Source: a virus
Taxonomy: Duplodnaviria > Caudoviricetes
Virus record (IMG/VR): IMGVR_UViG_2840904412_000001
Span: 2,587-66,586 of that record
Strand: one strand, 5' to 3'
DNA: 64,000 nucleotides
Both the position numbers and the translations under genes were made by a program. Below, in pieces: positions 1 through 64,000 of the stretch. How positions within the stretch are numbered: position 1 is the stretch's first letter; every line of letters starts with the position of its first letter. The notes beneath the pieces were generated by a model, which was given only the letters and a program-made list of their open reading frames with translations, was not told where the DNA came from and ran no database searches.

Positions 1-1
1 A

Positions 2-187
2 GAGGTTAACACTATTACACAAGAGGACCGTGAGGCTTTCATGGATAAATTCAAATCAGAATCCCAACGTCGTGATAAACCTACTCGTCAGTTAAATGAT
101 GCATATTTAGCATATATGGATGTTCGTAACAATGGTGAGAATGCAAGTCCAAGTTCTCTAAAAACTGTTAAAGACTTTATTAAGTAA
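2..187 (+). CDS. 3' end of a gene upstream of the major capsid gene (partial)
   Basis: Frame 2 is open from the window start to TAA 185-187 (...SLKTVKDFIK*). Confidence 0.6.
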   Translation, partial: EVNTITQEDREAFMDKFKSESQRRDKPTRQLNDAYLAYMDVRNNGENASPSSLKTVKDFIK

Positions 188-200
188 TACAAAGTAGTTG

Positions 201-210
201 TGTTATATTA
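201..210 (+). promoter_or_regulatory. Putative late promoter motif TGTTATATTA (capsid)
   Basis: Exact decamer upstream of the capsid gene. It recurs at 4578, 14410 and 24426 in the structural region and matches the late-promoter consensus I recall for K-like phages. Confidence 0.6.
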
Positions 211-278
211 TACATGAAATTAAATTAGTAAAATAAAGATACATAATTAAATTTATAAATGAAAGGTGATTCTACTAT

Positions 279-1667
279 ATGCATAAAGATAATAACTTGA
301 CAGCGGAACAGCATAAATACGCTGATAAGTTCCAAGAAGAAGTAATGAAATCCTACCAAACAGGATATGGCATTACACCTGATACACAAGTAGACGCAGG
401 CGCATTACGCCGTGAAATCTTAGATGACCAAATTACAATGTTAACATGGACGCAAGATGATTTAATTTTCTACCGTGAAATCTCACGTCGTCCTGCTCAA
501 TCAACAGTTCAAAAATATGATGTTTACTTACGTCATGGTAATGTAGGTCATTCACGTTTTGTTCGTGAGATTGGTGTAGCACCAGTATCTGACCCTAATA
601 TCCGTCAAAAGACTGTTGAAATGAAATATGTTTCTGATACTAAAAACTTATCAATTGCATCAACTCTTGTTAATAACATTCAAGACCCAATGCAAATCTT
701 AACAGAAGATGCTATTGCGGTTGTTGCAAAAACAATTGAATGGGCTTCATTCTACGGTGACGCTTCATTAACAGCAGACCCAACAGGTCAAGGTTTAGAG
801 TTTGATGGTTTAGCAAAATTAATTGACAAAGGGAATGTAATTGATGCTAAAGGTGAGCCATTAACAGAAACATTATTAAACCGTTCAGCAGTATTAATTG
901 GTAAATCATTTGGTACAGCAACTGACGCTTACATGCCTATTGGTGTTCACGCTGACTTTGTAAACTCTGTATTAGGACGTCAAATGCAACTCATGCAAGA
1001 TAACAGTGGTAACGTAAATGCAGGATTTAATGTACAAGGTTTCTATTCATCTCGTGGATTCATTAAGTTACATGGTTCTACAGTAATGGAAAATGAATTA
1101 ATTTTAAATGAAGATTTACAACCTTTACCAAACGCACCACAACCTGCTAAAGTAAAAGCTGAAGTTGAAGAGGACAAAAAAGGTTTATTCACAGATGAAC
1201 ATGACCGTGCAGAATTAACTTATAAAGTAGTAGTTAGCTCTGATGATGCACAATCAGCACCTTCAGAAGCAGTAAAAGCTACAGTTAACAACGCTACAGA
1301 TGGCGTTAAGTTAGAGATTTCTGTTAATGCTATGTATCAACAACAACCTCAATTCGTTTCTATCTACCGTCAAGGACGTAAAACAGGTGACTTCTACTTA
1401 ATCAAACGAGTAGGTATGAAAGAAGTAAACGAAGAAGGTAAATTAGTATTCTATGACCTTAACGAAACAATTCCTGAAACAACAGATGTATTCGTTGGTG
1501 AAATGTCACCACAAGTATTACACTTGTTTGAGTTACTCCCAATGATGAAATTACCATTAGCTCAAATTAACGCCTCTGTTACATTTGCGGTATTATGGTA
1601 TGGCGCATTAGCATTACGTGCTCCTAAAAAATGGGTACGTATTAAAAACGTTCGTTACATTGTTTAA
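279..1667 (+). CDS. Major capsid protein
   Basis: 462 aa; KSYQTGYGITPDTQVDAGALRRE motif typical of Twort/K/A511 capsid proteins. Confidence 0.95.
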   Translation: MHKDNNLTAEQHKYADKFQEEVMKSYQTGYGITPDTQVDAGALRREILDDQITMLTWTQDDLIFYREISRRPAQSTVQKYDVYLRHGNVGHSRFVREIGVAPVSDPNIRQKTVEMKYVSDTKNLSIASTLVNNIQDPMQILTEDAIAVVAKTIEWASFYGDASLTADPTGQGLEFDGLAKLIDKGNVIDAKGEPLTETLLNRSAVLIGKSFGTATDAYMPIGVHADFVNSVLGRQMQLMQDNSGNVNAGFNVQGFYSSRGFIKLHGSTVMENELILNEDLQPLPNAPQPAKVKAEVEEDKKGLFTDEHDRAELTYKVVVSSDDAQSAPSEAVKATVNNATDGVKLEISVNAMYQQQPQFVSIYRQGRKTGDFYLIKRVGMKEVNEEGKLVFYDLNETIPETTDVFVGEMSPQVLHLFELLPMMKLPLAQINASVTFAVLWYGALALRAPKKWVRIKNVRYIV

Positions 1668-1701
1668 TAGAATATACAAAAAATTAAATATAAAATTTTA
1701 T

Positions 1702-1730
1702 AGCATGGGTCAAATTCCCATGCTTTTTTT
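1702..1730 (+). terminator. Rho-independent terminator
   Basis: AGCATGGG-loop-CCCATGCT followed by a T tract. Confidence 0.8.
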
Positions 1731-1754
1731 ATTAAATATATAAGGAGACTTGAT

Positions 1755-2024
1755 ATGTTACATTACTATAAACCTAACCTTAAAATTGCTACTATCTATG
1801 GAGAAATCACAGTAGACGAAAATGGAAAAGTTAGTGGGTTAACAAAAACACAAGAGAAAGATTTTAAAGATATTTTAGGTTACACTTACACAGAAGATAA
1901 AAAACCGCAAGCAAAGAAAGAAGAACCAAAAGAAGAAAATAAAGAAGAAGTAAAAACAGAACCTAAAAAGAAAACAACACGACGAACTACACGAAAAACA
2001 ACAACTAAAAAAGATGAAGAGTAA
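1755..2024 (+). CDS. Conserved hypothetical protein (K/E/T-rich tail)
   Basis: AAGGAG RBS; conserved position after the capsid gene. Confidence 0.75.
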   Translation: MLHYYKPNLKIATIYGEITVDENGKVSGLTKTQEKDFKDILGYTYTEDKKPQAKKEEPKEENKEEVKTEPKKKTTRRTTRKTTTKKDEE

Positions 2025-2035
2025 GGTGGTATTTT

Positions 2036-2947
2036 ATGGTTAATTCCATGTTCGGAGGAAATTTAGACCCTTATGAAAAATCACTAAATTATGAGTACCC
2101 TTACCACCCATCAGGCAATCCTAAACAAATAGATGTAAAAGATATAGAGAACTTAACTTTAGCAGACTATGGTTGGACTCCAGAGGCTATTAAAAACCAC
2201 TACATGTTTGGTGTTACCGTACAAAACCCAGATACAGGTCAGCCTATGGACGACTCTTTTTATAATCATGTCTTGGAGATAGCCATAGACAAAGCTGAAA
2301 AAGCGTTGGATATTATTATTCTACCAGATATTAAAAAAGAGATGCGTGACTATTATGAAACAGAATTTAATAGTTATATGTTTGTTCATGCTTTTAATAA
2401 ACCTATTTTACAAGTAGAAAAGTTACAATTAGGTTTTAATGGTAGAACTATTTATGATTATCCTGCTAACTGGTGGAAAGTAAGTCATGTGGGAGGACAT
2501 GTACAGTTATTTCCTACAGCGTTAATGCAAACAGGGCAATCTTTAGCTTACGATGCAGTATTTAATGGGTATCCACAACTAGCAGGAGTATACCCACCGA
2601 GTGGAGCAAACTTTGCCCCCCAGATGATTCAATTAGAGTATGTAGCAGGTATGTTACCACGTAAACGTGCAGGAGTAACTAAACCATGGGAAGTCCCACC
2701 TAGTTTAGAACAACTAGTTATAAAATATGCTTTAAAAGAAATTTATCAAGTATGGGGAAATTTAATAATAGGTGCAGGTATTGCAAACAAATCTCTAGAA
2801 GTAGACGGTATTAGTGAAACTATTGGTACTACACAATCTGCTATGTATGGTGGAGCATCAGCACAGATTATTCAAATTGATGCTGATATTAAAGAATTAT
2901 TGTCTGGATTACGTTCTTATTATGGGAACAATATGGTAGGAATTTAA
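2036..2947 (+). CDS. Virion neck / head-tail connector protein
   Basis: 303 aa MVNSMFGG... family of K-like phages; synteny. Confidence 0.7.
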   Translation: MVNSMFGGNLDPYEKSLNYEYPYHPSGNPKQIDVKDIENLTLADYGWTPEAIKNHYMFGVTVQNPDTGQPMDDSFYNHVLEIAIDKAEKALDIIILPDIKKEMRDYYETEFNSYMFVHAFNKPILQVEKLQLGFNGRTIYDYPANWWKVSHVGGHVQLFPTALMQTGQSLAYDAVFNGYPQLAGVYPPSGANFAPQMIQLEYVAGMLPRKRAGVTKPWEVPPSLEQLVIKYALKEIYQVWGNLIIGAGIANKSLEVDGISETIGTTQSAMYGGASAQIIQIDADIKELLSGLRSYYGNNMVGI

Positions 2948-2958
2948 GGACTGATTAA

Positions 2959-3846
2959 ATGGAAAAAAGATATATTTTAGGTTCAACTAACAATGCAGAA
3001 GTATTTAATAAATCTACACAGTACTCAACAAATACAGGTAGTATGGAACAAGATAAAACAAAGTATACAACTAGATTAGAATTTGATACTACTGATATGA
3101 TTAGATTTATTAATGACAGAGGAATTAAAGTCTTATGGGAAAGTGCTTACTTTTGTCCTTGTTTAAATAAGCAAACAGGGCAACCTAGAATGGATTGTCC
3201 TAGATGCCATGGTAAAGGTATAGCATACTTACCACCCAAGGAAACAGTTATGATGATTCAATCCCAAGAAAAAGGAACTAATTATATGGATATAGGACTA
3301 CTTGATACAGGTACAGCTATTGGTACTACATTACTTGAAACAAGAGTGTCTTACAGAGATAGATTTACTGTACCAGAAGTATTAATGCCTCAGGCATCTA
3401 TACACTATGTAAGTGAAGAGCGTATAGAGAAAGGAATACCTATGTACTATGATGTAAAAGAGATAGAATACATAGCCACACAAGATGGTATTGTACCTAA
3501 AGATGATTATAAATTAGAAAATAACAGATTATTTTTAGATAAAAAATACAAAGGTCAAAATGTTACTATTAAAATATTAATGGTACTTAGATATATTGTT
3601 TCAGATATTTTAAAAGAGTCAAGATACCAATATACTAAATTTAACCAGTCAAGACCTAAATTTGAGAATCTACCACAAAAACTATTACTAAAAAGAGAAG
3701 ATGTTATTGTTACACCTGCTCCTTATAAAGTAGAAAGTGGTATAGGTAATGATATAGAGGCAAAAGTGGAGGACCCTAAAGCTACACCTAATAAGCCTAA
3801 TATTAGTAATATAGGTGGATTCTTTGGAGGAGCGTTTGAATCTTAA
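2959..3846 (+). CDS. Virion head-tail/neck structural protein (CxC...CxxC)
   Basis: FCPC...CPRCHGKG motif; synteny with K-like phages. Confidence 0.7.
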   Translation: MEKRYILGSTNNAEVFNKSTQYSTNTGSMEQDKTKYTTRLEFDTTDMIRFINDRGIKVLWESAYFCPCLNKQTGQPRMDCPRCHGKGIAYLPPKETVMMIQSQEKGTNYMDIGLLDTGTAIGTTLLETRVSYRDRFTVPEVLMPQASIHYVSEERIEKGIPMYYDVKEIEYIATQDGIVPKDDYKLENNRLFLDKKYKGQNVTIKILMVLRYIVSDILKESRYQYTKFNQSRPKFENLPQKLLLKREDVIVTPAPYKVESGIGNDIEAKVEDPKATPNKPNISNIGGFFGGAFES

Positions 3847-4490
3847 TGAGTAAAAGAGTACAGGTGAAAGGTAATAGACCTTCTTTATTTAAAGGTGACC
3901 AACCAAGAAAAGTAGGCAGAAAAGCTATTAATGAAATGAAAGCAGAGATTTTAGATAATCTACAAGTAGTAGCTCAGTCAGCGTCAGATGAAGATGTTTA
4001 TATTAAACGTATGCCTAACTACTTAGAGGTCACTGAAAAACAATTAGAAAAGCAAGGTGTTATTGACCTTAAAAAAGCGTTTGCTAAATCTAGTAAACGT
4101 AAACCTAAAAAAGATGGCGGTTGGTATCTTATTGTACCTATAAGAATCAAAGCAAAAAGCCTTAATAGAAAAGCATATCATGATTTAAGAAAAGCACAAA
4201 TACCTAGTGGCGCAAAATCTGTTACTAAAGTAACTGACTATTTAGAAGGTAGAAGAAGAGCTGTTACTCACCCTGCATTAAAACCACAACCTATGAGTAA
4301 AAATACAACACGATTTAAAACAAAAAATAAGAAGCAATCCGGTTATGCAATATTTAGAACAGTTTCTAATACTTCTCCTGCAAATTCATGGATTTTAAAT
4401 AGAGATAAAGTAACGAATAAGAATTTTTCTAAAACAACAATTAGAAATATAGAACGACTTATGAAATGGAAACTAGAAAATATGAAATAA
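3846..4490 (+). CDS. Basic conserved protein of the head-tail module
   Basis: Coupled start/stop; GGWYLIVPIR motif; synteny. Confidence 0.65.
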   Translation: MSKRVQVKGNRPSLFKGDQPRKVGRKAINEMKAEILDNLQVVAQSASDEDVYIKRMPNYLEVTEKQLEKQGVIDLKKAFAKSSKRKPKKDGGWYLIVPIRIKAKSLNRKAYHDLRKAQIPSGAKSVTKVTDYLEGRRRAVTHPALKPQPMSKNTTRFKTKNKKQSGYAIFRTVSNTSPANSWILNRDKVTNKNFSKTTIRNIERLMKWKLENMK

Positions 4491-4505
4491 GGTAGGTGAG
4501 TTATT

Positions 4506-5363
4506 ATAGCTATTATTTCTATGGACTCGTATTTAAGAAAAGAATTAGAGCCTAGACTACGTACAGTACTACATAATTGTTATATTATAGATGAAGTTTT
4601 AAAAGACTTTGATGAACAAGCTCGTGATTCTTTTAAAGAATCATTTTGTGGTAAGGACGCGCCTAATGAGGTTACTATAGGTTATGATTTTCCTAAGTTC
4701 AAAACAAACCATGGAGCACATTATTTAATACAACTAGATGAAGGCAGTGAAACAAAAAATTCAATAGGTAATGTTCAAGGCTCGTACACAGAGGCTAATG
4801 ACGATACCAAACGGGAATTAACTACAGCAAAAAAAGTAGATGATAGATTAGTCTTTACTTTATCTAAACCTATTCATGAAGTTTTATATGTAGAGGATAT
4901 TGCTTTTTCTTCATCAGATGAAGTTCTTATTGATGATAATACATTTTCTTTTAACTATGAAGGTAATGAAGAATATGAAGGATATAATGCTATCATTACA
5001 TATGTAGAAAAAACCAACAATACTAAAGGTATCGTTAAAGGGTTTACAGCTGAAGAACGTTGTATTATTGTAGGGCTATCATACAATGTAGATGTTGCCA
5101 GATGTTTAGATGCTATTCTAAAGATGTTATTAATATCTATGAGAGATAGTATAGAAGAGCAACAGTCCTTACAATTACAGAATCTAAGTTTTGGTACTAT
5201 GGCACCTATTATAGATGATGGGGAGAGTCCTATCTTTGGTAGACCCACTACTATTAAGTATACAGTATCACACGACTTAGATTATACAATTACACAAGAT
5301 ATTAATAAACTTACTTTCAAGGAAAGGAAAGATAAGAATGGCAAGGAAAAGAACAACACCTAA
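4506..5363 (+). CDS. Tail terminator/neck-type structural protein; probable ATA start at 4506 (first ATG 4521)
   Basis: 280+ aa ORF. SD AGGTAGGTGA lies 6 nt before an in-frame ATA. Confidence 0.65.
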   Translation: MAIISMDSYLRKELEPRLRTVLHNCYIIDEVLKDFDEQARDSFKESFCGKDAPNEVTIGYDFPKFKTNHGAHYLIQLDEGSETKNSIGNVQGSYTEANDDTKRELTTAKKVDDRLVFTLSKPIHEVLYVEDIAFSSSDEVLIDDNTFSFNYEGNEEYEGYNAIITYVEKTNNTKGIVKGFTAEERCIIVGLSYNVDVARCLDAILKMLLISMRDSIEEQQSLQLQNLSFGTMAPIIDDGESPIFGRPTTIKYTVSHDLDYTITQDINKLTFKERKDKNGKEKNNT

Positions 5364-5547
5364 GTATAAACATACTGGATACGTTCATATTGACACCTTC
5401 TTAGATACAGCAAAAACTGTATTCCATTTATCAGAAGGACAATGTGAAGGTTTTAGAGCCCTTATGACAGGTAAACATTATCAATTTCAAGAAACAGACT
5501 TCTTACCTTACTTAGAAGATTATTTAGGTAAGAAATTAGAAGTTTAA
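5338..5547 (+). CDS. Small conserved protein preceding the tail sheath gene
   Basis: GYVHIDTFL motif; RBS present; synteny. Confidence 0.7.
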   Translation: MARKRTTPKYKHTGYVHIDTFLDTAKTVFHLSEGQCEGFRALMTGKHYQFQETDFLPYLEDYLGKKLEV

Positions 5548-5548
5548 A

Positions 5549-5804
5549 ATAAAGGACTTACTTATTTAGTTGGTCTCAAGCCTCAGTGACTAGGGGGTTG
5601 GAAACAACGTATCCTAGATATGAACTACGTTAGAGGATAATGGTAAAGACTTACCTTCAGATGCACGCTTTAGTCGGAAGCTCTAAGAGTGTGAACAAAG
5701 AAACACTTCTAAGTCATTTGATATGAAGTGATAACATGGAAGCACATATCCACCCTTTGACATTGGCAAAAAGCAAAATACCACGAAAGTGAGGTTAGAC
5801 AGAA
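5549..5804 (+). ncRNA. Putative IscB omegaRNA scaffold
   Basis: GC-enriched non-coding region with hairpins (GAAA loops) directly upstream of iscB, the established location. Boundaries approximate. Confidence 0.7.
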
Positions 5805-7043
5805 ATGTCTAATAAATATTGTTTTGTATTAGATTATGATGGTAAACCATTATCACCAACTAAAGAAAACAAAGGTTGGTTTCTAATACGTAAAGGTAAA
5901 GCAACATTAGAAAAGAAATACCCAATGACCATACGTTTAAATAAACGTGTAGAAGATAAAGACTTAGATAAATCAAAAATGCATGTAGGTATTGATGATG
6001 GTTCTAAACATGTAGGGTTATCTATTGTTCAAGAAGGAGAGACTAAAAATAAAGTAGTTTTTAAATCTACAATAGAATTAAGACAAAATGTAAAGAAATT
6101 AATGGATACGAGAAGAGGTTTAAGAAGATACAAAAGATATCATAAAAGATACAGACCTTCACGTTTTAATAATCGTAAATCTTCTAGGAATACAGGTAGA
6201 TTAGCTCCTAGTATTAAACAAAAGAAACAGTCTATTATACGAGTAGTTAAAGAGTTAAACAAACACATAAGATTTAATCGTATTCATTTAGAAGATGTAG
6301 CTATTGATACTAGAGCTATGACAGATGGTTACAAACCTTATAAATGGCAATATACTAAGTCTAATCGTTTAGATGAAAATATACGTAAAGCTGTTATTAT
6401 CAGAGATAATAATACTTGCCAAATGAGTGGTAATAAAAATGTAAGAATGGAAGTTCATCATATTATTCCTAAACGTTTAAATGGTTCTAACTCTATAAAT
6501 AACTTAATTACTTTGTGTACAGAATGTCATAGGGAAGTAACAGGTAAAGAAGAACAATACATTGATTATTTACAATCTATTGTAGGAAAGAAAACAAACA
6601 CCTTTTTAAATCATGCTTCACATGTAATGATAGGTAAAACTTACTTAAGACAAGAGTTATCTAAAATTGCCTCCATAAGATTAACAACAGGTGGGGACAC
6701 AGCAAATAAACGTATTGATTGGAATATAGAAAAAACACATTCTAATGATGCAATCGTAATTACAAATTTAATTCCTAGTAAGGATTTAAATATAGAAGAA
6801 TATGTAGTTAAACCAATAAGAAGAAAAAGTAAATCTATTTATAATAATGTTAATGGAATTAAGCATAGAGATATTGTTCAATATACTTATAGAAATGGTG
6901 ACACGCATATAGGCTATGTTACAGGTCTTATACCTAGTAGAAAGGCTATTAATTTCCAATCGTCAACAAAGCATTGCAAAGCAGTCAATGCTAAGAAAGT
7001 TAAGTTATTATGGAGATTTACAAATATGTATTGGTTAACATAA
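5805..7043 (+). CDS. iscB: IscB RNA-guided endonuclease (RRXRR/HNH)
   Basis: PLMP-like GKPLSPT, RuvC-I GIDDG, Arg-rich bridge helix RRGLRRYKR, RuvC-II LEDV, HNH EVHHII..N..LITLC..CH, RuvC-III HSNDA. Confidence 0.92.
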   Translation: MSNKYCFVLDYDGKPLSPTKENKGWFLIRKGKATLEKKYPMTIRLNKRVEDKDLDKSKMHVGIDDGSKHVGLSIVQEGETKNKVVFKSTIELRQNVKKLMDTRRGLRRYKRYHKRYRPSRFNNRKSSRNTGRLAPSIKQKKQSIIRVVKELNKHIRFNRIHLEDVAIDTRAMTDGYKPYKWQYTKSNRLDENIRKAVIIRDNNTCQMSGNKNVRMEVHHIIPKRLNGSNSINNLITLCTECHREVTGKEEQYIDYLQSIVGKKTNTFLNHASHVMIGKTYLRQELSKIASIRLTTGGDTANKRIDWNIEKTHSNDAIVITNLIPSKDLNIEEYVVKPIRRKSKSIYNNVNGIKHRDIVQYTYRNGDTHIGYVTGLIPSRKAINFQSSTKHCKAVNAKKVKLLWRFTNMYWLT

Positions 7044-7099
7044 CAAATTATATTATGATATACAATCAAGTATATTTTAAATAAAGGAGACTATAATAC

Positions 7100-8863
7100 A
7101 TGGCAAAAGATATATTTCCACGTAGACCTATCCAACGCCCACATGCTTCCGTTGAAGTAGATACCTCTGGTATTGGCGGTTCAGCTAGTAACAGTGAGAA
7201 AATTCTATGTTTAATTGGTAAATCAGAAGGTGGAGAACCTAATACAGTCTACCAAGTACGAAATTATGCACAAGCTAAATCAGTATTTCGTTCCGGTGAA
7301 TTACTAGATGCAATTGAGTTAGCTTGGGGTTCTAACCCACAATATACAGCAGGTAAAATTTTAGCTATGCGTGTGGAAGATGCTAAAGCATCTCAATTAG
7401 AAAAAGGCGGATTACGAGTAACGTCTAAAATCTTTGGTTCTGTATCTAATGACATCCAAGTTGCATTAGAGAAGAATACAATCACAGATTCTTTACGTTT
7501 ACGAGTTGTTTTCCAAAGAGATAATTATCAAGAAGTATTTGATAATTTAGGTAACATCTTCTCTATTAATTATAAAGGTGAAGGTGACTCTGCTACATTC
7601 TCAGTAGAGAAAGATAAAGAAACACAAGAGGCAAAACGTTTAGTATTAAAAGTAGATGAAAAAGAAGTTAAAGCCTATGAACTAAATGGTGGTGCTTACT
7701 CTTTCACTAATGAAATTATTACTGATATTAATGAGTTACCTGACTTTGAGGCAAAATTATCACCATTCGGTGATAAGAACTTAGAATCTAAAAAACTAGA
7801 TGAGATGAAAGACGTAGACATTAAAGGTAAAGCTGTTTATGTTAAAGCCGTATTTGGAGATATTGAAAATCAAACTCAATACAATCAGTACGTTACGTTT
7901 GAACAACTACCGGAACAATCATCAGAACCTAGTGAGGTAGAAGTAGAAGCGCACGAAGATTCCGCAATTGTATCGGCTACATCTAAACCTAAAGCAATTG
8001 AACCATTCGAACTAACTAAACTTTCTGGAGGTACTAACGGTGAGCCACCTGCGTCTTGGTCATCTAAATTAGAGAAGTTTAAAAATGAAGGTGGATACTA
8101 CATTGTACCTTTAACTGACCGTCAGTCAGTACATTCAGAGGTTGCAACATTCGTTAAGAATCGTTCTGACGCAGGGGAGCCTATGCGTGCCATTGTAGGT
8201 GGCGGAGTCTCTGAAACAAAAGAGAAATTATTCGGACGACAAGCTATCTTAAATAACCCTCGTGTTGCATTAGTAGCTAACTCTGGTAAATTTGTTATGG
8301 GTAATGGTCGTATTTTACAAGCTCCTGCTTACATGGTAGCTAGTGCTGTCGCAGGTTTAGCTAGTGGTTTAGATATTGGTGAATCAATTACATTTAAACC
8401 ATTATTTGTAAATAGCTTAGATAAAGTTTACGAATCAGAGGAATTAGATGAACTTAATGAGAATGGTATTATTTCTATTGAGTTTGTACGTAATCGTATG
8501 ACTACAATGTTCCGAATTGTAGATGATGTTACAACATTCCCTGATAAGAATGACCCAGTTAAGTCCGAAATGGCTTTAGGTGAGGCAAATGACTTCTTAG
8601 TAAGTGAACTTAAAATCTTACTTGAGGAACAATATATTGGTACTCGTACTATTAATACAAGTGCTTCACAAATTAAAGACTTTGTACAATCTTACTTAGG
8701 TCGTAAAAAACGTGATAATGAAATTCAAGATTTCCCACCTGAAGATGTTCAAGTAATTATTGAAGGTAATGAAGCTAGAATTAGTTTAACTATCTTCCCA
8801 ATTAGAGCACTTAAGAAAATTTCAGTATCACTTGTTTATAGACAACAAACATTACAAGCCTAA
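7100..8863 (+). CDS. Tail sheath protein
   Basis: 587 aa, FPRRPIQRPHA N-terminus typical of K-like sheath proteins. Confidence 0.95.
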   Translation: MAKDIFPRRPIQRPHASVEVDTSGIGGSASNSEKILCLIGKSEGGEPNTVYQVRNYAQAKSVFRSGELLDAIELAWGSNPQYTAGKILAMRVEDAKASQLEKGGLRVTSKIFGSVSNDIQVALEKNTITDSLRLRVVFQRDNYQEVFDNLGNIFSINYKGEGDSATFSVEKDKETQEAKRLVLKVDEKEVKAYELNGGAYSFTNEIITDINELPDFEAKLSPFGDKNLESKKLDEMKDVDIKGKAVYVKAVFGDIENQTQYNQYVTFEQLPEQSSEPSEVEVEAHEDSAIVSATSKPKAIEPFELTKLSGGTNGEPPASWSSKLEKFKNEGGYYIVPLTDRQSVHSEVATFVKNRSDAGEPMRAIVGGGVSETKEKLFGRQAILNNPRVALVANSGKFVMGNGRILQAPAYMVASAVAGLASGLDIGESITFKPLFVNSLDKVYESEELDELNENGIISIEFVRNRMTTMFRIVDDVTTFPDKNDPVKSEMALGEANDFLVSELKILLEEQYIGTRTINTSASQIKDFVQSYLGRKKRDNEIQDFPPEDVQVIIEGNEARISLTIFPIRALKKISVSLVYRQQTLQA

Positions 8864-8945
8864 TGTTTTATCTCGTATAGAGGGTTTAGGCTTGTAATAC
8901 CCTTTATAAATTAAAAGAAAATGAAATTAATGGAGAGTGAATTAA

Positions 8946-11900
8946 ATGGCGTAAATTGACGCTATTAGTAAAGTGATTTGCTAATACCCAAGGTTAACTG
9001 CTATGAAATCCTAAAGCTCATTTAACTACAAAGCAATCCGAAAGGATAAACTTGAATGTTGTGAAAACAGAAAAAATAAATGAGATGTACTAAGGTTAAA
9101 TCCTAAGGTATATACAATGGACGTATAGCATCGAAACATCTAAGTCTTTAAAGATAAGATGAACGTTCAACGACTATTCCGTATAGGTGACGGAAGTAAA
9201 GCCCAAAGTGATTGTGGGAAGAAAAATCTTGCCCTTAATTAAAAATTAAGGTGAACAAATAGTCTAAGCACGTACTGAAAAGTAGTGTTAGGAATTGACC
9301 TAAGTTTACAAAGTAGCGTTTGTAAATAAAAAATAAAAAAATACAAATTACTACTTGACTTTCATACTTCATTATAGTACACTCTAAATTAGAAAGTGAG
9401 GTGTATGAATAATGGAGTATAAACACTTAAGATTAAAACTCAAACCTGACAAGAACCAAGAAGAGCTATTATGGTTACATGCGAATCATAGTAGAGCGTT
9501 ACGTAATATATTGGTAGAATACGTGAACAAAGTAAAGAAAGAAACACCGAAAACTTCAATAAGTAAGACATTATTATATGAAAAGTACTCAGACTTACGA
9601 AAAGATACTAAGTATTCTTGGTTATTAGAGGTATCAGAGTCTTCTTTAAATACTGTTACACGAGTGTTGTATGAGGACTACAATAATTACTTCAAAGGTA
9701 GAAGAAGAAAACCTAAATTTCATAGTAAAAAGTATGGAAAACAATATTTCTATCCTAGGACAGGTAAAGGAAGACTATATATCAAAGATTCTTTTTTAAA
9801 GATTGAAAAAGTCGGTAGAGTTACTATTTCTAAAAGAGACTTATATAATAAACATGATATTATTTACAAAATTCAAAAAGAAGATAAATTTTATAGGTCA
9901 GTTGTCTACCACGATGGTTTAGACTGGTTTATATCTTTAACATATAAAAATAGTATTAGTAACGATAACCAAGTCAAACATACTACAGTTAAAGATAAGC
10001 AAGGAACTTTAGGTATTGATTTAGGTATAAATAAACTTGCTACATGCTCTGATGGTACTATTTATAATAATGTTATTATGACTTCTTACTATAATAAGTT
10101 AACCCGTAAACTTAAGAGACTACAGAGACAGGTGTCGAGGAAGTATAGTATGAATAAAGATTACTTAGTAGTATATTTACTAGACGGAAAAGGTAAACCA
10201 AAACTAGACAAGTATGGCAATCATAAATTTAAGTATGCTAGAAAAACTCAAAATATCATAAAATTAGAGCATAAAATAAAAAAGTTACAAAATAAAATGA
10301 AAAATATAAGAAAAAATCAAACACACCAAGTCACTAAAAAAATTGTTGATACAGGGTCTCAGACAATAGTTATAGAGGACTTAAATGTAAAAGGTATGAT
10401 GAAAAATAAGTATAGAGCTTACTACATATCTAACTCTAATTTTTTCTTATTTAGAAAATATCTAACTTATAAATGTGCGGATAGAGGTATAGATTTAATA
10501 GTAGCGGATAGCTGGTATCCAAGTTCACAAACATGCTCTTCTTGTGGATACAGATTAGAGGGAAAAGAAAGACAAAGAATAAAGAATGGTCGTAAGACAT
10601 TTGAATGTCCTAAATGTAACCATACGCAAGATAGAGATTTAAATGCTAGTATTAACTTGAGTAAATATAATCTTAATAGATAATAAAGTAAGTTAAGTAG
10701 TATGTAGGGTTCAGTTTGCCCGAATTTAACGACCTTAGAGTACCATATCAAACTTAAGTAGTACTTAGTGAATAATACAAGTAGCTAATACAAACAAGGG
10801 TACGTAGAAGAGGTAATAAAATACTTTGTATTTTTGATAACTGTCACAAGCTAAACAGACAGTCCATACTGGTAATACTGTAATGCTTATGATTAAAGGT
10901 AAACCAGTAGGTAGAGCTCAATCAGCATCTGGTACTCGTAGTTACGGTACAGAAGGGGTGTATGAAATTGGTTCTATCATGCCACAAGAACACGTTTACC
11001 TTAAGTATGAAGGTGAATTAACAGTAGAACGTCTACGAATGAAAAAAGAGAACTTTGCAAAATTAGGGTATGCTTCACTTGGTGAAGAAATCCTTAAGAA
11101 AGATATTATTGATATTGTTGTTATTGACAACTTAACTAAAGAAGTGCTTGTTAGTTATCACGGTTTAAGTAGTAGACCCCTTGTATAGTGATATACATTG
11201 AATAACACTTTAAATTGCTGGAACACCCTTAGAGCCTAATAAACTACAACGTAACTAGAAATGGTAAGCGTGAATGTTTAAAAATTATTAGGATTGGGCA
11301 ATCAGCATCGAAACTCCTTTAATATGGAGGACGTTCAACGACTATAATAAGTGAGTCTTAGTTACAAATTAAGATTATGGTATAGTCTAGCCCGTATTCA
11401 AATATTACGAAAGTAACGGTATGTAGCGGTTCAGCCAATAACTATGACGAGTCATGGTCAACGAATTAACTAAATAGTTCCTTTTATCTAGTAATAGATA
11501 ATCGAAAATACCTTAAATTGCGGGGAATCCTTAAAGCCATTTGAACTACAACGTAATAGGAAACTATAAGCGTGAATGTTGAGAAATCAGAAAAAATCAA
11601 TTGGATAACATATGGTGAGATAAAAGCACTATAACAGTGTCCTAAGTGTTGTAAAATAGGAAATCCGCATCCAAGCCTACACTACGTGGGAAGGTTCAAC
11701 GACTATAATAGGTACATCCTTATGGGATGATGGTATAGTCTAAGCCCTTTAAAATATATCGAAAGATAGGGTAATATTTTACTAAAAGTGTAAAATATCT
11801 GGAAATAGTTACAGAGTCGATTACTTTTTCATGATGTTTAGAGAACATAGTGACCTTATACAGTAATGTATATTGAATAACCTACTTAATTCATGGAAAC

Positions 11901-12145
11901 CCCTAACGTAAAGACGAGGGCAATCATGAGCCAAGCCTAGTAATAGGAAGGTGCAACGACTAGAGAAAGGGTAGCTTATTATTATAGGTAATAAGTGAGA
12001 ACCGAGTATCGTACACTCAAGTGAGTGGAAATGGTAGGGTTCCTAAAGTAACGATTAGGAACGTGATATAGTCTAGTCCGTATTTAAATATTACGAAAGT
12101 AACGGTATAAACGATTTAACGGCTTCAGACAAAGCCTCAAGATAA
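8946..12145 (+). CDS. Tail tube protein, 5 exons: join(8946-8951,10844-11165,11429-11466,11802-11832,12114-12145), 142 aa
   Basis: Joined exons total 429 nt: MASQAKQTVHTGNTVMLMIKGKPVGRAQS...SYHGCSANNYDESWSTNEIVTESITFSYLTASDKASR*, collinear with K-like tail tube proteins (Twort orf142 size). Confidence 0.9.
9355..9383 (+). promoter_or_regulatory. Sigma-A type promoter for the intronic tnpB
   Basis: TTGACT-17 nt-TACACT, followed by GAGGTG RBS. Confidence 0.7.
9412..10683 (+). CDS. tnpB: TnpB RNA-guided endonuclease (intron-encoded)
   Basis: N-terminal LKLKP HTH, RuvC GIDLG / VIEDL / DRDLNAS all intact, zinc finger CSSC...CPKC. Confidence 0.93.
   Translation: MEYKHLRLKLKPDKNQEELLWLHANHSRALRNILVEYVNKVKKETPKTSISKTLLYEKYSDLRKDTKYSWLLEVSESSLNTVTRVLYEDYNNYFKGRRRKPKFHSKKYGKQYFYPRTGKGRLYIKDSFLKIEKVGRVTISKRDLYNKHDIIYKIQKEDKFYRSVVYHDGLDWFISLTYKNSISNDNQVKHTTVKDKQGTLGIDLGINKLATCSDGTIYNNVIMTSYYNKLTRKLKRLQRQVSRKYSMNKDYLVVYLLDGKGKPKLDKYGNHKFKYARKTQNIIKLEHKIKKLQNKMKNIRKNQTHQVTKKIVDTGSQTIVIEDLNVKGMMKNKYRAYYISNSNFFLFRKYLTYKCADRGIDLIVADSWYPSSQTCSSCGYRLEGKERQRIKNGRKTFECPKCNHTQDRDLNASINLSKYNLNR
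10684..10843 (+). ncRNA. Putative TnpB omegaRNA scaffold (guide would be exon 2 from 10844)
   Basis: Motif order parallels 37385-37554 (ATGT..GAATTTAA..CAAACTT.AGTAG..TACGT.GAA..TTTTTGA.AAC.G). Confidence 0.7.
11166..11428 (+). ncRNA. Group I intron (tail tube intron 2, ORF-less)
   Basis: P1 GGUU/GACC with U.G pair, P7 GACTA/TAGTC, terminal G; restores the Cys codon T|GT. Confidence 0.9.
11467..11801 (+). ncRNA. Group I intron (tail tube intron 3, ORF-less)
   Basis: P1 GAAU/GUUC, P7 GACTA/TAGTC, terminal G; restores STN|EIV. Confidence 0.9.
11833..12113 (+). ncRNA. Group I intron (tail tube intron 4, ORF-less)
   Basis: P1 UCAU/GUGA, P7 GACTA/TAGTC, terminal G; restores the Tyr codon T|AT. 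Confidence 0.9.
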
Positions 12146-12155
12146 TTGACTCTAT

Positions 12156-12183
12156 AGACCTAGTTAATTCTAGGTCTTTTTTT
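12156..12183 (+). terminator. Terminator after the tail tube gene
   Basis: AGACCTAG-TTAATT-CTAGGTCT plus T tract. Confidence 0.85.
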
Positions 12184-12184
12184 A

Positions 12185-12213
12185 TTGACAAAATTTAATT
12201 TGTGTGGTAACTT
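12185..12213 (+). promoter_or_regulatory. Sigma-A type promoter
   Basis: TTGACA-17 nt-TAACTT with TG extension. Confidence 0.55.
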
Positions 12214-12230
12214 ACTATTGAGGTGATAAT

Positions 12231-13181
12231 ATGAATATTATAGGGTTAAATATAAAAACAGGAGAAGAAAAAACTTTTAACTCAATACAAGAAGCACAAA
12301 AGATGGTAGGTAATAAAGGAACAGTAAAAAGGTGCTTAGATGGAAAAATAAAAACAACAAAAGGATGGGTGTTTAGATACGAAGGGGAAGATTTTCATGA
12401 AAATACAAAGAAAATGACAAATAACAATATAAAAGTATTTGTTATAAGTAAAGGTGATGAAGAAATAAAGTTACCTTTAGAGATGTTATGTAATTTATAT
12501 GGACTAAGTAAGTCAGAAATTACTACAGTAGCTAAAGGATATAAAGGGAATATGTATAGGAAAAAAGTTAAAGGATACTTAGTAAGAGAGGCAACCGAAG
12601 AAGAAACAAAAGATGTGTTATCTAGTATAAGTTATATAGATTATGTAAAAACAATATCAATAAAAAAAGAAAAAGAATACCCGATTAGTATAGGTGAGAA
12701 GATAATAAAAGATATTCTGGATTACAATAAGGTGAAATATGTAAGAGAATATCCCCTTAAAAATTCCACACAAAGAATGGATTTTTATGTAGAGTTAGAT
12801 AATAACCACAAATATTGTATAGAACATCAAGGACAACACCATTATAGGGGTTGGAATGTTTCACTAGAAAAACAACAAGAACTAGATAATATTAAAAGGA
12901 AGTACTGTAGGGATAATGATATTGAGTATGTTGAAATAAAATATAATACAACTATATTGGGGACATTTGAGTTGTTAAAATCATTAGGTATAGTTACTAA
13001 AAGACCTAGTGTATTCACCTTTTATAATAATATTGAGTTAGATATTGATGATATAATAGAAAAATATCAATATATGGATAGATACCAATTAAGTGAGTAT
13101 TATGGCATCCCTATAAATGACCTTAGAAATGCAATAGCATTAATTGGAAGAAATCTTAAAAGAAAGTTTAAAAACAGGTAG
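12231..13181 (+). CDS. Free-standing putative homing endonuclease (NUMOD1 DNA-binding + Vsr/DUF559-like nuclease domain)
   Basis: KTGEEKTFNSIQEA NUMOD1-like motif; S.GE..I...L, REY, MDFY, IEHQGQHHY, D..K..YC motifs. Confidence 0.75.
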   Translation: MNIIGLNIKTGEEKTFNSIQEAQKMVGNKGTVKRCLDGKIKTTKGWVFRYEGEDFHENTKKMTNNNIKVFVISKGDEEIKLPLEMLCNLYGLSKSEITTVAKGYKGNMYRKKVKGYLVREATEEETKDVLSSISYIDYVKTISIKKEKEYPISIGEKIIKDILDYNKVKYVREYPLKNSTQRMDFYVELDNNHKYCIEHQGQHHYRGWNVSLEKQQELDNIKRKYCRDNDIEYVEIKYNTTILGTFELLKSLGIVTKRPSVFTFYNNIELDIDDIIEKYQYMDRYQLSEYYGIPINDLRNAIALIGRNLKRKFKNR

Positions 13182-13238
13182 TATATTAACCCTTGACAAT
13201 ACTCAAGGGTTATTTTATATTATTAATGAGGTGATAAG

Positions 13239-13394
13239 ATGAACTATAGACAAGCTAAATTAAAAGGTAGAGATACTTTCTATTATTACGACTACCCTAC
13301 TACTAAAGGAAAATATAAAAAGATAAAACAGCGTAAATCACGAGTTGAATTAAAAAAATATTTACAAAAAGAAAGGAAGAAGCATCTTGACTAA
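13239..13394 (+). CDS. Small basic hypothetical protein (51 aa)
   Basis: GAGGTG RBS; MNYRQAKLKG...KKHLD*; below the ORF-track size cutoff. Confidence 0.65.
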   Translation: MNYRQAKLKGRDTFYYYDYPTTKGKYKKIKQRKSRVELKKYLQKERKKHLD

Positions 13395-13530
13395 GAATAG
13401 AAGGAAAACAATAGGTAAACTAAGTAAAACTAGAGCTACTTGGAACATTAACCCAGTAACAAGAGTAAAGAAAGATAAAACTAAATACACAAGAAAAAAG
13501 AAACATAAAAATGTTGACAAGGACTATTAG
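13387..13530 (+). CDS. Small basic hypothetical protein (47 aa, TTG start)
   Basis: AAAGGA RBS; MTKNRRKTIGKLSKTRATWNINPVTRVKKDKTKYTRKKKHKNVDKDY*. Confidence 0.55.
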   Translation: MTKNRRKTIGKLSKTRATWNINPVTRVKKDKTKYTRKKKHKNVDKDY

Positions 13531-13565
13531 CCATTTTATAATAAGGATAAAGGAGCTGATATATT

Positions 13566-14021
13566 ATGTTTTATTCAGAAAGAAGAACAACTTGTAAGGA
13601 AAGACAAGTTAAAAAACATTATTCACAAATGACGCTACAAGAAAAGAAAGATTGTGTTTCACTTTTACAGAATGTTTTTGAACATTGTAAATTTTTTAAG
13701 ATGACACCTCATTTTAAAGAAAAATTACTTACTAGAATAGACTTTGACTTACTTACAAAGTTTATACTTCATAATAAGTATTCATTTTTAAATATTATAG
13801 AATACAATGAAACGAAAACATATAACAACACAGAAAAGCGTATAGTTCTAAAATATCCTAAGATTGTATATGTGAAAGGTGTTCCTTGTTTTCAGTACTT
13901 AGTTATTACACATACGGGTAAACTAGTTACAACATACTATAATAGGATTGATGACGTACATAAAACTCTAGATTTAAAATACTACGATAAAAATTTAAAA
14001 ATAAGTGTTGACATTTACTAA
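13566..14021 (+). CDS. Conserved hypothetical protein
   Basis: AAGGAG RBS; SERRTT..RQVKKHY motif seen in K-like phages. Confidence 0.7.
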   Translation: MFYSERRTTCKERQVKKHYSQMTLQEKKDCVSLLQNVFEHCKFFKMTPHFKEKLLTRIDFDLLTKFILHNKYSFLNIIEYNETKTYNNTEKRIVLKYPKIVYVKGVPCFQYLVITHTGKLVTTYYNRIDDVHKTLDLKYYDKNLKISVDIY

Positions 14022-14058
14022 TACGTAATTTATACTACAAATATAAACATAAAGGAGA

Positions 14059-14373
14059 TTGATTTTAATGAGCAAAAAACATGAAGTATTAGAAAGTATG
14101 AAAAAAGAATTAGGATGCTTGCCTTCAAGTGTAAGCATGACAAGTAAATATGATGCATTACATATCCATGGAGCTTTGGAGAAGTTTAAAGAACTAACAG
14201 CTATTGGTAATAAGTTAACAAAGAAATACTTAAATGGTACAGAAATTTTAACAATTAATTATCAAGACTTTGATTCTACACAAGATTATTACTTGTACTT
14301 ACTAAGAAACTACTCAAAAATTAAACAATGCTTAGGTGAAATTACTGCGCATTTTGAGCAACGAATTGCATAG
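14059..14373 (+). CDS. Hypothetical protein
   Basis: Promoter TTGACA-17-TATACT at 14008-14036 and AAGGAG RBS. Confidence 0.65.
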   Translation: MILMSKKHEVLESMKKELGCLPSSVSMTSKYDALHIHGALEKFKELTAIGNKLTKKYLNGTEILTINYQDFDSTQDYYLYLLRNYSKIKQCLGEITAHFEQRIA

Positions 14374-14454
14374 AAACAGAGTATATAGTATAATAAAAGT
14401 ATACTCTGATGTTATATTAATTATGAATAGGAAAAAGGAAAGGAAGTTAAGGAA

Positions 14455-14895
14455 TTGACAGAAGAAAATAAAAACGTAGAAGAAACACCTAAAGAAGAAT
14501 CTAAAAAGTTAACAAAAGAAGAGATTGATAAACTTAAATATAAACAACAAGAAGAACGAGAAGATGTTATCAATAAGGTTATTCGAGGAGTAAATGATAT
14601 TTACGAAAAAGAATTTAAATTTGATAACTTAGATGAACCTGTAACATTTAAAATTAGATACCCTAATGCTTTAGAACAAGGACAGATTTTAAGTGTACGT
14701 TCTTCTTACTTTAACGGTACAGATATGTACCAATCACAAGAAATTATTTATGCATTTCATATGTTAGCTACATTAAATGTAGTAGGTATTGATGTTCCTA
14801 AGGAATTTAGAAATGCTGAGGAGATTTACCGACTAGAGCCACTACTAGAGTTGTACTATGATTGGGTGGCTTGGTTAAATACCTTTCGTTACTAG
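14455..14895 (+). CDS. Tail assembly chaperone (G-like)
   Basis: Position just before the tape measure gene; late motif at 14410; ends NTFRY*. Confidence 0.7.
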   Translation: MTEENKNVEETPKEESKKLTKEEIDKLKYKQQEEREDVINKVIRGVNDIYEKEFKFDNLDEPVTFKIRYPNALEQGQILSVRSSYFNGTDMYQSQEIIYAFHMLATLNVVGIDVPKEFRNAEEIYRLEPLLELYYDWVAWLNTFRY

Positions 14896-15427
14896 AGGTG
14901 AAGTTGATAATGTAGGGGGGATAGAGCGCCTCGTAAAAGAAAATTACTCTAGAAACTTATGGACAATTATGCGTGAGTTTAATGTACTCCCTACAGATGA
15001 TAGGTTTAAACAATTAACAGACCTTCAAATAGAGTTTATACTATATAATATGGTACAAGATAATAAAGAACAAGAACTTATTGCTAAAGGTAAACGGTTT
15101 GATAGTCATTTTGAAGATGATGATAATTCTTGGATGGAAGTCGATGAAAAAGAATTTGAAGTTGTCCCAGAGTTTCTTGACTTGGATAGTATTAATAAGC
15201 AGATTGAGGGTAGGTTATCTGAAGAAGAAAAGCAACGGAGACAAGAACGCTTTGATTCTGATGACCCCGATGAAATGGATAGAGTAGACTTAGTGTTAGA
15301 AGAGCAAAAAAGACGTATAGAAGAAATAGACAGGGAATTAGGTATAACTGATGACAAACCTGTTGAATATAGTAAAGATACAATATCTCAAGCTCTAGAC
15401 GAGCTAGACGATGATGACTGGATTTAG
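14885..15427 (+). CDS. Tail assembly chaperone extension (T-like), likely reached by +1 frameshift; first ATG 14969
   Basis: Frame is open from 14879, overlapping the upstream stop; no clear RBS at 14969. Confidence 0.6.
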   Translation, partial: FVTRGEVDNVGGIERLVKENYSRNLWTIMREFNVLPTDDRFKQLTDLQIEFILYNMVQDNKEQELIAKGKRFDSHFEDDDNSWMEVDEKEFEVVPEFLDLDSINKQIEGRLSEEEKQRRQERFDSDDPDEMDRVDLVLEEQKRRIEEIDRELGITDDKPVEYSKDTISQALDELDDDDWI

Positions 15428-15477
15428 GGGTAGTAGTATTTCTACTACCCTATTTTTAAGTAGTAGGTGGTTTAGAA

Positions 15478-18400
15478 ATGCTTAATGATAGTTATAGGTT
15501 AGTATTATCTGCTGATAGTTCTGATTTAGAGAATGGTCTTATAGCAATACAAGCATATATGGATGCGTTAGAGAAAAGTAATATTGATGCCCCATTAGAT
15601 AAATTCAATGAAAAATTAAAACAAATTGCTAAAGAAATAAAAAATGTTCAAAAAATACAAAAAAATGTAGAAGGTACGTCTTTTGTTAAAGCTAAGGACA
15701 TGAATGAGTTAGTAAACTCTTCTAAAAAAGCACATAAAGAAATTAGTGACTTACAAGAGGCTTTGCAAGATGTTGCTGAAACGAATAAAATAAAAGGTTT
15801 CATTGACCCAAAAGTCCTTAAAACCTTTAGTAGTTTAAATAATGCACTTAAAGAAACAGGTAACATTGTTGATGAAGTGTCAGGGAAGTCTATAGGTGTA
15901 GATGCTGATATTAAACAGCGTATGCGTGATATGAAAGAGTTTGGGACACAAACTAAGAAAGCTATGGAATTACAAAAGCAGTTTGAGGACATTAGCGCAC
16001 ACAAGAAAAATCTATCAGCTACTCAGAGACGTGTATCAGGTACTTTAGATAGAACAAGAAGTACTAATAGAATGACATATATACAAAGTGAGAAAATGAA
16101 ATCGGACTTGTCTATGTTGGGTAGTAGTAAGCAACGTAAAACACAAGCTGAAAGCACCATGAGCTCACTTAGAGATGAGCAACGAAAAGCTAGACAACAA
16201 TATAAAGAAATACAAGGTAGAGCTTCTAGAAATGAAATATCTGAAACAGAGCGCAGAAAATTATCAGCAGAGATTCAATCAGAGATTCAAATAAGAAGTA
16301 AAGTTATTCAAAAATATGAAGAGTTATCTAAAGAATTAGACAAAAGTATAGGTTCATACAATAAAAATAACGCAGAATACAGCGGACGTACAGTAGAGGC
16401 ACGTAGAGGTAGTTTTGGTAGTTTAGTAGCTGACCGTGCTCCTTCTATTGGTTCACATGCTGTTATGGGAGCATTAGCACCACTTACAGCTATGTTTTTT
16501 AATGGTCGTTCTATATCACAACAGAATAGACCTAGAAAAATAGCTCTAGGACAACAGCTAGGTACTAACATTGATAATGTCGGTAACTACATGAATGGAG
16601 GTATGAAAGAAAAAGGGTTAGGTTACGATAGAGGAGCTACACTAGAAATGGCGCAAGGTGTGACTAGCGCTACTGGTGTAACAGACCAAAGTAAAGTAAA
16701 AGGTATGGTAGACGTACTAGCATCAAGCTCTAGAAGTATGGGGCTTAATGATGAAGAAGGGTTTAGGAGTACCCTGTCCGACATTCAGCATACAGGTGCA
16801 TATAAAGACTCCTCAAGTCTAGGTCAATTTACAGATGCTGTTTACGGAGGAATACGGCAAGCGGGGCTAGAAGGTCGAGCAGACGAGCAGATTAAGGCTC
16901 TTGGACAAATAAGTGAAAGTGTCGGTAGAGGTAGAACCTTAACTGACAAAGATATGAATAATGTCACTGCTTTCCAATCAGCATTAGCAAGTTCTGGAAG
17001 TAAAGCATTACAAGGACAACAAGGAGCCTCTGTAATGGTTGGTTTGAATGAAGGAATTAAAGGTGCAAATAATGACCCATATTTACGTAACATGATGGGG
17101 CTTACTGATAAATACGGTGGCGGTGTTGTTGGGATGTATAAGTCTCAACAGCAACTAGATAAAGGTATACTAGACCCAGAAAACGTAACTAGTGGCTTAA
17201 ATAGGATTAAAAATAGTGGGGCTTCTAGAGAAGAACAAGAAGCTCACGCATGGGCTTATATGAGAGAGCTAAACCCAGAAATATCTACAGAAGCCTCTAA
17301 GAAAATTTATGACTTAAATGATAAAGGCAAACTTACTGAAGAAGAACTACACAAAGCAATATTAGATGACCAAGAAAAAGGTAAAGAATCTAAAGACAAA
17401 AATGAAAAAGACTACAAAGAGTCTCAAGCAGGGAAAGATAACAGAAATGAAGCAAATGCTAACAACACTTCTGAAGATGCTTATGATATGACTGCGGAAA
17501 TAAGAAACCTTTCTGGGACTATTACAGGACTAGGTGTAGGTGTTACTGCACTTGCGGGCGCTGTAACTGGTTTAGCAGTAGCAGTTGCTAAATCCGCAGG
17601 TATGATGGGAGCAGGTCAAGTATTTAAGTGGGGTACAAGTAAGTTCCAAAAGCCAGGTACTAAAGGAGTACCAGGAAACCTAACAGGCGGTGGAACTAAA
17701 GGCGGAGGTTTCTTTGGTCGAGCTAAAGATTTAGGTAAAAGAGCTGTAGGTTGGGACTCAGAAAGAGGTTGGCAAGGTGCTAAAGGCTCATTTAATGACC
17801 CACTCAAAGACCAAGTAGGTCGAGCTAAAGGTAGCTTTACTGACACAGCTAGAAAAGCTAAAAATACTGATTGGAAAGGTAAAGGGAAAGCCCTTGGTAA
17901 AAGCCTTTTTGAATCTGGAAAAGACGTAGGAAAAGGTAGTGTATTTAGTGATATAGGTAAAAAAGCTAAAGGACTCTTTACAAATAGAGGGAATAATGGT
18001 ATAGTTGCAGGAGGAGCTTCTGCAATGGGTGACATAGGTGGACTATCTAGAATGGGTGGTATCATAGGAAAAATAGCTATGCCATTAGGAGTAGCAGGTT
18101 CTTTATTTAATGTAGGAAATCAGATGAGTCAAGGTTCTAGTCTTAATGATTCTTTAGTAGGTGAGGCTAGTAAATGGATTGACCCTTTAGGACTAGGTTA
18201 TGGTAAGTCTATTACAGGACAATTTACTGATAAGGCAATGAAAGGTAAATCACTTATTGGATGGAATACACCTAAAGGTTCAGGAGATTTTGGTTTACTA
18301 GGTAAAGCATGGAGCTCATTATTCGGGAGTAAGGATAGTGAAAATAAAGCAGGTGGCGGTGGAGGCTCTTCAGATACTAATGTATTAAATGGAGCAAAAG

Positions 18401-19257
18401 TTGATAGAAATAAAAACAAAAAAATGACTGCTGAAATGCTTAGAGAAAAGAACAATAAAACCGAAACAGAAAACCTTAAAGTATATCGTTCATTGCTAGA
18501 CAGAGCTGAAAAAGTATTACAAGAGGCTAAAGGACTAGATAAAGGAGATTCCGAAGGAGGCTCTTCTGATAGTGGTTCTAGTGCCTCAGATGTAGAAGGT
18601 ACGGGTAAAAAGAAAATCTGGAACTTCCTTAAGAAGAAAGGATTATCCGATGCACAAGTAGCAGGTATTATGGGGAACTTTGAGCAAGAATCAGGTATGG
18701 ACCCAACCGCTACTAACCCAAGTTCAGGTGCTTATGGTATTGCACAGTGGTTAGGTGGACGTAAATCAAACCTTCAATCATTTGCTAAGTCTAAAGGTAA
18801 AAAGGCTAGTGATTTAGATGCACAATTAGACTTTTTATGGCATGAAATGCAAGGCTCCGAAAAAGGTAGCCTAGGTAGATTTAATAAAGCTAAGACAGTA
18901 GAAGAAGCTACTAAATATTGGGCTCAGGACTTCGAACGCATGGGAGCAGGAGAAGCAATGATGGGTAAACGTGTTTCTAATGCTAACAAATACAAGAAAG
19001 CATATGCAGGTGGAGGTGGAGGTAACTGGGGTAACCCATTACAACAATCTTCCCTACGTAACACACCAGTATCATCATTTATTCCTAACTCACAAAGTAA
19101 CAGTACTTCAGTAAATAACAATAATGCTATTAACATAAATATTAATATAGAAGGCTCAGATAACCCTAAAGATACTGCTATTGCGGTTGAAGAACGATTA
19201 AATAGAACTTTAAGCAGTAACATAGATATATTTACAAATAGACACAGAAGAGTATAA
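15478..19257 (+). CDS. Tape measure protein with C-terminal lysozyme-like (phage tail lysozyme) domain
   Basis: 1259 aa, helical then Gly-rich; IWNFL..GLSDAQVAGIMGNFEQES..GIAQWLGGR domain. Confidence 0.88.
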   Translation: MLNDSYRLVLSADSSDLENGLIAIQAYMDALEKSNIDAPLDKFNEKLKQIAKEIKNVQKIQKNVEGTSFVKAKDMNELVNSSKKAHKEISDLQEALQDVAETNKIKGFIDPKVLKTFSSLNNALKETGNIVDEVSGKSIGVDADIKQRMRDMKEFGTQTKKAMELQKQFEDISAHKKNLSATQRRVSGTLDRTRSTNRMTYIQSEKMKSDLSMLGSSKQRKTQAESTMSSLRDEQRKARQQYKEIQGRASRNEISETERRKLSAEIQSEIQIRSKVIQKYEELSKELDKSIGSYNKNNAEYSGRTVEARRGSFGSLVADRAPSIGSHAVMGALAPLTAMFFNGRSISQQNRPRKIALGQQLGTNIDNVGNYMNGGMKEKGLGYDRGATLEMAQGVTSATGVTDQSKVKGMVDVLASSSRSMGLNDEEGFRSTLSDIQHTGAYKDSSSLGQFTDAVYGGIRQAGLEGRADEQIKALGQISESVGRGRTLTDKDMNNVTAFQSALASSGSKALQGQQGASVMVGLNEGIKGANNDPYLRNMMGLTDKYGGGVVGMYKSQQQLDKGILDPENVTSGLNRIKNSGASREEQEAHAWAYMRELNPEISTEASKKIYDLNDKGKLTEEELHKAILDDQEKGKESKDKNEKDYKESQAGKDNRNEANANNTSEDAYDMTAEIRNLSGTITGLGVGVTALAGAVTGLAVAVAKSAGMMGAGQVFKWGTSKFQKPGTKGVPGNLTGGGTKGGGFFGRAKDLGKRAVGWDSERGWQGAKGSFNDPLKDQVGRAKGSFTDTARKAKNTDWKGKGKALGKSLFESGKDVGKGSVFSDIGKKAKGLFTNRGNNGIVAGGASAMGDIGGLSRMGGIIGKIAMPLGVAGSLFNVGNQMSQGSSLNDSLVGEASKWIDPLGLGYGKSITGQFTDKAMKGKSLIGWNTPKGSGDFGLLGKAWSSLFGSKDSENKAGGGGGSSDTNVLNGAKVDRNKNKKMTAEMLREKNNKTETENLKVYRSLLDRAEKVLQEAKGLDKGDSEGGSSDSGSSASDVEGTGKKKIWNFLKKKGLSDAQVAGIMGNFEQESGMDPTATNPSSGAYGIAQWLGGRKSNLQSFAKSKGKKASDLDAQLDFLWHEMQGSEKGSLGRFNKAKTVEEATKYWAQDFERMGAGEAMMGKRVSNANKYKKAYAGGGGGNWGNPLQQSSLRNTPVSSFIPNSQSNSTSVNNNNAINININIEGSDNPKDTAIAVEERLNRTLSSNIDIFTNRHRRV

Positions 19258-19304
19258 GGGTAGGGTAATAATACCCTTCCCTTATTTTTAAAGGAAGTGG
19301 AATT

Positions 19305-21719
19305 TTGGCTCACAAAATGCATAGATTTAGAAGACCTAAAATAAGATTTGAATTTCATACAGATGAAAATATTTTTACATTAAGATATGAAAATACAAAA
19401 GATGTGTCAGGAGAACAACTAGGAGACAAGATTATAAATTTTGAAACTAAAAATGCAATGGCTGATGATAGTGCAGTATTTGTTCTCACACTAGCAGGGG
19501 ATACTTATTGGGATAAGTTGCTGATGATAAATGACATTGTTAAAATATTTGTTAACCCTAGTATGGAAGATGACACGGAAGAGCAAGTACTCATAGGTAT
19601 GATTTCATCTGTAAACAACGTAGGTAGTTATGGTAATAACCAAAAAGCATATAGAATTACTGGACAATCATTTTCTAAACCGTTTATGAAGTTTGGATTA
19701 GGTGTTATGCGTGAAGTAAACGCCTTTCTACCTATGGCGGGTTGGTTAGAAGATGGTGAAGGAGAAGGAAAAATTAAGTTCACTGGTAGTTCTTCTCATG
19801 AAGTTATGAAGCAGATACTAGATAGATTTGTTCCTTATATGAGATATAAGTACCCTAATAAACAAGGAAAGCCTATCAGTAACCTAACGGAATATTTTAT
19901 GTGGGACAATTTAGAAAGTTGGGATGAGTACGAGAATATACGTGATGTCACACCTTTTATAAATTTTGATGGTAGCCTGTCTGATTTAATGGATTTTACC
20001 ACAGCAAAACCATTTAATGAGAAATTTTATAGAAATAATAAAGAGCATGGGAAAACAGAACTAATATTAAGAAGGACACCCTTTAACCCAACTCAATGGC
20101 GTGCATTAGAGTACACTGTGGTAGAGACAGAGGACCTTATAGAAGAAGATGTAGGTAAAAATGATGTAGAGACCTATTCTATATTTAACGTAACAAATAG
20201 TATGATGTATAAGCAGATAGATGCTAAGGTATTTTCAAAACCGCAATACCATAAAAGACTTGTAGACAGATACGGATATACTAGGTTAGAAGTAGAAAAC
20301 CCTTTTATATTTGATGAGGATAGCTCTACTACTGATGAAGAAAGTAATGACAATGATACTGGACAAGAATTAGGTACATATGATAAAATAGTAAGAGACC
20401 TAGACAATATGGGAAGAGATAACATTTCCCGTAATACAGAAAAAATGATTTCTAAATTAGCTCGAACATATAGAAACGTACGTAAAGATAAAGCTAAAAA
20501 GATAGTAGACTATTATGTAGAAAACGGAAAAGTACCACAAGATGAATATGAAAAAATAGTAGGAAGAACAGTAGAATCAGAACAAGAACAGGATAAAAGA
20601 CCAGAAGCCACTAAAGATTCAGTCATAAAGATTATTGATGACATATTTAAAAAAGAAGATGATTATAAGAATAAAGAAAAGAAAAATAAGGCTATTGGTA
20701 AACTAAGTAAGGACTTTAGATTTGGGAATAGAGCAAAGTCTAAAAAGCTAGTGGATAGACTAGATAAGACAAAAGGAGCTACCAAAGATAAAGATGTTGA
20801 GTCCTTTATTAAAGAGCTAACCGGCTTGTCTAATGTTTCTGCTGACACGGGCTCAGACCCTAGTGATTCTCCTTTACTTATATTTTCTAAGATGCTTTTT
20901 AATTGGTACCATAATAATCCTAATTTCTTTTCCGGAGAAATAACAGTGCTAGGACATCCAAAATACGATTTAGGTCAAAGACTTTTTGTAAAAGATAATC
21001 AAAGAGATGAGATGTGGGAGTTCTATGTAGAATCTGTACAACATAAATTTTCATATAAAGAAGGATACATCACTATCTTAGGGGTTACCAGAGGATTAAA
21101 GTCTGCTACTATACCAGAAGGAAGTAAATATAGGTTTGCAAAACCGTGGGGGGACTCTTCTAACTTTGAGGGAGGACTCTTGGGTGAAAAAACGTCTGAG
21201 GCTTTGAAATCACAAGGAGTTGAAGAGCGTAAAAGTTCTGGTAGTGATTCAGAGTCTAGTGGAGAACATCACTCAGGAGCTTCTTTATCTAGCCTAGACA
21301 AAAAATATAAAGGTAAAGAACTACCCACCCCTAGAAACAAAACAGACACTAATTGGACTGCTCCAGGGAACCCTAATACAGGGCAGTGGGCTAGAGAGTG
21401 TACGTGGTATTGTTACAATAGACGTTATGAATTAGGATTAAAAGCTGTTGCATATGGCGATGCTGCAGATTGGATTGCAGGCGCTAGGGGAGCAGGTGTA
21501 TCTACAGGAAAAGAACCTAAAAGAGGAGCAGTGGCTGTATGGGCTAGGGGTGTTCCAGGAGGTTCTGCACAATACGGTCACGTAGCTTTTGTTGAGAAGG
21601 TTACAGATGATGGTATCTATGTTTCAGATTATAACTATGCGTCACCTAAAACTTATGGTGAGCGCCTATATAAAAAAGGAAGCCCAGAATATAGAAATGC
21701 ACAATATATTTATGATTAA
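19305..21719 (+). CDS. Baseplate hub / tail-associated lysin with C-terminal CHAP domain
   Basis: ECTWYC...GDAADW...YGHVAFVE..VSDYN CHAP motifs. Confidence 0.88.
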   Translation: MAHKMHRFRRPKIRFEFHTDENIFTLRYENTKDVSGEQLGDKIINFETKNAMADDSAVFVLTLAGDTYWDKLLMINDIVKIFVNPSMEDDTEEQVLIGMISSVNNVGSYGNNQKAYRITGQSFSKPFMKFGLGVMREVNAFLPMAGWLEDGEGEGKIKFTGSSSHEVMKQILDRFVPYMRYKYPNKQGKPISNLTEYFMWDNLESWDEYENIRDVTPFINFDGSLSDLMDFTTAKPFNEKFYRNNKEHGKTELILRRTPFNPTQWRALEYTVVETEDLIEEDVGKNDVETYSIFNVTNSMMYKQIDAKVFSKPQYHKRLVDRYGYTRLEVENPFIFDEDSSTTDEESNDNDTGQELGTYDKIVRDLDNMGRDNISRNTEKMISKLARTYRNVRKDKAKKIVDYYVENGKVPQDEYEKIVGRTVESEQEQDKRPEATKDSVIKIIDDIFKKEDDYKNKEKKNKAIGKLSKDFRFGNRAKSKKLVDRLDKTKGATKDKDVESFIKELTGLSNVSADTGSDPSDSPLLIFSKMLFNWYHNNPNFFSGEITVLGHPKYDLGQRLFVKDNQRDEMWEFYVESVQHKFSYKEGYITILGVTRGLKSATIPEGSKYRFAKPWGDSSNFEGGLLGEKTSEALKSQGVEERKSSGSDSESSGEHHSGASLSSLDKKYKGKELPTPRNKTDTNWTAPGNPNTGQWARECTWYCYNRRYELGLKAVAYGDAADWIAGARGAGVSTGKEPKRGAVAVWARGVPGGSAQYGHVAFVEKVTDDGIYVSDYNYASPKTYGERLYKKGSPEYRNAQYIYD

Positions 21720-21722
21720 AGG

Positions 21723-22589
21723 ATGATTGTTATGAGAATAGAGCAAATAGTAGAGCTATACATAGATAATATATATAGTTACCCGTACCCTTATGATGAG
21801 GAAATGTTTAATAAAAAGAATACAGAAATACAGCCTTTTGTAGACACTTCTCTATATAGAGCAATACAGCGCTTAAGACCTTACTATGATGTTATAGAGT
21901 ATATGAATATATCAAAAAAAGAGTATAAAGTCAGAGAAATGACAATAGGAGAGTATGAGGTAGACTTTAAAGTAGACACAGTGTCAAAAACAAACTTTAA
22001 CCATTATTCAGAATCTACTTTTAAAGAATCTATTAAAATACAATTAAACCCTATTAAAATTGAAAGTCTAGATAATTCAGCAGAACAACACTATGCTACT
22101 TATAAGGAGTTAGAGGATAACTACAAATATGAGTTAACTTTACCCTATAAAGTAGTAGAGGTACTACAAAAAAATATAGGAAATAAAAGTATACAATATC
22201 AATTTAAAGGTTCTCCTAAAGATAACCCTTTTGATACTAATAGTACTTCTTTATTAGATTCTTATAATATGGTGTACTGGTTATATAATAATGAAGATAC
22301 AAAATTAAACTACCCGTTAGACTATAACTCGTTATTAAATAGTGGCGTATTTAACGATGTTAGTTTTCAACATAGATATATATCTGACATAGATACATTA
22401 GAAGATGGTGACTTACTATTTTTTGGTAAACATAGTAGTATAGTGGGAGTATACACAGGAGATAAAAAATATGTAACAATAAAAGGGAAGTTTCCTAGAG
22501 ATATTACAACTATATCAACTTATGATTTAGAAAAAGATTGGGAAGCATTTAACGGTAAAATATTTAGATTAAAGGAAGATTACTTATGA
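21723..22589 (+). CDS. Tail protein with NlpC/P60-like C-terminus
   Basis: LEDGDLLFF...VGVYTGD motif; synteny. Confidence 0.65.
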   Translation: MIVMRIEQIVELYIDNIYSYPYPYDEEMFNKKNTEIQPFVDTSLYRAIQRLRPYYDVIEYMNISKKEYKVREMTIGEYEVDFKVDTVSKTNFNHYSESTFKESIKIQLNPIKIESLDNSAEQHYATYKELEDNYKYELTLPYKVVEVLQKNIGNKSIQYQFKGSPKDNPFDTNSTSLLDSYNMVYWLYNNEDTKLNYPLDYNSLLNSGVFNDVSFQHRYISDIDTLEDGDLLFFGKHSSIVGVYTGDKKYVTIKGKFPRDITTISTYDLEKDWEAFNGKIFRLKEDYL

Positions 22590-24400
22590 TACAACTACAA
22601 TCATCCTTAGGAAAAGGCTTAAAACAGATTGATTCAGATGACTTTAATATACAAGATTTACTTATTGGGAAAGTAGTTAAAGTTAATTATAGAACACATA
22701 CTGTAGAAGTAAATGTAAATAACAATACTTTAGGAACAAACCCTGTGAAAAATGGTGAAAACTTTTCTGTGCCGTATCCTAGAAAGTTTATTGGAACAAC
22801 CCCTGAGGGTAGTACTTTTGGGAGTAATGAACTAATTACACCTGGCTCTATTGTTCTTGTAGGGTTTTTAGACTCCTCATACAACAACCCTATTATAATA
22901 AGTACATACGGGACGTCTTTACAAAATAAACTGTTAAGTACATCTCATATGGAGACAGGTAATTTTAAAGATGATAACTATTATAAATACTTTAGTGTAA
23001 TACATAATATATACCCGTCTATGACATATGACTTTCATGATGGTGAGGGTACTATGATTAAGACCTTTAATGGTAAATCTTTTTTATCTATAACATCTAA
23101 TGAAGAAGAGAAACCACAAGCAACAGATTATCATGTAGGTACAGATTATTATGACTTGTATCCCTCTTATTATAGTAATAAAAAGACTAAAGAACCTAGA
23201 AGTCAAAAAGCCCCAAACATGCTTTTTAAGCACCAAGGAATGCTGAATAATAACAATGAACCAGATAATCATATCACAGCCTTCTATATAGACCAGAATG
23301 GAACTATTAGATTTTCTGTTATGGAGAAAGATTTACAGAAGCGTACGTTTTTTGAGATTGATAATGAAGGTAATCAACGCACAACATACCAAGGGGATAG
23401 CTTATTGTTAGACGAGGCACAAATCTGGGTAGAGTATGGTATTAATTCTGAAACAAACACCTTTTATATAAAAAATGACAAGCATAAACTAGAGTTTACA
23501 GATAGAGGTTTAGAGATAAATAATAAACCAATTTTAGATAACCTAGATAATAGTGTAGAAGATGCTATTAAAAATTTAGAAGATGTTAAAAAAGGACTAG
23601 AAGAAATCAACTATCTCTTAGACGGTGTGGGTAAAGAGAATATTAAAGAGCTTATAGATACCACAAAAGTAGCTATAGAAAAAGCTAACAAAGCAGATAG
23701 TACCACTAAAGATTTCCAGTCTAATATAGATACTGTGAGTGCTAAGTTAGACAGCGCAATAGAGAAGTACGATACTTTCATGAACGAGACTATTAAGGAC
23801 TACATAGAGAGTACTAGCACACAATTACAAACAATCAATCAGAACTATATATCAATTAAAAACATTGTAGAACCTTTAAAAGGTATATCAGAAAAAGTAA
23901 CAACATTAGAGAACACAACAACTGCATCTAGTATTTCTAAGCTAGTTAAAGATAACTATATAAATGACAAAGATACTGTAACAATAGAGCAAGTAAATAC
24001 ATCTATACCTACTATTATTGTAGTACCTGAGTCTTTACGAAGTTCTAGTACTTTTCAGCAAGATTTAAGTAACTTTTCAGTAAGTGTTCTTGAGCAAGAG
24101 TCTGAAGAGCAGAGAATAGCTTACATTGATTCGGAGTTAAAAACATTAGAAGAAACCTCTTTACATAGGTTAGTAGGAAAAAAAGAGTATCCTCTAATAG
24201 TAACATATAAAGATAACCAAAATAATGTTAAAACATTTAATACTACAAACTATAAATTATTGTACAATAAAGAGTTTATTCCTTTAGACAATGTTAATGT
24301 ACAAATATCAAATAGTAATATAATATCCAAATTTAAAATAGGATATGGTGTACTAAATGAGTTTATAGATGATAAAGGCTTTACGTCAAAAGATTGGTAA
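22586..24400 (+). CDS. Baseplate central spike-like protein (GDPD-bearing in K-like phages)
   Basis: N-terminal OB-like GKVVKVNY...VLVGF, coiled-coil middle; synteny. Confidence 0.6.
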   Translation: MIQLQSSLGKGLKQIDSDDFNIQDLLIGKVVKVNYRTHTVEVNVNNNTLGTNPVKNGENFSVPYPRKFIGTTPEGSTFGSNELITPGSIVLVGFLDSSYNNPIIISTYGTSLQNKLLSTSHMETGNFKDDNYYKYFSVIHNIYPSMTYDFHDGEGTMIKTFNGKSFLSITSNEEEKPQATDYHVGTDYYDLYPSYYSNKKTKEPRSQKAPNMLFKHQGMLNNNNEPDNHITAFYIDQNGTIRFSVMEKDLQKRTFFEIDNEGNQRTTYQGDSLLLDEAQIWVEYGINSETNTFYIKNDKHKLEFTDRGLEINNKPILDNLDNSVEDAIKNLEDVKKGLEEINYLLDGVGKENIKELIDTTKVAIEKANKADSTTKDFQSNIDTVSAKLDSAIEKYDTFMNETIKDYIESTSTQLQTINQNYISIKNIVEPLKGISEKVTTLENTTTASSISKLVKDNYINDKDTVTIEQVNTSIPTIIVVPESLRSSSTFQQDLSNFSVSVLEQESEEQRIAYIDSELKTLEETSLHRLVGKKEYPLIVTYKDNQNNVKTFNTTNYKLLYNKEFIPLDNVNVQISNSNIISKFKIGYGVLNEFIDDKGFTSKDW

Positions 24401-24492
24401 GCACCTATGCTTACCTTTTTTTTGATGTTATATTAAAATTGAATTGATATATTAAATAGAATATGATATAATAGGTTTTGAGGTGATTAACC

Positions 24493-25272
24493 ATGCCACA
24501 ATCTGATGGAAAAAACACATTGATGAGAATGAGTTTAATAATCCCAGACAATAATGGAAATAAGCATACATACAGGTTTAAAGTAAACCCAGAAAACTAC
24601 AGTATAGAACACCCTCAACGTTCTAATATTATTAAAACAAAATCAGATGTTATTTTTGAGGACTATGGTTCAGATGTAAAAACAATAACATTTTCAGGTA
24701 CCACAGGATTTAAGCAAGCAAGAAATACAAATGGTATAGTTCAAACAGGTAAAGAACGTATGGATGAGTTAGAAGAAAGAATTGTAGAATACTCTAATAT
24801 ATCTAACTCTGGTAGCGTATCTATATCTAAAATGGAACTATACAATTGGACAGATAATAAGTATTATAAAGTGCACTTAGCACCACAGGGATTAAAAATT
24901 GACCGTTCAGCAGATAAACCTCTTCTTTTTAACTATGAAATCTCTTTAATGGTTTTAGGAGATGCAGGAGAGCCAGATAGAAGTTCCCAAGTAGACCCTG
25001 AATTTGGCAATGTAGTAAAACCAGGGGAAGAAGATGTTAAAAATAGACTAAGTAACAGTAGTAGTGATGTTATAAGAAACAGGGATAGAAACAATCAAAA
25101 ATATTCAGTTTATGACAACACTAGAGAAAACATAAGAATGAAAAACGGTAATAACTTATCGTCTAATGGTAAAGTAATATATAATCCAAGAGTAACAACT
25201 AATGGATTAAGTGGGACATTAGATTCTACGGCACTTTTAATAGGGTATGGAGATGGAGGAATACAAACATGA
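24493..25272 (+). CDS. Baseplate / tube initiator-like protein
   Basis: MPQSDG...FKVNPENY...ITFSGTTG; late motif at 24426. Confidence 0.7.
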   Translation: MPQSDGKNTLMRMSLIIPDNNGNKHTYRFKVNPENYSIEHPQRSNIIKTKSDVIFEDYGSDVKTITFSGTTGFKQARNTNGIVQTGKERMDELEERIVEYSNISNSGSVSISKMELYNWTDNKYYKVHLAPQGLKIDRSADKPLLFNYEISLMVLGDAGEPDRSSQVDPEFGNVVKPGEEDVKNRLSNSSSDVIRNRDRNNQKYSVYDNTRENIRMKNGNNLSSNGKVIYNPRVTTNGLSGTLDSTALLIGYGDGGIQT

Positions 25273-25802
25273 GACATATAATAGAACAGCCATCTGGTTT
25301 ATTAACATACTTAAATTCTATTCATAATGATACACGGTACTTGAATTTTAACCTTTTAGACGAAGAGATTATGTTTGTGTCTAGATTTTATACACCAAGA
25401 CTCCAATTAAGTGAGTTATCTTTAAGAACATTAAAGGAAATACAAGAAGATAAAATACCAAAAAAAGAAAGATATTTTAACACTAACACAATACCTGAAA
25501 AAGTAAAAAATTCTTCTTTACAGTTGCAGAATCCTCGTGTATACTATATACTACAGACTATTATTTTAGAGGCATACTCTATAGTAAACTGTTTTATAGA
25601 GAATCCAGATAACTTAGTATACTTAACAGATAAAGATATGGATATTATAGTAAGTAATATAGCTTATACAATAGATTACTTAACTGAGTATGAAGAGTAT
25701 AATAGTTTAGTTTTAGATTTGAGACAACTAGAGATGAACCTAAATAACATTAAGTTACAATTACCTCTTTTAAAGAAGGAGATACTGACAAATGAGGTTT
25801 AA
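25269..25802 (+). CDS. Baseplate module protein
   Basis: Coupled ORF; synteny. Confidence 0.6.
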   Translation: MRHIIEQPSGLLTYLNSIHNDTRYLNFNLLDEEIMFVSRFYTPRLQLSELSLRTLKEIQEDKIPKKERYFNTNTIPEKVKNSSLQLQNPRVYYILQTIILEAYSIVNCFIENPDNLVYLTDKDMDIIVSNIAYTIDYLTEYEEYNSLVLDLRQLEMNLNNIKLQLPLLKKEILTNEV

Positions 25803-26493
25803 AAAACATGAGGTATTTTATAGTGAAACTATGCAAGCAATATCTCAAAAGTACTTTAACACTCCAAGCTATTGGATTGACCTTGTAGAACATAATGATT
25901 TAAGATACCCATATATTGTAGAAACAGATAATGAAAAAAAAGAAAACCCAGAACACTTAGTTACTTATGGGGATACAATTATTATACCTTCGGAAGAGGA
26001 ATTATCTAATGTATCCTTACAGGAGCTAAATAAAAAAGATACAGAAACTTTGGTAGAATTATCACTTGGGAGAGACTTAAATATTACAGATGACGAGAAG
26101 TACTTTAATGCTCATGGTAGTAGTGATGAGATATTAGCTTTTACAGATAATGGTAGCGGGGACTTAGATGTCGTTAGGGGTGTAAGTAACATAAAACAAC
26201 AGTTACAAACACGATTATTAACACCAAAAGGTAGTTTACTACTGCACCCAGAATATGGTTCCGAGATTCACAATTTATTTACATATAATACTATAGAAAC
26301 AGCTACACTTATTGAGATGGAAGTGGCACGAACTTTAAAAGTAGATACACGAGTAGAGAATGTAAATATTATAAACTGGACGATAAAAGGCAACGAATAC
26401 CATGGGGAATTCGAGGTTAATATACGTTCTGTTGAGAATTCTATTAGATTTGTTCTAAATATGGACGATTCTGGTATAATTGCATTATTTTAA
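25792..26493 (+). CDS. Baseplate wedge protein (LysM-like N-terminus, gp25-like C-terminus)
   Basis: RLLTPKGSLLLHPEYGS gp25-like motif. Confidence 0.8.
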   Translation: MRFKKHEVFYSETMQAISQKYFNTPSYWIDLVEHNDLRYPYIVETDNEKKENPEHLVTYGDTIIIPSEEELSNVSLQELNKKDTETLVELSLGRDLNITDDEKYFNAHGSSDEILAFTDNGSGDLDVVRGVSNIKQQLQTRLLTPKGSLLLHPEYGSEIHNLFTYNTIETATLIEMEVARTLKVDTRVENVNIINWTIKGNEYHGEFEVNIRSVENSIRFVLNMDDSGIIALF

Positions 26494-26509
26494 TAGAAAG
26501 GAAATTTTT

Positions 26510-27556
26510 ATGGAAACAAGGAAATTTACTAATATATTATCTAAGTTAATAGATAAAACAATGGTAGCTACACATAAAGTTACTGACTTTACTCCTGGTT
26601 CTGCTATTCGTTCTTTGTATGAGGCTATAGCCCTAGAGATAGAGCAATTATATATTTTAACAAAAGAGAATATTTACTGGGGTATTCAAGAAGGTGTTAT
26701 TGAATCATTTGATTTTAAACGTAGACATGCTAGAAAGGCATATGGGAATGTAACACTTAGGTTCTATAACCCTATTGAGGAAGATTATATCATTCCTAGG
26801 GGTACTACCTTTACATCAACTAATCAAGAGTACCCATATCAATTTGAAACATTAGTAGAGTATAGAGTACCTAAAGATTCTACTGAAGCTATACTAGAAG
26901 TATTCTCTAAACAAACAGGAGCATCAAGTAATATACCTGAGAACACATTAAATGTAATGACAAGCTCTCCTCCTAGCTTACGTTCTGTTAGTAATGAAAC
27001 ATCATTCAATACAGGCGCAGACTTAGAATCGTTAGAAGATTTTAAAAAACGATTCCAAGACTTTGTAGAAACTAGAGGCAGAGCTACTAATAAATCAATT
27101 CGATATGGTGCTATGCAAGTACCTGATGTGGAGGGGGTTTATGTTTATGAACAAGTAGGATTAGTTACAGCTTTTGTTCATGATAGAAATGGTAACCTAC
27201 CAGATACTGTAAAAAAGAATGTTGAGCAAGAACTAGAGGACTATAGACCTAGTGGTATAATGCTAAGAGTAGCTCCTGTAATTAAAACGTTAACTGATAT
27301 TAGTGTACGAGTGACTTTATCTAACAAGGATAGGATTTCTGATACATTAGAGCACCATATAGAACAAGTAATTAGAACGTACTTAAATAATTTTAAAGTT
27401 TCTGATGATTTAATTTTGAATGACTTAATTCAAGTTATTATGAACATAGATGATAGACTTATTTATGATGTAGAGTTTTCTACAATCCATGGAAACACAA
27501 TAACTAAACCTGAGGAAATTATTCGAGCAGGTAACATAGATGTAACTTTAATATAG
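26510..27556 (+). CDS. Baseplate J-like protein
   Basis: TDFTPGSAIRSLYEA, IPRGT, GADLESLEDFKKR, YRPSGI motifs; ATG 26510 follows AAAGGA. Confidence 0.85.
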   Translation: METRKFTNILSKLIDKTMVATHKVTDFTPGSAIRSLYEAIALEIEQLYILTKENIYWGIQEGVIESFDFKRRHARKAYGNVTLRFYNPIEEDYIIPRGTTFTSTNQEYPYQFETLVEYRVPKDSTEAILEVFSKQTGASSNIPENTLNVMTSSPPSLRSVSNETSFNTGADLESLEDFKKRFQDFVETRGRATNKSIRYGAMQVPDVEGVYVYEQVGLVTAFVHDRNGNLPDTVKKNVEQELEDYRPSGIMLRVAPVIKTLTDISVRVTLSNKDRISDTLEHHIEQVIRTYLNNFKVSDDLILNDLIQVIMNIDDRLIYDVEFSTIHGNTITKPEEIIRAGNIDVTLI

Positions 27557-27566
27557 GAGGGGTCTT

Positions 27567-30500
27567 GTGAGTACATTTTTAAAAAATCTACATCCGTTAT
27601 TAAGAAGAAAGAAGAGTACCAGAGATAATCAAGACCCTAACTACGCTTTAATAAAAGTGCTTAACGAAGAAATCAATCAAGTAGAGAAAGATGTTATTAA
27701 GAGTAAGTTGCAATCATCCTTAAAAACAGCTACAGGAACCTACTTAGATAAATTTGGGGACTGGTTCGGTCTATATAGAAAAAAAGATGAGGAAGATGAT
27801 AAATACAGGGATAGAATTATAGAGTATCTCTTACTGAAACGAGGAACTAATAGTTCCATAGTTAAAGCTATTAAAGACTATCTAGAAAAAGAAGATGCAT
27901 ATGTATATGTGTATGAACCTTATAAAAATATATTTTATACGAATAAATCCCACCTAAATGGTGAGGACCATCTTATGGGTTATTATTATAGATTTGCCGT
28001 AATTAATATAAAAATAGGTAGTTACTTTCCAACAGAGATTTTAGAGGTTATTAATAAGTTTAAACCTGCGGGGGTTAAAGTATATTTAACCTATGACGGG
28101 GCATATAATAATACTGGAAGTTATGTAATAAAAATGTTAGAGGGGCTTCCAATAATTACAAACTACACACAGGTAACAAGGTTAAGTGGTTTTGGAGACA
28201 CATTTTATGGGCACTTAAATTTAGCAGAAAGAAAAGAATCGGTTACTATATCTTCATCTTTATTTAAAGTAAATAGAAGCAAAATTAACAGTGAAGATGT
28301 ACTTTCGGGTTCAAGCTCAACAGGTAGAGTATTTTATAATTACGCATACTATTCTAGACATGATTACGTATTAAATGATAATAGCCCAGTAACATCTAGA
28401 GATACGTATAGTGCTAAAGAAATGCCACTAGAGTACTACGCGTATACCAAAGAATTAGATAATTACACTGTAAATTATACTTTACCTACAACACAAAGTG
28501 TTAAGTTTATCTATAATAGCTTTAATTTGGAGGAATATTTCTTAAAGTACAAACCTGAAGTAGTAACAGGAGATAAAAAGGAAAGTATTATTAAGTTCAT
28601 AGGAGAAGCAACCTATGACTATTACATGAGTGCCTTAGTACCTCCAGAAGAAAGTATCATGGTAGACTTACAGATATTTGATTTTGTAACTAAACAATGG
28701 AATACTATAAATACATCTAGAGTATCTAGTAAAGAAGTTAATATAGGAGGGTCTATTGGTTATTTGACTGACTATATTAACAGTATGTTAGTACTCTTTA
28801 CTAGATTACGTATTCGAGATTACAAAGAAGTTTCCATAAAGGTCAACTATATAGACATATCGTTTAATAACACACAAATAGATAGATACACAAACAATAG
28901 ATTTTTACCAAATATTTATAAGGTACTATCATCCTTATCTAGCTATAACTATATAGATGCAACTAAATTAACTTTACCTACAAATGGGGATATTATAAGT
29001 AAACGTGCTTACTATCCATCACAGTATATAAGAATAGGTGATGCGTATAGTAATAATATAAACCGTAACTTATTAAATAATACTGTTGTATCATCAGGTA
29101 ACTATACAAGTCACTCTAACTCTACTATAACTAAACAAGGTAATGAACTAAAAGTAGAGACTGGTGAAAACCAAACAAAAACTGATGTAGAACTAAGCAA
29201 TAATATTGTATTAACAGCAGGCAGTACATATACTCTGTCTTTTATGTACAAATCAAATGACAATACTAAACCTTTAGACTATACATTTCTACAAGATACT
29301 ACAGGAACAAAGTTACCTTTAGTTTTTAGTAACATTAATCATACATCAGCCTATACAAGAGTAATAAAAACATTTACTATTGATGGTTCCTCTGATAACT
29401 ACAGTCTTATTATAGGTAAAAATAGTTCTGATATTTTTCATATAAAAGACTTTAAATTAGAGAGAGGCAGTATTGCGACAGCCTACCAACCTAACCCATC
29501 TGATTTATATACAGTAGACCCTAATAACTCTATCACTATAGAGTTACTTAAAGAGGATAGTACACCTATAGAAAGTGAAGTTTATCAAGAAAAGTCTAAA
29601 AACTTATTTCAAAGTTACAAAGGGTCAATAGATATAAGCCATGATATTACTAATACAGAGATGTTTACAACATCTGGGTTTGCTAGTACGCTATATTCCA
29701 CGGACTACTTAGATAAGATTCTAGAGGAAGGGAAACGCTATACGATTCACTTCGAGCTTGAAATTGTAGATACTATAGACAGCTCGTTTAAAACTTTTTC
29801 TGATACGCATGGTATATGGTTTTATAGTGCGACTACACCTAAAGATAATATTAACTTACGAGAGCAAATAAGTAGAACATCACCTAGAAAACTAGAGAAA
29901 ACTGTTACTTTTACAGCACCTAGAATAACAGACCACAGATTAATAATTTATTCAGGTAGATATACAATAGATGGTACAGCATATACCCAACCTATTAAAA
30001 GTAATACAATAAAGATTACTAATCTAGTGATACAAGAAGGAGAAGAATATACAGGGTACTCTAAGTCTAGTTATGATGAGGTTACCTTCCTAAATAAAAC
30101 AGTTAAAGTTAATGGCGCTAGAACGGATATAGGAAAGATTAATGTAAGTTCAGTAAATAATATTCCTAGAGCACGGCTATTATACAGCACTTATGGAGGT
30201 AATTATGACTTAATAAAGAATATTAATTTATCTCAAGGAACTAATACTATCCTTAATAAATATATTGATTTATATGGGTTAAGTACCATAGACTATTCTG
30301 ATATAACACCAATGTCAGATGTTATACTACAATCAATATGGAATATACCTATTAATACTTTAAATTCACAATCAGGAAACTTAGACGGATTATATAAAGG
30401 ATTCTTTAATGCCTTGTGGCAAACAATTACTAATAATGATGAGCGTGTGTATACTATTGAAACTTTAGACATCTTAAAGAATAATGAAGGTGGCGTGATG

Positions 30501-30698
30501 GACAACGCTACAGGGGAAGTAGTTACATTAACATCTACAAATGTCACTAACAAAACAACTTTAGATACATACTCATATAGTAATTATAAATATCAAGAGA
30601 CTGTATTATTGAACTCTAATATACCACTTTCTAATAATACATTAACTTTAGATACAGAGTCCTATGAGAAAGACACTACATTCTTAAAAATAATTTAA
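27567..30698 (+). CDS. Baseplate wedge/arm protein with internal carbohydrate-binding-like modules
   Basis: ATGTYLDKFGDWFG, KPAGV motifs; NRNLL...KLERGSIATAYQP CBM-like block. Confidence 0.75.
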   Translation: MSTFLKNLHPLLRRKKSTRDNQDPNYALIKVLNEEINQVEKDVIKSKLQSSLKTATGTYLDKFGDWFGLYRKKDEEDDKYRDRIIEYLLLKRGTNSSIVKAIKDYLEKEDAYVYVYEPYKNIFYTNKSHLNGEDHLMGYYYRFAVINIKIGSYFPTEILEVINKFKPAGVKVYLTYDGAYNNTGSYVIKMLEGLPIITNYTQVTRLSGFGDTFYGHLNLAERKESVTISSSLFKVNRSKINSEDVLSGSSSTGRVFYNYAYYSRHDYVLNDNSPVTSRDTYSAKEMPLEYYAYTKELDNYTVNYTLPTTQSVKFIYNSFNLEEYFLKYKPEVVTGDKKESIIKFIGEATYDYYMSALVPPEESIMVDLQIFDFVTKQWNTINTSRVSSKEVNIGGSIGYLTDYINSMLVLFTRLRIRDYKEVSIKVNYIDISFNNTQIDRYTNNRFLPNIYKVLSSLSSYNYIDATKLTLPTNGDIISKRAYYPSQYIRIGDAYSNNINRNLLNNTVVSSGNYTSHSNSTITKQGNELKVETGENQTKTDVELSNNIVLTAGSTYTLSFMYKSNDNTKPLDYTFLQDTTGTKLPLVFSNINHTSAYTRVIKTFTIDGSSDNYSLIIGKNSSDIFHIKDFKLERGSIATAYQPNPSDLYTVDPNNSITIELLKEDSTPIESEVYQEKSKNLFQSYKGSIDISHDITNTEMFTTSGFASTLYSTDYLDKILEEGKRYTIHFELEIVDTIDSSFKTFSDTHGIWFYSATTPKDNINLREQISRTSPRKLEKTVTFTAPRITDHRLIIYSGRYTIDGTAYTQPIKSNTIKITNLVIQEGEEYTGYSKSSYDEVTFLNKTVKVNGARTDIGKINVSSVNNIPRARLLYSTYGGNYDLIKNINLSQGTNTILNKYIDLYGLSTIDYSDITPMSDVILQSIWNIPINTLNSQSGNLDGLYKGFFNALWQTITNNDERVYTIETLDILKNNEGGVMDNATGEVVTLTSTNVTNKTTLDTYSYSNYKYQETVLLNSNIPLSNNTLTLDTESYEKDTTFLKII

Positions 30699-30781
30699 TA
30701 GCGTATTGACACGGTTCTTGTTATGTGTTATGATAAGAACGTGATATATTAATATATGACGTTAAAAAAGGAGACAAATAA

Positions 30782-31291
30782 ATGGCTATTGCAACGATTA
30801 ATTCACATGTAGAACTAGCTAAATACTACGCTAGTAAAGATTTTCATTTAGTACTAGGAAAGACATCACCATGGTCTAATGAACAAAGCCCCCCACAACC
30901 TAAAGACACAACAAGTGCCTTACAAGAGGTTATTGGGTATAAGAAAGCTAAAAAAGTAGCTTTAGTACGTCCTGCACAACCAGGAACTGATGACTCTAAG
31001 CAAAAAATCCAATATGGTAATAGAGAATGGGTAGAAGTATCCCAAGAAAATGCTATTACAGAAGGTGCTAAATATGTTTACCTTCAAGCAGAAGTAGTAG
31101 GGGACGAGCTTCCTTTAGGAACATACAGACAAGTAGGTTTTACTATGGGATTAAAATCTTCTTCAGATAAACTAAATTTAGTACCTAGTGAAGTACAAGA
31201 TGCGGGAACATTAATTTTCTATGATAATAAACAATTTCAAAACCGAGTAGCTCAAACAACAATTATTGAGTCGTTTATTATGGAATTATAA
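30782..31291 (+). CDS. Baseplate structural protein
   Basis: MAIAT...[11 protein letters not shown]...YRQVG family. Confidence 0.75.
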
Positions 31292-31307
31292 GAGAGGGGA
31301 TAATTAT

Positions 31308-34300
31308 ATGGCTTTAAATTTTAGTGGTTCTCCTTATTTAGATAGATTTGACCCAACTAAGAACAGAACAAGGGTTCTTTTTAACCCAGATAGACCATTA
31401 CAGCAATCAGAATTAAATGAGATTCAGTCTATCCAAACATATTACCTAAAGAACTTTGGTGACGCCGTATTTAAAGATGGTGATAAGGTATCCGGAATGG
31501 GGTTTACCTTAGATACTAATAACATTTTAAGAGTAAACCCAGGATATGTTTACATTAATGGTAAAGTAAGATACTATGAAAGTAATAGTTCTGTTAAACT
31601 TACAAAAGTAGGAAGAGAAGAAGTAGGTATTAAATTAACAGAGCGTATTGTAACTGCTGATGAAGATAACAACCTACTAGACCAAACAAGTGGAGTACCT
31701 AGTTATTTTTCTAAGGGTGCTGACAGGGTTCAAGAGGACATGGTACTTACTGTTAATGACCCTTCAAGTGCTACTATTTATGTATTCCAAGACGGTGACT
31801 TATATATACAAGCTAGTAATCCTGAGTATGACAGAATTAATAAAGTATTAGCTGAACGTACGTATGAAGAGTCAGGCTCTTATAAAGTGCAAGGGTTTGA
31901 AATTTTTAGTGATGTAGAGGGTAAAGGTGAAGACATGGTACCTATCACAGTTGACTCAGGTATTGCTTATATATTAGGTTATCGTGTGAACAAACCAGTA
32001 TCCACACGTCTTAACTTACAAAAATCTTATGACCTAGGTACGGCAGAAAATGAATCTACTGTATATAATGACTCTAATAAAATAATCACCTTAGCAAATA
32101 AACCTGTTAAACAAGTAAACCGTGTAACTGGACAGGTACTTGTAGAAAAAGAAGCAATTTCTAGAGACAATGTAGGAGATACTGTAGATTACTTAGCAAA
32201 CAATACAGCTTTTGAAATTGTACGTGTTTGGACAGAAGATAGCCCTGAGCATACTACAAAAGAATATAAGCAAGGCACAGATTACAGACTAACAAACGGA
32301 CAGTCAGTAGACTGGTCATTAGGCGGAGAAGAGCCTAATGGCGGTACTACTTACTATGTTTCGTATAAGTATAATAGACGTATGGAAGAGAGCAAAGATT
32401 ACACTTTGAAAACAACAGGAGAAGGTGCAAATAAATACTGGTACTTAGACTTCAATACTGAAGGAACTAAGCCGATTGACCAGTCTGTTGTATTAGTGGA
32501 CTATAACTACTACTTAGCACGTCAAGACTTGATTGTATTAGATAAAGATGGTAATATTAAGGCATTAAAAGGTGAACCTAATATTTTAAGAAATGTTACA
32601 CCCCCACTTCAACATGACCCATTTACTCTTCAACTAGGTTATGTAACAATATTCCCAGACTCTGATGCTACAGAATGTTACACACAATCTGTAGAGCGTT
32701 TATCAATGGAGTCCTTACAAAAGATGAAAAAACGTATTGATAACCTAGAGTATAACCAAGCATTGAACGCATTAGATGATAGTGCTATGGAAGGTCAAAA
32801 CCCACTCACATTACGTTCAGTGTTTAGTGATGGCTTTGTTAGTTTAGAGAAAGCCGATGTAACACACCCAGACTATGGTGTTGCTATGAGTTTTGAGGAC
32901 TCAGAGGTAACACTACAGTATACAACTAGCGTGAATGACCCTAACTTACTAAAAGGCTCAAGTAATATTCACAACTGGGGTAGAATTGTTTCAGCACCAT
33001 TTACTGAGGAGCGCACAATTTACCAACCACTAGCTAGTGAAACACTTAATGTAAACCCTTATAATATACCAAATAAACAAGGTAAACTAAAATTAACACC
33101 TAGTGAGGATAACTGGATTGATGAAGAGAATGTAACAATTAACCAGTTCGGTAAAGCTAAGGTAGTTAATACACGTAGATGGTGGGTTCATCCAGAGGCT
33201 TCAGCTAAACGTAATGCAAAATCAAGAGCAGAACAAGCAAAAATTGAACTAGATAATGGATTAGAGTTTGGTAGTACTTTTGAAAAATGGCGTGCAACAA
33301 CTACAGGTACCATGACTGAAGTGGGACATAAAACATTAGAAGAAATGATTGAGTTCATTAGACAACGAGATGTTAAATTTGAGGTAAACGGACTACATCC
33401 TAATGATAATAACTTAGTATTATACTTTGATGGTGTTAGAGCACCTATTACACCAGATGTAGGATACAGAAAAGGAACCGAAGAAGGTTCTATTATTACA
33501 GATGCAAAAGGAACAGCAAAAGGCAAGTTTACAATTCCCGCAGGTATTCGTTGTGGTAATCGTGAAGTTTCATTAAAGAATGAAAATTCTACTAGCTCAA
33601 CTACATATTCCGCACATGGTAGAAAGAAGATTAACCAAGAGATTATCTTACGTACACGTGTCACAGTAAACTTAATTGACCCATTAGCTCAATCATTCCA
33701 GTACGATGAAAACAGAATCATCAGTTCTGTAGGTTTATACTTTGCATCTAAAGGGGATGACAACTCTAATGTAACGGTTCAAGTGCGTGAAGTAGGTAAT
33801 CAAGGTTTCCCTACTAAAACTATTTACGGAGAACAAGTAGTTAACTCTAGTGATATTAAGGTATCTAATAATGCTAGTGCTGAGACAAGAGTATACTTTG
33901 ATGACCCTATTATGGTAGAAGCAGGAAAGGAATACGCTTTAGTTATTCTTACAGAAAATGATGAGTATACTATGTGGGTAGGTACACGCAATAAGCCACG
34001 TATTGATAGACCAACAGAAACCATTTCTGGTAATCCATATGCACGAGGAGTATTATATAGCTCATCTAACGCAAGTGCATGGACAATTCACCAAAATAGT
34101 GACCTTAAATTTGGTATTTACACAGCTAAATTTAATGAGACAGCACAAATTGAGTTTGAGGAAATGACTGATGTTAAAGGTGACAGACTTGTATTAATGT
34201 CTACATACTTAACACCAGAGAACACGGGTTGTACATGGGAAATGAAAGTAATCACTGATGCTATGGATGAGGGTACAATATTCGATACGCTTAAATGGGA

Positions 34301-34763
34301 GCCTGTTGGTAACTACCAAGATATAGAAATCGATTCTGTAATTAAAAAAGTTAAGTTACGTGCAACATTTAACTCTAATAAATATATTTCACCTCTATTA
34401 AGTGTATCTGATTTAACATTTACAACATTCTTAACTAACCTTAAAGGTAGCTACATTGCTAGAGGCGTAGATATGAGTGAGGCACCATTCAATACTATTA
34501 GATTTAGTTACGAGGCATTTCTACCTCAAGGGGCAACAGTGACTCCTAAGTACTCTGTAGATGGTGGAGTGTCATGGAAAGAATTTAGTAAAACAGCAAC
34601 TAAGACTAAAGCCAACAACGAATTTACTAGATACGTTATTGATGAGAAAACAAATAAATCATCTAAAGATAAAAAATTAAAAGTTAGATTGGACTTAGCA
34701 ACTAAGAATAGTTTCTTACGTCCACGTGTAAGACGTCTAATGGTTACAACTAGAGATGAATAA
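31308..34763 (+). CDS. Large adsorption-associated tail/baseplate protein (DUF4815-like)
   Basis: SPYLDRFDP..VLFNPDRPLQQSELNE, RTYEESGSY, DPLAQSF motifs. Confidence 0.85.
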   Translation: MALNFSGSPYLDRFDPTKNRTRVLFNPDRPLQQSELNEIQSIQTYYLKNFGDAVFKDGDKVSGMGFTLDTNNILRVNPGYVYINGKVRYYESNSSVKLTKVGREEVGIKLTERIVTADEDNNLLDQTSGVPSYFSKGADRVQEDMVLTVNDPSSATIYVFQDGDLYIQASNPEYDRINKVLAERTYEESGSYKVQGFEIFSDVEGKGEDMVPITVDSGIAYILGYRVNKPVSTRLNLQKSYDLGTAENESTVYNDSNKIITLANKPVKQVNRVTGQVLVEKEAISRDNVGDTVDYLANNTAFEIVRVWTEDSPEHTTKEYKQGTDYRLTNGQSVDWSLGGEEPNGGTTYYVSYKYNRRMEESKDYTLKTTGEGANKYWYLDFNTEGTKPIDQSVVLVDYNYYLARQDLIVLDKDGNIKALKGEPNILRNVTPPLQHDPFTLQLGYVTIFPDSDATECYTQSVERLSMESLQKMKKRIDNLEYNQALNALDDSAMEGQNPLTLRSVFSDGFVSLEKADVTHPDYGVAMSFEDSEVTLQYTTSVNDPNLLKGSSNIHNWGRIVSAPFTEERTIYQPLASETLNVNPYNIPNKQGKLKLTPSEDNWIDEENVTINQFGKAKVVNTRRWWVHPEASAKRNAKSRAEQAKIELDNGLEFGSTFEKWRATTTGTMTEVGHKTLEEMIEFIRQRDVKFEVNGLHPNDNNLVLYFDGVRAPITPDVGYRKGTEEGSIITDAKGTAKGKFTIPAGIRCGNREVSLKNENSTSSTTYSAHGRKKINQEIILRTRVTVNLIDPLAQSFQYDENRIISSVGLYFASKGDDNSNVTVQVREVGNQGFPTKTIYGEQVVNSSDIKVSNNASAETRVYFDDPIMVEAGKEYALVILTENDEYTMWVGTRNKPRIDRPTETISGNPYARGVLYSSSNASAWTIHQNSDLKFGIYTAKFNETAQIEFEEMTDVKGDRLVLMSTYLTPENTGCTWEMKVITDAMDEGTIFDTLKWEPVGNYQDIEIDSVIKKVKLRATFNSNKYISPLLSVSDLTFTTFLTNLKGSYIARGVDMSEAPFNTIRFSYEAFLPQGATVTPKYSVDGGVSWKEFSKTATKTKANNEFTRYVIDEKTNKSSKDKKLKVRLDLATKNSFLRPRVRRLMVTTRDE

Positions 34764-34809
34764 TTTTAAAGGGGATTCTATCCCCTTTTCTATAAAGGAA
34801 TGATGATGT

Positions 34810-34977
34810 ATGCCACATGAGTATAGAGACCCTTACTCACAAACAAAAATATTTATTCCAACACCACAAGAAAAGAGTGTGTTGGAGTTACATGATAGAT
34901 TATCAAAGAAAGAAAAACTATTTGATGAAAAACTAAAAAAACTAGATGAATTAATTAGTAGGAGTGAACTTAACTAA
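34810..34977 (+). CDS. Small conserved protein (55 aa)
   Basis: MPHEYRDPYSQTKIFIPTPQEKS...; AAAGGA RBS; stop overlaps the next start. Confidence 0.7.
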   Translation: MPHEYRDPYSQTKIFIPTPQEKSVLELHDRLSKKEKLFDEKLKKLDELISRSELN

Positions 34978-36026
34978 TGGCTTTTACTTTTAAACAATTA
35001 AAAGGTACGGACTATTTAAAAGATGCTTACCCTAAAATAAATGAGTTAGGTAGCAATAGTGCCTCCTTGTCACAAGATGTAGAGAATATACAGAGGATGT
35101 TTCAAAATATACAGACATTTAGTATTACTGATAGCAGAGGCAGAACTCCTGAGGGGTCTCAGATAAATCAAGATTACGTAAGTAGCTATGTTGATGTATA
35201 TGGTTCTTTAGTATATCCACCAGACAACGTTAATTCTACAGGCTGGATTTACGCTAAGATTACTGCGTCGAATGAGGGTATGTTAGTTTTTTTACCTGAT
35301 AATTCAGAAAAAATATTTACAAAGGTTAAACATAACGGCTCATGGTCTGCATGGTCTAGCTATAGCTCTGATAGAGAAATTAATAAATTTATTCCAGGAG
35401 ATATACTTAAGAATGGTGATTTTGATTACAAGTGGGGAATAGGTTCTGGTACATTAGAGGACGAGGTAGCTAATGTAAACTTTGGGCTGTCCTTGTTCTA
35501 TGCAACACAAAACATGAGAAATTCTAAGTTCCCTGAACCCGTTATGGGTACAATACAGAAAAGTGTTGAAGGTAGTGGTTTTAAAGCTATTATAAAAGCT
35601 ACAGGGGTTTCCGGCAAAGAATATATCATAAATATACGTAATGGTTACAGTAAACCTGTATCTCAAACTATTACAACAACGGAACTTTGGAAAGGTAGTC
35701 AAGATTTAGCTACTAAGAGTACTGTTAGGTTAAAAGACACAGTTAATAATTATGATTATATTGAGTATTACGTTACATTTTCTTTAGGTGGTGCGTATAC
35801 ATTTAAGGTATCACCTCAAGTATCTACGGTATACTTTCGTGATTTAAACCTTGTGAATAACGATTCTAGTGCGGGATTTGACTTATTTGAGGGCGCTGTT
35901 ACTGTTGATAGTTCTGGATTATCAATTACACCTTATATGAGTAAGAAAGTAACAGGAAATGCAGTTCAGTCTGACCAAACTGGAAATATTACGTTACAAG
36001 CCGTTACTGGCATCAAACAAATATAA
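34977..36026 (+). CDS. Putative receptor-binding / tail fibre protein
   Basis: WSAW repeat motif, LWKGS..LKDTVNNYDYIE C-terminal domain; synteny. Confidence 0.7.
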   Translation: MAFTFKQLKGTDYLKDAYPKINELGSNSASLSQDVENIQRMFQNIQTFSITDSRGRTPEGSQINQDYVSSYVDVYGSLVYPPDNVNSTGWIYAKITASNEGMLVFLPDNSEKIFTKVKHNGSWSAWSSYSSDREINKFIPGDILKNGDFDYKWGIGSGTLEDEVANVNFGLSLFYATQNMRNSKFPEPVMGTIQKSVEGSGFKAIIKATGVSGKEYIINIRNGYSKPVSQTITTTELWKGSQDLATKSTVRLKDTVNNYDYIEYYVTFSLGGAYTFKVSPQVSTVYFRDLNLVNNDSSAGFDLFEGAVTVDSSGLSITPYMSKKVTGNAVQSDQTGNITLQAVTGIKQI

Positions 36027-36119
36027 AGGGGGATTATAACAGGTAATAGTTTATAAAAACTTATAAATTTATTTGTATTTTTGGATAAAATATGCTATAC
36101 TATATATAGAGGTGATAGT

Positions 36120-36275
36120 ATGGCATATATGTCTATAGAAATTATTGATAATGAAGAAAAAACGGAACAACAAGAGTTAGTAGAAGATTTAATTCAAATA
36201 GTTACAGTATTTTCTTGTAGATTACAAGGAAAAAGAGCACATAAAGCTAAAAAAAATAGTAGGTACATTAACTAA
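36120..36275 (+). pseudogene. tnpA: IS607 serine recombinase TnpA remnant (C-terminal helix only)
   Basis: IEIIDNEEKTEQQELVEDLIQIVTVFSCRLQGKRA is the IS607 TnpA C-terminus; the HTH and catalytic Ser domain are absent. Confidence 0.85.
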
Positions 36276-37384
36276 TGATAACTAAAAAAGTTAGACTTAA
36301 GCCTACTAAACAACAGGAGTTAAAATTGTATAAATCATCCGGTACAGCAAGATTTATATATAATTGGACTTTAGCAAAACAACAAGAAAATTATAGACAA
36401 GGTAATAAATTTATACAAGATTCTGTGTTAAGAAAAGAAATAACACAACTAAAGAAAACTGAAGAGTTTAAATGGTTGAGTGAAGTAAGTAACAATATTC
36501 CTAAGCAAGCAGTTAAAGACGCTTGTAATGCTTACAAAAGGTTTTTTAAAAAGCAATCTAGCTTTCCTAGGTTTAAATCTAAAAAGAAAACAAGACCTAG
36601 TTTCTATAATGATTCACAAAAACTAAAAGTAAAAGAAAACTTAGTATTATTAGAAAAAGTAGGTTGGGTTAGAACTTCTGAACAATTACCTACTAATACC
36701 AAGTACTATAATCCTAGAATTACTTTTGATGGTAAGTACTGGTACATAAGTGTTTCTATTGAAGGAGAGAACAGATATGAAGAGCTAACAAACGAATCTT
36801 TAGGTATAGATTTAGGTATAAAAGAGTTAGCCGTATGCTCTGATGGAACCATTTATGGGAATATTAATAAAACAATAAAAGTTAAAAAACTAGAAAAACG
36901 ATTACGTAGATTGCAACGTAAGGTATCACGTAAATACCAAAAAAATAAAGAAGGGAGTACCTTTGTCAAAACTTGCAATATTGTAAAACTTGAAAAACAA
37001 ATTAAACTATTACAACGAAGATTGTCTAACATTCGAAAAAACTATTTACATCAAACAACAACTTCTATAGTGAAAACCAAACCTAGAAGAATTGTTATAG
37101 AAGACTTGAATGTAAATGGTATGATGAAGAATAGACATTTAGCTAAAGCAGTACAAAAACAAGGTTTTTATGAATTTAGAAGACAATTAGAATACAAAAC
37201 TAAAAGAAAAGGTATTGAATTAGTTATTGCAAATAGATTCTTTCCTTCTAGTAAAACATGCTCTAATTGTGGTAAAGTCTATAAAAATTTAAAACTATCA
37301 GACAGAATACTTAAATGTGATTGTGGTTTTAGTATTGATAGAGACCTAAATGCAAGTATTAATTTAGCTAATTACAATATTTAG
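36275..37384 (+). CDS. tnpB: TnpB RNA-guided endonuclease (IS607 type)
   Basis: RuvC GIDLG / VIEDL / DRDLNAS intact; zinc finger CSNC...CDC. Confidence 0.95.
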   Translation: MITKKVRLKPTKQQELKLYKSSGTARFIYNWTLAKQQENYRQGNKFIQDSVLRKEITQLKKTEEFKWLSEVSNNIPKQAVKDACNAYKRFFKKQSSFPRFKSKKKTRPSFYNDSQKLKVKENLVLLEKVGWVRTSEQLPTNTKYYNPRITFDGKYWYISVSIEGENRYEELTNESLGIDLGIKELAVCSDGTIYGNINKTIKVKKLEKRLRRLQRKVSRKYQKNKEGSTFVKTCNIVKLEKQIKLLQRRLSNIRKNYLHQTTTSIVKTKPRRIVIEDLNVNGMMKNRHLAKAVQKQGFYEFRRQLEYKTKRKGIELVIANRFFPSSKTCSNCGKVYKNLKLSDRILKCDCGFSIDRDLNASINLANYNI

Positions 37385-37554
37385 ATTAACACTAATAAGA
37401 TACTAAATATGTGTACCATTCGTTGTATGGGAATTTAAGCCTTTGAAGTATCATACAAACTTGAGTAGAGTAAATGAATATAGTAATTTACTCAAAAAGG
37501 GATACGTTGAAAAAGGAATAAAATTTATAAAGTTTTATAAGTTTTTGACAACGG
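37385..37554 (+). ncRNA. Putative TnpB omegaRNA scaffold
   Basis: Structured right-end region downstream of tnpB, similar to 10684-10843. Confidence 0.65.
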
Positions 37555-37561
37555 GATTAGA

Positions 37562-37930
37562 ATGAGCAGACAAATTAATTTTGCAGTAGATGGGTATCTT
37601 TTACTTTTATTAGATAAGAACGTTATTACAGGATACGTTACATATGGGCAGGAGGAGGAGGGTGTAGCCCAGGTGTTAGTACACGAGGACTTACTCCCTA
37701 GAGACTTCTTTAAAGAATTTAAAGCTACTAAATACAAATATTATAGTTCACCAGAAGAGATTATTATTAATCCTGATTATAAAGAACCTCAACAACAAGA
37801 AGAAAGTAGTGCTGAGAGTACCCCAGAACAGCAAGAAAAAGATTCTAAATCAGTTGAACATTTAATGGATGAACTACAGAGTATTAAAGATATGCAAAAC
37901 AAGATTTTAGAGTTACTTATGGGAAAGTAG
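37562..37930 (+). CDS. Tail fibre assembly/chaperone-like protein
   Basis: FKATKYKY...IIINPDY motif; lies between the two RBP-like genes. Confidence 0.6.
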   Translation: MSRQINFAVDGYLLLLLDKNVITGYVTYGQEEEGVAQVLVHEDLLPRDFFKEFKATKYKYYSSPEEIIINPDYKEPQQQEESSAESTPEQQEKDSKSVEHLMDELQSIKDMQNKILELLMGK

Positions 37931-37938
37931 GGTAGTGC

Positions 37939-39270
37939 ATGGCATTAATAAATTTTGAAGCAATAACAGAGTCCGATACACTTAAAGCACTGACAGAGGC
38001 TGTGAATAATATAGGGACAGAGTTATCTAAGGACGGTAACATTTTTGCTAAAGTAGAAAAACTAGAAGCACAATCTAATAGTACCCCTAAGTATTACCTA
38101 GTGCAAGATAATGGTAAAGCTAAGCAAGTGACAAGCAGAAATTCATTAAGTAGTATCACTCAAACAGGATTCTACTATGTAGCCTCTAATATATCTATTT
38201 ACTTACTAGAACTACCTCAAGAACTTAGAACAGATTTGCTTTTAAGTGTATATAAAACAGAATTAGGTACTGTACAGTTTGTTAATACTATTACAACAGT
38301 GGAATCTAGAAAGTATCTTGCTTATCGTGTAAATTATAATGGTATGGTAGGTTCTTGGAGGTTTATAGACTCACGGATTAATAATAGAAGTACTTTGGTT
38401 GTAGGAGGTTCTTATAAAGATATTATTGCACCAGGACACTACATCGTAAATAGTATGAAAGAATTGCCGGACAATAAATCTGATGGCTATTTATCCGTAA
38501 TAACTAATCAATCTGATGAGCGTTCATATATTTACATTAGTCCCGATAATAAAATGTATCATTCAGTATCTAATCAAACCAAAGACTTTGACTGGGTAAA
38601 AGAATTTGGTATTGAAGATGTAGAAGATTACTTATTAACCACGGTAAATGGTGGATATAATCTTTTATTGTATACTGATGACGGTGTTTCTTTTGAGACA
38701 AGAGTAAAAGAGTACTTAAACTCTTTACCTAGACCTAAAGCCTTTACATTCTATATCCAGGGCGGAGTAGCAGGTAATCCCTCAGGAAGAACTAGCTGTA
38801 GGGGTATTTATATCTTTGACTCCGTAGACCACGGTGTATACTATGCTATTGATTACCATGGTAGACTATTCACAGGGGCTGTGAGTAATGGGGAATTTAG
38901 GAAAGTGCGCTCAGCACCATCATCTGATGTATTATGGACTGGCACAAAGAACTTCAATGACATAGGTAAGGTTGAGAACCTTGATTTCCCTATTGCTGAC
39001 TATGATTATGTAAAGGTATTTGTTACAGTACCTTCTCAAAGTAATAATACAAGTGATATTACGTACGATTTACAAAACGGAGCTCATGAGTTTTATATTA
39101 GAGGACAGGCACGAGTATCTGTGTCAGGTACTGTAGTATCCTCAAGCACTAAATCTGACTTATACCGTGTGGGTATTGCTTTTGGAAAAAAGTCATGGCG
39201 TATTACAGATATGTCAAAAACAAGTACGAAAAATGCATATGTTACCCGCATTGTAGGTATAAACTATTAA
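37939..39270 (+). CDS. Putative receptor-binding protein
   Basis: TGFYY repeats, FTFYIQGGVAGNP..SCRG, LWTG..YDYVKV domains; synteny. Confidence 0.75.
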   Translation: MALINFEAITESDTLKALTEAVNNIGTELSKDGNIFAKVEKLEAQSNSTPKYYLVQDNGKAKQVTSRNSLSSITQTGFYYVASNISIYLLELPQELRTDLLLSVYKTELGTVQFVNTITTVESRKYLAYRVNYNGMVGSWRFIDSRINNRSTLVVGGSYKDIIAPGHYIVNSMKELPDNKSDGYLSVITNQSDERSYIYISPDNKMYHSVSNQTKDFDWVKEFGIEDVEDYLLTTVNGGYNLLLYTDDGVSFETRVKEYLNSLPRPKAFTFYIQGGVAGNPSGRTSCRGIYIFDSVDHGVYYAIDYHGRLFTGAVSNGEFRKVRSAPSSDVLWTGTKNFNDIGKVENLDFPIADYDYVKVFVTVPSQSNNTSDITYDLQNGAHEFYIRGQARVSVSGTVVSSSTKSDLYRVGIAFGKKSWRITDMSKTSTKNAYVTRIVGINY

Positions 39271-39298
39271 AACTAGGATTAATTTCCTAGTTTTTTTA
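39271..39298 (+). terminator. Terminator ending the structural operon
   Basis: AACTAGGA-loop-TCCTAGTT plus T tract. Confidence 0.85.
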
Positions 39299-39327
39299 TT
39301 GACTTAAACAGTAAAATATGATAGAAT
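39299..39327 (+). promoter_or_regulatory. Sigma-A type promoter of the replication block
   Basis: TTGACT-17-TAGAAT with TG extension. Confidence 0.7.
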
Positions 39328-39358
39328 AACCCTTGTGTACAGGGTGGAAGGAGCATTT

Positions 39359-41354
39359 ATGAAATTACGAATAAAAAACCTTTTCACTTATGTTGAGTTT
39401 GAGGAGGACGATAAGTATTTAAAGGATATATTTTTAAAGCGGATACACACAACAATAGGAGCAAGGCAACAAGGATTCCAATTTAGTCCTGCATATAAGA
39501 GAGGAAGTTGGGATGGATACATTGATTTCTACGTTTACGAGGAAGATAAATTCCCTACAGGACTACTACATAGAGTAGAGCTATTGCTAGGAGAGTTACA
39601 ATCAAGATATAACTTCCAATATTCTAAGATTGATGAACGTTCTGAAAGTTTCTTAGCTCCTGAAGATATTGATAAAGAAATAAAGCTATTAGATAATAAA
39701 ATAGGTCAAATTACATTACGTGAATATCAATATCAAGCTGTGTATGAAAGTCTGGTTAATTTTACCGGCGTATTAAAGATTGCGACTAATGGTTTTACTG
39801 CCCTTTAATGTAGAAATACATTAATAGAATCCCTTTAATTCATGGGACATCTCTCATTTGAGACAATCATGAGCCAAGCCTAGTAATAGGAAGGTGCAAC
39901 GACTATTATGTAGTTCCAAGTGGAACGAAACGGGGGAGACCTAAGTCTCATATGATATGGTTATGATATAGTCTGAGCTATATGGTGACATATAGAAGGA
40001 TAGGATTAACGAACCTATTCGTAACAATTAACTAGGTAAAACAGAATGTGCCAGTGGAATTATAGACCAACTACTGCCACAACTTGAAAAAGGAGAAACA
40101 ATAGCATTCTTTACAGGCTCTACAGAAATCTTTCATCAATCTGCGGACAGGTTAAAAGAGCGCTTAAATATTCCTATTGGTAAAGTAGGTGCAGGTAAAT
40201 TTGATGTTAAGCAAGTGAATGTGGTGATGATACCTACATTAAATGCAAATATGAAAGACCCTACAGAAGGTTTGAAAGTTACGCCTAAGCAAAATATTAG
40301 TAAGAAGATAGCTAAAGAAGTCCTACCTAAGTTTGAAGGTGGAAAAAACCAAAAACGATTTATGGACATGTACTTAAAGCAATTTGAACCTAAAACTAAA
40401 GTAGACCAAAAGGTTAAAGATGAGTTAATTAGTATTTACAATACTTCTAAGTCAGACCAAGAGCTACTACTGAACCTTAGAAAACATAATGCAATATTCC
40501 AAAATATTGCTAAAAGTAAAAATGAAAAGAAATATGCTAAATACCATCAAATGCGTGAGTTTTTAGATTCTGTTGCTGTAATGATAGTAGACGAAGCACA
40601 TCATTCCAAATCAGATTCTTGGTATAACAATTTAATGACTTGTGATAATGCTCTTTATAGAATAGCTTTGACAGGCTCTATTGATACTCAAGATGATTTA
40701 CTTAATATGAGATTAGAGGCTCTTTTTGGTACTATAATCTCTAAAGTATCAAACGAATTTTTAATAAGTGAAGGGCATTCGGCTAAACCTACTATAAATA
40801 CAATACCAATCCTAACTCCTAAGGACATAGAAAACCAGAAAGAATATAGGGATGTCTATGATATAGGAATAACCAATAATGAGTTTAGAAATAAACTTAT
40901 TGCAAAACTAGCAGAAAAATGGTATAATAAGGATAAAGGTGTTTTAATTATTGTTAATTTTATTACTCATGGAGAGAATATATCTGAATTATTAGGAGAA
41001 TTAAATATAGAGCATTTCTTTTTACATGGGGAAGTAGATTCAGAACTAAGACAACAAAAGTTAAATGATATGAGAAGTGGAAAATTAAAAGTAATGATTG
41101 CTACCAGTCTTATTGATGAAGGAGTAGATATATCAGGTATCCATGCTCTTATCTTAGGAGCAGGTGGGAAATCTCTAAGACAAGTATTACAACGTATTGG
41201 TAGGGCTTTACGTAAGAAGAAAGATGATAATACTACACAAATATTTGACTTTGAGGATAGAACACATAAGTTTTTGTACGAGCATTTTAAACAGAGGTTA
41301 TCTATTTATGAGGAAGAAAAGTTTGAGGTAAAAGATGTTACTAGAAAGGGATAG
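39359..41354 (+). CDS. SF2 DNA helicase (UvsW-like), join(39359-39793,40035-41354)
   Basis: Splicing restores Walker A ATNG|GKT; DEAH and QRIGR motifs in exon 2; 584 aa. Confidence 0.88.
39794..40034 (+). ncRNA. Group I intron in helicase Walker A (ORF-less, apparent terminal A)
   Basis: IGS TTTACTGCC pairs with GGT|GGTAAA; P7 GACTA/TAGTC; shares 42 nt with tail tube intron 4. Confidence 0.85.
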
Positions 41355-41359
41355 ATGAG

Positions 41360-42847
41360 ATGAGTAAGATAAAGAGAAGATTATATAGTTATTTAGAGCA
41401 GTATTCATTAAAGCATGAGTATGTAGCAACAACAAAAAAAGAACTAGCTGAAAAACTTAATATCTCTTTATCTGCTCTTACCTCTAACCTTAAGACCTTA
41501 GAACATGAAGGTAAGATTGCTACTTCTACTAAAAGAGGTAATAAAGGTGGTTTTATTATCACACTTAATTTACCTAATACTGTAAATGAGGTAGAAGGTA
41601 GCATTATAGAGTCGAATAAAGATTACGCTAATTATCTAAAGGAGAAAGTATTCCCTACCTATCAATACAACTATAAAGGTACACGAAGAACTAAAGTTGA
41701 AATGATAAAATATAATGCTATTAAGGATAAACAAAGAAAAGTTATATATGATATGAACTATTATTTAGATGGGTTACTATACCCTGATAAAGAATTGTTT
41801 AAATTATCTTATGACCCAGAAGGTTTTTACAAGGCATTTATTTTATATAAGCTCTACAATCAATACTCAGCTATGTTTTGTAAGTATAAGTTTGAAGAGA
41901 CTAAAGAAGGTTTTTATACTGCTAAAATGCAGTATTATATGAATTATCCTACACCTAAAAACTTTTTTAGTACAAAAGAATTTACTATATTTTATAAGTT
42001 ACAGAAATTAGTTAAAGAATATAATATTAACGTGTTTAAGTATATGCAAAATGTATTTAAGAATGTAGATTATGAATACAGAAATGGATATAAGAAAACA
42101 TACTTGCCACAACCTAACTATCTTATAAGTGAAAAATATATAGGTAGATATTTAAAATATGTAAAAGGTGTACATAAAAATGTAAATAATACTCAAAAAC
42201 ATGTAGGTGACTTAGAGTTAATTGTAGATAGCTCTATCTTTACAGAGGACTTAGTTGTACAGCAACTCCATCAACTATATACGGAAGGACTTAATATTAA
42301 TAAAGTAGACATGGAATCTATATTTAATGACGCTTTAGATGTAGAAGATGTAATGCTAGGATTATCTACTAATGAAAAGCAATTAATCTTACTAAACTTT
42401 AATTATGAGATAGAACAAAAAGTAAGTCACTTACCTAATAGAGAAAAATTATTAATTAGTGATTATGTAAAACAATTAATTATCAATGAGTATGATAGTT
42501 CCTCATTTTCTAATAAGGCTTTACTCTCCATGTTTATACTGGAGCGTGAATATTTTGTAGGAGATAAGATATTTAACACACAAGAGTCTCTATTTAAATA
42601 TAATAACTTCATAGGTACTCTAAATACTCAAGGTAATCAAGTAGTAGGATATACTTATTTAGTCCACAGAAATTTTAATAACCTTATGTACACAATCAGA
42701 ATGTACGGAGACTTAAAAGGGTATCAAACAAATTTAAAAGACTTATATAAAGTGTTAGAAGAAAATAATCTAAAAGGGTTGATTCCTTTTACAAAGTATG
42801 GTACACTTGACTATGACAAATTGAAAGGAAGATATGAGAATGAGTAA
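41360..42847 (+). CDS. HTH-containing Rep-like protein
   Basis: KKELAEKLNISLSALTSNLKTL winged HTH; synteny between the two helicases. Confidence 0.7.
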   Translation: MSKIKRRLYSYLEQYSLKHEYVATTKKELAEKLNISLSALTSNLKTLEHEGKIATSTKRGNKGGFIITLNLPNTVNEVEGSIIESNKDYANYLKEKVFPTYQYNYKGTRRTKVEMIKYNAIKDKQRKVIYDMNYYLDGLLYPDKELFKLSYDPEGFYKAFILYKLYNQYSAMFCKYKFEETKEGFYTAKMQYYMNYPTPKNFFSTKEFTIFYKLQKLVKEYNINVFKYMQNVFKNVDYEYRNGYKKTYLPQPNYLISEKYIGRYLKYVKGVHKNVNNTQKHVGDLELIVDSSIFTEDLVVQQLHQLYTEGLNINKVDMESIFNDALDVEDVMLGLSTNEKQLILLNFNYEIEQKVSHLPNREKLLISDYVKQLIINEYDSSSFSNKALLSMFILEREYFVGDKIFNTQESLFKYNNFIGTLNTQGNQVVGYTYLVHRNFNNLMYTIRMYGDLKGYQTNLKDLYKVLEENNLKGLIPFTKYGTLDYDKLKGRYENE

Positions 42848-44276
42848 AAAGATTAAGGAGATTATTTTACATAATTCACTGAAAGACCCTAATTTTGCTA
42901 GAGATATTCTAACACAACTACCTAAGCATTTGTTTAGTTCAGAATCAGAAAAGATGGGGTATATCTATACTGCAATCAAAAGACTCACATACACTGTTGA
43001 TAATTACTCAACAGATACCGTTGCTATTAAAGTAGAGGGTTTAATGAACACAAACCAAGAGTCAGAAGAAGATGTTACTAATGCTTTAAAATATTTAGAT
43101 GATTTATATACTGTTAAAGTAGATAATAAAGATGAATCTTTAAAAACAGAAATTAATAAGTATATTAAAAAAGAATTATCTAAGGAAGCATTAGTGAAGT
43201 TCATTTCAGAAAACAAACAAGAAGATTCTGATAACTTCACGGAACTCATAGAACAACTTAAACAAATAGAAGTTAATAACCTTGGTGAAGGGGACGGTGA
43301 GTTTTTAGATTTCTTCAATGATGTAGAGAAGAAGAAAGAATTACTATCTAAACTATCTGTAAATAAATATTCTACTGGCTACACTTCATTAGACGCACAA
43401 ATTGAAGGTGGTATTGCTCGTGGAGAAGTTGGTTTAGTTATTGCACCTTCTGGTAGAGGTAAATCTTTAATGGCATCAAACTTAGCTAGAAATTATGTTG
43501 TTAATGGTTTAAACGTATTATATATTGGTTTAGAGGAAAAGTTAGACCGTATGGTACTTAGAACTGAACAACAAATTTTAGGTGTAGATAAATCAGCATT
43601 ATTAAAAGATAAGTTACAATTAAATGAGCAAGTATTCGATGCTTTACAAACTAAATATAAAGAGTACCCTACACTAGGTAACTTATATATGTCTAAGCAT
43701 ATGCCTGGTGAAGTGAGTCCTACTAAGTTAGAGCAAATTATTATAAACACAATGATTCGTAAAGATATTCAAATCGATGTAGTAATTATTGACTATCCTA
43801 AACTAATGCGTAACCCTTATGAGAAGTATGCATCTGAAAGTGAGTCAGGTGGAAGATTATTTGAGGATATACGTAGGTTATCACAACAATATAATTTTGT
43901 ATGCTGGACGTTAGCACAAACAAATAGAAGCGCTTATGGTAGTGATGTAATCACAAGTGAACACGTAGAGGGAAGTCGTAAGATTATTAATGCTGTAGAG
44001 GTAGCTTTAGTATTAAACCAAAAAGATATTGAATTTAAAAATGGGTTTTTGCGTTTATACTTAGATAAAGTACGGAATAGCTCTAATACGGGTGAAAGAT
44101 TTGTTCATATGAAAGTAAACCCTATGAAAATGAGAATTAAAGACGAAACGGAAGAAGAATACAAAGAGCATTTAGCTTTACTATCCGATGATGGTAGAGA
44201 AGATACAAATAAATTCCAAAAGAAAGAAAATAAAGTAGACCAACTAAATAATTCATTTGGCGGACTAGAAATTTAG
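42840..44276 (+). CDS. DnaB-like replicative helicase
   Basis: APSGRGKS Walker A, VIIDY, AQTNR motifs. Confidence 0.9.
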   Translation: MSKKIKEIILHNSLKDPNFARDILTQLPKHLFSSESEKMGYIYTAIKRLTYTVDNYSTDTVAIKVEGLMNTNQESEEDVTNALKYLDDLYTVKVDNKDESLKTEINKYIKKELSKEALVKFISENKQEDSDNFTELIEQLKQIEVNNLGEGDGEFLDFFNDVEKKKELLSKLSVNKYSTGYTSLDAQIEGGIARGEVGLVIAPSGRGKSLMASNLARNYVVNGLNVLYIGLEEKLDRMVLRTEQQILGVDKSALLKDKLQLNEQVFDALQTKYKEYPTLGNLYMSKHMPGEVSPTKLEQIIINTMIRKDIQIDVVIIDYPKLMRNPYEKYASESESGGRLFEDIRRLSQQYNFVCWTLAQTNRSAYGSDVITSEHVEGSRKIINAVEVALVLNQKDIEFKNGFLRLYLDKVRNSSNTGERFVHMKVNPMKMRIKDETEEEYKEHLALLSDDGREDTNKFQKKENKVDQLNNSFGGLEI

Positions 44277-44312
44277 GTAAGGTAAAAACTTACCTATTTT
44301 TTATTTTATGTA

Positions 44313-44341
44313 TTGACACTGTATTTGTTATAAGGTATACT
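44313..44341 (+). promoter_or_regulatory. Sigma-A type promoter of the methyltransferase island
   Basis: TTGACA-17-TATACT directly after a terminator (about 44275-44302). Confidence 0.75.
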
Positions 44342-44370
44342 AACGGTAAGAATAAAAAGGAGATGTAAAT

Positions 44371-45081
44371 GTGGAACTAAATAAAATTTATAACGAAGAT
44401 TGTTTAGAAGGTATGAAAAGGATTCCTGATAATAGCGTAGATTTAATTGTTACAGACCCACCATACTTAGTTAACTATAAAACAAACCGTAGAAAAGACA
44501 AATCTCATAGGTTTAACAATGTAATTTTAAATGACGATAATGAACAATTAATTATTGATTATATAAATGAATGTTACAGAATTATGAAACCTAATACTGC
44601 TATGTATATGTTTTGTTCTTCTAGTAAAGTAGATTTTTTTAAACAACAGCTAGAAAAGAAATTTAAAATAAAGAATATGATTATATGGGTTAAAAATAAT
44701 CACACAGCGGGAGATTTACAAGCATCTTTTGGAAGAAAATACGAGATTATATTTTTAGTTAATAAAGGTAGAAAGAAGTTAGAAGGTAAAAGAATTACAG
44801 ATGTTTGGTTTTTTGACAGAGTTAGTGGAAAGAAACAAATGCATCAAAACCAAAAACCAGTAGATTTGTTAGAACAATGTATTAATAAACATAGTGTAGA
44901 AGGTGATGTTGTTTTTGATGGATTTATCGGGGGGGGGAGCACCGCTATTGCTTGTATAAATACTAATAGGAATTATATTGGTTTTGAATTAGATGAAGAG
45001 TACTATAAACTAGCTGATGAAAGAATAGAAAACCATAAAGGAGAGTTAAATGAAAATAAACAGGATATGGGCTATGCCTAA
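44371..45081 (+). CDS. DNA methyltransferase, N6A/N4C beta class
   Basis: TDPPY ... HQNQKP ... DGFIGGGST motif order. Confidence 0.9.
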   Translation: MELNKIYNEDCLEGMKRIPDNSVDLIVTDPPYLVNYKTNRRKDKSHRFNNVILNDDNEQLIIDYINECYRIMKPNTAMYMFCSSSKVDFFKQQLEKKFKIKNMIIWVKNNHTAGDLQASFGRKYEIIFLVNKGRKKLEGKRITDVWFFDRVSGKKQMHQNQKPVDLLEQCINKHSVEGDVVFDGFIGGGSTAIACINTNRNYIGFELDEEYYKLADERIENHKGELNENKQDMGYA

Positions 45082-45568
45082 TAGTAAAACTTTTAAAATA
45101 AAACCTATTAAAGAGCTTATCACTAAGTATATTGAGTATAATAAAATTAATATTGACCCCTTTGCTAATGATAGTATATTTAAAGACTTTACCATTACTA
45201 ATGATATAGATACTCAGTATGACACTAATTACCACTTAGATGCTTTAGATTTTTTAAAAACATTTAAAGACAGTGAAGTAGATTTAGTTTTATATGACCC
45301 TCCCTACTCACCACGACAAGTAAGTGAAGTATATAAAAAACTAGGGAAATCAGTAAATATGCAAACAACACAAGCAAGTTATTGGAGCAATCAAAAGAAA
45401 GAGATAGCTAGAATAACTAAGAAAGGTGGCTATGTAATCACTTGTGGGTGGAACAGCGGAGGTATTGGAAAGTCTAATGGGTTTGAGATTGTTGAAATAC
45501 TATTAGTTCCTCATGGTGGTTGGCACAATGATACTATTGTGACAGTAGAAAGAAAAGTAAAGGAGTAA
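45050..45568 (+). CDS. Small adenine-specific DNA methyltransferase-like protein
   Basis: IDPFA and YDPPYS motifs; 172 aa. Confidence 0.7.
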   Translation: MKINRIWAMPNSKTFKIKPIKELITKYIEYNKINIDPFANDSIFKDFTITNDIDTQYDTNYHLDALDFLKTFKDSEVDLVLYDPPYSPRQVSEVYKKLGKSVNMQTTQASYWSNQKKEIARITKKGGYVITCGWNSGGIGKSNGFEIVEILLVPHGGWHNDTIVTVERKVKE

Positions 45569-46593
45569 TGAACTTGAAATTTATATTTTTTACAGATAGT
45601 CATTTTCATTTATTTACAAATTACGCAAAACCCGATGAAGAGTACGTAAATGATAGATTTAGAGAACAAATTGAGGCGTTACAAAAAGTATTCGATTTAG
45701 CTAAAGAACATAATGCTAAGGTTATATTTGGGGGAGACCTTTTCCATAAGAGAAATAGTGTAGACACACGAGTATATAATAAGGTTTTCGAAACCTTTGC
45801 TAGTAATCAAGATGTTAAAGTCTATATGGTTCGTGGAAATCATGACGCAGTATCTAACTCTTTATACACTGATTCAAGTATAGACATATTTGAGACACTA
45901 CCTAATGTCGAAGTAACAAAAGATTTACGAAGTGAACCTCTTTCTAATAAAGTCCAATTAACAATGTGTGCTTATGGAGATGAAACAGAGGAGATTAAGG
46001 ACTACATTAAAAGTAGTTACCAAGAGGATAAGGTAAATATTTTAGTAGGGCACTTAGGTGTAGAAGGTAGTTTAACAGGTAAAGGTAGCCATAGACTAGA
46101 AGGAGCCTTTGGGTATCAGGACTTACTACCAGAGCAGTACGATTTTATTTTATTAGGACATTATCACCGACGACAATACTTAAATAATAATCCTAACCAT
46201 ATGTATGGTGGTTCTCTTATGCAACAATCATTTTCCGATGAACAGGAATCAAACGGGGTACACTTAATTGATACAGATAAACTCACAACAGAATTTATTC
46301 CTATTAATACACGAAGATTTATTACCCTTAATGAAGATTCAGAGAATGTAGGAAAATTACTAAAATCTAATAACTTTATTCGTTGGGTAGGAACACCTGA
46401 GCAAGCTAAAGCTTTAGAATTAGATGATGAGTTAGAAAATGTACAATTCCAACTTAAAAAACAGTATACTGTTGAAAAAAGGGTAGATTCTGAAGTAACA
46501 GATTCACCATTACAAATTACAGAAAAGTATGCTAAAGAGTATTACCCAGAATCTGTTAATGAAATTAAAGAATGTTTAAAAGAAGTACTATAA
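45568..46593 (+). CDS. SbcD/Mre11-like recombination exonuclease
   Basis: DSH, GGDLFH, GNHD, LGHYH metallophosphoesterase motifs. Confidence 0.9.
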   Translation: MNLKFIFFTDSHFHLFTNYAKPDEEYVNDRFREQIEALQKVFDLAKEHNAKVIFGGDLFHKRNSVDTRVYNKVFETFASNQDVKVYMVRGNHDAVSNSLYTDSSIDIFETLPNVEVTKDLRSEPLSNKVQLTMCAYGDETEEIKDYIKSSYQEDKVNILVGHLGVEGSLTGKGSHRLEGAFGYQDLLPEQYDFILLGHYHRRQYLNNNPNHMYGGSLMQQSFSDEQESNGVHLIDTDKLTTEFIPINTRRFITLNEDSENVGKLLKSNNFIRWVGTPEQAKALELDDELENVQFQLKKQYTVEKRVDSEVTDSPLQITEKYAKEYYPESVNEIKECLKEVL

Positions 46594-46648
46594 ACTATTG
46601 ACAAAGCATACCTAAAATGGTATACTTTTAGTATAGGAGGAGATAATA

Positions 46649-47008
46649 ATGTTATCCTATAACAATCAGGACTTTAGTGACACAAAATTTAAAGATATTT
46701 TAGATAAAGAACAACTCGTAGAATCTTTACTAAAAAATCGTAAGGTTAATAACCTTAATATTAGCAACGTAAAATCAAAAGTATTTGATATGAATAAACC
46801 TGTATTACAATTTCAAGATGAAGATAACACATTAACAAATATTTGCAATGTAGATAATTTAGATGATGGTATTAATAAGATTAAGAAAATATTTAAAGAC
46901 TCTAATTTAGAAGATAGATTACATTACTTTAGAGTGAACGAGCATGAAGATTACCATTGGATTGACTATGGCTCACATCATACATTTTTTAGAGTAACAA
47001 AGAGATAA
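46649..47008 (+). CDS. Hypothetical protein
   Basis: Own promoter TTGACA-17-TATACT (46598-46626) and AGGAGG RBS; WIDYGSH motif. Confidence 0.7.
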   Translation: MLSYNNQDFSDTKFKDILDKEQLVESLLKNRKVNNLNISNVKSKVFDMNKPVLQFQDEDNTLTNICNVDNLDDGINKIKKIFKDSNLEDRLHYFRVNEHEDYHWIDYGSHHTFFRVTKR

Positions 47009-47020
47009 CATAATATGTAG

Positions 47021-47068
47021 GGAGATGTAAATGTGGAACTAAATAAAATTTATAAAGGAGATTGTTAA
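47021..47068 (+). pseudogene. Methyltransferase 5' remnant (MELNKIYKGDC*)
   Basis: 47021-47055 is an exact 35 bp copy of 44359-44393 (RBS plus first codons of the MTase). Confidence 0.7.
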
Positions 47069-48978
47069 TGGTTAGGTTTAAAAAAGTAGAAATTAAAAAC
47101 TTTATGGCTATAAAAGAAGCAACTTTAGACTTAGATAACCAAGGATTAATATTAATAGAAGGGATTAACAAAACTAATGATTCTTTTGAGGCTAATGGTG
47201 TAGGTAAATCAACATTAGTATCAGCTATTACATACTCCTTATATGGAAGAACAGAAAAAGGATTAAAGGCTGATGAAGTTGTAAATAAGAAAGAAAAGAA
47301 AAATACATTAGTTAGACTTTACTTTAGTATAGGTGAAGATAACTACATTATTGAACGATATAGAAAAGATAAAGAAAACAAAAATAAAGTAAAGTTATTC
47401 TGTAATGATAAAGAAATTACAGGTTCTACAAACGATGTTACAGATAAACAAATACTGGACTTATTCGGTATCGACTTTAACACCTATTTAAATGCAATCG
47501 TATACGGACAAGGTGACATGCCGACTTTCAGTCAAGCAACTGACAAAGGTAAAAAAGAAATCTTAGAGTCCATTACTAAAGTAGAGGTATACAAAAAAGC
47601 ACAAGAAGTAGCTAAAGAAAAAGTAGCAGAAGTGAAGGACAAACAAAATAAATTACAGGATAGCATTCAGAAATTAGAATATAAAATTGAGTCTATTCAG
47701 TATAAAATTAACTACGAGCAGAATAATTATAAAGAGCAACTACAACGACTAGAAGCTATTAAAGAAGAGAATAAGAAAAAAGAACAACAAAAGGCAGAGG
47801 AAGAAAAACAATTAAAAGAACAGCTATATAAGTTGCCTGCATTCAGACAAATGGAGGACAGTTTCCAACATTCAGAGCAATATAATAAAATACAACTTGC
47901 TTTACAAAAACTAGAAGAAAAGAAAAAAGAATTATTAGATATTTACAATAATACAAAAGTAGAATTATCAGTGGAATCTACGAACCTTTCAACAGAACAG
48001 AACAAGTTAAATAGTTTAGATACTTCTGATAAGTGTCCTGTATGTGGCTCACAGATTGATAATAACCATAAGTTAAAAGAGCAGGAAAATATTAACAGTA
48101 CAATTTTATCCATTAACGAAAGAATTGAATACCTAAACTCACAAGAAGATTTATATAAAAAAGCTATTCAACAAGTAGATACTAAGGTTAATCAATTATT
48201 AGAAGTATCAAAACAAGAAGAAGAACAAGAAAAGCAACATGATAAGTTAGTTTATGCAACTAAAGAGTATAATAATAACATTGAATATAATAAGAAATCA
48301 TTAGAACAGCAGTTAAGTAATTTAGATTTTAAATATCAACAGCAGGATTTATCAAACCTAACTCCAACAGAACCTAATATTAAAGAGTACGAAAATGAAT
48401 TAAAAGAAATACACAATACTATTGACAAAACAAAGAAGAATATATTACAATTAGAGGATAAGAAACACCAGTATAAAGATGCGGTGGAGGCTTTTAGTAA
48501 CAAAGGGTTACGTTCTGTTGTCTTAGACTTCATTACACCTTTCTTAAACGAGAAAGCAAATGAATACTTACAAATTCTGTCAGGCTCTGATATTGAAATC
48601 GAGTTCCAAACTCAAGTTAAGAATGCTAAAGGAGAACTTAAAGATAAATTTGATGTAGTTGTGAATAATAAGAGTGGCGGTACAACCTATAAGTCTAATT
48701 CGGCAGGAGAACAAAAACGTATTGACTTAGCTATTAGTTTTGCTATTCAAGATTTAGTTATGAGTCAAAATGATTTACAAACTAATATAGCCCTTTATGA
48801 TGAGTGCTTTGATGGTTTAGACACGATTGGTTGTGAGAATGTAGTAAGGTTACTTAAAGATAGACTACAAACAGTATCTACTATTTTTGTAATTACACAT
48901 AATAAAGATTTAAGACCTTTATTTGAGAACACAATTACTATGATTAAAGAAAATGGAGAGGCAAGGTTGGTGAACTAA
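47068..48978 (+). CDS. SbcC/Rad50-like ATPase
   Basis: NGVGKS Walker A, CPVC zinc hook, SAGE signature, YDECFDGLD. Confidence 0.92.
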   Translation: MVRFKKVEIKNFMAIKEATLDLDNQGLILIEGINKTNDSFEANGVGKSTLVSAITYSLYGRTEKGLKADEVVNKKEKKNTLVRLYFSIGEDNYIIERYRKDKENKNKVKLFCNDKEITGSTNDVTDKQILDLFGIDFNTYLNAIVYGQGDMPTFSQATDKGKKEILESITKVEVYKKAQEVAKEKVAEVKDKQNKLQDSIQKLEYKIESIQYKINYEQNNYKEQLQRLEAIKEENKKKEQQKAEEEKQLKEQLYKLPAFRQMEDSFQHSEQYNKIQLALQKLEEKKKELLDIYNNTKVELSVESTNLSTEQNKLNSLDTSDKCPVCGSQIDNNHKLKEQENINSTILSINERIEYLNSQEDLYKKAIQQVDTKVNQLLEVSKQEEEQEKQHDKLVYATKEYNNNIEYNKKSLEQQLSNLDFKYQQQDLSNLTPTEPNIKEYENELKEIHNTIDKTKKNILQLEDKKHQYKDAVEAFSNKGLRSVVLDFITPFLNEKANEYLQILSGSDIEIEFQTQVKNAKGELKDKFDVVVNNKSGGTTYKSNSAGEQKRIDLAISFAIQDLVMSQNDLQTNIALYDECFDGLDTIGCENVVRLLKDRLQTVSTIFVITHNKDLRPLFENTITMIKENGEARLVN

Positions 48979-48980
48979 AT

Positions 48981-49565
48981 ATGAAACTAAAAATTAAAAA
49001 CAAATTTATGGGAGTATTAGAAGTTGCTAATTCTACGGGTGTAACTAAACTAGATGTACCATTAAACAATATACACGAGTGGTACCCTTTTTCTAATGCA
49101 TATTCTTATAAGTACAATGTAAAAACAAAAGAATTAGTATTAAAAAGATTACGTTCATCATTACCAGTGTCTTATGGTATTAGAACCTCTAAAGAATATA
49201 GTAAAGACAGAGTATGCAACACAGTTACATGGTTAAATCATGCAGTAAAGGATAGCAATTTATATATTATCAACAAAGCTAAATCTTATGGACTTCCTGT
49301 TATTACAGAAACCTACACACAAGAAGATGTAGATTATGGCTTTGCACAACTAAATGTTATTTTTTCTGAACTAAAGTCTTTGATTATTAGTCGTTACTTA
49401 GAGGATAAAGATAGTGACTTTATTACTAAATTTAATCATCATAATCCAGAGACACAGTATCATTTAGCAGTTCAGGATGCAGACGATGCTGTTAATACAA
49501 CCTACGATGAATTAGGTCAAATGTACAAGATGCTACTTCTAATGAAGAAATTAAGCAAGCATTAA
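48981..49565 (+). CDS. Anti-sigma factor (phage G1 gp67-like)
   Basis: WYPFSNAY..LKRLRSSLP.SYG...LGQMYKMLLLMKK matches my recollection of G1 gp67; position before primase. Confidence 0.75.
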   Translation: MKLKIKNKFMGVLEVANSTGVTKLDVPLNNIHEWYPFSNAYSYKYNVKTKELVLKRLRSSLPVSYGIRTSKEYSKDRVCNTVTWLNHAVKDSNLYIINKAKSYGLPVITETYTQEDVDYGFAQLNVIFSELKSLIISRYLEDKDSDFITKFNHHNPETQYHLAVQDADDAVNTTYDELGQMYKMLLLMKKLSKH

Positions 49566-49577
49566 AGGATTGATTTT

Positions 49578-50639
49578 ATGAGATTCCAAGACTTTTTAAC
49601 GCAAGAACTAGGAAATCCTAAGATAAGTAATGGAGAGTACCAATATTGCTGTCCTTTCTGTGGTGAACAAAAGTACAAGTTCTATGTAAAAGACTCTTTA
49701 CAATCTGATAATGGATTATACCACTGTAAGAAATGTGATGCTACGGGAAACCCTATTACATTTATGAAAGATTATTATTCTATATCCGCAAAACAAGCTA
49801 TAGACTTGTTAGAAACTAAAAATATAACTTTTGATATAAGTCCATTAGATAACTACAGTAATGAACTATCAGAGTCAGATAAACTTATACTTCATCTAAG
49901 ACATAAAAGTCATAAAAATAATACTGAAGATAAAAAACCACCAAGACTGCCTGAAGGTTTTAAATATCTAAAAGATAATTTACAAAACAAAGAGTCTTAT
50001 CCTTTTTTATATTACTTAAAAAATAGAGGTATTACACTTAATCAGATTATAGAGCATAATATAGCTTATGTAACAAATGGGTATTTTTACAAAACAAATG
50101 GAGAAAAAGCACCATTAAGAAATAGTGTTATCTTTTTTACGTACGGTAACAATGGTAATTATAAATATTGGAACACACGTAGCATAGACCCTAATCCCTA
50201 TTTAAAATCTATTAATGCACCTTCCACAGAACAGGAGTATGCAAGAAAAGATTGTATCTTTAATTTCAATAACGCTAGAAAAGAAAAAGTAATGATTATT
50301 ACAGAAGGTGTTTTTGACGCACTTACGTTCGGTAAATCGGGTGTTGCTACATTTGGTAAACAAGTTACCCAATCTCAACTAGACCAGATTATTCAGTATA
50401 CACATAAAGGTACTATTATCTATATTATGCTAGATAGTGACGCACTTACAAATAACATTAAATTAGCTAGAAAGCTACACGAACATTTTACTACATTTGT
50501 AGTTCCACACGGTGTAGAAGATGCAAATGATATGGGTAAAGAAAAAGCTGTTAAAGTACTTAAAGAAAATAGAATTTTAGCTACACCAGAGAACCTACAG
50601 AATTACTTATTACAACAAAAATTAACATTTAATGCTTGA
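49578..50639 (+). CDS. DNA primase
   Basis: CPFC...CKKC zinc finger; TOPRIM EGVFDA, LDSDA. Confidence 0.9.
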   Translation: MRFQDFLTQELGNPKISNGEYQYCCPFCGEQKYKFYVKDSLQSDNGLYHCKKCDATGNPITFMKDYYSISAKQAIDLLETKNITFDISPLDNYSNELSESDKLILHLRHKSHKNNTEDKKPPRLPEGFKYLKDNLQNKESYPFLYYLKNRGITLNQIIEHNIAYVTNGYFYKTNGEKAPLRNSVIFFTYGNNGNYKYWNTRSIDPNPYLKSINAPSTEQEYARKDCIFNFNNARKEKVMIITEGVFDALTFGKSGVATFGKQVTQSQLDQIIQYTHKGTIIYIMLDSDALTNNIKLARKLHEHFTTFVVPHGVEDANDMGKEKAVKVLKENRILATPENLQNYLLQQKLTFNA

Positions 50640-50693
50640 TTTAACATAAAATTTATGGTACAATAATGAAAGAAAGGTAAAGGAGGACTAGCC

Positions 50694-51002
50694 TTGGAGG
50701 AAAAAAGTATTTATAATTTTGTAGATGAATATTTAATCTTAGAATCTACAAATAGTAAAGAAAAATTAAAGCAATTAGAAGAAGAAGGTAATAGATATAC
50801 TGCAACATATACAGATGTTGCAAAGGCAATTACGAACTTAACATATGGTATGAACGAACAACTAACTGACGTTCATGCTATGGTTACATCATTACTTTCT
50901 ATCTTAGTAGAATCTATGTACGAAGAAAATGTAATTGACCAAAAAGTATTAGATAAAATTGAAGAGTACCAAAATAAATTATATGAAAAGGAAGATGAAT
51001 AA
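50694..51002 (+). CDS. Hypothetical protein
   Basis: AGGAGG RBS; promoter upstream; synteny. Confidence 0.65.
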   Translation: MEEKSIYNFVDEYLILESTNSKEKLKQLEEEGNRYTATYTDVAKAITNLTYGMNEQLTDVHAMVTSLLSILVESMYEENVIDQKVLDKIEEYQNKLYEKEDE

Positions 51003-51433
51003 TGGAAAAATCTGTATCAACTCATGCTAAGGATATTTCAACTAATGACTTAAATAAATGGTTAGAAGCCGTAGTAACAAATAAAGTTAATGGAAAAGAA
51101 ATTGGAGAAAAGGAAGCTAAAGAACTACAACGATTAGGTAAACGTTCTGTATCTTTAGAGGTAGCTACAAGTATTGCTGATTACTTAACTAAGTATGAAG
51201 TAGAAAATCAAGTTTCACGACTTCTACAAAGTATTGATTTACTTATGGTTATTATGGAAGATGAACTAGGTATTGATGAAGAAAAACGTAATAAAGCTGT
51301 AGCTAAACTAAATGAGAAGTATGAAGCCTATATTAAAGAACAACAAGAAAAAATTAAAGAACAACAAAAGCAAGAGACACAAGAAACTGACCGTAGTGAG
51401 AAAGTCGTTTCTATGAAACCTAAAAATGAGTAG
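51002..51433 (+). CDS. Hypothetical protein
   Basis: Coupled ORF; synteny. Confidence 0.65.
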   Translation: MEKSVSTHAKDISTNDLNKWLEAVVTNKVNGKEIGEKEAKELQRLGKRSVSLEVATSIADYLTKYEVENQVSRLLQSIDLLMVIMEDELGIDEEKRNKAVAKLNEKYEAYIKEQQEKIKEQQKQETQETDRSEKVVSMKPKNE

Positions 51434-52025
51434 TAAAAGTAAAGGTGATACATTCGAAAGGAAAACAGCTAAAACACTAGGTGAGTGGTGGGGTTACAAG
51501 TTTAACCGCACACCACAGTCTGGTGGTGCTAGTTGGGGGTCTCAAAATAATGCAGTAGGGGATATTGTAACACCTCCTGATGCTGAGTTCCCTTTAGTTA
51601 TAGAATGTAAGCATAGAGAAAATTGGAACATGGATAATGTATTACTCAATAACAAGGAGCCTCATACATGGTGGCAACAAGTTATCAGGGATTCAGAACA
51701 TGTAGGTAAAGTTCCTTGCCTTATTTTTACTCGTAATAGAGCAAGGGATTATGTTGCATTACCTTATATAGAATCTGTATATAATAACCTTAGAGATAAA
51801 GATTATCCCGTCATGAGAACAAGTTTTATTACTACTAATCTTAAAGAAGAAAAGTTTTACTATGATGTTCTTGTGACTACTATTGAAGGGTTGACCCATT
51901 TCAAACCTTGCTATATTAAATCTTGCTACAACGAATTTGAGGTAATACCTTATAAAACAACATCTAAAAAAACTGTGAACAAAGACGAAGATAGTTTAAT
52001 AGATGATATTTTAGATAATATATAA
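51426..52025 (+). CDS. Holliday junction resolvase (Hjc-like PD-(D/E)xK)
   Basis: KSKGDTFER...SGG...GDI...IECK. Confidence 0.85.
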   Translation: MSSKSKGDTFERKTAKTLGEWWGYKFNRTPQSGGASWGSQNNAVGDIVTPPDAEFPLVIECKHRENWNMDNVLLNNKEPHTWWQQVIRDSEHVGKVPCLIFTRNRARDYVALPYIESVYNNLRDKDYPVMRTSFITTNLKEEKFYYDVLVTTIEGLTHFKPCYIKSCYNEFEVIPYKTTSKKTVNKDEDSLIDDILDNI

Positions 52026-52039
52026 CAAGGAATGATTTT

Positions 52040-52432
52040 ATGACAAAAGAAGAACGACCTATGATTGTATACTTTTCAGGTACAGGACAAACTAAAAGAT
52101 TAGTAGAAAAGATTAATAATGGCTCATTTGAGGTAATGAGAATGAAAACAGGTAATGAAGAAATTAAACGACCTTATATTCTTATTACCCCTACTTATAT
52201 GAAAGGTGAAATTCCTAAACAAGTACAAAAATTTATTAATAATAATCACGCACCTAAAGAAGTTATTGGAACAGGAAATCGTCAATGGGGTCAATATTTC
52301 TGTGGTGCAAGTAAGCAAATAGCTGAAATGTTTAAAATTCCTTTAATTGCTAAAATTGAGCAATCAGGTCATTTTAATGAAGTAAATAGTATTAAAGAAT
52401 ATTTTACAACAGAATACAAAGTTAGTTACTAG
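52040..52432 (+). CDS. nrdI: Ribonucleotide reductase flavodoxin NrdI
   Basis: YFSGTGQT, ITPTY, GTGNRQWG..FC motifs. Confidence 0.92.
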   Translation: MTKEERPMIVYFSGTGQTKRLVEKINNGSFEVMRMKTGNEEIKRPYILITPTYMKGEIPKQVQKFINNNHAPKEVIGTGNRQWGQYFCGASKQIAEMFKIPLIAKIEQSGHFNEVNSIKEYFTTEYKVSY

Positions 52433-52442
52433 AGGTGAAAAG

Positions 52443-55400
52443 ATGGCAACTTATGGTAAGTGGATTGACCTTAACAACGAGGTCACTCAACTAGATGAAA
52501 ATGGAAAAAATAAACTCTATAAGGATAAAGAAGCCTTAGAAGAGTATTTAAAATATATTAAAGAAAATACACGTAATTTTGATAATGAAGTAGAGCGTGT
52601 GCGTACCTTAACTAAAGAAGGTGCTTACGATAAATTATTTGATAATATACCAGATACTATTATCGAAGAAATGACAAAGTTAGCTTATAGTTTTAACTTT
52701 CAATTTCAGAGCTTTATGGCATGTCAAAAGTTCTATGAATCATATGCTGTGACACAGTATGATGAGGACGATAATCCTATTTTTGTAGAGAACTATGAAC
52801 AGCATTGTGTAGGTATTGCTCTACATTTACATTCTGATGATTATGTACAAGCAAGAAAACTATTAAAAGCACTTATTGGACAGCAATACCAACCAAGTAG
52901 CCCTACTGCTATTAATAGTAGACGGGCTAAACGTGGAGAGTTAAGCTCTTGTTATATCTTTGTCGTAGATGACACTACAGAATCTATTAACTTTGTTGTT
53001 AATAACACTGTAAATGCAAGTAAAAATGCAGGAGGAGTGTCCGTAGAAGCCTCTAGGATTAGACCTAAAGGTTCTAGCGTAAACGGAAACCCAAATGCTA
53101 GTAAAGGTGTAATTCCTTTTGCTAAAGCTATTGAACAATCTGTGAGTTGGTTTGACCAGGGTGGATTAAGAAACGGCTCTGCTGTCGTATACTTAAATAT
53201 TTTCCATCAAGATATTCAAGACTTCTTATCTGCTAAAAAGATTAACGCTAGTGATAAGGTAAGGTTAGACACATTATCTATTGGTGTTACAATTCCTAAT
53301 AAATTTATGGAGCTAGTAAAGTCTAATAAAGATTTCTATACATTTGACTCCTCTAACTTATACAAAGAAACAGGAAAACACTTAGATGAAATTAATTTTA
53401 ATAAAGAATACGATTCTTTAGTTAAAAACCCTAACATTAAAAAGAAAAAGTTAAATGCTAGGGACTTAATGACAGACATTGCTAAAACACAATTAGAATC
53501 AGGTTACCCTTATGTACTCTATATTGATAATGCAAATGATAACCATCCATTAAATGGTATCGGTAAAGTAAGAGCAAGTAATCTGTGTAAATAAATGCAC
53601 CTTTAACGAGTAATCGTTATCGAAAAATCTATCTAAAACGGGAAAGCCTAAGTCTTAACGATATGGTAATCCGTTGCTAAATATATAAATTGTAATCACT
53701 CTAGTAAGAAAGGGAGTGATAATATGGGAAACAAGAAACCTGTAGGTGCTGTTTATATAACTACATGTTCTATAAATGGTAAAAAGTATATCGGAAAATT
53801 TCTTTATAATAGGGTAAATAGCTGGGAAAAGTACTTAGGTTCAGGAAGATATTTAATAGATGATATTAAAAAGTACGGTAAGGATAAATTTACTAAGGAA
53901 ATTGTAAAAGATTACTATACAACAGAAGAATTAGAAAAGGCTGAGGAAGAATTAATCTTAAAAACTAATGCAGTTTATGATGACAATTACTATAATGTGA
54001 AATTATCCTCTGTAGGAGGAGATATATTTACAACAAACCCTAGAAAAGAAGAACTTAGAGAAATGAGAAAACAACAAATGAGTGGTCAAGGTAACCACCA
54101 ATACGGTAAACCTAAAACAGAAAAGATGATAAACTCTGTAAAAAAAGCTAACTCCAGAGCAATAGAAATTGACGGTATTGAATACCCAAGTACATCTAAA
54201 GCATCTGATACGTTAGGAATAGGTAAAACTACTATTGGATACAGGTTAGATTCAGAAAATTATCCTACATATAAAAGGTTAACACCTAGAAAATTTAAAA
54301 AGAAATGATTACAATTTATATTAAATGCCCAACGACTATCCGTAACCTATTCACATAAGTGAAGGGATAAGGTTAGAGCCAAGTGGTCAAGGTATTGAGT
54401 AATAATCATATAAAGCCTTGTTAAATCGAAACGGTAGACTTCCCGAGTGGAAGAATGATATAGTCTGCTCGTTTATGGAAACATAAAGAAGTTCATAAGA
54501 GAACTGGTAGTGATTAACGCCCACTATTGAACATACAGGACTGAGATAATGCAAGTACAAGAAGTATCAGAAATTAACCCTTATATGGAATCACAAAATG
54601 ATAAGATAGGTAGAGATGTTATTTGTACATTAGGTTCTTTGAACTTAGTTAATGTAGTAGAGAGTGGAGAATTACCAGAAGTTGTAGACTCAGGTATTCG
54701 AGCATTATCTGCAGTAACCGATAAAATGTATTTACCTTTTTTACCTAGTATTCAAAAAGCAAATGATGAACTAAGAGCTATAGGATTAGGAGTTCTCAAC
54801 CTACACGGACTTCTAGCTAAAAATTTAATTAGTTATGGCTCTAAAGATGCCTTAGATTTAATTAATAGTTTAATGAGTGCTATTAACTACTACTCATTAA
54901 AATCAAGTATGGAACTAGCTAAAGAAAATAAACCATTTAAAGATTTTGAAAAGTCTGATTATTATACCGGTAAATACTTTGACATGTATATTGAAAAGTC
55001 ACATGAACCTAAAACAACTAAAGCTAAAAAAGTTTTAGAGAAAGTTTACATCCCTACAACAGAAGATTGGAAACAATTAGCTAAAGATGTAAAAAAACAT
55101 GGTTTATATAATGCATATCGTATTGCCGTTGCTCCAACAGCTAGTATCTCGTATGTACAAAATGCTACTGCAAGCACAATGCCTGTATCGTCTCCTATTG
55201 AAAACCGACAATATGGTGATATGGAAACTTATTATCCTATGCCTTATATGTCTCCTATTACACAGTTCTTTTACGAAAGTGAGACAGCATACAAGGTAGA
55301 TAATAAACGCATTATTAACACAAGTGCGGTTATTCAAAAACATACAGACCAAGCAGTATCTACAATTCTATTTGTAGAATCGGAAATTCCCACTAATAAA

Positions 55401-55505
55401 TTAGTAAGTTTATATTATTATGCATGGGAAAAAGGATTAAAATCATTATACTACACACGTTCAAGAAAATTATCAGTTATTGAATGTGTATCATGTAGTG
55501 TATAG
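52443..55505 (+). CDS. nrdE: Class Ib RNR large subunit, join(52443-53588,54540-55505), 703 aa
   Basis: LSSC, SNLC|TEI restored by splicing, APTASIS, KSLYY, C-terminal CVSC. Confidence 0.93.
53589..54539 (+). ncRNA. Group I intron in nrdE carrying a homing endonuclease
   Basis: P1 GUGU/GCAC; terminal G; ORF enclosed by the stem ATATAAATTGTAATCA / TGATTACAATTTATAT. Confidence 0.9.
53724..54308 (+). CDS. Intron-encoded GIY-YIG homing endonuclease
   Basis: GAVY...YIG, YLGSG, YYN; NUMOD3-like GQGNHQYGK and terminal HTH. Confidence 0.88.
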   Translation: MGNKKPVGAVYITTCSINGKKYIGKFLYNRVNSWEKYLGSGRYLIDDIKKYGKDKFTKEIVKDYYTTEELEKAEEELILKTNAVYDDNYYNVKLSSVGGDIFTTNPRKEELREMRKQQMSGQGNHQYGKPKTEKMINSVKKANSRAIEIDGIEYPSTSKASDTLGIGKTTIGYRLDSENYPTYKRLTPRKFKKK

Positions 55506-55519
55506 AAAGGAAAGAATAT

Positions 55520-56951
55520 ATGTCACTAAAAGAGCAAGTAGAATTATATAACAGCAAAGATAAATTAAATGCTATTAATTGGAATAAAGAAGACGACCCT
55601 ATGGCTGAGCTTTACTGGCTACAAGGTGTTCAGCAATTCTGGTTAGAGACCGAATTTGATGTATCAAGAGATTTAAGTTCATGGAATAAACTTTCTGAAC
55701 TAGAGAAAGACACATATAAAAAGGTCCTAGCAGGATTAACAGGACTAGATACTAAACAAGGTGGGGAAGGTATGAATTTAATTTCATACCATGAACCACG
55801 TAATAAGTATCAAGCAGTATTTGCTTTTATGGGAGGCATGGAAGAAATCCATTAATTAATTAGTAGTGGATTTAAAACGTAGTTAAACGGGGAAACCCCT
55901 AACGTAAAGACGAGGGCAATCCCGTAGGAAGAATTAGTCTAGTAATAACTAAGGAGAGAAAATAAACAGTAAGTAAAGATGGATATTATTTACTAGACTA
56001 ATTTAATCTCTAACGACTAGGGAAAGGTGAGGTTTATGTCGAGAGGACTTATTCCAATAAACCCTGTACCGTAGAGCCAAGCTAAAGGGTTAGCATCAAG
56101 TGAAATTAGCTTGTATAAGACTATTAAATCGAAAAGCTACGGTTTGCAGAGTAACGACTGTATTCATGAGATAGTCTGAGCGTACATGGAAACATGTAGA
56201 AGGATAAACAATTGCAAGTTTATTCGTAACATAACTGGCTAGAAGCTATTCATATATTTTTACAACAATCCTTAATAACAAGGAAACAAATTACTTACTA
56301 GACGAATGGTCTGAAGAAGAACCGCATTTAACAAAAAAAGCACAGTATATTGGATACTTCTATAATAAATTACTACAAAAAAGTCCTAGTACTGTAGATA
56401 GATATATGGCTAAAGTAGCAAGTTCATTTTTAGAAAGTGCTTTATTCTACTCAGGTTTCTACTATCCATTGCTTTTAGCAGGTCAAGGTAGAATGACACA
56501 GTCAGGAGCTATTATTTACAAGATTACACAAGATGAATCTTACCATGGTTCCGCAGTAGGATTAACGGCACAGTATGATTATGAGCTTTTAACCGATGAA
56601 CAAAAAGAGTATGTAGACCAATTAACTTATGAGTTACTTGAAATTCTATACGAAAATGAAGTACATTATTCAGAAATGCTATATGGTAAGTTAGGGTTAA
56701 CGGAAGATGTTATTAACTATGTACAATATAACTTCAATAGAGCTTTAGCTAACTTAGGTAAAGAAGATTACTTTGACCCTAAACCATTTAACCCTATTGT
56801 TAACAATCAAACAAATGTAGATAGAATGAGACATGTAGATTTCTTTAGTGGTAAAGCTGATTATGAAAAATCTACCAATATTAAAGACCTTAAAGATGAG
56901 GACTTTAAATTTGAGGATAAAGAATCTGCTTTAGTAGACGAATTTTTATAA
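55520..56951 (+). CDS. nrdF: Class Ib RNR small subunit, join(55520-55852,56238-56951), 348 aa
   Basis: EEIH|ARSYS restored by splicing; FLES.LFYSGFY, DESYH. Confidence 0.93.
55853..56237 (+). ncRNA. Group I intron in nrdF (ORF-less)
   Basis: P1 AAUCCAU/GUGGAUU; P7 GACTA/TAGTC; ends ATAACTG. Confidence 0.9.
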
Positions 56952-56963
56952 AGGAATGATGTT

Positions 56964-57233
56964 ATGGAAAGACTGGAGAAAGACAAAGCCCTAGAAATTC
57001 TTAATAAAACGAGTATTGTTTTACAAAATCATGAAGATTTTAAAGTATCTGACGTACAAGATGCCTACGGTGCTAAGTGTGTGACAATTGGTTATGATAC
57101 AGAAGATTATTTTCTTATTTATGATAATAGAAAACTAACTCTAAATTCAAAACCTAATGATTCAGGATTTGACAATACAGTAACTGTAAATTCATTTGAA
57201 GATATTCTAAATACGATTGGGGAAGAAGATTAA
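56964..57233 (+). CDS. Hypothetical protein
   Basis: AAAGGA RBS; synteny. Confidence 0.65.
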   Translation: MERLEKDKALEILNKTSIVLQNHEDFKVSDVQDAYGAKCVTIGYDTEDYFLIYDNRKLTLNSKPNDSGFDNTVTVNSFEDILNTIGEED

Positions 57234-57543
57234 TATGGAAGAAGTTAAAAGTTTAGTAGACTTAAATGTACAAGTAAGACAAAAGAAAGATGCTATTGCA
57301 TTACTAACACAAAATAATTGCGGTAAATGTGAAATCTTAAAGCAGGTTATCCCACACTTAAATTTATCTAAACCGTTATTTGTTTTAAATTTAGATGGCA
57401 AGGACGCTGACCGTGAACAAATCATCAATCATTTTGACCTCATGTCTACTCCCGTACTTGTAGGGTATAAAGATGGGGAATTAGTTAAGAAGTTTGAAGA
57501 TGATGTTACACCTCAACAATTACAAGAACTAGAAGATTTATAA
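57217..57543 (+). CDS. Thioredoxin/glutaredoxin-like protein
   Basis: CGKC redox motif and STP cis-Pro motif; start may be ATG 57235. Confidence 0.85.
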   Translation: MGKKINMEEVKSLVDLNVQVRQKKDAIALLTQNNCGKCEILKQVIPHLNLSKPLFVLNLDGKDADREQIINHFDLMSTPVLVGYKDGELVKKFEDDVTPQQLQELEDL

Positions 57544-57620
57544 TTTTGAGTTACCGCTACTTTATGTTATACTAAGGTAGCGGGTTTGTTTGGGGTCACA
57601 AACAAAAGGAATGATTAACA

Positions 57621-58343
57621 ATCGCAAAGAACAAAACTTTAACTATTTATAATAGTGACAGATACTTTAACATACACACTAAAAAGAAATCCGAGCTAGA
57701 TGCTATTAGAGTACTTTCTTATAATGAAAAGTCGTTAGAAAATATTATGGATGATTTAGAATCCAAGTCATCTAGGTATGTTATGAGAGATGATAGACAT
57801 TACTTATTGTTTAACGAAAAGTATAATAATGATAAGTTAATAGAAAAAATTATTAAACATGGTGGTAAAGTAACGTATTACACAGATACTGTTGTTCCTT
57901 ACTATGTATTTAAAGATTTAGCTAAACACCAAGATTCTACAGTAGTATACCGTATGCGTAAAGATTTTACTGATAAAGAAGTAGATAATATAGCCTTATC
58001 TTTTATGGGTACTAAAGTTGTTGTAGATATTTCTGTTGTACTCCCTAATGTAAACCCTTATGAAATTATCAGACAGCTACATAGTGTTAAAACCAATGTA
58101 GATGAGGTTCATTTAAGTTTCCCTAGACTTAAAGAAGTAGATACTAAACAGAAAAAGTTTTATGATTTTGATGGTGAGGCATATACTATGAAACCGGAAT
58201 ATAAAGTAGACTTTGCTGATAGAATACGGGTATCTCTATCTGTATGGAAGATGTACATTTATATATTAACAGACGACAAAGACCATACAGACGTACAGAG
58301 TGTTATTGATAAACTAAAGAAGTATAGGAAAGTTAAGATATAA
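57621..58343 (+). CDS. Conserved hypothetical protein; possible ATC start at 57621 (first ATG 57747)
   Basis: 198 aa ORF with 42 further open codons back to an SD-proximal ATC. Confidence 0.65.
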   Translation: MAKNKTLTIYNSDRYFNIHTKKKSELDAIRVLSYNEKSLENIMDDLESKSSRYVMRDDRHYLLFNEKYNNDKLIEKIIKHGGKVTYYTDTVVPYYVFKDLAKHQDSTVVYRMRKDFTDKEVDNIALSFMGTKVVVDISVVLPNVNPYEIIRQLHSVKTNVDEVHLSFPRLKEVDTKQKKFYDFDGEAYTMKPEYKVDFADRIRVSLSVWKMYIYILTDDKDHTDVQSVIDKLKKYRKVKI

Positions 58344-58639
58344 TGGCAAACAGAAAAGATATTATAAGAAGAATATCTGATAAAACAGGATACTACATGC
58401 AAGATATTGAAGAAATACTTAATGCTGAAGCAGAGTCTATATACGAACTTCTAAAAGAAGGTAACCACAGAATAAAGCACCATAAGTTCTATCAAATAGA
58501 AGTAGAAACTAGGGAACCTAAGGAAGCATGGGATGGATTAAATAAAAGGTATTTTCAAATACCAGAAAAAAAATATATTAAGTTTAGACCTATGTCAGAA
58601 CTAGAGAAGGTCATAAAAGATATTAATGGGGAAGAGTAA
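58343..58639 (+). CDS. HU/IHF-like DNA-binding protein
   Basis: NRKDII..IS.KTG...IPEKKYIKFRP HU-fold pattern. Confidence 0.8.
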   Translation: MANRKDIIRRISDKTGYYMQDIEEILNAEAESIYELLKEGNHRIKHHKFYQIEVETREPKEAWDGLNKRYFQIPEKKYIKFRPMSELEKVIKDINGEE

Positions 58640-58716
58640 ATTCTTCCTCTTTTTTTATTGACATTCTTTTATTTATGTTATATACTAAATATGTACTAAT
58701 AAGGAGGTAGATATGT

Positions 58717-59028
58717 ATGGAAGATTTAATTAGTTACTTTTATTCTATGGAAAGTAAGATTCTAAATGGATGTAATTTAAAAAACATTATGGTAGAAGAT
58801 AATAAAGATATTACATTGTATTTTAAGGTAAATAAGAGTGTAGAGCTTATTTATGTAAATCAATATACAGAATATACTTTGCTATTAATTGACGTGGAAA
58901 CAGGAGATGAGTACCTTACAACTAAAGAGAAGCTAGGGGTTTGGTTACACGAAATTACTAGAAATATGTATAATAGAAATTATCTTAAAGTTGTTGATGA
59001 ATTCTATAGACTAGATTGGAGAGGGTAA
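58717..59028 (+). CDS. Hypothetical protein
   Basis: Promoter TTGACA-17-TATACT (58658-58686); AAGGAGG RBS. Confidence 0.65.
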   Translation: MEDLISYFYSMESKILNGCNLKNIMVEDNKDITLYFKVNKSVELIYVNQYTEYTLLLIDVETGDEYLTTKEKLGVWLHEITRNMYNRNYLKVVDEFYRLDWRG

Positions 59029-59030
59029 GT

Positions 59031-62000
59031 ATGAAAGCATTAATATTATTCGACCATATTAGAGAAGAGCATTACTCAGTGGTTAATAATAAACCACAAT
59101 TTAAACTCTTTAGTACACCGAATGGTAAAATACTAAAAAGTATTTTAGATAAGTTTGCAGGGTTAAAACGTACGAAAGGTATTAAGAATTACGATATTAA
59201 CTACCTCTATAATGCTATCCCACAACCTATCTATAATGATTATGGTAAGATTATTAAATATAATGATGTAAAACAAAGTGAAGTTAAGCCTTATTATGAA
59301 AGAATGAACAATATCATCATGGAAAACAAGTACGATATTATTATTCCATTAGGTAAATTAGGTGTTAAATATTTATTAAATGTAAGTTCTATTGGTAAGG
59401 TTAGGGGAGTACCTACTAAAGTAGACATTGGTAGCCATACAACGTGGGTACTACCTACATATAGTATTGAGTATACGAATGTAAATAAAAATGCAGAACG
59501 ATATGTAGTTGCTGATTTAGAGCTAGTAGGTAAGTTTATTAAAGAGGGTGAAGAAGCATTCAAACCTAAAACTGTAGAGTATGAATTAGTAACAGATATT
59601 GAACGAGTACGGGAAATATTTAGTAAAGAAGTAAAAAATGATAATAATGATGGTGTGGATATTACCGCATGGGACTTAGAGACTAACTCTTTATCTCCAG
59701 AGAAAAAAGGAAGTAAACCCCTAGTACTATCTATGAGTTGGAAGAATGGTCAAGGTGTTACAATTCCACTATATAAAAGTGATTTTACTTGGGAGAATGG
59801 ACAACAAGATATTGATGAGATTCTTTCTATGCTAAAAGAATGGGTAGCTAGTAAAGATGATATTAAAGTGGGTCACCACTTAAAATATGACATAAAATTC
59901 CTTATGGCTACTCAAAATTTTGTTAACTTTGAAAGTAATCTAGATACATTAGTTGGTTGGTACTTAACTGTATCTCAAGAAAGTACTGAATCTAAAAGAC
60001 TTTCTGATATTACATATATGGTGACGGATATGGGAGGTTATGATAAACCATTAGAGGACTTTAAAGTTTGGTTTATTCAAGAGTTGCTTAAAAAAGTATC
60101 TAACACTATTAATAATAGAAAGAAAGATAATAAGAAGGAAGCTAAAAAAAAGTATGGTGTTAAGGTTACAGAATATGATTCATGGATTGAAAGTAAACTA
60201 CAAGAATCTGTTGCTTTAGATGAGCATGATGAAAAATTACATGTATCTTTAGAAGAGAAAAAATATATTAACTTAGGACTAACACCAGAGGTTTTGAATC
60301 ATAATGTGTTTATGGATGAAGACATTCAAGAAGTTTTGAAATCGTCCAAAGAGTATATGTCATTATCAGAAAAAGGTAAATCATATGTACTAAATACTGC
60401 ATTAACTTTAATTAATAAATTTAGAAACGTTAAAGATGTTATTAATGAGGTGGATGGTGGTAACTTCAACTATGATTGGATTCCACTAGAACTTATGCAC
60501 CCATATGCTAGTGGAGATACTGATGCTTGTAGACGTATATATTGTAAAATTATGGATAAATTTAAACAACAAGATAGACCTAAGGCACGAGAACTATTTG
60601 AACGTGATTACCCTAGATTAGATAGAACCTTAGCACGAATTGAAAGTAATGGATTATTTGCTGATTTGGACTACATGGAAAAGAATAATGAGGTATATAA
60701 TAAGGAACTAGATAAAGTAGAAAATAGAGTACGAAACCACCCTCTAATTAAAGAGTTTGAAGAATCTAGATATGAATTATATTTAGCAGGAGTAGAGGAA
60801 TTTGAAAATAATACCCCTAAAGAGCGTGATAAAGAAATAACGCAATACAGAGATAAATTTAAAAATGGGAGTTGGAAATTTAAAATTAGTTCTGGTGTAC
60901 ACAAGGGAGAAGTGTTATATGATATTCTAAGCATCATGCTTCCATATGACCAAAACTATGTGAAAAGTGCATCGTTTACAAAAAAAAGAGAAAATGAAAT
61001 TACTTGGGAAGATTACAAAACCGACTCTAAATCTTTAACATACATTTTAAAGAATATGGATTTAAAAGAAGATGTGAAAAGTTTAATAGAAGATTTACTT
61101 TATTATGCTTCTATACAAACGAAAAGGAACTCATTTACTAACAAACTACCTAATATGATAAATAAGGAAACACGCACATTGCATGGTAGCTTCAGTGCAA
61201 CAACTACTAGTACAGGAAGATTAGCTAGTAGCAACCCTTAAATTGGGGTTGTAAAACTTTGTTAACTGCGGGGAGAAACTTGACAGGTCTTAACTACTAA
61301 CTTATAATGGAAACATATATAAGGGCAAACAGTAATGTGTTTGGTATAGTAAAAAGGTTAAGAATAGAGAGAATCCGCATCCAAGCCTCTGAAAGTGTAT
61401 AAAAGTATGAGGAAGGTTCAACGACTAGGTGTTGAGATAGCACAATCAATACACACCCATGAACGCAAAGATATTATTTCTGCGGTAGGAAATGATATAT
61501 GATATAGTCTACTCTATATAGAGATATATAGTTATTGTTTAAATAACAATGTACAATATAAATTATACTTATATTGTATACAATAGAATTTACAAAACAT
61601 AGTGTCCCACACATCTAATGTAAATTTATTTGATTATCATCACCCTATAAAGCGCTCTTTCGTTTCAAGGTTTAATGATGGTGTTATCCTTCAAGCGGAT
61701 TACAGTGCCTTAGAGCTTAGAGTAACAGGTCTCATGACAGGAGACCCTGAAATGACTGAAACATTTTTAAATGATGGAGATTTACACAAAAATACCGCTA
61801 GTTTAATGTATGGTAAACCAGAATCAGAAGTAACTTCTGATGAGCGTAAGAAAGCAAAAACAGTATCATTCTCCTTACTATATGGTGATGTACCATTCTC
61901 TTTTGCTAGTAAGAATGATATGCCAGTGGAAGAGGCAGAGGAATTATTTAATAAGTATTATGAGCATAAACCTGCTGTTAGAGATGCTATTAATGAAACA

Positions 62001-62579
62001 CATGAGTTTGTGAAGCAACATGGGTATGTAGAAACCTTACATGGCTTTAGACGATTCATAGGAAATGCTACAAGTAGTGATAAAAAGAAACGTAATGAAG
62101 CATTAAGACAATCCTTCAACGCAAAAATACAAGGTTTAGGTTCATGGTTTACAAGTATGGCTATTACTTATATTGATGACTTTATTCAATTAAAAGGTAT
62201 GAAATCCAAAATTATTGCCACAGTACATGACAGTATTGTAGTAGATGCACACCCAGAAGAAGTAGAGATTATGGCTAAAGTAGTACTTAGATGCATGGAA
62301 AACTTACCTTTTGACTTTTTAATGACGGATTATAAAGGCAAGACTATTAGATACCCTATAAAAGCGGACATGGAAATTGGAAGTAGTTATGGGGACTTAG
62401 TAGAATATGATGAAGATGATTTTAAATCTTTCAGTACACCACAAGGGTATATCAAGTATTACTTAAATTTACAAACACTTAGTGATTACTTTGAATCAGG
62501 GAAGTTAACTGAGGAGCAGTATAAACAAAAAGTAAAATTAGTAGAGCAAGAAAAATATAAATATCAACAAATGTCTTGA
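59031..62579 (+). CDS. Family A DNA polymerase (UDG-like N-terminus, 3'-5' exonuclease), join(59031-61238,61587-62579)
   Basis: WDLET exo I, TGRLASSNP|NLQN restored by splicing, DYSALELR, KTVSFSLLYG, VHDS. Confidence 0.93.
61239..61586 (+). ncRNA. Group I intron in DNA polymerase (ORF-less)
   Basis: P1 AACCCU/GGGGUU; P7 GACTA/TAGTC; terminal G. Confidence 0.9.
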
Positions 62580-62622
62580 CAGTAGAGGTAACTTATGTTA
62601 GACTTTAGTAAGTAAAGGAGAG

Positions 62623-62832
62623 ATGCTTATGCGTTTTAAGAAGTACACCAAGAAAGAATCTATTGAGCTCATTAAAAGTGGTAAAGTACATATTATGTAT
62701 AGCTATCACACAAGCAACCCACTTACATTGTTTGATGTTAAATTTAGACCTTGTTTTTTAAAAGATAGGTCTTTATGGGTAGTAAAAAAAGAAAATACAA
62801 AGAGAGGTAGAAAGAAATGGAAATTCAAGTAG
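62623..62832 (+). CDS. Hypothetical protein
   Basis: Promoter TTGACA-17-TAGACT (62576-62604); AAGGAG RBS. Confidence 0.6.
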   Translation: MLMRFKKYTKKESIELIKSGKVHIMYSYHTSNPLTLFDVKFRPCFLKDRSLWVVKKENTKRGRKKWKFK

Positions 62833-63243
62833 ATAGTTTAGATTTTGATACTATTACTATTAAAGATAAGAACAATAATGAAACCATTCTTTCTATCCAA
62901 GACGAGCTTAAAATAGATGAGATTAACTTAAATGAATCTTTTATGACTCAATCTAGTAAGTTTGCTTATTGGGCTAACTTACTAGAGATTGTTCGTAGGT
63001 ATAGTGAAGCTGAAGAACGAAAGTTAGAAACAATCGGAGCGCAACTCAATTTATCTATTCGTGAGTGGTATAAGCAAAATAAAGAAAAGCCTACTAAAGA
63101 TATGATTGAGGCTCGTATTATGATAGATAAAAACTATCAAGAGCAGTTAAAAGTAGTAGAGGAATGGAAGTACAAAACAAAACAACTACAATATGTAGTA
63201 AAAGCCTTTGAGCAACGTGTAAATGCGCTAACACATTTAGGGG
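62817..63243 (+). CDS. Exon 1 of a conserved helical protein downstream of the polymerase (last exon lies beyond the window)
   Basis: MEIQVDSLDF...KAFEQR..LG matches a K-like conserved protein that continues a little further; the ORF-track tail VTNKLQLN is intron sequence. Confidence 0.7.
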
Positions 63244-64000
63244 TAACTAACAAGTTACAATTAAATTAAAAAATAAATAATTTAATATAAACTTTGCCCT
63301 GCTTATAGAGTAATCTGTAAGTACCAAGGGTTAAATGCTAAGAAATCCTAAAGCTAATCAAACTAAAACAGAATCCGAAAGGATATATGGAATAGTTACG
63401 AAAGTAGAAAAAATTGGTTAGATACTCTAAGGTTAAATCCTAAGGAGAAGAACAATGGAAGTTTAGCAGGGAAAGTCCTAAGGTTAATAAACTATGGAAG
63501 ACCCCCAACGACTATCTCGTATAGGTGACGAGAGTAAAACTGCAAACTACTGGCAGAAGAAAAATCCTTACCCTATATAATAGGGATAACAAATAGTCTC
63601 CACTCGTATCGAAAGATAGAGCTATGGATTAACCATAGGGGTTAGAAGTGGTGTTCTAACTCAAAGAAAGTTAAAACTTATAAATATTTTAAATTTTATT
63701 CCAAAAAACTGTATATATCTAAAGCTAATTGGTATACTTTCCGACAATACCTTACTTATAAATGTGGGGATAGGGGAATTCTTTTAACTATTGCTAACCA
63801 ATGGTATCCTTCTACACAAACTTGTTCTATATGTGAAACTACTTTAACAAAACAAGATAAACTATCTTTATCTCAAAGAACATATAAATGTTCTTGCGGA
63901 AATAATCTCGATAGAGATTATAACGCTAGTCTTAACTTGAAAAACTATAGGTACTCCAAATGGTATCAAAATAATATAATTTCACAATAAAGAAATATAT
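63244..64000 (+). mobile_element. Second IStron (group I ribozyme + truncated tnpB), runs off the window
   Basis: Ribozyme at about 63290-63665 is closely similar to 8985-9330; inserted after TTAGGGG; followed by a tnpB 3' fragment. Confidence 0.85.
63709..63990 (+). pseudogene. tnpB: tnpB C-terminal remnant
   Basis: YISKANWYTFRQYLTYKCGDRGI...WYPSTQTCSIC...CSCGNNLDRDYNASLNL; no start, RuvC-I and RuvC-II missing. Confidence 0.85.

Follow-up and report, generated by a model that had tools for sequence, protein, structure and literature searches.

Transposase-deficient IscB and TnpB elements in a Twort-like Staphylococcus phage and how they may persist

How do RNA-guided nuclease genes persist in a lytic-type phage when none has an intact transposase beside it? 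The window, the whole 64,000-nt stretch of DNA analysed here, is part of a 66.6 kb (66,586-bp) contig of a Twort-like Staphylococcus myovirus. It holds three intact RNA-guided nuclease ORFs, one IscB and two TnpB (TnpB-1 and TnpB-2; Table 1), and Pfam matches together with aligned catalytic motifs bear out the original prediction that all three are intact and lie where it had placed them. Its claim that a transposase is absent or deleted beside each nuclease is likewise upheld, and the search it had suggested in the rest of the available record agrees: Y1 (PF01797) and serine-recombinase (PF00239) profiles gave zero matches across all 66,586 bp. Because the record is only ~47% complete, "no transposase" is valid for this fragment alone. 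Very probably, the first is an IscB element of ISC type, the second an IStron of IS607 type within the tail-tube gene, and the third an IS607 element whose tnpA is deleted. All three are additional members of a known selfish, non-autonomous OMEGA-type class.

Table 1. Positions of the three elements, their parts and neighbouring genes within the window
Feature	Position	Strand	Basis or remark
Non-autonomous ISC/IS200-605-type IscB element	~5549..7078	+	Absent there in Twort, DH2
Putative omega RNA scaffold, conserved non-coding, 5' of iscB	5557..5804	+	HEARO match, conservation
iscB, 412 aa, intact	5805..7043	+	Pfam RRXRR 2.1e-48, HNH 2e-11
Tail sheath gene	7100..8863	+	Pfam Phage_sheath_1; Twort annotation
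Tail-tube exon 1 (ATGGCG)	8946..8951	+	Aligned with Twort, BE07 tube genes
IS607-type (group-B-like) IStron: ribozyme + tnpB + omega RNA	8952..10843	+	1,892-bp insert vs Twort
Group IA-type ribozyme core (P1-P9, with P7.1, P7.2)	8952..9352	+	Six-sequence alignment
AU-rich inverted repeat around tnpB module	5' arm 9337..9350, 3' arm 10822..10835	+	14 nt, 93% complementary
tnpB-1, 423 aa, intact	9412..10683	+	Pfam Cas12f1-like_TNB 2.7e-22, OrfB_IS605 3.2e-15
RAGATH-18 motif, omega RNA scaffold of TnpB-1	10732..10816	+	55.7 bits vs gathering 44.9
Tail-tube exon 2	10844..11165	+	tblastn with BE07 tube protein
IS607-family element, deleted tnpA	~36033..37555	+	Absent there in DH2; ends ambiguous at GG cores
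Serine-recombinase tnpA remnant, 51 codons, in-frame internal deletion	36120..36275	+	VL10 comparison
tnpB-2, 369 aa, intact	36275..37384	+	TNB 4.2e-22, OrfB_IS605 4.1e-20, HTH_OrfB 6.8e-15
RAGATH-18 motif, omega RNA scaffold of TnpB-2	37440..37518	+	63.4 bits vs gathering 44.9
Predicted TnpB-2 guide/target	37556..37571	+	Spans start codon (37562) of DUF2977 gene
Decayed IStron	63306..63990	+	Ribozyme-like 63306-63634 + TnpB C-terminal ~90 residues only

The tail-tube gene is split after codon 2, and joining exon 1 to position 10844 restores MASQAKQ. The ribozyme has 95 predicted pairs, with compensatory changes in 50 of them across the six-sequence alignment (A1), and 130 Staphylococcus phage records contain homologous introns (71-79% identity); the Rfam Intron_gpI model gave no score on it. 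At the junctions, G is the last base of the 5' exon, U the first of the intron and G the intron's last, a pattern also described for group B IStrons, in which a stem encloses the ORF (PMC4227781). The precise insert, the ribozyme covariation, the inverted-repeat stem and these junctions establish that what had been called an intronic TnpB is a real IStron. TnpB-1 retains the same D/E/D columns as TnpB-2, its zinc-ribbon cysteines align, and its closest relative in the phage collection is only 43% identical. The first ~16 nt of exon 2 are predicted to be both its guide and its target. The window also contains classical homing-type items: an I-HmuI-like ORF and, in the tube gene, three more group I introns.

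In the alignment of IscB with OgeuIscB (PDB 7xht) the GIDDG, LED, HH..N and HSNDA motifs are retained, and residues 3-411 match HfmIscB (PDB 9k2z; E 3.8e-161). The element's ends are ambiguous within an imperfect 13-14-nt repeat, and alignment with Twort gives 5557-7074. Upstream, a HEARO match (5580-5781) reaches 32.6 bits, where the gathering score is 83. HEARO-like matches at 31-33 bits recur in all five IscB copies, spanning the full model length in the four related ones, and Meers et al. accepted matches from 15 bits up when they lay upstream of iscB (PMC10055086). As guide, the element would use its left flank, which ends near 5548-5556. Three relatives have a subterminal hairpin that the window's element has lost by deletion.

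The third element is co-linear with an autonomous copy in phage VL10 apart from a deletion of ~425 bp, after which 6 N-terminal and about 45 C-terminal residues remain of a TnpA that in VL10 has MerR HTH and Resolvase domains. The D/E/D residues of TnpB-2 align with the catalytic residues D191, E278 and D361 of ISDra2 TnpB. The first two are named as catalytic in PMC8612924. TnpB-2 also matches PDB 8iaz (E 9e-86). The end points of the tnpA remnants differ among the window, Twort, RSM-J51Sa and SEP1, suggesting that tnpA was lost several times independently.

Are the nucleases intact through selection or merely through youth? The original prediction had proposed dN/dS as a check, and where a family has close relatives, its values for iscB and tnpB, 0.11-0.28, reveal purifying selection (IscB, 0.18-0.28; TnpB-2 family pairs with dS below 0.7, 0.106-0.152). 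Distances between copies are 0.036-0.15 in the guide region upstream of IscB (ORF dS 0.24-0.87) and 0.036-0.18 in that 3' of TnpB-2 (dS 0.31-0.65), and conservation in these non-coding regions exceeds that at synonymous sites 3-8-fold. In both the IscB and IS607 families, then, nuclease ORFs and adjoining guide-RNA regions are under purifying selection. That they are kept while tnpA is lost, as had been proposed, is borne out by this selection and by the tnpA remnants; between the window and Twort, for example, tnpB-2 has dS 0.31 and dN/dS 0.14, and tnpA is long gone in both lineages. For TnpB-1 the sole close comparison, with the X2 contig, gives 4 non-synonymous changes and 2 synonymous ones, numbers too small to demonstrate constraint.

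Some copies have decayed. In the decayed IStron near the window's end, the ribozyme-like part is 71% identical to 8969-9300 and the frames upstream of the TnpB remnant are full of stops; the contig itself opens with sequence of this remnant, followed by a RAGATH-18 motif. Elsewhere, the IscB of RSM-J51Sa is truncated and the VL10 portal gene carries a TnpB remnant. The count of three intact nucleases is therefore right, but as a full inventory it misses at least one further decayed TnpB/IStron remnant. Neutral decay across relatives had been named as a refutation; individual copies have decayed, and the nuclease ORFs of the IscB and IS607 families are under purifying selection. The decayed copies in this contig and in relatives, the lost IscB hairpin and the TnpB-1 ratio would fit recently arrived, functionally irrelevant elements on their way to decay. 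This account is highly improbable, since dN/dS stays low across dS 0.24-0.87 in two families, the guide regions outlast synonymous sites, and all catalytic columns are retained.

How do the elements reach their sites? The original prediction expected fixed sites, and this expectation largely fails: the IS607 family occupies six or more sites (six distinct right flanks among 10 copies), the five IscB copies have five different left flanks, and the portal IStron remnants of this contig and VL10 lie ~200 nt apart. The only same-site sets observed, RSM-J51Sa with an IMG/VR contig (91.8% over 3.5 kb) and X1/X2/X3, are close relatives, and vertical descent could explain them. Scattered sites mean that transposition is needed, as homing alone gives no such pattern. 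Start codons lie 6-14 nt downstream of the right end at all six distinct IS607 sites, and the sheath gene's Shine-Dalgarno sequence is immediately 3' of the IscB element. Both IS607 ends have a GG core and AAGG motifs flank both IscB ends; TAMs of IS607/RAGATH-18 TnpB are given as AGGAG or GAGGG (PMC13565253). The elements probably sit in ribosome-binding sites before start codons because these targets resemble Shine-Dalgarno sequences. The "low-cost sites" of the original prediction are thus correct as positions (ribosome-binding sites and an intron), but SD-like target motifs explain them better than selection for low cost alone.

Both families are spread over several genera of Staphylococcus Herelleviridae, at differing sites. 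Between the window and Sepunavirus, tnpB (dS 0.63, dN 0.067) is less diverged than the core sheath gene (dS 1.11, dN 0.233). The best bacterial relatives of the IS607 lineage reach at most 68% protein identity, and none of the 73 loci comes from Staphylococcus; a chromosomal relative in staphylococci was not detected.

We propose that these are selfish OMEGA elements. New sites would be reached via TnpA-catalysed transposition, the TnpA coming in trans from rare autonomous copies carried by co-infecting phages, and target motifs coinciding with Shine-Dalgarno sequences would put the elements just before start codons. The ribozyme would splice the IStron from the mRNA and so permit its residence in the essential tail-tube gene. 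The resident nuclease, its guide copied from the adjoining flank, would cut element-free alleles, arising from excision or belonging to a co-infecting relative, and recombinational repair would copy the element into the cut allele, which amounts to RNA-guided homing. We give this statement as a whole a probability of about 0.55. Homing between phage genomes is its least certain part, a reasonable and plausible hypothesis that we hold tentatively, at somewhat under even odds; for TnpA-less IStrons and IS elements in co-infecting phages it is already put forward as theory in a 2026 review (PMC13565253).

The case for homing is weakened by the scattered sites, the decayed copies, the mismatched empty tube alleles, the lost IscB hairpin and the tnpA-less norm in bacteria. 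About 75% of bacterial tnpB and 98.5% of iscB genes have no nearby tnpA (PMC10055086). The tnpA-less state is thus the default and no pointer to homing, and the earlier use of a kept nuclease and lost transposase as a homing signal falls away, given that tnpA absence here is no more than chance would give. These proportions and the scattered sites fit ordinary non-autonomous transposons that reside in phages and spread solely by trans TnpA, with neither phage-to-phage homing nor effect on competitors; the nucleases would then act only in "cut-and-copy" restoration of TnpA-vacated sites between genome copies of the same phage. VL10 does carry an autonomous copy, and at least 7 Staphylococcus phage records encode further full-length IS607 TnpAs that are 41% identical. 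Moreover, the base directly 5' of the insertion point is A or C, not G, in 8/8 intron-less tube alleles examined, and with 1-5 mismatches within the first 20 target bases these alleles may not be cleavable by TnpB-1. We nevertheless consider ordinary transposition rather unlikely to be the whole account. Restoration requires excision by TnpA, yet the cognate full-length protein was found in 1 record (VL10) against 82 phage records with IS607-element DNA (81 Staphylococcus and one titled Silviavirus). Nuclease and guide RNA are still under purifying selection where tnpA is long gone, as between the window and Twort. Finally, the empty DH2 allele is a perfect target: it matches the right flank and guide of the window's IS607 copy at 35/35 bases printed, is preceded by an AGGAGG-type motif, and would have homing-competent geometry for the TnpB-2 guide.

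Could the nucleases instead be weapons adopted by the phage? The guides span the translation starts of conserved structural genes, purifying selection acts on the nucleases, and an intron endonuclease of one phage is reported to interfere with a competitor phage (bioRxiv 10.1101/2023.09.30.560319). Cutting element-free co-infecting relatives would then exclude or interfere with them to the gain of the whole carrier genome. We regard this as improbable, because copies decay, targets in more distant relatives are mismatched, and occupancy is patchy even among near-identical phages; benefit to the phage and benefit to the element are inseparable in the present results. In the X2 contig (from another study), a ~99% identical phage, position 5548 is joined directly to 7079, so that the IscB element is cleanly missing while the IStron is retained. 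X4 likewise has an IscB-less joint. The IscB-less ~99%-identical phage is new here, and with the window it forms a natural plus/minus pair for testing the IscB element.

The three elements have known counterparts. Like the group B IStrons BcISt1, CbISt1-4 and CboIStron (Tourasse 2014, PMC4227781; Zedaveinyte 2023 preprint 10.1101/2023.11.20.567912), the window's IStron runs from a 5' group IA ribozyme through tnpB to a 3' omega RNA, has the G and U at the 5' junction and the AU-rich stem around the ORF, and ends at its 3' splice site, so that the guide is the 3' exon. Variants with ORF B only or a truncated ORF A are known in that group, and two IStrons were reported in C. botulinum phages. 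The window's IStron differs in its host, a Twort-like, strictly lytic-type Staphylococcus myovirus, in its site at codon 3 of the tail-tube gene, and in its ends (flank ending GCG and element ending CTG, as against GG and CGG). No TnpB in the phage collection is more than 43% identical to its TnpB-1, its ribozyme comes from an intron family whose other members in Staphylococcus phages mostly lack an ORF, and its splicing is predicted from sequence.

IS607 elements with RAGATH-18-guided TnpB are also established (review PMC13565253, citing Ren 2024; PDB 8iaz). Shared features are the MerR-HTH serine-recombinase TnpA of the VL10 copy, the HTH_OrfB, OrfB_IS605 and TNB domains of TnpB-2, RAGATH-18 after the ORF, GG cores at both ends, and an AGGAG/GAGGG-type G-rich motif beside the target. 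Unlike these, the window's copy has a tnpA cut down to 51 codons and belongs to a lineage found in Staphylococcus Herelleviridae (0/73 bacterial loci from Staphylococcus), whose copies always interrupt a Shine-Dalgarno sequence, with a start codon following 6-14 nt later.

The IscB element resembles ISC/IscB loci with HEARO omega RNA (Kapitonov 2016, PMC4810608; Meers 2023, PMC10055086; PDB 9k2z, 7xht) in its compact protein with RRXRR, split RuvC and HNH, its conserved structured region of ~250 nt upstream of iscB bounded by the transposon end, the subterminal hairpin of its relatives, and, as at ~98.5% of iscB loci, its missing tnpA. It departs from them in a HEARO score far under the Rfam threshold, the deleted end hairpin, AAGG motifs at both ends, which would place insertion beside ribosome-binding sites, and residence of its family in lytic-type phages with five flanks in five copies.

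The proposed logic, in which an element-free allele is cut and the element copied in by repair, is that of phage homing endonucleases, both intron-encoded and free-standing (I-TevI, SegF, I-HmuI-like), and of intron-mediated interference. Unlike those enzymes, recognition would be by a flank-copied guide RNA rather than by the protein, and a transposase gives, or once gave, the window's elements access to new sites.

The three elements in this phage are very probably what their protein and RNA matches indicate, namely an IscB element, an IS607-type element with its TnpB (TnpB-2) and an IStron with a second TnpB (TnpB-1). In the boldest reading, to which we give a probability of roughly 0.35, the IscB, IS607-TnpB and IStron lineages would be phage-resident, would repeatedly lose their transposase and would persist as programmable homing or exclusion endonucleases with Shine-Dalgarno sequences as TAM. 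The nuclease-guide pair would act during mixed phage infections of lytic-type Staphylococcus Herelleviridae. That RNA-guided homing or exclusion between phages truly contributes, taken by itself, seems to us somewhat short of an even bet.

The source is a 66,586-bp IMG/VR record rated ~47% complete, of which the window covers bases 2587-66586. Among deposited genomes, the Staphylococcus phages vB_SpsM-DH2 and Twort (Herelleviridae, Twortvirinae) come closest, with ~89-93% identity in the genes they have in common with it. The region under study spans the baseplate and sheath genes to the tail-fibre genes, with every gene on the + strand, and the genome has a G+C content of ~31%. A promoter and terminator scan of 5300-11200 returned 29 promoter-like sites against 28.3 expected and carries no information.

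Pfam domains and conserved alignment columns bear out the claim that the nucleases are intact and keep their catalytic residues. IscB matches HfmIscB 9k2z over its whole length (E 3.8e-161; our literature search found no paper under the name "HfmIscB") and has an N-terminal RRXRR region and a RuvC domain split by an HNH insert. The RuvC (D, E, H/D) and HNH (H, N) columns, which we take to be the catalytic residues, are kept relative to OgeuIscB 7xht and in four intact phage copies. Both TnpBs have an OrfB_IS605 RuvC core and a zinc-ribbon TNB domain, and the columns of ISDra2 D191/E278/D361 are kept in TnpB-2 and, through pairwise alignment with TnpB-2, in TnpB-1. The first zinc-ribbon cysteine reads arginine (..SSKTRSNCG..) in the TnpB of phage VL10 (2643-3752 of the fetched locus), the only autonomous copy, and is kept in the tnpA-less IS607 TnpBs.

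Coordinates of the nuclease genes and guide RNA motifs in the window
Feature	Position	Strand	Details
iscB ORF	5805-7043	+	412 aa; Pfam RRXRR 2.1e-48, HNH 2e-11
TnpB-1	9412-10683	+	downstream of ribozyme within IStron
RAGATH-18 motif of TnpB-1	10732-10816	+	55.7 bits vs gathering score 44.9
TnpB-2	36275-37384	+	nuclease of IS607 element
RAGATH-18 motif of TnpB-2	37440-37518	+	63.4 bits vs gathering score 44.9

Compared with Twort and DH2, the IscB element lies in 1.5 kb of extra DNA, placed after a small ORF and ahead of the sheath gene. The edges of this insert are marked by an imperfect 13-14-nt repeat in which the Shine-Dalgarno sequence of the sheath gene lies. Ten Staphylococcus phage records have an IscB match, and the four we fetched place the element elsewhere: directly before a HubA-like gene (60% identical to window 4521-5363) in JDF86, before phoH in Golestan101-M, near the primase and RNR genes in VL10, and in an unannotated place in RSM-J51Sa, where iscB is truncated after ~90 codons. 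The left junction, ..AAGGA followed by a common element start, is shared by the window and three relatives, and the left end of VL10 has diverged. At the four right junctions compared (window, JDF86, Golestan101-M and VL10), an AAGG-type ribosome-binding site opens the flank. Upstream of iscB and on the same strand, the window copy has a sub-threshold HEARO match (32.6 bits, the gathering score being 83), and the ~250-nt upstream region gives full-length though sub-threshold HEARO matches in all five IscB copies. A fixed internal guide was considered and dropped in favour of a flank-derived one, because the 19 bases before the HEARO match occur in the window only at their own site and because the VL10 match begins ~10 nt past the neighbouring stop codon. 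We infer that the guide would come from the left flank, with the AAGG motif on the other side as TAM. Also missing from the window copy, at 5557-5580, are ~21 nt that in three relatives fold into a subterminal hairpin (near 2226-2275 of the fetched loci; 12 bp, z -4.7 in RSM-J51Sa). If this hairpin is a TnpA binding site, the window copy is no longer transposable, and yet a near-identical phage is cleanly without the element.

The IS607 element has a matching empty site in DH2, where AAAGGAGG runs directly into the start region of a DUF2977 gene; at that point the window carries a 1.5-kb insertion with GG at both junctions. VL10 carries the autonomous form, in which a 204-aa TnpA with MerR-HTH and resolvase domains overlaps tnpB. 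In the window, an internal deletion of ~425 bp has left 51 codons of tnpA, with the 5' and 3' ends of the gene kept and no functional TnpA, and other, larger tnpA deletions are present in Twort, RSM-J51Sa, SEP1 and Romulus. The cognate TnpA was found in full length only in VL10, and at least seven other Staphylococcus phage records encode a different IS607 TnpA, 41% identical and also of full length. RAGATH-18 is reported as the guide scaffold of IS607 TnpB in a review (PMC13565253), and here it is the predicted omega/reRNA at the tnpB 3' end and the right end of the element, with a guide taken from the flank.

Why do these elements sit at ribosome-binding sites? The ten IS607 copies fall into six right-flank classes, and in each class a start codon lies 6-14 nt after the ...ACGG element end. 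Of the 82 phage records with element DNA, six were fetched, plus the DH2 empty site; a 63%-identical IMG/VR copy did not match the right-end pattern and is not in the count. An exact 18-mer search of IMG/VR for the IS607 target found 0 contigs. The usual TAM of IS607 TnpBs is AGGAG or GAGGG in the same review (PMC13565253), and that of CboTnpB is TGGG (Zedaveinyte et al., 10.1101/2023.11.20.567912). In a genome of such G+C content, motifs of the AGGAG/GAGGG/TGGG type are essentially Shine-Dalgarno sequences. The ribosome-binding-site positions would therefore have a mechanistic reason in a target motif that equals the Shine-Dalgarno core, together with the loss of insertions that hit coding sequence. 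A separate argument that these are low-cost sites is not needed. The fixed sites expected of homing are not what we see: sites differ between lineages for the IscB, IS607 and portal IStron copies, and among the copies compared, none was at the same site in diverged genomes, the same-site cases being close relatives only. The sites are scattered, and transposition has therefore been frequent.

The IStron interrupts the tail-tube gene at 8952-10843. The Twort gene begins ATGGCATCT; the window has ATGGCG, then 1,892 bp, then TCACAAGC, and taking out the insert restores the tube N-terminus as in Twort and BE07. Self-splicing of the transcript is inferred from the essential role of the tail-tube gene; no RNA run was listed as containing 8700-11300. 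The ribozyme region (first 400 nt) is 71-79% identical to sequences in 130 Staphylococcus phage records, among them ORF-less introns in the Silviavirus tail-lysin gene and, in Sepunavirus, one located at the tube gene's 3' end. Rfam Intron_gpI gave no match on 8952-9400 even at E up to 1, nor on the DH2 or VL10 loci, so the ribozyme was identified by homology and a six-sequence covariation fold. The fold is a group IA-like core with P2, P3, P4-P6 with an extended P5, P7.1 and P7.2 (two hairpins between a P7 strand and P3'), P8 and P9, and 50 of the 95 predicted pairs show compensatory changes in the six-sequence alignment. The P7 strands, GACTA and TAGTC, are invariant; P7 itself is not predicted by the folding program because it forms a pseudoknot. 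A related IStron in DH2 encodes an intact 402-aa TnpB (DH2 locus 1480-3400). It interrupts a different structural gene, whose window orthologue (2036-2947) is continuous, and Rfam found no RAGATH-18 motif after the DH2 TnpB. The base 5' of the IStron (8951) is G, in codon GCG, only in the occupied tube allele. All eight intron-less tube alleles differ at the base adjoining the insertion point (GCA or GCC), and the G may be either an insertion requirement or a mark of the event, or else the difference may reflect immunity of the empty alleles.

Several genes around these elements are also interrupted. The tail-tube gene (~142 codons) has three more group I introns besides the IStron (Rfam 52-61 bits; intron/ORF regions 11156-12096 and 12231-13181), making four intervening sequences in one small gene, and an I-HmuI-like endonuclease ORF follows it. 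A contig from sequencing run X2, from another study, appears to skip 11166-12009 in this gene, with weak support (25 nt on one side). The gene for a UvsW-like helicase (39335-39808 and 40215-41354) is interrupted by a group I intron at 39762-39995 (87.5 bits). The family A DNA polymerase gene is in two parts (59016-61241 and 61602-62579), and the gap at 61242-61601, which contains a short similarity to the IStron ribozyme (61377-61427), is likely another group I intron missed by Rfam. The RNR large-subunit gene looks split too (53724-54308 and 54549-55505). Each end of the record holds a decayed IStron copy. In the final 700 nt of the window (63306-64000), a stretch resembling the ribozyme is present and the TnpB is reduced to its C-terminal part; the start of the record (bases 1-260) has the same decayed sequence, and after it come a RAGATH-18 motif and the final exon of the portal gene. 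These repeats probably caused both the "direct terminal repeat" label and the assembly break of the record.

Neutral decay of the nucleases, named in the original prediction as an outcome that would speak against it, is contradicted by constraint on nucleases and guide regions in the IscB and TnpB-2 families. TnpB-2 family pairs with dS 0.25-0.65 have dN/dS of 0.106-0.152, and IscB pairs (dS 0.24-0.87) have 0.18-0.28. Distances are 0.036-0.15 in the non-coding region upstream of iscB and 0.036-0.18 in that 3' of tnpB-2, so that the guide regions are several-fold more conserved than synonymous sites. The TnpB-2 comparison leaves out VL10 and Romulus, both intact, which have GTG starts where the ORF finder took ATG only; SEP1 and one IMG/VR copy are identical and yield no ratio, and for pairs involving the 63%-identical IMG/VR copy the ratios are 0.16-0.25 at dS >1.2. 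TnpB-1 differs from its only close relative, on an X2 contig, by two synonymous and four non-synonymous changes, which is uninformative.

Phage records of several genera, 82 in all, contain IS607-element DNA at 86-92% identity. In the comparison of the window with Sepunavirus, dS and dN are 1.11 and 0.233 for the sheath gene and 0.63 and 0.067 for tnpB. The closest bacterial relatives are at most 68% identical in protein sequence, and a pattern-based search with one genome per species found no staphylococcal locus among 73 bacterial loci. The IscB element is polymorphic in nature. X2 contigs, ~99% identical to the window, join 5548 directly to 7079 and keep the IStron while being without the IscB element; run X4 has the same joint at low depth, and in run X3, from a third study, iscB and tnpB-1 are both represented by identical pieces. 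Around the IscB junction, the first differences of the window from X2 are at distances of 61 bp and 71 bp, and no co-conversion pattern is readable.

How do these observations bear on homing? The geometry is right: a predicted flank-derived guide, a perfect target in DH2, selection on nuclease and RNA without tnpA, and a natural pair of phages with and without the element. Against homing count the scattered sites, the eight of eight differing tube alleles, the decayed copies and the state of the families themselves. The tnpA-less state is the default of tnpB and iscB families in bacteria (PMC10055086), and the missing transposase thus loses the value as a pointer to homing that it was first given. 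If homing does operate, a drive would be caught under way in the IscB+ and IscB- phages at ~99% identity.

Cas12 and Cas9 descend from TnpB and IscB, whose natural role, to our knowledge, has been demonstrated only for bacterial chromosomes and plasmids. Recombination is heavy when lytic phages infect together, and these phages are where protein-guided homing endonucleases are classically found. Should RNA-guided ones home likewise there, phage crosses would be a fast, simple assay of OMEGA-driven gene drive. The idea is testable: the ends of each element are defined, its guide and target are predicted, DH2 supplies a matching empty allele, and phages that are nearly identical occur naturally both with and without the IscB element. 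Among the genes annotated as "transposase" or "HNH endonuclease" in Staphylococcus phages that are candidates for therapy, many are RNA-guided nucleases of this kind.

IStrons, IS607/RAGATH-18 TnpB and IscB with HEARO are all already described. In the phage literature, HEARO and RAGATH-18 are annotated in Silviavirus without analysis (PMC13346280), and a Sepunavirus study notes "transposases... role not investigated" (PMC10244729). Our literature search found no paper showing phage homing by TnpB or IscB and none describing IStrons in Staphylococcus phages; the 2026 review raises TnpA-less IStron homing and "non-restorative homing" between co-infecting phages as possibilities (PMC13565253). 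"Staphylococcus" occurs 0 times in the main text of Tourasse 2014 (PMC4227781), whose Table S1, with all IStron copies, could hold such entries. That study describes "ORF B only" forms among group B IStrons and, for these IS607-type IStrons, an unusual arrangement with G at the end of the 5' exon and U at the start of the intron (Tourasse, PMC4227781). The window IStron shares this G/U junction, as well as an AU-rich inverted-repeat stem around the ORF, here a 14-nt repeat bracketing the module. It differs at its 3' end, which is CTG with flank GCG, whereas group B IStrons end in CGG or CAG with flank GG.
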